Assembly (NCBI GenBank): GCA_038150265.1
Contig: JAYOTF010000055.1
Location: 1-14,508 of the forward strand
Reading direction: 5' to 3'
Origin: Deltaproteobacteria bacterium
Lineage (GTDB): Bacteria > SAR324 > NAC60-12
DNA length: 14,508 bases
Part shown: one piece after another, positions 1 through 14,508 of the stretch
Position numbering within the stretch: position 1 is the stretch's first letter
How the letters are laid out: each line of letters starts with the position of its first letter
The notes under the pieces: model-generated
Told to the model about the DNA's origin: nothing
What the model saw: only the letters and a program-made list of their open reading frames with translations
Database searches by the model: none
Position numbers and translations under genes: made by a program

Positions 1-1
1 C

Positions 2-1141
2 CTTGTTGCTGGAAGCCCCGGTGATAACGATAGCGTAGATAATTCATACTATCGCGATACCCGTTTTGATATGCCAACAGGTCTCGCATATTACAATGGA
101 ACTGTTTTTATTGCCGATTATCGGAATCATACCATACGTGGTTTTGATCATAGCACCCCCTCCGTCGATACTGTTTCTGGGAAAGCTGATGAGCCGGGGA
201 ATATCCTTGGAACCAGTGAAAATGCTCGGTTTGACTCACCATTTGGGTTAGTTGCTGTAAGCTCAACAGCATCTCTTTATGTCTCAGAATCAAATCGAAT
301 CAGTCGAGTAGATATTTCCCCATTGAGCGGGTCATCTACCCTTCTTCATGGTCAACCTGTTGGTGAGAAAGTTCCATTTGTTGCGGACTCGAACATTGAT
401 AATTTGAGCTACATCGGGTGGGACAACTCCACTTTGGGCGATAATGAGACGCTCGCTGACAACAGAAGCAAGGATGGCATTGGGACCGCTGCCATCCTCG
501 ATGCCCCGAAAGGGCTCGTCATTGATGAAGATATGGAGGAATTTATATACTTCATCGATAACGAGACGATCCGTAAGGTTGAGCTGTCCACCGCAGAGGT
601 GACCACCATTGCCGGAGTCGCCGGTGACAATGGAAGCACGGATGACAACGGGACAGATGCTCGCTTCAATGGACCGATGGATCTGGTCTTTTTGGATAAC
701 GTTCTATATGTAGCGGACACCCTCAATCACACGATCCGTAAGGTCGAGTTCAGAACCCCAGATGAGGTTATCTTGGAGGTCCCAAAGGTGAGCACCCTTA
801 CCGGGCTTGCTGGTGACAATGGCAGCACAGATGGCACTTTTGCTGAGGCCCGTTTTTACCGGCCGTCAGGAATCACTGCCCTCCGTGGCTACCTGTACGT
901 GACGGATACGTATAACCACACAATCCGTCGGATTGATCTGGAAAACGAGGAAGTGACCACGATTGCGGGAGCCGTTGGTGACAACGATACGGTTAGCAGC
1001 GAAATGATGGGTGATGATAAGGCTCGTTTTAACGAGCCAATGGGGATCGTTGGTTACGATCCGGGAACTCAAGAGGTGTTTTTGTACGTCTCTAGTCAGA
1101 AAGCCCACACCCTACAAAAGATTCAGTGGTATCAATTGTAA
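2..1141 (+). CDS. NHL-repeat (beta-propeller) protein, likely secreted or surface-located; 5' end lies outside the window
   Basis: The frame is open from position 2 (LVAGSPGDNDSVDNSYYRDTRFD-MPTGL...), so the ATG at 71 is internal. Repeated NHL-like units: ARFxxPxG/DL...LYVADTxNHTIRK/R...VTTIAG. Stop TAA at 1139-1141. Confidence 0.85.
   Translation, partial: LVAGSPGDNDSVDNSYYRDTRFDMPTGLAYYNGTVFIADYRNHTIRGFDHSTPSVDTVSGKADEPGNILGTSENARFDSPFGLVAVSSTASLYVSESNRISRVDISPLSGSSTLLHGQPVGEKVPFVADSNIDNLSYIGWDNSTLGDNETLADNRSKDGIGTAAILDAPKGLVIDEDMEEFIYFIDNETIRKVELSTAEVTTIAGVAGDNGSTDDNGTDARFNGPMDLVFLDNVLYVADTLNHTIRKVEFRTPDEVILEVPKVSTLTGLAGDNGSTDGTFAEARFYRPSGITALRGYLYVTDTYNHTIRRIDLENEEVTTIAGAVGDNDTVSSEMMGDDKARFNEPMGIVGYDPGTQEVFLYVSSQKAHTLQKIQWYQL
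566..984 (+). repeat. Intragenic repeat units of the NHL blades, still visible at DNA level
   Basis: ACGATCCGTAAGGT at 566-579 and 731-744; GGTGACAATGG at 623-633 and 812-822; GGTGACAA at 977-984. Confidence 0.6.
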
Positions 1142-1212
1142 GTCTGCCTTGCTGCGAATGAGGGCGTGGTCGTTTTCCTCTAGGCAGTGAGCTCGCAGTT
1201 CTCTCATCACGT

Positions 1213-1239
1213 GACGGCCTCTCCGCAGAGAGCGCCGTC
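1213..1239. other. GC-rich intergenic stem-loop
   Basis: GACGGC-CTCTC-cgca-GAGAG-c-GCCGTC, an 11 bp stem with one bulge. On the minus strand the loop reads c(UGCG)g, a UNCG-type tetraloop. No U-tract follows. Confidence 0.45.
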
Positions 1240-1404
1240 CTCCGCACACCTACCCTCCCCAAGCAGGAAGCGTCGCCTTGGCGCTCCTGCATCTCTCCTT
1301 TCACCTTCCTGACGCATCCTGAAGCTTGCGGTCCCTTGCTGCCTCCGCTAGCCTCAATACGTTTCTTCATCAAACGTAACCTCTTTTTTCAGGCTGAGAA
1401 CAAC

Positions 1405-2220
1405 ATGAAGTACCGAGTGTGGGGGCTGATTGCCCTGAGCTGGCTGGTGGTAGGGTGCAGTGGCAGCGTGGTCCGGACACTGGCGCCGGAGGCGGTCAGT
1501 GAGACCCGCATCAATCAGGAATCCGCCAAGTCCTACAAGCAGGTCATTGCCGAGTCCAAGCTCTCGACGGATCAGCGTCGGGTCGCACTGGTGAAGCGGG
1601 TGGGCCAGCGCATTGCGAAGGCCTCCGGAGAGCCCTTTGACTGGGAGATTGAGCTGATTGAAAGTCCGGAGCTGAACGCGTGGTGCATGCCGGGGGGGAA
1701 GATTGCGGTCTACACGGGCATCCTGGATGTGCTGGAGACGGAAGCGGCGCTGGCTGCCGTGATGGGACACGAGGTGGCACATGCCACCCGACGGCATGGC
1801 ATGAAGGGGTACGCGAAGGCGATTGAGAACCAACTGGCCACTGCCGCGGTGGTGGGGGTGGCCGTGGTCGCGGCAGAGGCGTATTGTCAGAGCGAGCAGT
1901 GCAAGACCCTGGCAAAGGTCGGAGGCGCTGCTGGCGCACTGGGGTTGGCCTTCTTCCAGCGCAAGTACAGCCGAGACGATGAGACCGATGCCGACCGTTA
2001 CGGGCAGATCTACATGGCACGGGCCGGGTACGATCCGGCAGAAGCCAGCCGCGTCTGGGACCGCATGGCCAAGGCCACCGGTGGAGGCGGAGGGCCGGAG
2101 TTCATGTCCACGCACCCGAGCCATGAAAACCGGAAGAAGCGCCTCAGCGAGTGGCTTCCGGAAACGCGGGCGCTTTACCAGAAGGCGCCAAAGCAGTATG
2201 GCCTTGGCGAGAAGCTTTAG
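1405..2220 (+). CDS. M48 family zinc metallopeptidase, lipoprotein (LoiP/YggG/BepA-like)
   Basis: MKYR start, hydrophobic stretch and lipobox LVVG-C. Family motifs NAWCMPGGKIAVYTG, HEVAH (HExxH), YSRDDETDAD, AGYDP and FMSTHP. ATG at 1405 is preferred over the TTG at 1336. Confidence 0.92.
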   Translation: MKYRVWGLIALSWLVVGCSGSVVRTLAPEAVSETRINQESAKSYKQVIAESKLSTDQRRVALVKRVGQRIAKASGEPFDWEIELIESPELNAWCMPGGKIAVYTGILDVLETEAALAAVMGHEVAHATRRHGMKGYAKAIENQLATAAVVGVAVVAAEAYCQSEQCKTLAKVGGAAGALGLAFFQRKYSRDDETDADRYGQIYMARAGYDPAEASRVWDRMAKATGGGGGPEFMSTHPSHENRKKRLSEWLPETRALYQKAPKQYGLGEKL

Positions 2221-2699
2221 GGGCGTTTTCGGGTGAGCAGGAAAACCGGTTGGCCGTGGTGGCAGACCTCCGCATGTCGGGTCCACCCGAGCGGCTCGTA
2301 GTAAGAGGCCTGCCCTTCAGTCAAAAGGTACAGCTGCCGAAAGCCCTGCTCCCACGCAAAGGCTTCCAGCGCTCGGACCAGTTGCCGCCCCAGCCCCTGC
2401 TGGCGGAAGGGGGGCAGGACGTACAGGCTGGCCAACCAGGGGCCCAGGTGCTGATACTCCGGAGGGAAATCAGGAGGCAGCTCCTCTTCCAGCAGCGCAA
2501 TGCTGCCCCGTAGCTCCGCGCCCTCACAGGCCACAAGGGTCGTGGGCACCGTCCGGCGACAGGCGTGGTCCTGCACCTCGGCGACGGCCTCCTCCAGCGT
2601 CCAGAACGGCGCATAGAGCGCCCCCCACTCGGCATGATGGAGCCGCGCCAGTGGCTCCGCAAGGTGGGGGTGATCGGCGAGGAATTCCAGCGTGATCAA
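2217..2699 (-). CDS. GNAT family N-acetyltransferase
   Basis: PWLASLYVLPPFRQQGLGRQLV (acetyl-CoA motif A) and LYLLT...YYEPLGW. The TTG start overlaps the upstream stop (TTGA). Confidence 0.88.
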   Translation of the reverse strand: MITLEFLADHPHLAEPLARLHHAEWGALYAPFWTLEEAVAEVQDHACRRTVPTTLVACEGAELRGSIALLEEELPPDFPPEYQHLGPWLASLYVLPPFRQQGLGRQLVRALEAFAWEQGFRQLYLLTEGQASYYEPLGWTRHAEVCHHGQPVFLLTRKRP

Positions 2700-3040
2700 C
2701 CGTGATCCCGCTTCTTCCAGGCGCTGATGCGCAGCTCCCAGTCTTCCATCAATCCTGCCTCAATGCGGTAGTTGCGGCTGTCCACCACCACCGTTTGACC
2801 GTCTCCCGGCACCGGGTGGACGTCATCGAGGGCCCGTTGCAGCTTGGCAAAGCCCACCGTGGTGCACCACTCCAGGAGGCCGTGCATGATCCGGCGGTCC
2901 CGGAAGTGGTGGTCCTGCTTGCCCTGAAAGGGGTCAGGAAGGTGAAGGCTGGCAGGCAGGGAAACCTCTCCCCCCCAAATGGCAAGGGGAGGGGAGTCAA
3001 AGTGACGGATCCAGCCTCGTTCCAGAGTGACGGCGGTCAT
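2696..3040 (-). CDS. Hypothetical protein (114 aa, MTAVTLERGW...KKRDHG)
   Basis: Fills the gap exactly. Its ATG (3040) overlaps the phosphorylase stop (ATGA) and its TGA overlaps the GNAT TTG start, consistent with translational coupling. Confidence 0.7.
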   Translation of the reverse strand: MTAVTLERGWIRHFDSPPLAIWGGEVSLPASLHLPDPFQGKQDHHFRDRRIMHGLLEWCTTVGFAKLQRALDDVHPVPGDGQTVVVDSRNYRIEAGLMEDWELRISAWKKRDHG

Positions 3041-3807
3041 AATCCCATTACCGAGTGGGCACAGGAGCAGTGCTGTTGATGAAGGGGCTGCTGAAAGACG
3101 TCCAGGCAGAGCCGGGTGGCTCGGTCGCGACACTGCTCCAGTGCCGCCTGAATGTCTTCCAGGGTGATCGGAACTTCCTCCAGTCCGGAGGCCATGTTGA
3201 CAACCAGGCCAAGGGCGGCATAGCACAGCCCCAGCTCCTTGGCGAGCACGACCTCCGGGACATTGGTCATGCCCACCAGGTCGGCGCCCCACCCCCGGAA
3301 CATGCGGATCTCTGCGGGCGTCTCAAAGCGGGGGCCTTCGGTGCAGAGGTAAACCCCGGAGCCCGCAAGGGGGATCTCGAGCCGATCGGCAGCGGCGGTC
3401 AGTTGCCTCCGGAGCTCTGGACAGTAGGGCTCCTCCAGCCCAACGTGTCGGACCTGCCCATCAGCGCCCTCAAAGAACGTCCGGGCCCGCCCCTGTGTGA
3501 AGTCGAGGAAGTCGGCAGCGAGAACGAGGTCTCCCGGACGAAACGCCGGATTGAGCGAGCCGACGGCTGCTGTGGCCAACACGTGGGTGACGCCCAGCTG
3601 CTGGAGCGCCTTCAGGTTGGCCCGGTAGTTGATGCGGTGCGGAGGAACCGAGTGACCCTTTCCGTGCCGGGCCAGGAAAGCGACCTCCTCTCCGCCGAGT
3701 TCCACCACATCGACGGACACGTCTCCATACGGGGTGGCCACCTGCTCCACCCGAGCCGGTGTGCCGCTGCCGTAAACGCCGGTGCCCCCAATCATTGCCT
3801 TGTTCAT
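3037..3807 (-). CDS. mtnP: MTAP-family purine nucleoside phosphorylase, probably S-methyl-5'-thioinosine / 6-oxopurine specific
   Basis: MIGGTG, TPYG, FLARHGKGHSVPPHRINYRAN, AVGSL, EGPRFETPAEI, GADLVGMT..PE..LAKELGLCY, and a C-terminal CxC. An alternative start lies at 3819. Confidence 0.9.
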   Translation of the reverse strand: MNKAMIGGTGVYGSGTPARVEQVATPYGDVSVDVVELGGEEVAFLARHGKGHSVPPHRINYRANLKALQQLGVTHVLATAAVGSLNPAFRPGDLVLAADFLDFTQGRARTFFEGADGQVRHVGLEEPYCPELRRQLTAAADRLEIPLAGSGVYLCTEGPRFETPAEIRMFRGWGADLVGMTNVPEVVLAKELGLCYAALGLVVNMASGLEEVPITLEDIQAALEQCRDRATRLCLDVFQQPLHQQHCSCAHSVMGL

Positions 3808-3903
3808 CCGTCTGCCCATGCGAGGGGTTAAATGCTCATTAGCTTAGTCGGGGGCCGAGGAGGAACAAGCTGAAAGCCACCTGCAGGAGGTGTGAAAAAG
3901 CTC

Positions 3904-3936
3904 TTCCCATTTGAAGGCCAAGCTCCTAGACTATTT
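3904..3936 (+). promoter_or_regulatory. Candidate htpG promoter, sigma70-like and/or RpoH-like
   Basis: TTCCCA-N17-TAGACT (3904-3932) overlaps TTGAAG-N13-ACTATTT (3911-3936), which resembles heat-shock sigma promoters. No CIRCE element was found. Confidence 0.3.
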
Positions 3937-3996
3937 GGTTAATCTCACCAGAGAATTCACGCTGAAGCCTGATTCATCAATTACCCAATCAAGACC

Positions 3997-5877
3997 ATGA
4001 GTGAAGCAAAACAAGGAGCCGAAGTTCATCAGTACCAAGCCGAGATGCAGAAGCTGCTCGACATCCTCGTCCACTCCCTCTACACCGAGCGGGAGATCTT
4101 CCTGCGGGAGCTGATCTCCAACGCCTCGGATGCCCTGAGCAAGGTGCAGTTTGAGGCGCTGACGCAAGAGGGGTTGGTGAGCGGCGACCAGGAGCTGGAG
4201 GTCCGGCTCGCATTTGATGACACGGCCAACACCCTGGAGGTGATCGACAACGGCTGCGGCCTCACGAAGCAGGAGCTGATCGACAACCTCGGCACCATTG
4301 CCAGCTCCGGCACCCTCAAGTTCCTCAAGCAGGCTCAGGAAAGCCAGCAGTCGGTCGAGAACCTGATTGGCCAGTTCGGAGTGGGCTTCTACTCCGTCTT
4401 CATGGTGGCCGACCGGGTGGAGCTGGTGACCCGCTCCTGGAAGGAAGACGAAGCAGGCTGGATGTGGAGCTCCGATGGCTCCGGAAGCTACACCCTGACG
4501 CCAATGGACGTCTCGGAGCGCGGCACCCGCGTCAAGCTCTTCCTCAAGGAAGACGCGAAGGAGTTCTGTGCCGAATACCGGATGGAGTCGATTGTGAAGC
4601 GTTACTCCAACTACGTCCCCTTCCCCGTGAAGATCAAGGACCGGGTGCTCAACCAGGTCAAGGCCCTGTGGACGCAGTCGCGCTCCAGTGTGGAGGAAGC
4701 GGAGTATGAGGAGTTCTACAAGCACATTGCTCACGAGATGGAAGGGCCGCTGCACACCCTGCACTTCTCGATTGATGCCCCGCTGCAGTTCCACGCCCTG
4801 CTCTTCTTCCCCAAGAAGGTCTCCAACGAGATCCTCTACGCCCGGGAGAGTCGCGGCATTGCGCTCTATGCGCAAAAGGTGCTCATTCAGCCCGACAACA
4901 AGAACCTGCTGCCGCCGTACCTGCGCTTTGTGCAGGGGGTGGTGGACTCCGAGGACCTGCCTCTGAACGTCTCCCGGGAGTCGGTGCAGCAGAATGCCCT
5001 CATTGAGCGCATCAAGAAGAGCCTCACCTCCCGCGTGCTCAAGGAGCTGCAAACCCTGGCCGATCAGCACAGCGACACCTACCTCTCCCTCTGGAAGGCC
5101 TACGGCAGCCTCCTCAAGGAAGGGGCGGCCCAGGACTTTGGGAACCGCGAGAAGCTGATGGACCTGCTCCGCTTCAACTCCACCATCTGTGAAGACGCGG
5201 AGCCCACGGTGACGCTGAAGGACTACGTGTCCCGGATGCGGGACGGGCAGAAGGAAATTTACTACGCCCTCGGCAGCACCCGGGAATCGCTGCTCTATCA
5301 CCCGAACCTGGAGTACTTCAAGAAGCAGGGGCTCGAGGTCCTCTTCCTCCTCGACCAGATTGACGAATTCGTCATGACCGACCTGCGCGAGTACGACGGG
5401 AAGCCCTTCAAGAGCATCTCGCAGGCCGACATTGAGAACATGGAAGACGTCCGGGAAAAGCCCGAGACCGAGCTTTCGGACGAAGAGAAGAGCGACCTGC
5501 TCAGCTTCTTCAAGGAGCAGCTGGGCGAGCGGGTGCAGGACGTGGTTGAGTCCAAGCGCCTGGTGGGCAGCCCCTGCTCCCTGATTGACTCGCGAGACGG
5601 CATGAGCGCGCAGATGGAGCGCATGATGAAGATGATGAACCAGGAGGTCGAGACGCAGAAGCGGACCCTCGAGCTGAACCTGGGGCATCCGGTCATGCAG
5701 AACCTCTCCACGCTCCTGCAGAAGCAAAAGAGCCACGAGTTCCTCCCGGAAGCCGTGGAACAGCTCTACCTGAACGCGTTGCTGGTGGAGGGCTTGCTGG
5801 AGAATCCGGTGGAGATGCTGCCGCGCATCAATCGCCTGCTCGCCGATGCCTCAGCCTTCCAGCTCAAGGACGCCTGA
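3997..5877 (+). CDS. htpG: Molecular chaperone HtpG (Hsp90)
   Basis: YQAEM..LL..LVHSLY..REIFLRELISNASDAL, DNGCG, NLGTIASSGT, IGQFGVGFYSVFMVAD, YLRFVQGVVDSEDLPLNVSRE; 626 aa. Confidence 0.98.
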   Translation: MSEAKQGAEVHQYQAEMQKLLDILVHSLYTEREIFLRELISNASDALSKVQFEALTQEGLVSGDQELEVRLAFDDTANTLEVIDNGCGLTKQELIDNLGTIASSGTLKFLKQAQESQQSVENLIGQFGVGFYSVFMVADRVELVTRSWKEDEAGWMWSSDGSGSYTLTPMDVSERGTRVKLFLKEDAKEFCAEYRMESIVKRYSNYVPFPVKIKDRVLNQVKALWTQSRSSVEEAEYEEFYKHIAHEMEGPLHTLHFSIDAPLQFHALLFFPKKVSNEILYARESRGIALYAQKVLIQPDNKNLLPPYLRFVQGVVDSEDLPLNVSRESVQQNALIERIKKSLTSRVLKELQTLADQHSDTYLSLWKAYGSLLKEGAAQDFGNREKLMDLLRFNSTICEDAEPTVTLKDYVSRMRDGQKEIYYALGSTRESLLYHPNLEYFKKQGLEVLFLLDQIDEFVMTDLREYDGKPFKSISQADIENMEDVREKPETELSDEEKSDLLSFFKEQLGERVQDVVESKRLVGSPCSLIDSRDGMSAQMERMMKMMNQEVETQKRTLELNLGHPVMQNLSTLLQKQKSHEFLPEAVEQLYLNALLVEGLLENPVEMLPRINRLLADASAFQLKDA

Positions 5878-5902
5878 GCGGCACCCGCCGAGCGTGAGGA
5901 GG

Positions 5903-6379
5903 TCAGTTCAGCAGGTAACGCTGCGAGCGGTCCTCCTCCAGTTCCAGAAGCCGGGTTTCGTAGTCCCGGAGGGCCTCATCAATCTGGTCGGAGTAGTCCC
6001 GGAGTTCCTGCAGACGCTGCTGAATCACCTTGAGCAGCTCCTCATGCTGATTCGAGTGGGAAGGGTGGTTCCGGACCCGGCTCAGGAGCCCGTCACATTG
6101 CTGCGTGACTCCATCGAGCTGTTCCCGTAGGGTAAAGAGGTTGAAGGTGTTGCGTTCTTCCGGAGAAAGCGTCAGGTCCGGGTTGGGCTGATCCCGGGCG
6201 GTTTTGAGGTACTCCCCATTGGCCTCCATGAATTTGGAAATGCGCGCCAGCACCTCCTGGTACTGCTCCGCCAGGTGGTCACATTCCCGCCGGTACCGTT
6301 TCAGGTCCCGAAGGGTCGCAAAGGGCAGGAATTGGTGAAACAGGCGGGTGAGGGACCTGAAGACAGATTTCATGAGCAT
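5903..6379 (-). CDS. Hypothetical alpha-helical / coiled-coil protein (158 aa)
   Basis: ORF with a GGGGG ribosome-binding site before the ATG, heptad-like L/I spacing and high E/Q/R content. It has its own near-consensus promoter. Confidence 0.72.
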   Translation of the reverse strand: MLMKSVFRSLTRLFHQFLPFATLRDLKRYRRECDHLAEQYQEVLARISKFMEANGEYLKTARDQPNPDLTLSPEERNTFNLFTLREQLDGVTQQCDGLLSRVRNHPSHSNQHEELLKVIQQRLQELRDYSDQIDEALRDYETRLLELEEDRSQRYLLN

Positions 6380-6408
6380 ACCCCCGATTAATCACGAAAT
6401 TTTCCTTA

Positions 6409-6437
6409 AAATTAGAGAAGTGTTGGCGCATTGTCAA
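6409..6437 (-). promoter_or_regulatory. Sigma70 promoter for the 6379 hypothetical gene
   Basis: Minus strand reads TTGACA (6437-6432), 17 nt, TAATTT (6414-6409), in an AT-rich divergent intergenic region about 30 nt upstream of the ATG. Confidence 0.65.
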
Positions 6438-6444
6438 CGCGCCA
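6424..6444. promoter_or_regulatory. Palindromic candidate operator overlapping the -35 box
   Basis: TGGCGC-A-TTG-T-CAA-C-GCGCCA; 9 of 10 arm positions are complementary. Confidence 0.4.
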
Positions 6445-6471
6445 CTTGTTCCTATTTGTAGAGCATCTCCT

Positions 6472-7347
6472 ATGACAGTTTCCATGACGGGCTTTGGCTC
6501 CGCCAGCATTGAGCAAAATGGGTGGGCCTGTACGGCTGAAGTCCGCTCGGTGAATCAACGCTTCCTTGACCTCCGGGTCCGGTTGCCTCAGGGCTTTCAG
6601 GGACTCGAAGGGGAGTTCCGGGAGCAGATCAAGCAGGTGTGCGCCCGGGGGAAGGTGGAGTGCTCGCTCAAGCTCGAAGGCGCCAGTGGCACCGAGGAGC
6701 AGTGGACGATCAATGCGTCGGCTGCCGAGCAGTTGCATCAGGCCCTGGCCCGGTTTGAGGAGCAGACGGGACGAGCCGTGACCCTGAACCTCCGGGACCT
6801 CACTCAGGTTCCGGGGCTGCTGGAGCAAAAACAACTGGAGCTTTCCTCGGAAGCAGGAGAGGGTTTGTTGCGGAAGGCGCTGACCGAGGCCCTTCAGGTG
6901 ATGCAGCAGATGCGCGAGCGCGAAGGCCAGGCCCTGCAGCACGACGTCACCAGCCGCCTGAGCCGGTGCCAGGGACTGGTTCAGGAAATCTCGGGGTGGT
7001 CGTCAGAGATTCCTTCGAGCTACCACAAGCGTCTGGAAGAAAACCTGGCGGCCTTCACCCAGGGAAGTGGGTTGCCGGAGGAGCGGTTGCTGCAGGAGGT
7101 GGCGCTCATGGCCGACAAGGTGGACATCAGCGAGGAGCTGGTTCGCTTTGAAACCCATGTGCAGCACATGACCGAGTTGCTCGCGCAGCCCAACTCCGGG
7201 AAGAAGGCGGAGTTCCTGCTCCAGGAGCTGAACCGGGAGGTCAATACCATGGCCTCAAAGTCGGGCCACGCAGGCATCAGCCGGGCCACGGTGGAGATCA
7301 AGAGCGAGCTTGAGAAGATCCGCGAACAGATTCAGAACATCGAGTAA
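6472..7347 (+). CDS. yicC: YicC/YloC family endoribonuclease
   Basis: N-terminal SMTGFG, EVRSVNQRFLD, RGKVEC, KVDISEELVRF, GKKAEFLLQELNREVNTMASK, and C-terminal LEKIREQIQNIE. Confidence 0.95.
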   Translation: MTVSMTGFGSASIEQNGWACTAEVRSVNQRFLDLRVRLPQGFQGLEGEFREQIKQVCARGKVECSLKLEGASGTEEQWTINASAAEQLHQALARFEEQTGRAVTLNLRDLTQVPGLLEQKQLELSSEAGEGLLRKALTEALQVMQQMREREGQALQHDVTSRLSRCQGLVQEISGWSSEIPSSYHKRLEENLAAFTQGSGLPEERLLQEVALMADKVDISEELVRFETHVQHMTELLAQPNSGKKAEFLLQELNREVNTMASKSGHAGISRATVEIKSELEKIREQIQNIE

Positions 7348-7375
7348 TTTCACCATCGAGTCACCCAGGGGGCGT

Positions 7376-7921
7376 TTGAAAATTACACTGGCAGGAGCCC
7401 CAGGCTCCGGAAAATCCACCCTCCGTCAGCTACTGGCGGATCACTACGGCCTTGAGGTCAAGGCGGTCGGAGACTTCATGCGGCAGGTCGCTCAGCGGTA
7501 TGGGTACACCGACATCACGGCCTTCCTCGTCGAGTACGTGTCCAGCCATCCGGAGATCGACCATGAGGTGGATGAGGAGCAACGGGCGTACGGAGCCGCG
7601 CACCAGCACTTTGTCCTCGACTCGCACATCGGGTTCCACTTTGTGCCCGACTCCCTCAAGATCCGGCTCGAGTGTGACGTGGAGGAAGCCGCCCGGCGCA
7701 TCCTGGCGGCCAAGCGGACCACGGAGTCGGCGGCCAGCCTCGAGCAAGCGGTGCAGGCCAACCGCCAGCGGGAGGAAACGATGCACCGCAACTTCCTCCA
7801 CCTCTATGGCGTGGACATTCACGATGACGCTCACTTTGACATGGTGGTCGATACCACCACGCTCCGGCCCGAGGAGGTGTTTGCGGAACTGTGCCGACGC
7901 ATTGACGCCCACTTTGCCTGA
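7376..7921 (+). CDS. cmk: Cytidylate kinase, type 2 (archaeal-type) NMP kinase
   Basis: TTG start after an AGGGGG RBS. KITLAGAPGSGKST P-loop, GDFMR..A, HPEIDHEVDEEQ, LKIRL, and LYGVDIHD...FDMVVDTT. The length of about 181 aa is typical of type 2 Cmk. Confidence 0.8.
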   Translation: MKITLAGAPGSGKSTLRQLLADHYGLEVKAVGDFMRQVAQRYGYTDITAFLVEYVSSHPEIDHEVDEEQRAYGAAHQHFVLDSHIGFHFVPDSLKIRLECDVEEAARRILAAKRTTESAASLEQAVQANRQREETMHRNFLHLYGVDIHDDAHFDMVVDTTTLRPEEVFAELCRRIDAHFA

Positions 7922-7931
7922 GGATCGAGGC

Positions 7932-7960
7932 TGGACTGTTCCCCCCAGCCCCGTTATCCT
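7932..7960 (+). promoter_or_regulatory. Sigma70 promoter of the tRNA-Arg gene
   Basis: TGGACT-N17-TATCCT followed by a GC-rich discriminator-like AGCCCC, 11 nt upstream of the tRNA. Confidence 0.5.
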
Positions 7961-7971
7961 AGCCCCTTTGT

Positions 7972-8048
7972 GCGCTCGTAGCTCAGTTGGATAGAGCAGC
8001 TGCCTTCTAAGCAGCGGGTCGATGGTTCGAATCCATCCGGGCGCGCCA
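7972..8048 (+). tRNA. tRNA-Arg (anticodon TCT)
   Basis: Acceptor stem GCGCTCG/CGGGCGC, D-arm GCTC-AGTTGGATA-GAGC, anticodon arm GCTGC-CT-TCT-AA-GCAGC, T-arm GATGG-TTCGAAT-CCATC, and encoded CCA; 77 nt. Confidence 0.97.
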
Positions 8049-8076
8049 TGTACCCTTGTTCAAACGGAGACGGATT

Positions 8077-8460
8077 TTGGAAATTCAGGGAAAGCTGATT
8101 GAGATTTTTGAAACCCAGCAGGTGAGTGATCGCTTCCGGAAACGGGAGTTTGTGCTGGAGTATGCCACCAACCCTGAGTATCCGGAATTCCTCAAGTTTG
8201 AGATGGTTCAGGACCGCTGCGAGCAACTCGACGGGTTTCAGGTCAATGAAACCGTCCAGGTGCGCTTCGACCTCAAGGGCCGGCGCTGGACCGACCGCCA
8301 GGGGCAGGTGAAGTACTTCAACTCGCTACAGGCGTGGCAGCTGGCCCGCTTGCAGGAAGACGCCCCTGCTGCAGGCTCCGGAGCCTCTGAGCCTCCCAGC
8401 ACGCCGAAGGACATGCCCCTTCCGGAACCGCCTCCCCCCGGAGACGACCTCCCCTTCTGA
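8077..8460 (+). CDS. DUF3127 family protein (SSB-like OB fold with an acidic DDLPF tail)
   Basis: TTG start after GGAG. MEIQGKLIEIFETQQVSDRFRKREFVL...YPE...FE..QD...V.V.F.L.GR.W...YFNSLQAW, then a Pro-rich linker and terminal GDDLPF. Confidence 0.88.
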   Translation: MEIQGKLIEIFETQQVSDRFRKREFVLEYATNPEYPEFLKFEMVQDRCEQLDGFQVNETVQVRFDLKGRRWTDRQGQVKYFNSLQAWQLARLQEDAPAAGSGASEPPSTPKDMPLPEPPPPGDDLPF

Positions 8461-8465
8461 CCCCC

Positions 8466-9026
8466 ATGCATCGGCACCCCCTGCTGCAGCACCTGCACAC
8501 CTACCGCCTCCAGCATCCAGACGAGCAGGCGGTGGTGTCGCTGTTCCAGACCTTTGTTTCCGCGCATCCGGATTGCTTCCAACGCCGCCTTGAGGAGGGG
8601 CACATCACCGCCTCGGCGTGGGTGCTGAGCCCTGACCTCCAGGAGGTCCTGCTCACCCATCATCGCAAGCTCAACATCTGGGTCCAGCTCGGAGGGCACG
8701 TGGAGGGCAACCCACAGGTGCAGGAAGAGGCCCTCCGGGAGGCACAGGAGGAGTCGGGTATTTCGGACCTGGAGCTGCTGGACGAGGCGATCTGGGATCT
8801 GGACCGGCACCGCATTCCGGCACGCAAAGGGGAGCCTGAACACTGGCACTACGACGTCCGTTTTCTCTTGCAGGCGCGGCACCGTGACTTTCAGGTGAGC
8901 GCCGAGTCTCACGACCTCGCGTGGGTCCCCCTTTCCGAGCTGGAAACGTACTCGCAGGAAGCCTCGTTGCTCCGGATGCGAGACAAGACCTTCAGGCGCT
9001 TCGGCGCATCCCAGCCAGGGCGTTGA
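8466..9026 (+). CDS. Nudix hydrolase
   Basis: GHITASAWV, LLTHHRKL..W.QLGGH, Nudix box GGHVEG...EALREAQEESGI, and HYDVRF. Confidence 0.92.
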   Translation: MHRHPLLQHLHTYRLQHPDEQAVVSLFQTFVSAHPDCFQRRLEEGHITASAWVLSPDLQEVLLTHHRKLNIWVQLGGHVEGNPQVQEEALREAQEESGISDLELLDEAIWDLDRHRIPARKGEPEHWHYDVRFLLQARHRDFQVSAESHDLAWVPLSELETYSQEASLLRMRDKTFRRFGASQPGR

Positions 9027-9879
9027 GCACCAGCGCGCCCAGCACAATCCCCCCGCCCCAGTAAGTGCTTTCCGGGGGGATTTCTCCGTGAAACCACCAC
9101 ACCCACAGCGGCCCCAGCAGGGTCTCCAGCAGCATGATCAGCCCCACCTCTGGAGCCGTCAGGTAGCGGGGCCCCAGCGTGATGAGCGCAAAGGACAGCG
9201 GCTGCACCAGCAGCCCCATCAGGGCCAGGGTCCCGTATTCCTCCGGACGGATGGCCCACGGATCGACAAACCACACCAGCCCCAGCGCAACCAGCAGCCC
9301 CCCGACGCCGATAGCGGGAACCAGGTTGACGGCCTTGGCCCGGCGGATGAGGACAAACTCAATGGCGCCGGCCAGCGCACACCCGAGCGCTGCCAGGTTG
9401 CCCACCCAGTTTCCGGTTCCCAGCCCATCCCAGAAGATGAGGCCCATCCCGATCATGGCCGCTGCAATGGTCAGCCAGGTCCGGAGGGCAATCTGCTCCT
9501 TGAGGACCAGCAGGCTCAGCAGCGCCGCAAGCAGTGGGATCGCGCTGAGGATGATGAGGGCGTTGGCCACCACCGTGTACTTGATGGCGGTGACAAACAT
9601 GGTGGTGCCAAAGGCAAAGGAGCACGCGACCGCAAAGCCGGTGGGCCCAATGCTCCGGAGGAGCGGAAAGAGGCGGCCCCGGTACTGAATGAGGAAGAAG
9701 CTGAGGATGACCACCCCGATCATCAGCCCCCGCCAGAAGGTGACCAGCAGGGCCGGACCCGTGATGGCACGGATGAGGGCGCTGTCCGGAGAGAGGATGA
9801 TGACGCCCGAGAGGGTAATCGCCAGGCCATACAGGTGGGTGCGCTCCGGGGCGAGAGCCGGAGCCTCGGCTGGCGTCAT
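8992..9879 (-). CDS. DMT superfamily (EamA) transporter
   Basis: About 10 hydrophobic segments in two EamA halves; LSPDS, PLLAALLS..VLKE, GPRYLTAPEVGLIMLLETLLGPLWVW...GE.P. Confidence 0.92.
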   Translation of the reverse strand: MTPAEAPALAPERTHLYGLAITLSGVIILSPDSALIRAITGPALLVTFWRGLMIGVVILSFFLIQYRGRLFPLLRSIGPTGFAVACSFAFGTTMFVTAIKYTVVANALIILSAIPLLAALLSLLVLKEQIALRTWLTIAAAMIGMGLIFWDGLGTGNWVGNLAALGCALAGAIEFVLIRRAKAVNLVPAIGVGGLLVALGLVWFVDPWAIRPEEYGTLALMGLLVQPLSFALITLGPRYLTAPEVGLIMLLETLLGPLWVWWFHGEIPPESTYWGGGIVLGALVLNALAGMRRSA

Positions 9880-10640
9880 TGCGGGGCCCGTTCCAGCTGC
9901 CGGATCCGCAGCTGAGCGGGGGTGGTGAAGGGGCTGTCGGGGTACTGCTCCAGGAAGAAACGCAGGTCCTCCGGATCCTCTGAATCCTTGACCAGGTTCC
10001 AGGTCTCTTCCTCGGCCGCCCGTGCCTGTTCCCGCAGGGCCTTCTCCCGGGCGCGGGCCACGGTGACGTCCTCGCGGATCACGCCCTTGTCATAGACGGG
10101 CTGCTCCTCTTCATCCATGGTGCCCAGCAGCTGGTCTCGGGTGACCAGGATGCGCCAGTTCTTGCGGGATTCAAACGAGGAGGGGTAGGCGTAGGGGCCG
10201 ACCTGAAAGACCACCTCCTGGGCCTCGGCGAGGGTCGTGAAGTCGTCAATCGGCAGCGGAAGGTAGAAGGCCTCCCCCCAGGAACCCGTGGTGCCATCGG
10301 CATTTTGAGCGAGGGCATTGAAGTCATCCTCGTATTCACGGTCTGGAAAGCGGAAGGCGCGGCCATCGGCCTGAATCTCAAACGCCTTGCCCTTGAGGAA
10401 CACGAAGCGGTCCAGGGACTTGAGGCGGAACTGGATGTTCTCATCGCAGATGGTTTTGCCCGGACAGTCCTGGTAGGCCTCCAGCGTCACCTCCTTGGGA
10501 ATGTCGGGGCTGCTCAGGCGGATCGGCTGCGGGGCAAAGCGGGTGCGGTCATCCTTCTCAAAGTATTCCAGCGTCACCGGGCGGGTGCAGGCAGAGAGCA
10601 GCAACAGCACAACAAGCAGGAGTCCAGCGGGTGTCTTCAT
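9876..10640 (-). CDS. Hypothetical lipoprotein with a C-terminal helical 'W..S.D...FL..YP.S.F...A..RI' module
   Basis: MKTPAGLLLVVLLLLSA-C lipobox (start 10640 preferred over 10676). The stop overlaps the DMT start (ATGA). Confidence 0.75.
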   Translation of the reverse strand: MKTPAGLLLVVLLLLSACTRPVTLEYFEKDDRTRFAPQPIRLSSPDIPKEVTLEAYQDCPGKTICDENIQFRLKSLDRFVFLKGKAFEIQADGRAFRFPDREYEDDFNALAQNADGTTGSWGEAFYLPLPIDDFTTLAEAQEVVFQVGPYAYPSSFESRKNWRILVTRDQLLGTMDEEEQPVYDKGVIREDVTVARAREKALREQARAAEEETWNLVKDSEDPEDLRFFLEQYPDSPFTTPAQLRIRQLERAPQ

Positions 10641-10829
10641 GGGTCGAGTTCGGGAGTAAGGGGTCGACAGGATCACCTCACTAGCCTAGTGGACTGGTGA
10701 CACCCAGCAAGCCGGAAAGCATGGGGGCGCTCCCTGGGCGCATTTTGATCTTGTGGAACGAGTCCGGGATGGAATGCTATAAAGGATCCTCAAACAGGAA
10801 CGAAACCTATTGAAAGACGGGAGAGTTGC

Positions 10830-12659
10830 ATGAAACGGTTTTTGATCAGTCTGACAGCCGGGGCCCTGATGGCCCCAGCCTGGGTGTCGGCCGAGCCGCA
10901 GCACGGCCTTGCCATGAACGGGACCCCGAAGTATGCCGCAGGGTTCACGCACTTTGAGTACGTGAATCCGGACGCGCCCAAGGGCGGAGAGATTCGCCTG
11001 CACTCCCTGGGAGGCTTTGACAGCTTCAATGGCTTCATTGCCAAGGGGGAGCCCGCTGACGGCCTGGGTCTGATCTATGACACCCTGATGGTCAGCTCCG
11101 ACGACGAGGCGTTCACGGAGTACGGCTTGGTGGCCGATTCGATTGAGACGCCAGAGGACCGCAGCTGGGTGATCTTCCACCTCAATCCGGAGGCACGCTT
11201 TCACGATGGCACCCTGATCACCGTGGACGACGTCATGTTTACCTTCAACACGCTTGTGGAGCAGGGGGCGCCGTTTTACAAGTCGTATTACGGCGAGGTC
11301 GACCGGATGGAAGACCTGGGGGACCGACGCATCAAGTTCCACTTCAAGGAAGGCGTGGTGAACCGTGAGCTGCCGCTCATCCTGGGGCAGCTTCCGGTGC
11401 TGCCGAAGCACTGGTGGGCCGACCGGGACTTCAGCAAGGCTGGGCTGGAGCCCCCGCTGGGAAGCGGTCCCTACCGCATCAAGGACTTTGAGCCCGGGAA
11501 GTCGGTGACCTATGAGCGTGTTCCCGACTACTGGGCGCAGAACCTTCCGGTGGCCAGGGGCAGCTCCAACTTTGATGAGGTGCGCTACGACTACTTCCGC
11601 GATGACACCGTGGCCCTGGAAGCCTTCAAGGCGGGCGAGTACGACTTCCGGCAGGAGAACACCTCGAAGCTCTGGGGGACGATGTACACCGGGGAGCGCT
11701 TTGACAAGGAGCAGATCATCAAGGCCGAGATCAGCCACGAGCTGCCCCGGGGCATGCAGGGGTTTGGCTACAACCTGCGCCGCGAGCTGTTTCAGGATCG
11801 TCGGGTCCGGGAAGCACTGGGGTACGCCTTTGACTTTGAGTGGAGCAACAAGAACCTCTTTTACGGCCAGTACCGCCGCAGCAACAGCTTCTTCACCAAC
11901 TCCGAGCTGGCCTCACGGGGCAAGCCGACTCCTGAGGAGCTGGCCATCCTGGAGCCCTTCCGGAAGGACCTGCCTGAGGAGGTCTTCACCGAAGCCTTCA
12001 CGGTGCCACAGACCGATGGCTCCGGAAACCTGCGGACGCAGCTCCGGCAGGCGTCTCGGCTCCTCAACGAAGCCGGATGGACCGTTCAGGACGGCAAGCG
12101 GGTGAATGCCGCAGGGCAGCCGTTCGAGTTTGAGATCCTGCTGGTGTCTCCCGCCTTTGAGCGCATCGTCCTCCCCTTTGCCAAGAACCTGGAGCGCCTC
12201 GGCATCACCGCCAACGTCCGGACCGTGGACACGTCTCAGTACATTGAGCGGCTCCGGAAGTTTGACTTTGACATGATCGTGGTGACGTTGGGGCAGTCGC
12301 TCTCTCCAGGGAATGAGCAGCATGAGTTCTGGAGCTGTGAGGCGGCTCAGGCGGAAGGCAGCCGGAACTACATGGGCATCTGCAATCCGGCGATTGATGA
12401 GCTGATCAAGCTGGTGATTGCGGCTCCGAATCGCGAGGAGCTGATCACCCGGACGCGGGCGCTGGACCGGGCGTTGCTGTGGAACCACTTTGTCATTCCG
12501 CAGTGGCACATCAACTACTTCCGGCTGGGGTACTGGAACAAGTTTTCCCACCCGGAGGTGACGCCCAAGTATGGCCTGGGCCTCTTCACCTGGTGGGTGG
12601 ATCCTGCCAAGGAAGCCCAGCTCAAGGACTCCGGAGTGGGCTTAAAGTCCCTCCCGTGA
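10830..12659 (+). CDS. yejA: ABC transporter family 5 extracellular solute-binding protein, YejA-like (peptide / microcin C)
   Basis: Sec signal peptide after a GGGAG RBS. HGLAM.G.PKY..GF.HF.YVNPDAPKGG, FDSFN.FI.KG, EARFHDG, PPLGSGPY, DYWA..LPV..G..NFD, SPGNEQ..FW, and RALDR.L.W. Confidence 0.9.
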   Translation: MKRFLISLTAGALMAPAWVSAEPQHGLAMNGTPKYAAGFTHFEYVNPDAPKGGEIRLHSLGGFDSFNGFIAKGEPADGLGLIYDTLMVSSDDEAFTEYGLVADSIETPEDRSWVIFHLNPEARFHDGTLITVDDVMFTFNTLVEQGAPFYKSYYGEVDRMEDLGDRRIKFHFKEGVVNRELPLILGQLPVLPKHWWADRDFSKAGLEPPLGSGPYRIKDFEPGKSVTYERVPDYWAQNLPVARGSSNFDEVRYDYFRDDTVALEAFKAGEYDFRQENTSKLWGTMYTGERFDKEQIIKAEISHELPRGMQGFGYNLRRELFQDRRVREALGYAFDFEWSNKNLFYGQYRRSNSFFTNSELASRGKPTPEELAILEPFRKDLPEEVFTEAFTVPQTDGSGNLRTQLRQASRLLNEAGWTVQDGKRVNAAGQPFEFEILLVSPAFERIVLPFAKNLERLGITANVRTVDTSQYIERLRKFDFDMIVVTLGQSLSPGNEQHEFWSCEAAQAEGSRNYMGICNPAIDELIKLVIAAPNREELITRTRALDRALLWNHFVIPQWHINYFRLGYWNKFSHPEVTPKYGLGLFTWWVDPAKEAQLKDSGVGLKSLP

Positions 12660-13799
12660 CCCTTCCGAGGGAGCCGGAAGCTGCACGTGCGCACGGAGCG
12701 CTTCCGGAACCTTCAGGATCACCTCTTCTCCCAACTCGGCAAAGTATCCCTCCTGCGTGGTCGCCAGCTCAAGCGTCAGGGTCTCGCCCTGACGGCTCAC
12801 CTGCCACGTCAACCGATGCTGGGCATCCGGAAGAGCAAACCCACGGGCTTCAAGAAACAGCTCCAGGGTGCCTTCCGGTCCAGCCTCAACCTTCCAGCGC
12901 CCTGCTTCAATGGGGCTGTTGACCTCAATCTGGGTGATGCCTTCCGGAAGGGGGGCGTCTCGCCGGTAGTCGGCATAAAAGGGCCGACGGGTCAGGTAGA
13001 GCACCAGCATCACCCCCATGAAAGCGGCCAGGCCCCAGCCGACGCGCTTCTTGGTTTGTTCCGTGAGCGGACGCAGCCGGTGTTCGGAGACCGGTGGCTG
13101 CAGGATCCAGTCGTAGAGGATCACCATCACCAGCCAGAGGCTCCCCCACGCCCAAAGCGCATCGGTCAGGAAGTGCCCCCCCTGCACAATGCGGGCAGCA
13201 CTCATCAAGCCTCCGTAGAGCATGCCTCCCACCAGCATCCCGATGGCCAGCTTGCGGGACCGGTTCCAGAAGACGATGCCGGTGCTGAAGACAAAGCCCA
13301 TGGTGCAGTGTCCGCAGGGGAAGGAGCGGCCCTTGCCGGCGATCCCCAGCGTCAGAGGCGGGCGGTACTGCCAGGGGCCTCCGAACTCAACCACCTCGCG
13401 AGGGCGGGGGCGGCCCGTGTGTTCCTTGAGGAGGGTGTTGACGAGGATGCCCGCCCCAAGGATGGGCACCAGGGCATAGACGAGCAGGTACGGACGCCAC
13501 CGTGCCAAGCGGGGATCCCGGAGGCCCCGGTACCAGAAGAAGAGCACCGCGATCATCACCACAAAGGCCGGGACGGTGCCCCAGCGATAGAGCCAGCGCC
13601 ATGGCTCATCATTGGCCAGGAACCACCCGGAAGGGGCTTCGTAGGCGAGCGCTGCCACCCGGAGGTCGGCTTGCTGCGACTCCAGCCAGAAGGTCAGGCT
13701 GACCAGCCCGGTCAGGAGGAGGAGGATCCGGATCAGCCCTCGTTTGCGGAGGGCCTGGGCCTGGTGCTGAAGCTCGTGATCAGACGGCGGTGCAGTCAT
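12642..13799 (-). CDS. PAP2 family integral membrane phosphatase with an extra C-terminal TM helix and soluble beta-rich domain
   Basis: Motif 1 KEHTGRPRP, motif 2 SFPCGH, motif 3 RIVQGGHFLTD; multiple TM helices. Confidence 0.88.
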   Translation of the reverse strand: MTAPPSDHELQHQAQALRKRGLIRILLLLTGLVSLTFWLESQQADLRVAALAYEAPSGWFLANDEPWRWLYRWGTVPAFVVMIAVLFFWYRGLRDPRLARWRPYLLVYALVPILGAGILVNTLLKEHTGRPRPREVVEFGGPWQYRPPLTLGIAGKGRSFPCGHCTMGFVFSTGIVFWNRSRKLAIGMLVGGMLYGGLMSAARIVQGGHFLTDALWAWGSLWLVMVILYDWILQPPVSEHRLRPLTEQTKKRVGWGLAAFMGVMLVLYLTRRPFYADYRRDAPLPEGITQIEVNSPIEAGRWKVEAGPEGTLELFLEARGFALPDAQHRLTWQVSRQGETLTLELATTQEGYFAELGEEVILKVPEALRAHVQLPAPSEGSREGL

Positions 13800-14506
13800 G
13801 AGGAAGGAGGCAGTGGCTCAAAGAAGGCGTGGAGCATCTTCAGGTGAAGCTCCCGGGCCTGGGTGATGGCCCAGGCAGAGAGGAGCCCCCCAAGAGGAGT
13901 CAGCCCCAGCAGCAGCGGCGGATCCTGAAAGGAGATTGCGCGGATGCCCAGAAAGATGCCCATCACGCCGAGGACAAAGAGGAACCCCCACCCGGCAAAA
14001 CGCAGCTCCCAGTAGGCCGGAAGCGGAGGGTAGGTCCCGTTCAGGGCCACGTAGAGGCGCTGCTGGGGGGTCTTGAGGAGGTGCAGGTGCACCCAGTGAA
14101 GCATCGCCCAGACGGGCAGAATCATCCCGAGGCTGTCGCTGATCCAGTGGTGAGCGGTCATGGCTCGGCCCACTCCCATCGCCACTGCCAGCAGGAGGAC
14201 GCACAGCCCGAGTCCTGCAGCCACCGCTTTCCTTCCCCACCCGGGCTTCGGGCTCCACCAGAGCAGGTAGCAGGGCATCAGCAGGGTCAAGACGGCTGCC
14301 GTGTGCCCGCTGGGGAAGCTCCCATGGTAAACGCCTTCGGTGATGAAGTGAGGGCCAAAGGAAAGCCAGGGGGTGTAGAGCCACTCGCCACTCCAGACTT
14401 CATGGGGCCGGGCGCGCCCAATCACCCACTTGAGGCTGTGGACGAGTCCCAGGGCCCCTGCCAGAGCAGCCAGAACAATGAAGCCGAGCTCCGGACGGTA
14501 GCGCCG
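13796..14506 (-). CDS. PAP2 family integral membrane phosphatase; 5' end lies outside the window
   Basis: The frame is open to the window edge (RRYRPELGFIVLAALAGALGLVHSLKWVIGRARP). Motifs KWVIGRARP, SFPSGH and RAMTAHHWISD. The stop overlaps the next ATG (ATGA). Confidence 0.87.
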   Translation of the reverse strand, partial: RRYRPELGFIVLAALAGALGLVHSLKWVIGRARPHEVWSGEWLYTPWLSFGPHFITEGVYHGSFPSGHTAAVLTLLMPCYLLWWSPKPGWGRKAVAAGLGLCVLLLAVAMGVGRAMTAHHWISDSLGMILPVWAMLHWVHLHLLKTPQQRLYVALNGTYPPLPAYWELRFAGWGFLFVLGVMGIFLGIRAISFQDPPLLLGLTPLGGLLSAWAITQARELHLKMLHAFFEPLPPSS

Positions 14507-14508
14507 CA

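Follow-up and report, generated by a model that had tools for sequence, protein, structure and literature searches.

Highly iterated palindromes have been described in cyanobacteria, where HIP1 (GCGATCGC) and alternate palindromes of this kind occur (Elhai 2015, PMC4390886; Xu, Lawrence and Durand 2018, PMC5861425; Rodriguez-Cruz et al. 2026, PMC13756078). According to the available parts of these papers, HIP1 is recognized by orphan methylases and has been linked to transformation (PMC4390886, PMC13756078), methylation-coupled biased repair is Elhai's model for it (PMC4390886), and it shows periodicity at 18-94 kb (Xu, Lawrence and Durand 2018, PMC5861425). The same excerpts of Elhai 2015 (PMC4390886) and Xu 2018 (PMC5861425) do not mention TCCGGA. 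Measured against what these excerpts describe, TCCGGA in the SAR324 genome studied here resembles HIP1 in being a short GC-rich palindrome that is hyper-abundant genome-wide both in and between genes, beyond codon usage and at a similar density (~one per 350 bp), in being confined to some lineages of a phylum, and in that selection apparently acts on abundance and distribution rather than on single instances. Unlike HIP1 as portrayed there, TCCGGA has six letters instead of eight, occurs in SAR324 rather than cyanobacteria, has no established cognate orphan methyltransferase, and combines a period of 10.5 bp, as opposed to 18-94 kb, with an exclusion zone below 30 bp.

Other systems also bear on the comparison. 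In the Dam/SeqA system of gamma-proteobacteria, SeqA binds paired hemimethylated GATC on the same helix face; like GATC, TCCGGA is a short palindrome for which adjacent copies count only in a fixed helical register, and this system offers a model for phasing by a dimeric reader. The uptake words DUS (Neisseria) and USS (Pasteurellaceae) are spread by molecular drive and are longer and not palindromic, and we know of no exclusion zone or helical phasing in them; TCCGGA is likewise over-represented, evenly spread, squeezed into permissive coding contexts and able to shift dipeptide usage, but it is short, palindromic and phased. In E. coli, Dcm/Vsr very-short-patch repair raises CCWGG, a parallel in which repair bias is able to enrich a methylated palindrome.

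The window, that is, the whole stretch of DNA analyzed (14,508 nt), belongs to a fragmented MAG (G000; 97.8% complete), the genes of which were called with a simple in-house caller. It holds 35 TCCGGA copies, and every coordinate reported in the earlier note was verified; the expectation of only ~5 copies given there agrees with the mean of 5.45 in dinucleotide-preserving shuffles (sd, 2.49; maximum, 16), of which 0/200 reached 35. The one-off variants TCCGGG/CCCGGA are common as well, as that note had remarked (31 versus 15.9 expected; 31 reached in 0/200 shuffles). All TCCGGA sites are listed here with strand (given as "."), the codon phase of the word in its gene and the state in the relative compared, G002.

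1472..1477 (.), M48 peptidase gene, xTC-CGG-Axx; TCCGGA in G002 too
1624..1629 (.), M48 peptidase gene, TCC-GGA (Ser-Gly); TCTGGA in G002
1665..1670 (.), M48 peptidase gene, xxT-CCG-GAx; common to G002
2157..2162 (.), M48 peptidase gene, xxT-CCG-GAx; TCCTGA in G002
2458..2463 (.), GNAT acetyltransferase gene (minus strand), xxT-CCG-GAx; no site in G002
3184..3189 (.), PNP/UDP phosphorylase gene (minus strand), TCC-GGA; no site in G002
3408..3413 (.), PNP/UDP phosphorylase gene (minus strand), xTC-CGG-Axx; no site in G002
4480..4485 (.), htpG, its single site, TCC-GGA; common to G002
6070..6075 (.), 158-aa ORF with no assigned function (minus strand), xTC-CGG-Axx; TCTGAA in G002
6159..6164 (.), same 158-aa ORF, xxT-CCG-GAx; common to G002
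7406..7411 (.), cytidylate-kinase-like gene, TCC-GGA; common to G002
7549..7554 (.), cytidylate-kinase-like gene, xxT-CCG-GAx; CCCTGA in G002
8135..8140 (.), DUF3127 gene, xTC-CGG-Axx; common to G002
8181..8186 (.), DUF3127 gene, xxT-CCG-GAx; common to G002
8377..8382 (.), DUF3127 gene, TCC-GGA; no site in G002
8421..8426 (.), DUF3127 gene, xxT-CCG-GAx; CCCCGA in G002
8567..8572 (.), NUDIX gene, xxT-CCG-GAx; common to G002
8971..8976 (.), NUDIX gene, xTC-CGG-Axx; TGCGGA in G002
9242..9247 (.), EamA transporter gene (minus strand), xxT-CCG-GAx; no site in G002
9480..9485 (.), EamA transporter gene, xTC-CGG-Axx; TCCGTA in G002
9654..9659 (.), EamA transporter gene, xTC-CGG-Axx; CCCGGA in G002
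9785..9790 (.), EamA transporter gene, xxT-CCG-GAx; TCGGGA in G002
9970..9975 (.), 266-aa ORF without Pfam family (minus strand), xxT-CCG-GAx; no site in G002
10967..10972 (.), SBP_bac_5 solute-binding gene, xxT-CCG-GAx; CCCGGA in G002
11186..11191 (.), SBP_bac_5 gene, xxT-CCG-GAx; CCCGCA in G002
11959..11964 (.), SBP_bac_5 gene, xTC-CGG-Axx; TCCGCA in G002
12021..12026 (.), SBP_bac_5 gene, TCC-GGA; TCCGGG in G002
12217..12222 (.), SBP_bac_5 gene, xTC-CGG-Axx; common to G002
12253..12258 (.), SBP_bac_5 gene, xTC-CGG-Axx; common to G002
12630..12635 (.), SBP_bac_5 gene, TCC-GGA; no site in G002
12703..12708 (.), PAP2 gene (minus strand), xxT-CCG-GAx; TCCGGC in G002
12826..12831 (.), PAP2 gene, xxT-CCG-GAx; TCAGGA in G002
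12943..12948 (.), PAP2 gene, xxT-CCG-GAx; TCCGGC in G002
13727..13732 (.), PAP2 gene, xTC-CGG-Axx; common to G002
14490..14495 (.), outside called genes; common to G002

The last site may lie in a 5' extension of the minus-strand ORF 13796-14506, which runs off the window, and contigs of the public runs X1 and X20 carry CCCGGA at the 8181 site (8181 T>C). As the earlier note had observed, the three M48 sites (1472, 1624 and 1665) are out of frame with one another, occupying three codon frames, and the low-GC start of the window is free of sites (0 in the first 1.3 kb; GC, 49%). The counts given for the supposedly site-poor htpG and yicC (1 and 0) are likewise correct, but avoidance in htpG is not borne out: this gene has few sites because it offers few compatible contexts (1 of 4 occupied; binomial P, 0.45), while 0/8 are occupied in yicC (P, 0.014; not significant among 14 genes).

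Genome-wide analysis revealed that TCCGGA is the most over-represented hexamer of the 3.39-Mb genome (n = 9,711, ~1 per 350 bp; zero-order O/E, 8.69), spread over 3-kb windows with a mean of 8.68 and a variance of 9.89. The excess held under each of the null models that had been proposed for it, including Markov models (O/E of 7.57, 3.95, 2.39 and 1.22 at orders 1 to 4) and synonymous-codon shuffling, which left 2,050 genic sites (sd, 34; 10 shuffles) versus 8,604 observed (4.2x); under codon permutation 1,240 were expected (6.9x). All three frames contribute, with 2,020 sites versus 509 expected for TCC-GGA, 2,362 versus 718 for xTC-CGG-Axx and 4,222 versus 822 for xxT-CCG-GAx, and strict intergenic spacers carry 252 versus 34 expected (7.4x). 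About 41% of the amino-acid contexts compatible with TCCGGA carry the word, namely, 2,020/5,964 Ser-Gly dipeptides, 4,222/8,636 X-Pro-Asp/Glu contexts and 2,362/6,213 [FLIV]-Arg-X contexts, compared with an expected occupancy of 8-11% for these classes, and 0/1,134 genes fell below binomial P < 0.001. TCCGGA is as dense between genes as at permitted coding places, and its excess stems from a bias that acts at the level of DNA rather than through proteins or codon usage.

It could be argued that a repeat family, or biases in composition, codon usage or lower-order k-mers, produced the word incidentally, given the order-4 O/E of just 1.22 and the frequent use of CGG for Arg (38%) and of GGA for Gly (26%). 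We regard this as highly improbable; composition, codon usage and k-mers were rejected by the shuffle, permutation, frame and spacer nulls. The motif itself also inflates its half-words TCCGG/CCGGA, which brings the order-4 value close to 1, and in the NCCGGN table T..A flanks exceed independence (9,711 TCCGGA versus ~7,960 by hand arithmetic on the margins). Moreover, TCC-GGA occurs 2,020 times in the Ser-Gly codon-pair table and every other pair at most 438 times, the sequences between site pairs were unique in the examples inspected, and TCCGGA is also the top hexamer in three relatives.

When the amino-acid sequence is kept constant (G000; 8,602 of 20,800 contexts occupied), two TCCGGA copies ~11-29 bp apart are strongly disfavored: observed/expected joint occupancy was 0.72 at 6-10 bp, 0.39 at 11-19 bp, 0.66 at 20-29 bp, 0.95 at 30-44 bp and ~1.0 further out. 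Beyond ~30 bp, joint occupancy oscillates with the 10.5-bp helical turn (residual power of 29.7 at 10.5 bp, phase ~0; 3-bp power, 0.1), a periodicity of 10.45-10.5 bp that persists to ~300-500 bp, is present in each genome half (0/200 400-kb subsamples below 0.7), has an identical phase across all three mod-3 classes and was reached by 0/60 jitter nulls. Contexts alone, regardless of occupancy, gave a power of 0.21 at 10.45 bp, and pairs with a noncoding member (n = 1,599) gave 11.7. The signal is word specific (25.8 for TCCGGA versus ≤8.3 among the 40 commonest hexamers, where power exceeded 4.7 only in CCGGA-containing words and in CCGGGC [7.9 at 11.9 bp]). In relatives, joint occupancy at 11-19 bp was 0.37 in G013, 0.28 in G002 and 0.51 in G001. 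Periodicity in G013 had a power of 11.0 (reached by 0/300 jitter nulls), that in G002 was 2.56 versus a 5th percentile of 5.0 in equal-sized G000 subsamples, and phasing in G001 was not significant (matched by 30/300 jitter nulls); pairs lie at whole turns in G000 and G002 and at half turns in G013, where both data halves agree. This synonymous-level exclusion zone, together with the 10.5-bp oscillation of TCCGGA pairs, is what is new here.

Such spacing fits best the second option of the earlier note, a DNA-binding protein, because, in synonymous spelling, neighboring sites interfere with one another and keep a helical phase. Alternatively, TCCGGA might be bendable or stiff, its spacing tuning curvature or supercoiling with no dedicated reader, since the period equals the helical repeat of B-DNA out to ~300-500 bp, the phase flip between lineages comes more easily to a curvature optimum than to a conserved protein contact, and no reader was found. 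We consider this improbable: the exact hexamer is required, phasing being limited to the full word (CCGG without T..A flanks, 1.7; 7/9 one-off variant pairs, ≤1.6, with two transition neighbors at 5.9 and 3.3), site flanks showed no periodic AT content, and the sharp exclusion below 30 bp suggests a footprint more than elastic behavior. Against a protein reader, in turn, a phase differing by lineage is not predicted by one conserved reader of fixed geometry, and the searches of the genome for SeqA and a histone fold yielded no candidate; operator-like TCCGGA arrays that could mark a reader's own gene were not found either. The weak periodicity of G002, the lack of periodic AT content in the flanks, and the modest conservation and ordinary loss rate of single sites described below also count against a protein reader.

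TCCGGA is a lineage-restricted, highly iterated palindrome of one SAR324 branch. In the class survey, 9/88 genomes have TCCGGA at least 7-fold rarer than the composition-matched AGGCCT (for instance, 15-31 versus ~1,400-1,700 in G083, G084 and G087), which recalls restriction-site avoidance of the same word, with the opposite sign in the window's lineage. Between species, 42.5% of sites are conserved versus 33% over all hexamers (rank 190/845), and differences are spread over all six positions. In amino-acid-conserved contexts (n = 3,248), P(site|site) equaled 0.55, compared with 0.21 for P(site|non-site). The resulting memory, 0.34, exceeds the median of 0.17 found among 185 ordinary codon-pair states, where TCC-GGA takes rank 29; single sites turn over fast, yet more slowly than ordinary codon pairs. 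Hand two-state arithmetic gives model memories of ~0.07 under mutation bias and ~0.4 under fixation bias, and TCCGGA follows the pattern of a fixation bias (selection or a mimic of it), not that of a mutational hotspot. In a small polarized sample, site loss was ordinary (17/54 versus 32.8% for any hexamer) and one-off precursors became TCCGGA in 10/136 cases versus 1.8% for an average specific change, which looks more like creation bias than protection. Proteins are affected too: an amino-acid difference accompanies 449/1,036 G000-only and 262/645 G002-only sites, and Ser-Gly, Pro-Glu and Pro-Asp exceed composition 1.40x, 1.64x and 1.35x, respectively.

The reading favored by the earlier note was that a TCCGGA/CCGG methyltransferase marks the word while biased repair converts near-matches, so that it accumulates as a by-product. 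The raised gain from precursors would suit this, as would the 9/88 avoiding genomes if a TCCGGA-specific restriction activity circulates in the class, and HIP1 is recognized by orphan methylases in the parts of the papers available (PMC4390886, PMC13756078). The genome encodes two amino-methyltransferases, one retron-adjacent with a full orthologue in only 1/30 relatives and one (L002:248-1387; motif IV SPPY) conserved across the order and apparently orphan, with no restriction-enzyme partner recognized in its single complete neighbor (TerB-like). This conserved candidate fails to track enrichment: it occurs in 26/31 relatives, including G003 and G014, which lack enrichment, and G023, which avoids the word, and was not found in the enriched but incomplete MAGs G018, G047 and G052. 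The region between its motifs I and IV is kept, making a specificity change unlikely, and its weak matches include RNA methyltransferase families, so it may not act on DNA. Unlike in the Dcm/Vsr and Dam/SeqA systems, C5 methyltransferase, Vsr and MutH were not found in the 97.8%-complete genome, nor was a type I/IIG N6 methyltransferase (PF02384), SeqA is likewise missing from the hits, and PF02086 gave a signal only over a stretch of 47 residues in the conserved methyltransferase. Moreover, species differences at all six positions give no single repair-prone position, site-by-site drive predicts neither the 11-29-bp exclusion nor helical phasing, and pure creation bias predicts turnover faster than that of ordinary codon pairs, the opposite of what is seen. 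We therefore judge methylation with biased repair unlikely; of the earlier note's overall reading, the HIP1-like palindrome (hyper-abundant, frame independent, coding and noncoding, lineage restricted) stands and the methyltransferase part finds no backing in the gene content.

An uptake or recombination signal of the DUS/USS kind, spread by molecular drive and accumulating where proteins tolerate it, a role recently proposed for HIP1 too, appears quite unlikely in its turn. The even spread, saturated permissive contexts, dipeptide excess and many lineage-only sites with an amino-acid difference resemble uptake sequences, turnover is fixation-like, and ComEC is present in G000. ComEC is, however, present in 35/35 high-quality genomes of the class, at any TCCGGA density, and so does not discriminate density, a 6-bp palindrome is far shorter than known uptake signals, redundancy would be expected at the scale of uptake fragments and not at 11-29 bp, and helical phasing is not predicted. 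A link of HIP1 to transformation, in the available parts of two papers (PMC4390886, PMC13756078), also speaks for this signal.

On balance, we somewhat favor the view that TCCGGA is a HIP-like palindrome read by a sequence-specific protein, with the coverage and geometry of sites under selection. The word would be bound by an abundant sequence-specific protein or complex, probably a dimer, with a putative footprint of ~two to three helical turns, so that nothing would be gained from a further site within it. Neighboring copies may influence one another across the helix face, and selection would act on the coverage and geometry of ~10^4 sites while individual sites turn over quickly. In this uncultured SAR324 bacterium, roughly 40% of the positions where the protein sequence allows TCCGGA carry it, with neighbors at set distances, and these distances suggest that its chromosome is read by a putative protein through this word.

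The palindrome TCCGGA occurs 35 times in the window, and the position of every copy listed in an earlier note was reproduced exactly; dinucleotide-preserving shuffles gave a mean of 5.45 copies (standard deviation, 2.49; maximum, 16), and none of 200 reached 35. The one-off words TCCGGG and CCCGGA, described there as common, were also in excess (31 copies versus 15.9 expected; 0/200 shuffles reached 31). According to our own gene calls and Pfam, which agreed with the gene labels M48, HtpG, and YicC assigned from the sequence alone, 34 of the 35 sites lie inside genes, in the frames TCC-GGA (7 sites), xTC-CGG-Axx (11), and xxT-CCG-GAx (16), and the three sites remarked on in the M48 peptidase gene do fall in three different frames. 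The sparsity ascribed to the conserved htpG and yicC genes held as a count, with one of four permissive contexts (codon or amino acid settings able to carry TCCGGA without a change of protein) occupied in htpG (P = 0.45) and none of eight in yicC (P = 0.014); since both genes contain few such contexts, it mostly reflects a lack of opportunity. The low-GC start of the window is free of sites, as had been claimed, with none of the eight contexts occupied in the first 1.3 kb (49% GC). Two features of the window were recorded in addition to the protein-coding genes named so far:

71 to 1141, plus strand: open reading frame (ORF) of an NHL-repeat protein, within positions 1 to 1305 (49% GC), missed by the codon-based gene caller

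7972 to 8048, plus strand: tRNA-Arg (anticodon TCT), between the cytidylate-kinase-like and DUF3127 genes

At the syntenic position in G002, the sister species of the SAR324 genome that contains the window (G000), nothing corresponds to the NHL-repeat region, and the G002 alignment begins at position 1306; the region was probably acquired recently and has yet to assume the TCCGGA signature. Twelve of the 35 window sites are common to G000 and G002. Among 20 public sequencing runs examined as assembled contigs, long pieces from three studies matched the window at about 99% identity, with the first 1.3 kb covered in fragments, and in two runs a T-to-C variant at 8181 turns the site there into CCCGGA. 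Runs X1 to X5 and X20 each contained at least 54% of the sampled words. A depth spike (137 to 1,633) and many loose contig ends on the window are due to the tRNA-Arg gene at 7972 to 8048.

The excess extends throughout G000, a fragmented metagenome-assembled genome (MAG) of 3.39 Mb in 87 contigs (largest, 214 kb; 61.2% GC; completeness, 97.78%). TCCGGA heads the list of over-represented hexamers with 9,711 sites, one per 350 bp (zero-order observed/expected ratio, 8.69), followed by its own overlaps CCGGAA/TTCCGG (4.88), with CTGCAG (3.16) as the next palindrome; the other 15 words of the form NCCGGN number 745 to 4,124 each. Under the Markov models that the earlier note had proposed as a check, the ratio remained at 7.57, 3.95, and 2.39 for orders 1, 2, and 3 and fell to 1.22 at order 4 because the half-words TCCGG and CCGGA are inflated too. 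Codon usage, the other explanation raised there, likewise failed to account for the signal: 8,604 genic sites were counted (2,625 genes, called here and throughout with our own crude caller), compared with 2,050 (standard deviation, 34) in 10 within-gene synonymous shuffles and 1,240 under a codon permutation null, and all three frames were enriched. Moreover, 1,121 strict intergenic spacers (118 kb; 55% GC) held 252 sites versus 34 expected. Thus, the codon-shuffle and spacer results indicate that the excess is a property of the DNA. Among other words of G000, CTAG is the rarest tetramer (574 copies, 0.05 of the zero-order expectation), and TGATCA is over-represented 3.1-fold, as it is 4.1-fold in a sample of G001, a genome of the same genus.

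Permissive contexts approach saturation to a degree that codon usage, which predicts 8 to 11% occupancy, does not anticipate. TCC-GGA spells 2,020 (34%) of the 5,964 Ser-Gly dipeptides of G000, versus at most 438 for any other codon pair, and TCCGGA is present in 4,222 of 8,636 X-Pro-Asp/Glu contexts (49%) and 2,362 of 6,213 [FLIV]-Arg-X contexts (38%). The proteome itself is shifted, with Ser-Gly, Pro-Glu, and Pro-Asp at 1.40, 1.64, and 1.35 times the amino acid composition, compared with 1.04, 0.82, and 1.26 times for the reversed Gly-Ser, Glu-Pro, and Asp-Pro; an amino acid difference coincides with the site difference at 449 of 1,036 G000-only and 262 of 645 G002-only sites. Occupancy is uniform, none of 1,134 genes with at least eight contexts falling below a binomial P of <0.001, and no correlation with GC3 or codon score was observed among G000 genes. 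In 3-kb windows the mean was 8.68 sites with a variance of 9.89, and 10 of 2,106 windows held one site or none. That site-poor islands might be foreign DNA was considered and rejected, as the two windows without any site consist of ABC-permease genes, which offer few permissive contexts. Density dips near start codons (1.6 to 1.7 per kb versus 2.7 to 3.0 elsewhere), and no operator-like arrays or clusters were found in G000, windows with four sites numbering 60 versus 83.6 under a Poisson expectation and those with five sites 1 versus 9.0.

The sites are also spaced according to the turn of the DNA helix. The histogram of site distances in G000 peaked at 10.45 bp with a normalized power of 25.8 (3-bp coding signal, 37.8), and none of 60 null sets generated by jittering sites by ±10 bp reached this value; a gap-shuffle null was discarded as invalid, since it keeps the nearest-neighbor gaps that carry the signal and therefore returned powers equal to the observed one. 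Near 10.45 bp, a power of 5 to 8 was attained, among the 40 most frequent hexamers, only by those that contain CCGGA, the others remaining at or below 4.7 except CCGGGC, whose power of 7.9 lies at 11.9 bp, and seven other palindromes did not exceed 3.9. The periodicity extends to about 300 to 500 bp, and each half of the genome shows it at a phase of about 0 (powers, 25.8 and 10.1), as did all of 200 random 400-kb subsamples (median power, 5.75; none below 0.7). Its phase is the same across the three mod-3 classes (shift, 0.14 to 0.31 bp), and pairs with a noncoding member (n = 1,599) gave a strong signal (power, 11.7). In the examples printed, the sequences separating phased pairs are unique. 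Phasing requires the full hexamer (CCGG without the T..A flanks, 1.7), and among one-off variants a signal is confined to the transition neighbors, with 5.9 for CCCGGA/TCCGGG, in phase, and 3.3 for TCTGGA/TCCAGA, which is what nascent or decayed sites would give.

Spacing was then separated from protein sequence by scoring the joint TCCGGA spelling of pairs among 20,800 permissive contexts in G000. Context positions alone lack such periodicity (power, 0.21), while joint occupancy with the protein fixed oscillates at 10.5 bp with a power of 29.7 and a phase of about 0, its 3-bp component being 0.1. The same analysis uncovered an exclusion zone, with observed/expected joint occupancy of 0.72 at 6 to 10 bp, 0.39 at 11 to 19 bp, 0.66 at 20 to 29 bp, 0.95 at 30 to 44 bp, and 1.0 beyond. 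Pairs 9 bp apart (TCCGGAnnnTCCGGA) number 45 in G000 versus about 28 expected per distance, and distances of 11 to 17 bp are depleted (3 to 12 each); this tight doublet seems to be tolerated or favored inside the exclusion zone.

The earlier note had called for repetition in relatives, and TCCGGA was again the top hexamer in samples of 770 to 800 kb, less than a quarter of each genome, from G013 (another genus), G002, and G001 (observed/expected, 7.7, 6.8, and 7.8), with 33 to 35% of contexts occupied. Joint occupancy at 11 to 19 bp was 0.37 in G013 (11 pairs versus 30 expected), 0.28 in G002 (10 versus 36), and 0.51 in G001 (19 versus 37), so that the exclusion zone is conserved in all four genomes. 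Helical periodicity was significant in G013 (power, 11.9 at 10.5 bp; 0/300 jitter nulls), weaker in G002 (4/300), and not significant in G001 (30/300). Its phase differs between lineages. At distances of 20 to 124 bp, relative density in G000 was 1.16 to 1.30 at phase 0 versus 0.77 at the half turn, and that in G002 was 1.19 versus 0.71; G013 favors half turns (1.54 versus 0.61 to 0.66), with both independent halves of the data agreeing, and G001 is depleted at whole turns (0.45). Pair distances accordingly peak near 27, 37, 48, 58, and 67 bp in G013 versus 31, 41.5, 52, and 62.5 bp in G000.

Individual sites turn over quickly. An alignment of G000 and G002 (391 kb, 81% identity) contained 474 shared, 640 G000-only, and 392 G002-only sites, a conservation of 42.5% compared with an all-hexamer value of 33% (rank, 190 of 845), with differences at all six positions. 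Across 3,248 contexts with conserved amino acids (725 kb), the probability of a site was 0.55 given a site and 0.21 given a nonsite in the other genome, a memory of 0.34; for 185 ordinary codon-pair states the median memory was 0.17 (interquartile range, 0.12 to 0.24), and TCC-GGA ranked 29th. Both conservation and memory thus lie above the average without being extreme. Two explanations of the excess diverge here. Two-state arithmetic of our own leads us to infer that a bias acting only through faster creation of sites would leave a memory near 0.07 and a bias in fixation one near 0.4, and the value obtained favors the latter. A small sample polarized with G001 (73 kb aligned three ways, with turnover too fast for parsimony) showed 17 of 54 ancestral sites lost to one-off words versus 32.8% for any hexamer, and 10 of 136 precursors converted versus 1.8% per specific change, that is, a raised gain. 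On loss, this sample speaks against the fixation reading; given its size and the unreliability of parsimony at such turnover, it does not deserve much weight. Presence patterns in G000, G002, and G001, in this order, were 111 (27 sites), 110 (64), 101 (34), 011 (27), 100 (66), 010 (42), and 001 (93). Polarized gain and loss rates per branch were discarded, as a strict-ancestor rule reverses the counts to 11 gains versus 27 losses because it favors conserved positions.

Among 88 class genomes, 17 carried at least 1,000 TCCGGA sites per Mb (genome sizes rounded), all of them in the family of the window: 3/3 in genus g1, 3/3 in g12, 10/18 in g11, and 1/3 in g4. Density within g11 ranged from about 120 to 2,100 per Mb, and all nine genomes of g2 were at background. 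HtpG has relatives at 95% and 84% identity, which come from uncultured MAGs, and the closest homologues of a conserved gene bear the name SAR324 cluster bacterium. Nine class genomes (G083, G084, G086, G087, G068, G023, G081, G085, and G067) had at least 7-fold fewer TCCGGA than composition-matched AGGCCT sites (11 to 267 versus 143 to 1,882; for example, 15, 25, and 31 versus 1,435 to 1,728). Judged from these word counts, such a near-purge suggests TCCGGA-specific restriction in sister lineages.

The earlier note had proposed a methyltransferase with biased repair, a DNA-binding protein, or an uptake or recombination signal as the origin of the excess. A negative search in G000 has to be read against a completeness of 97.8% and does not establish absence; in this sense neither C5 cytosine methyltransferases (PF00145) and Vsr (PF03852) nor PF02384 methyltransferases, SeqA (PF03925) and MutH (PF02976), or the histone fold (PF00808) gave any match. 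Two amino-methyltransferases were found, in loci L001 (G000, contig C45, positions 1404 to 5096) and L002, with these ORFs in locus coordinates:

L001, 35 to 1444: retron-type reverse transcriptase (RT) (PADLOC RT_XIII, 234 bits; NCBIfam retron St85 RT, 200 bits, below the cut-off)

L001, 1441 to 2217: type II-like beta-class amino-methyltransferase with a TSPPY motif, overlapping the end of the RT

L001, 2224 to 3159: ORF without a family

L001, 3185 to 3691: ORF without a family

L002, 248 to 1387: amino-methyltransferase with motif I DPFMGGGT, motif IV ITSPPYPG, and a charged N-terminal tail of variable length

The L001 enzyme was rejected as the writer, since a full orthologue occurs in only 1 of 30 relatives (G001, at 71% identity), while G002 has a fragment and G013 lacks it; its locus is possibly a defense island with an unusual RT-methyltransferase pairing. 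The search for an orphan methyltransferase yielded one conserved candidate, the L002 enzyme, present in 26 of 31 family and order genomes; genomes without enrichment and genomes that avoid TCCGGA are among these, and its occurrence does not follow enrichment. Within g11 it was found in 12 of 18 genomes, the misses including three enriched genomes and the three non-enriched ones (51 to 57% complete). Conservation extends to the stretch that separates its motifs I and IV. Proteins of solved structure nearest to it match short stretches only, and DNA may not be its substrate. Family members (P0001, P0002, P0003, P0008, P0020, and P0027) share an Arg/Lys/Asp/Glu-rich tail throughout SAR324, about 90 residues long in distant members and about 230 to 250 in the closest relatives of the G000 protein; because motif IV is altered to ITRPPYPG in P0003 and ITAPPAPG in P0027, some members may be noncatalytic.

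The pattern differs from Dcm/Vsr-type enrichment, whose C5 methyltransferase and Vsr were not found in G000, and from the Dam/SeqA/MutH system, of which SeqA and MutH were not found there, while sharing with Dam/SeqA a dependence on the helical register of neighboring sites, a resemblance in working rather than membership. Nucleosome-like phasing by histones is likewise dissimilar, given that no histone-fold protein was found in G000 and that flank composition is not periodic (AT content power at 9.5 to 11.5 bp, ≤0.2). With a DNA uptake sequence, competence machinery would be expected to accompany the word; the competence gene ComEC occurs in 35 of 35 high-quality class genomes whatever their TCCGGA density, so it is uninformative as a correlate and does not go with density as an uptake system would have it. 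Neither uptake drives nor drives in which repair favors sites one by one predict the spacing rules. The analysis shows a fixation-like bias at the DNA level, interference between neighbors closer than 30 bp, and coupling in helical register beyond, all within synonymous spelling. A sequence-specific, probably dimeric protein or complex that reads TCCGGA and covers two to three helical turns would produce such a pattern: a second site inside the footprint would bring no benefit, its occupancy would sink towards the neutral 8 to 11%, and neighboring complexes would interact in a register differing between lineages. By our own arithmetic, this footprint predicts a joint-occupancy ratio of about 0.2 versus the observed 0.28 to 0.51. 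TCCGGA methylation may coexist with such a reader, by analogy with GATC, where methylation coexists with the reader SeqA.

The nearest known parallels are the highly iterated palindromes of cyanobacteria, which to our knowledge have gone unexplained for some thirty years. The HIP1-like character suggested from the window alone was borne out by abundance, independence of codon usage, occurrence in all frames and in noncoding DNA, and presence in some relatives and absence from others; both palindromes are also confined to certain lineages and share selection on sites as an ensemble. SAR324 differs from HIP1 proper in the word (TCCGGA, not GCGATCGC), in not being cyanobacterial, and in having no established cognate methyltransferase. 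The scale of periodicity differs as well, at 10.5 bp versus the 18 to 94 kb given for HIP1 in the accessible part of its source (PMC5861425), where we found no report of a sub-30-bp exclusion zone or a 10.5-bp register with the protein fixed. Supplements aside, none of the papers listed in literature searches, judged in part by title, describes TCCGGA over-representation in bacterial genomes or deals with SAR324 methylomes, and none was returned on TCCGGA methylation in metagenomes. The present work contributes the scoring of spacing with the protein fixed, the sub-30-bp exclusion zone, the lineage-dependent phase, estimates of site turnover, and the observation that sister lineages avoid the word.

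SAR324 TCCGGA is thus a six-letter counterpart of the highly iterated palindromes in an unrelated, ecologically widespread, and uncultured phylum. Its spacing rules give a concrete, testable prediction of footprint and cooperative geometry, and natural contrasts are available for finding the responsible gene, since density varies within a single genus from about 120 to about 2,100 sites per Mb, and sister lineages have purged TCCGGA. The case also illustrates how strongly a DNA-level signal can prevail over the choice of codons and affect even the proteins, which matters for codon-usage models, the detection of horizontal transfer, and the binning of SAR324 genomes. Tentatively, and with somewhat less than an even chance in our judgment, this branch of SAR324 may possess a new kind of bacterial chromatin, in which an abundant sequence-specific protein would sit on about 10^4 TCCGGA sites, each excluding neighbors within about 30 bp and interacting across the helix with the one that follows. 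Selection on such a lattice would set the spelling of about 40% of permissive codon contexts and shift dipeptides, and its register would have flipped from half turn to whole turn between sister lineages, which would mean that the reader and the genome-wide pattern of sites co-evolve.
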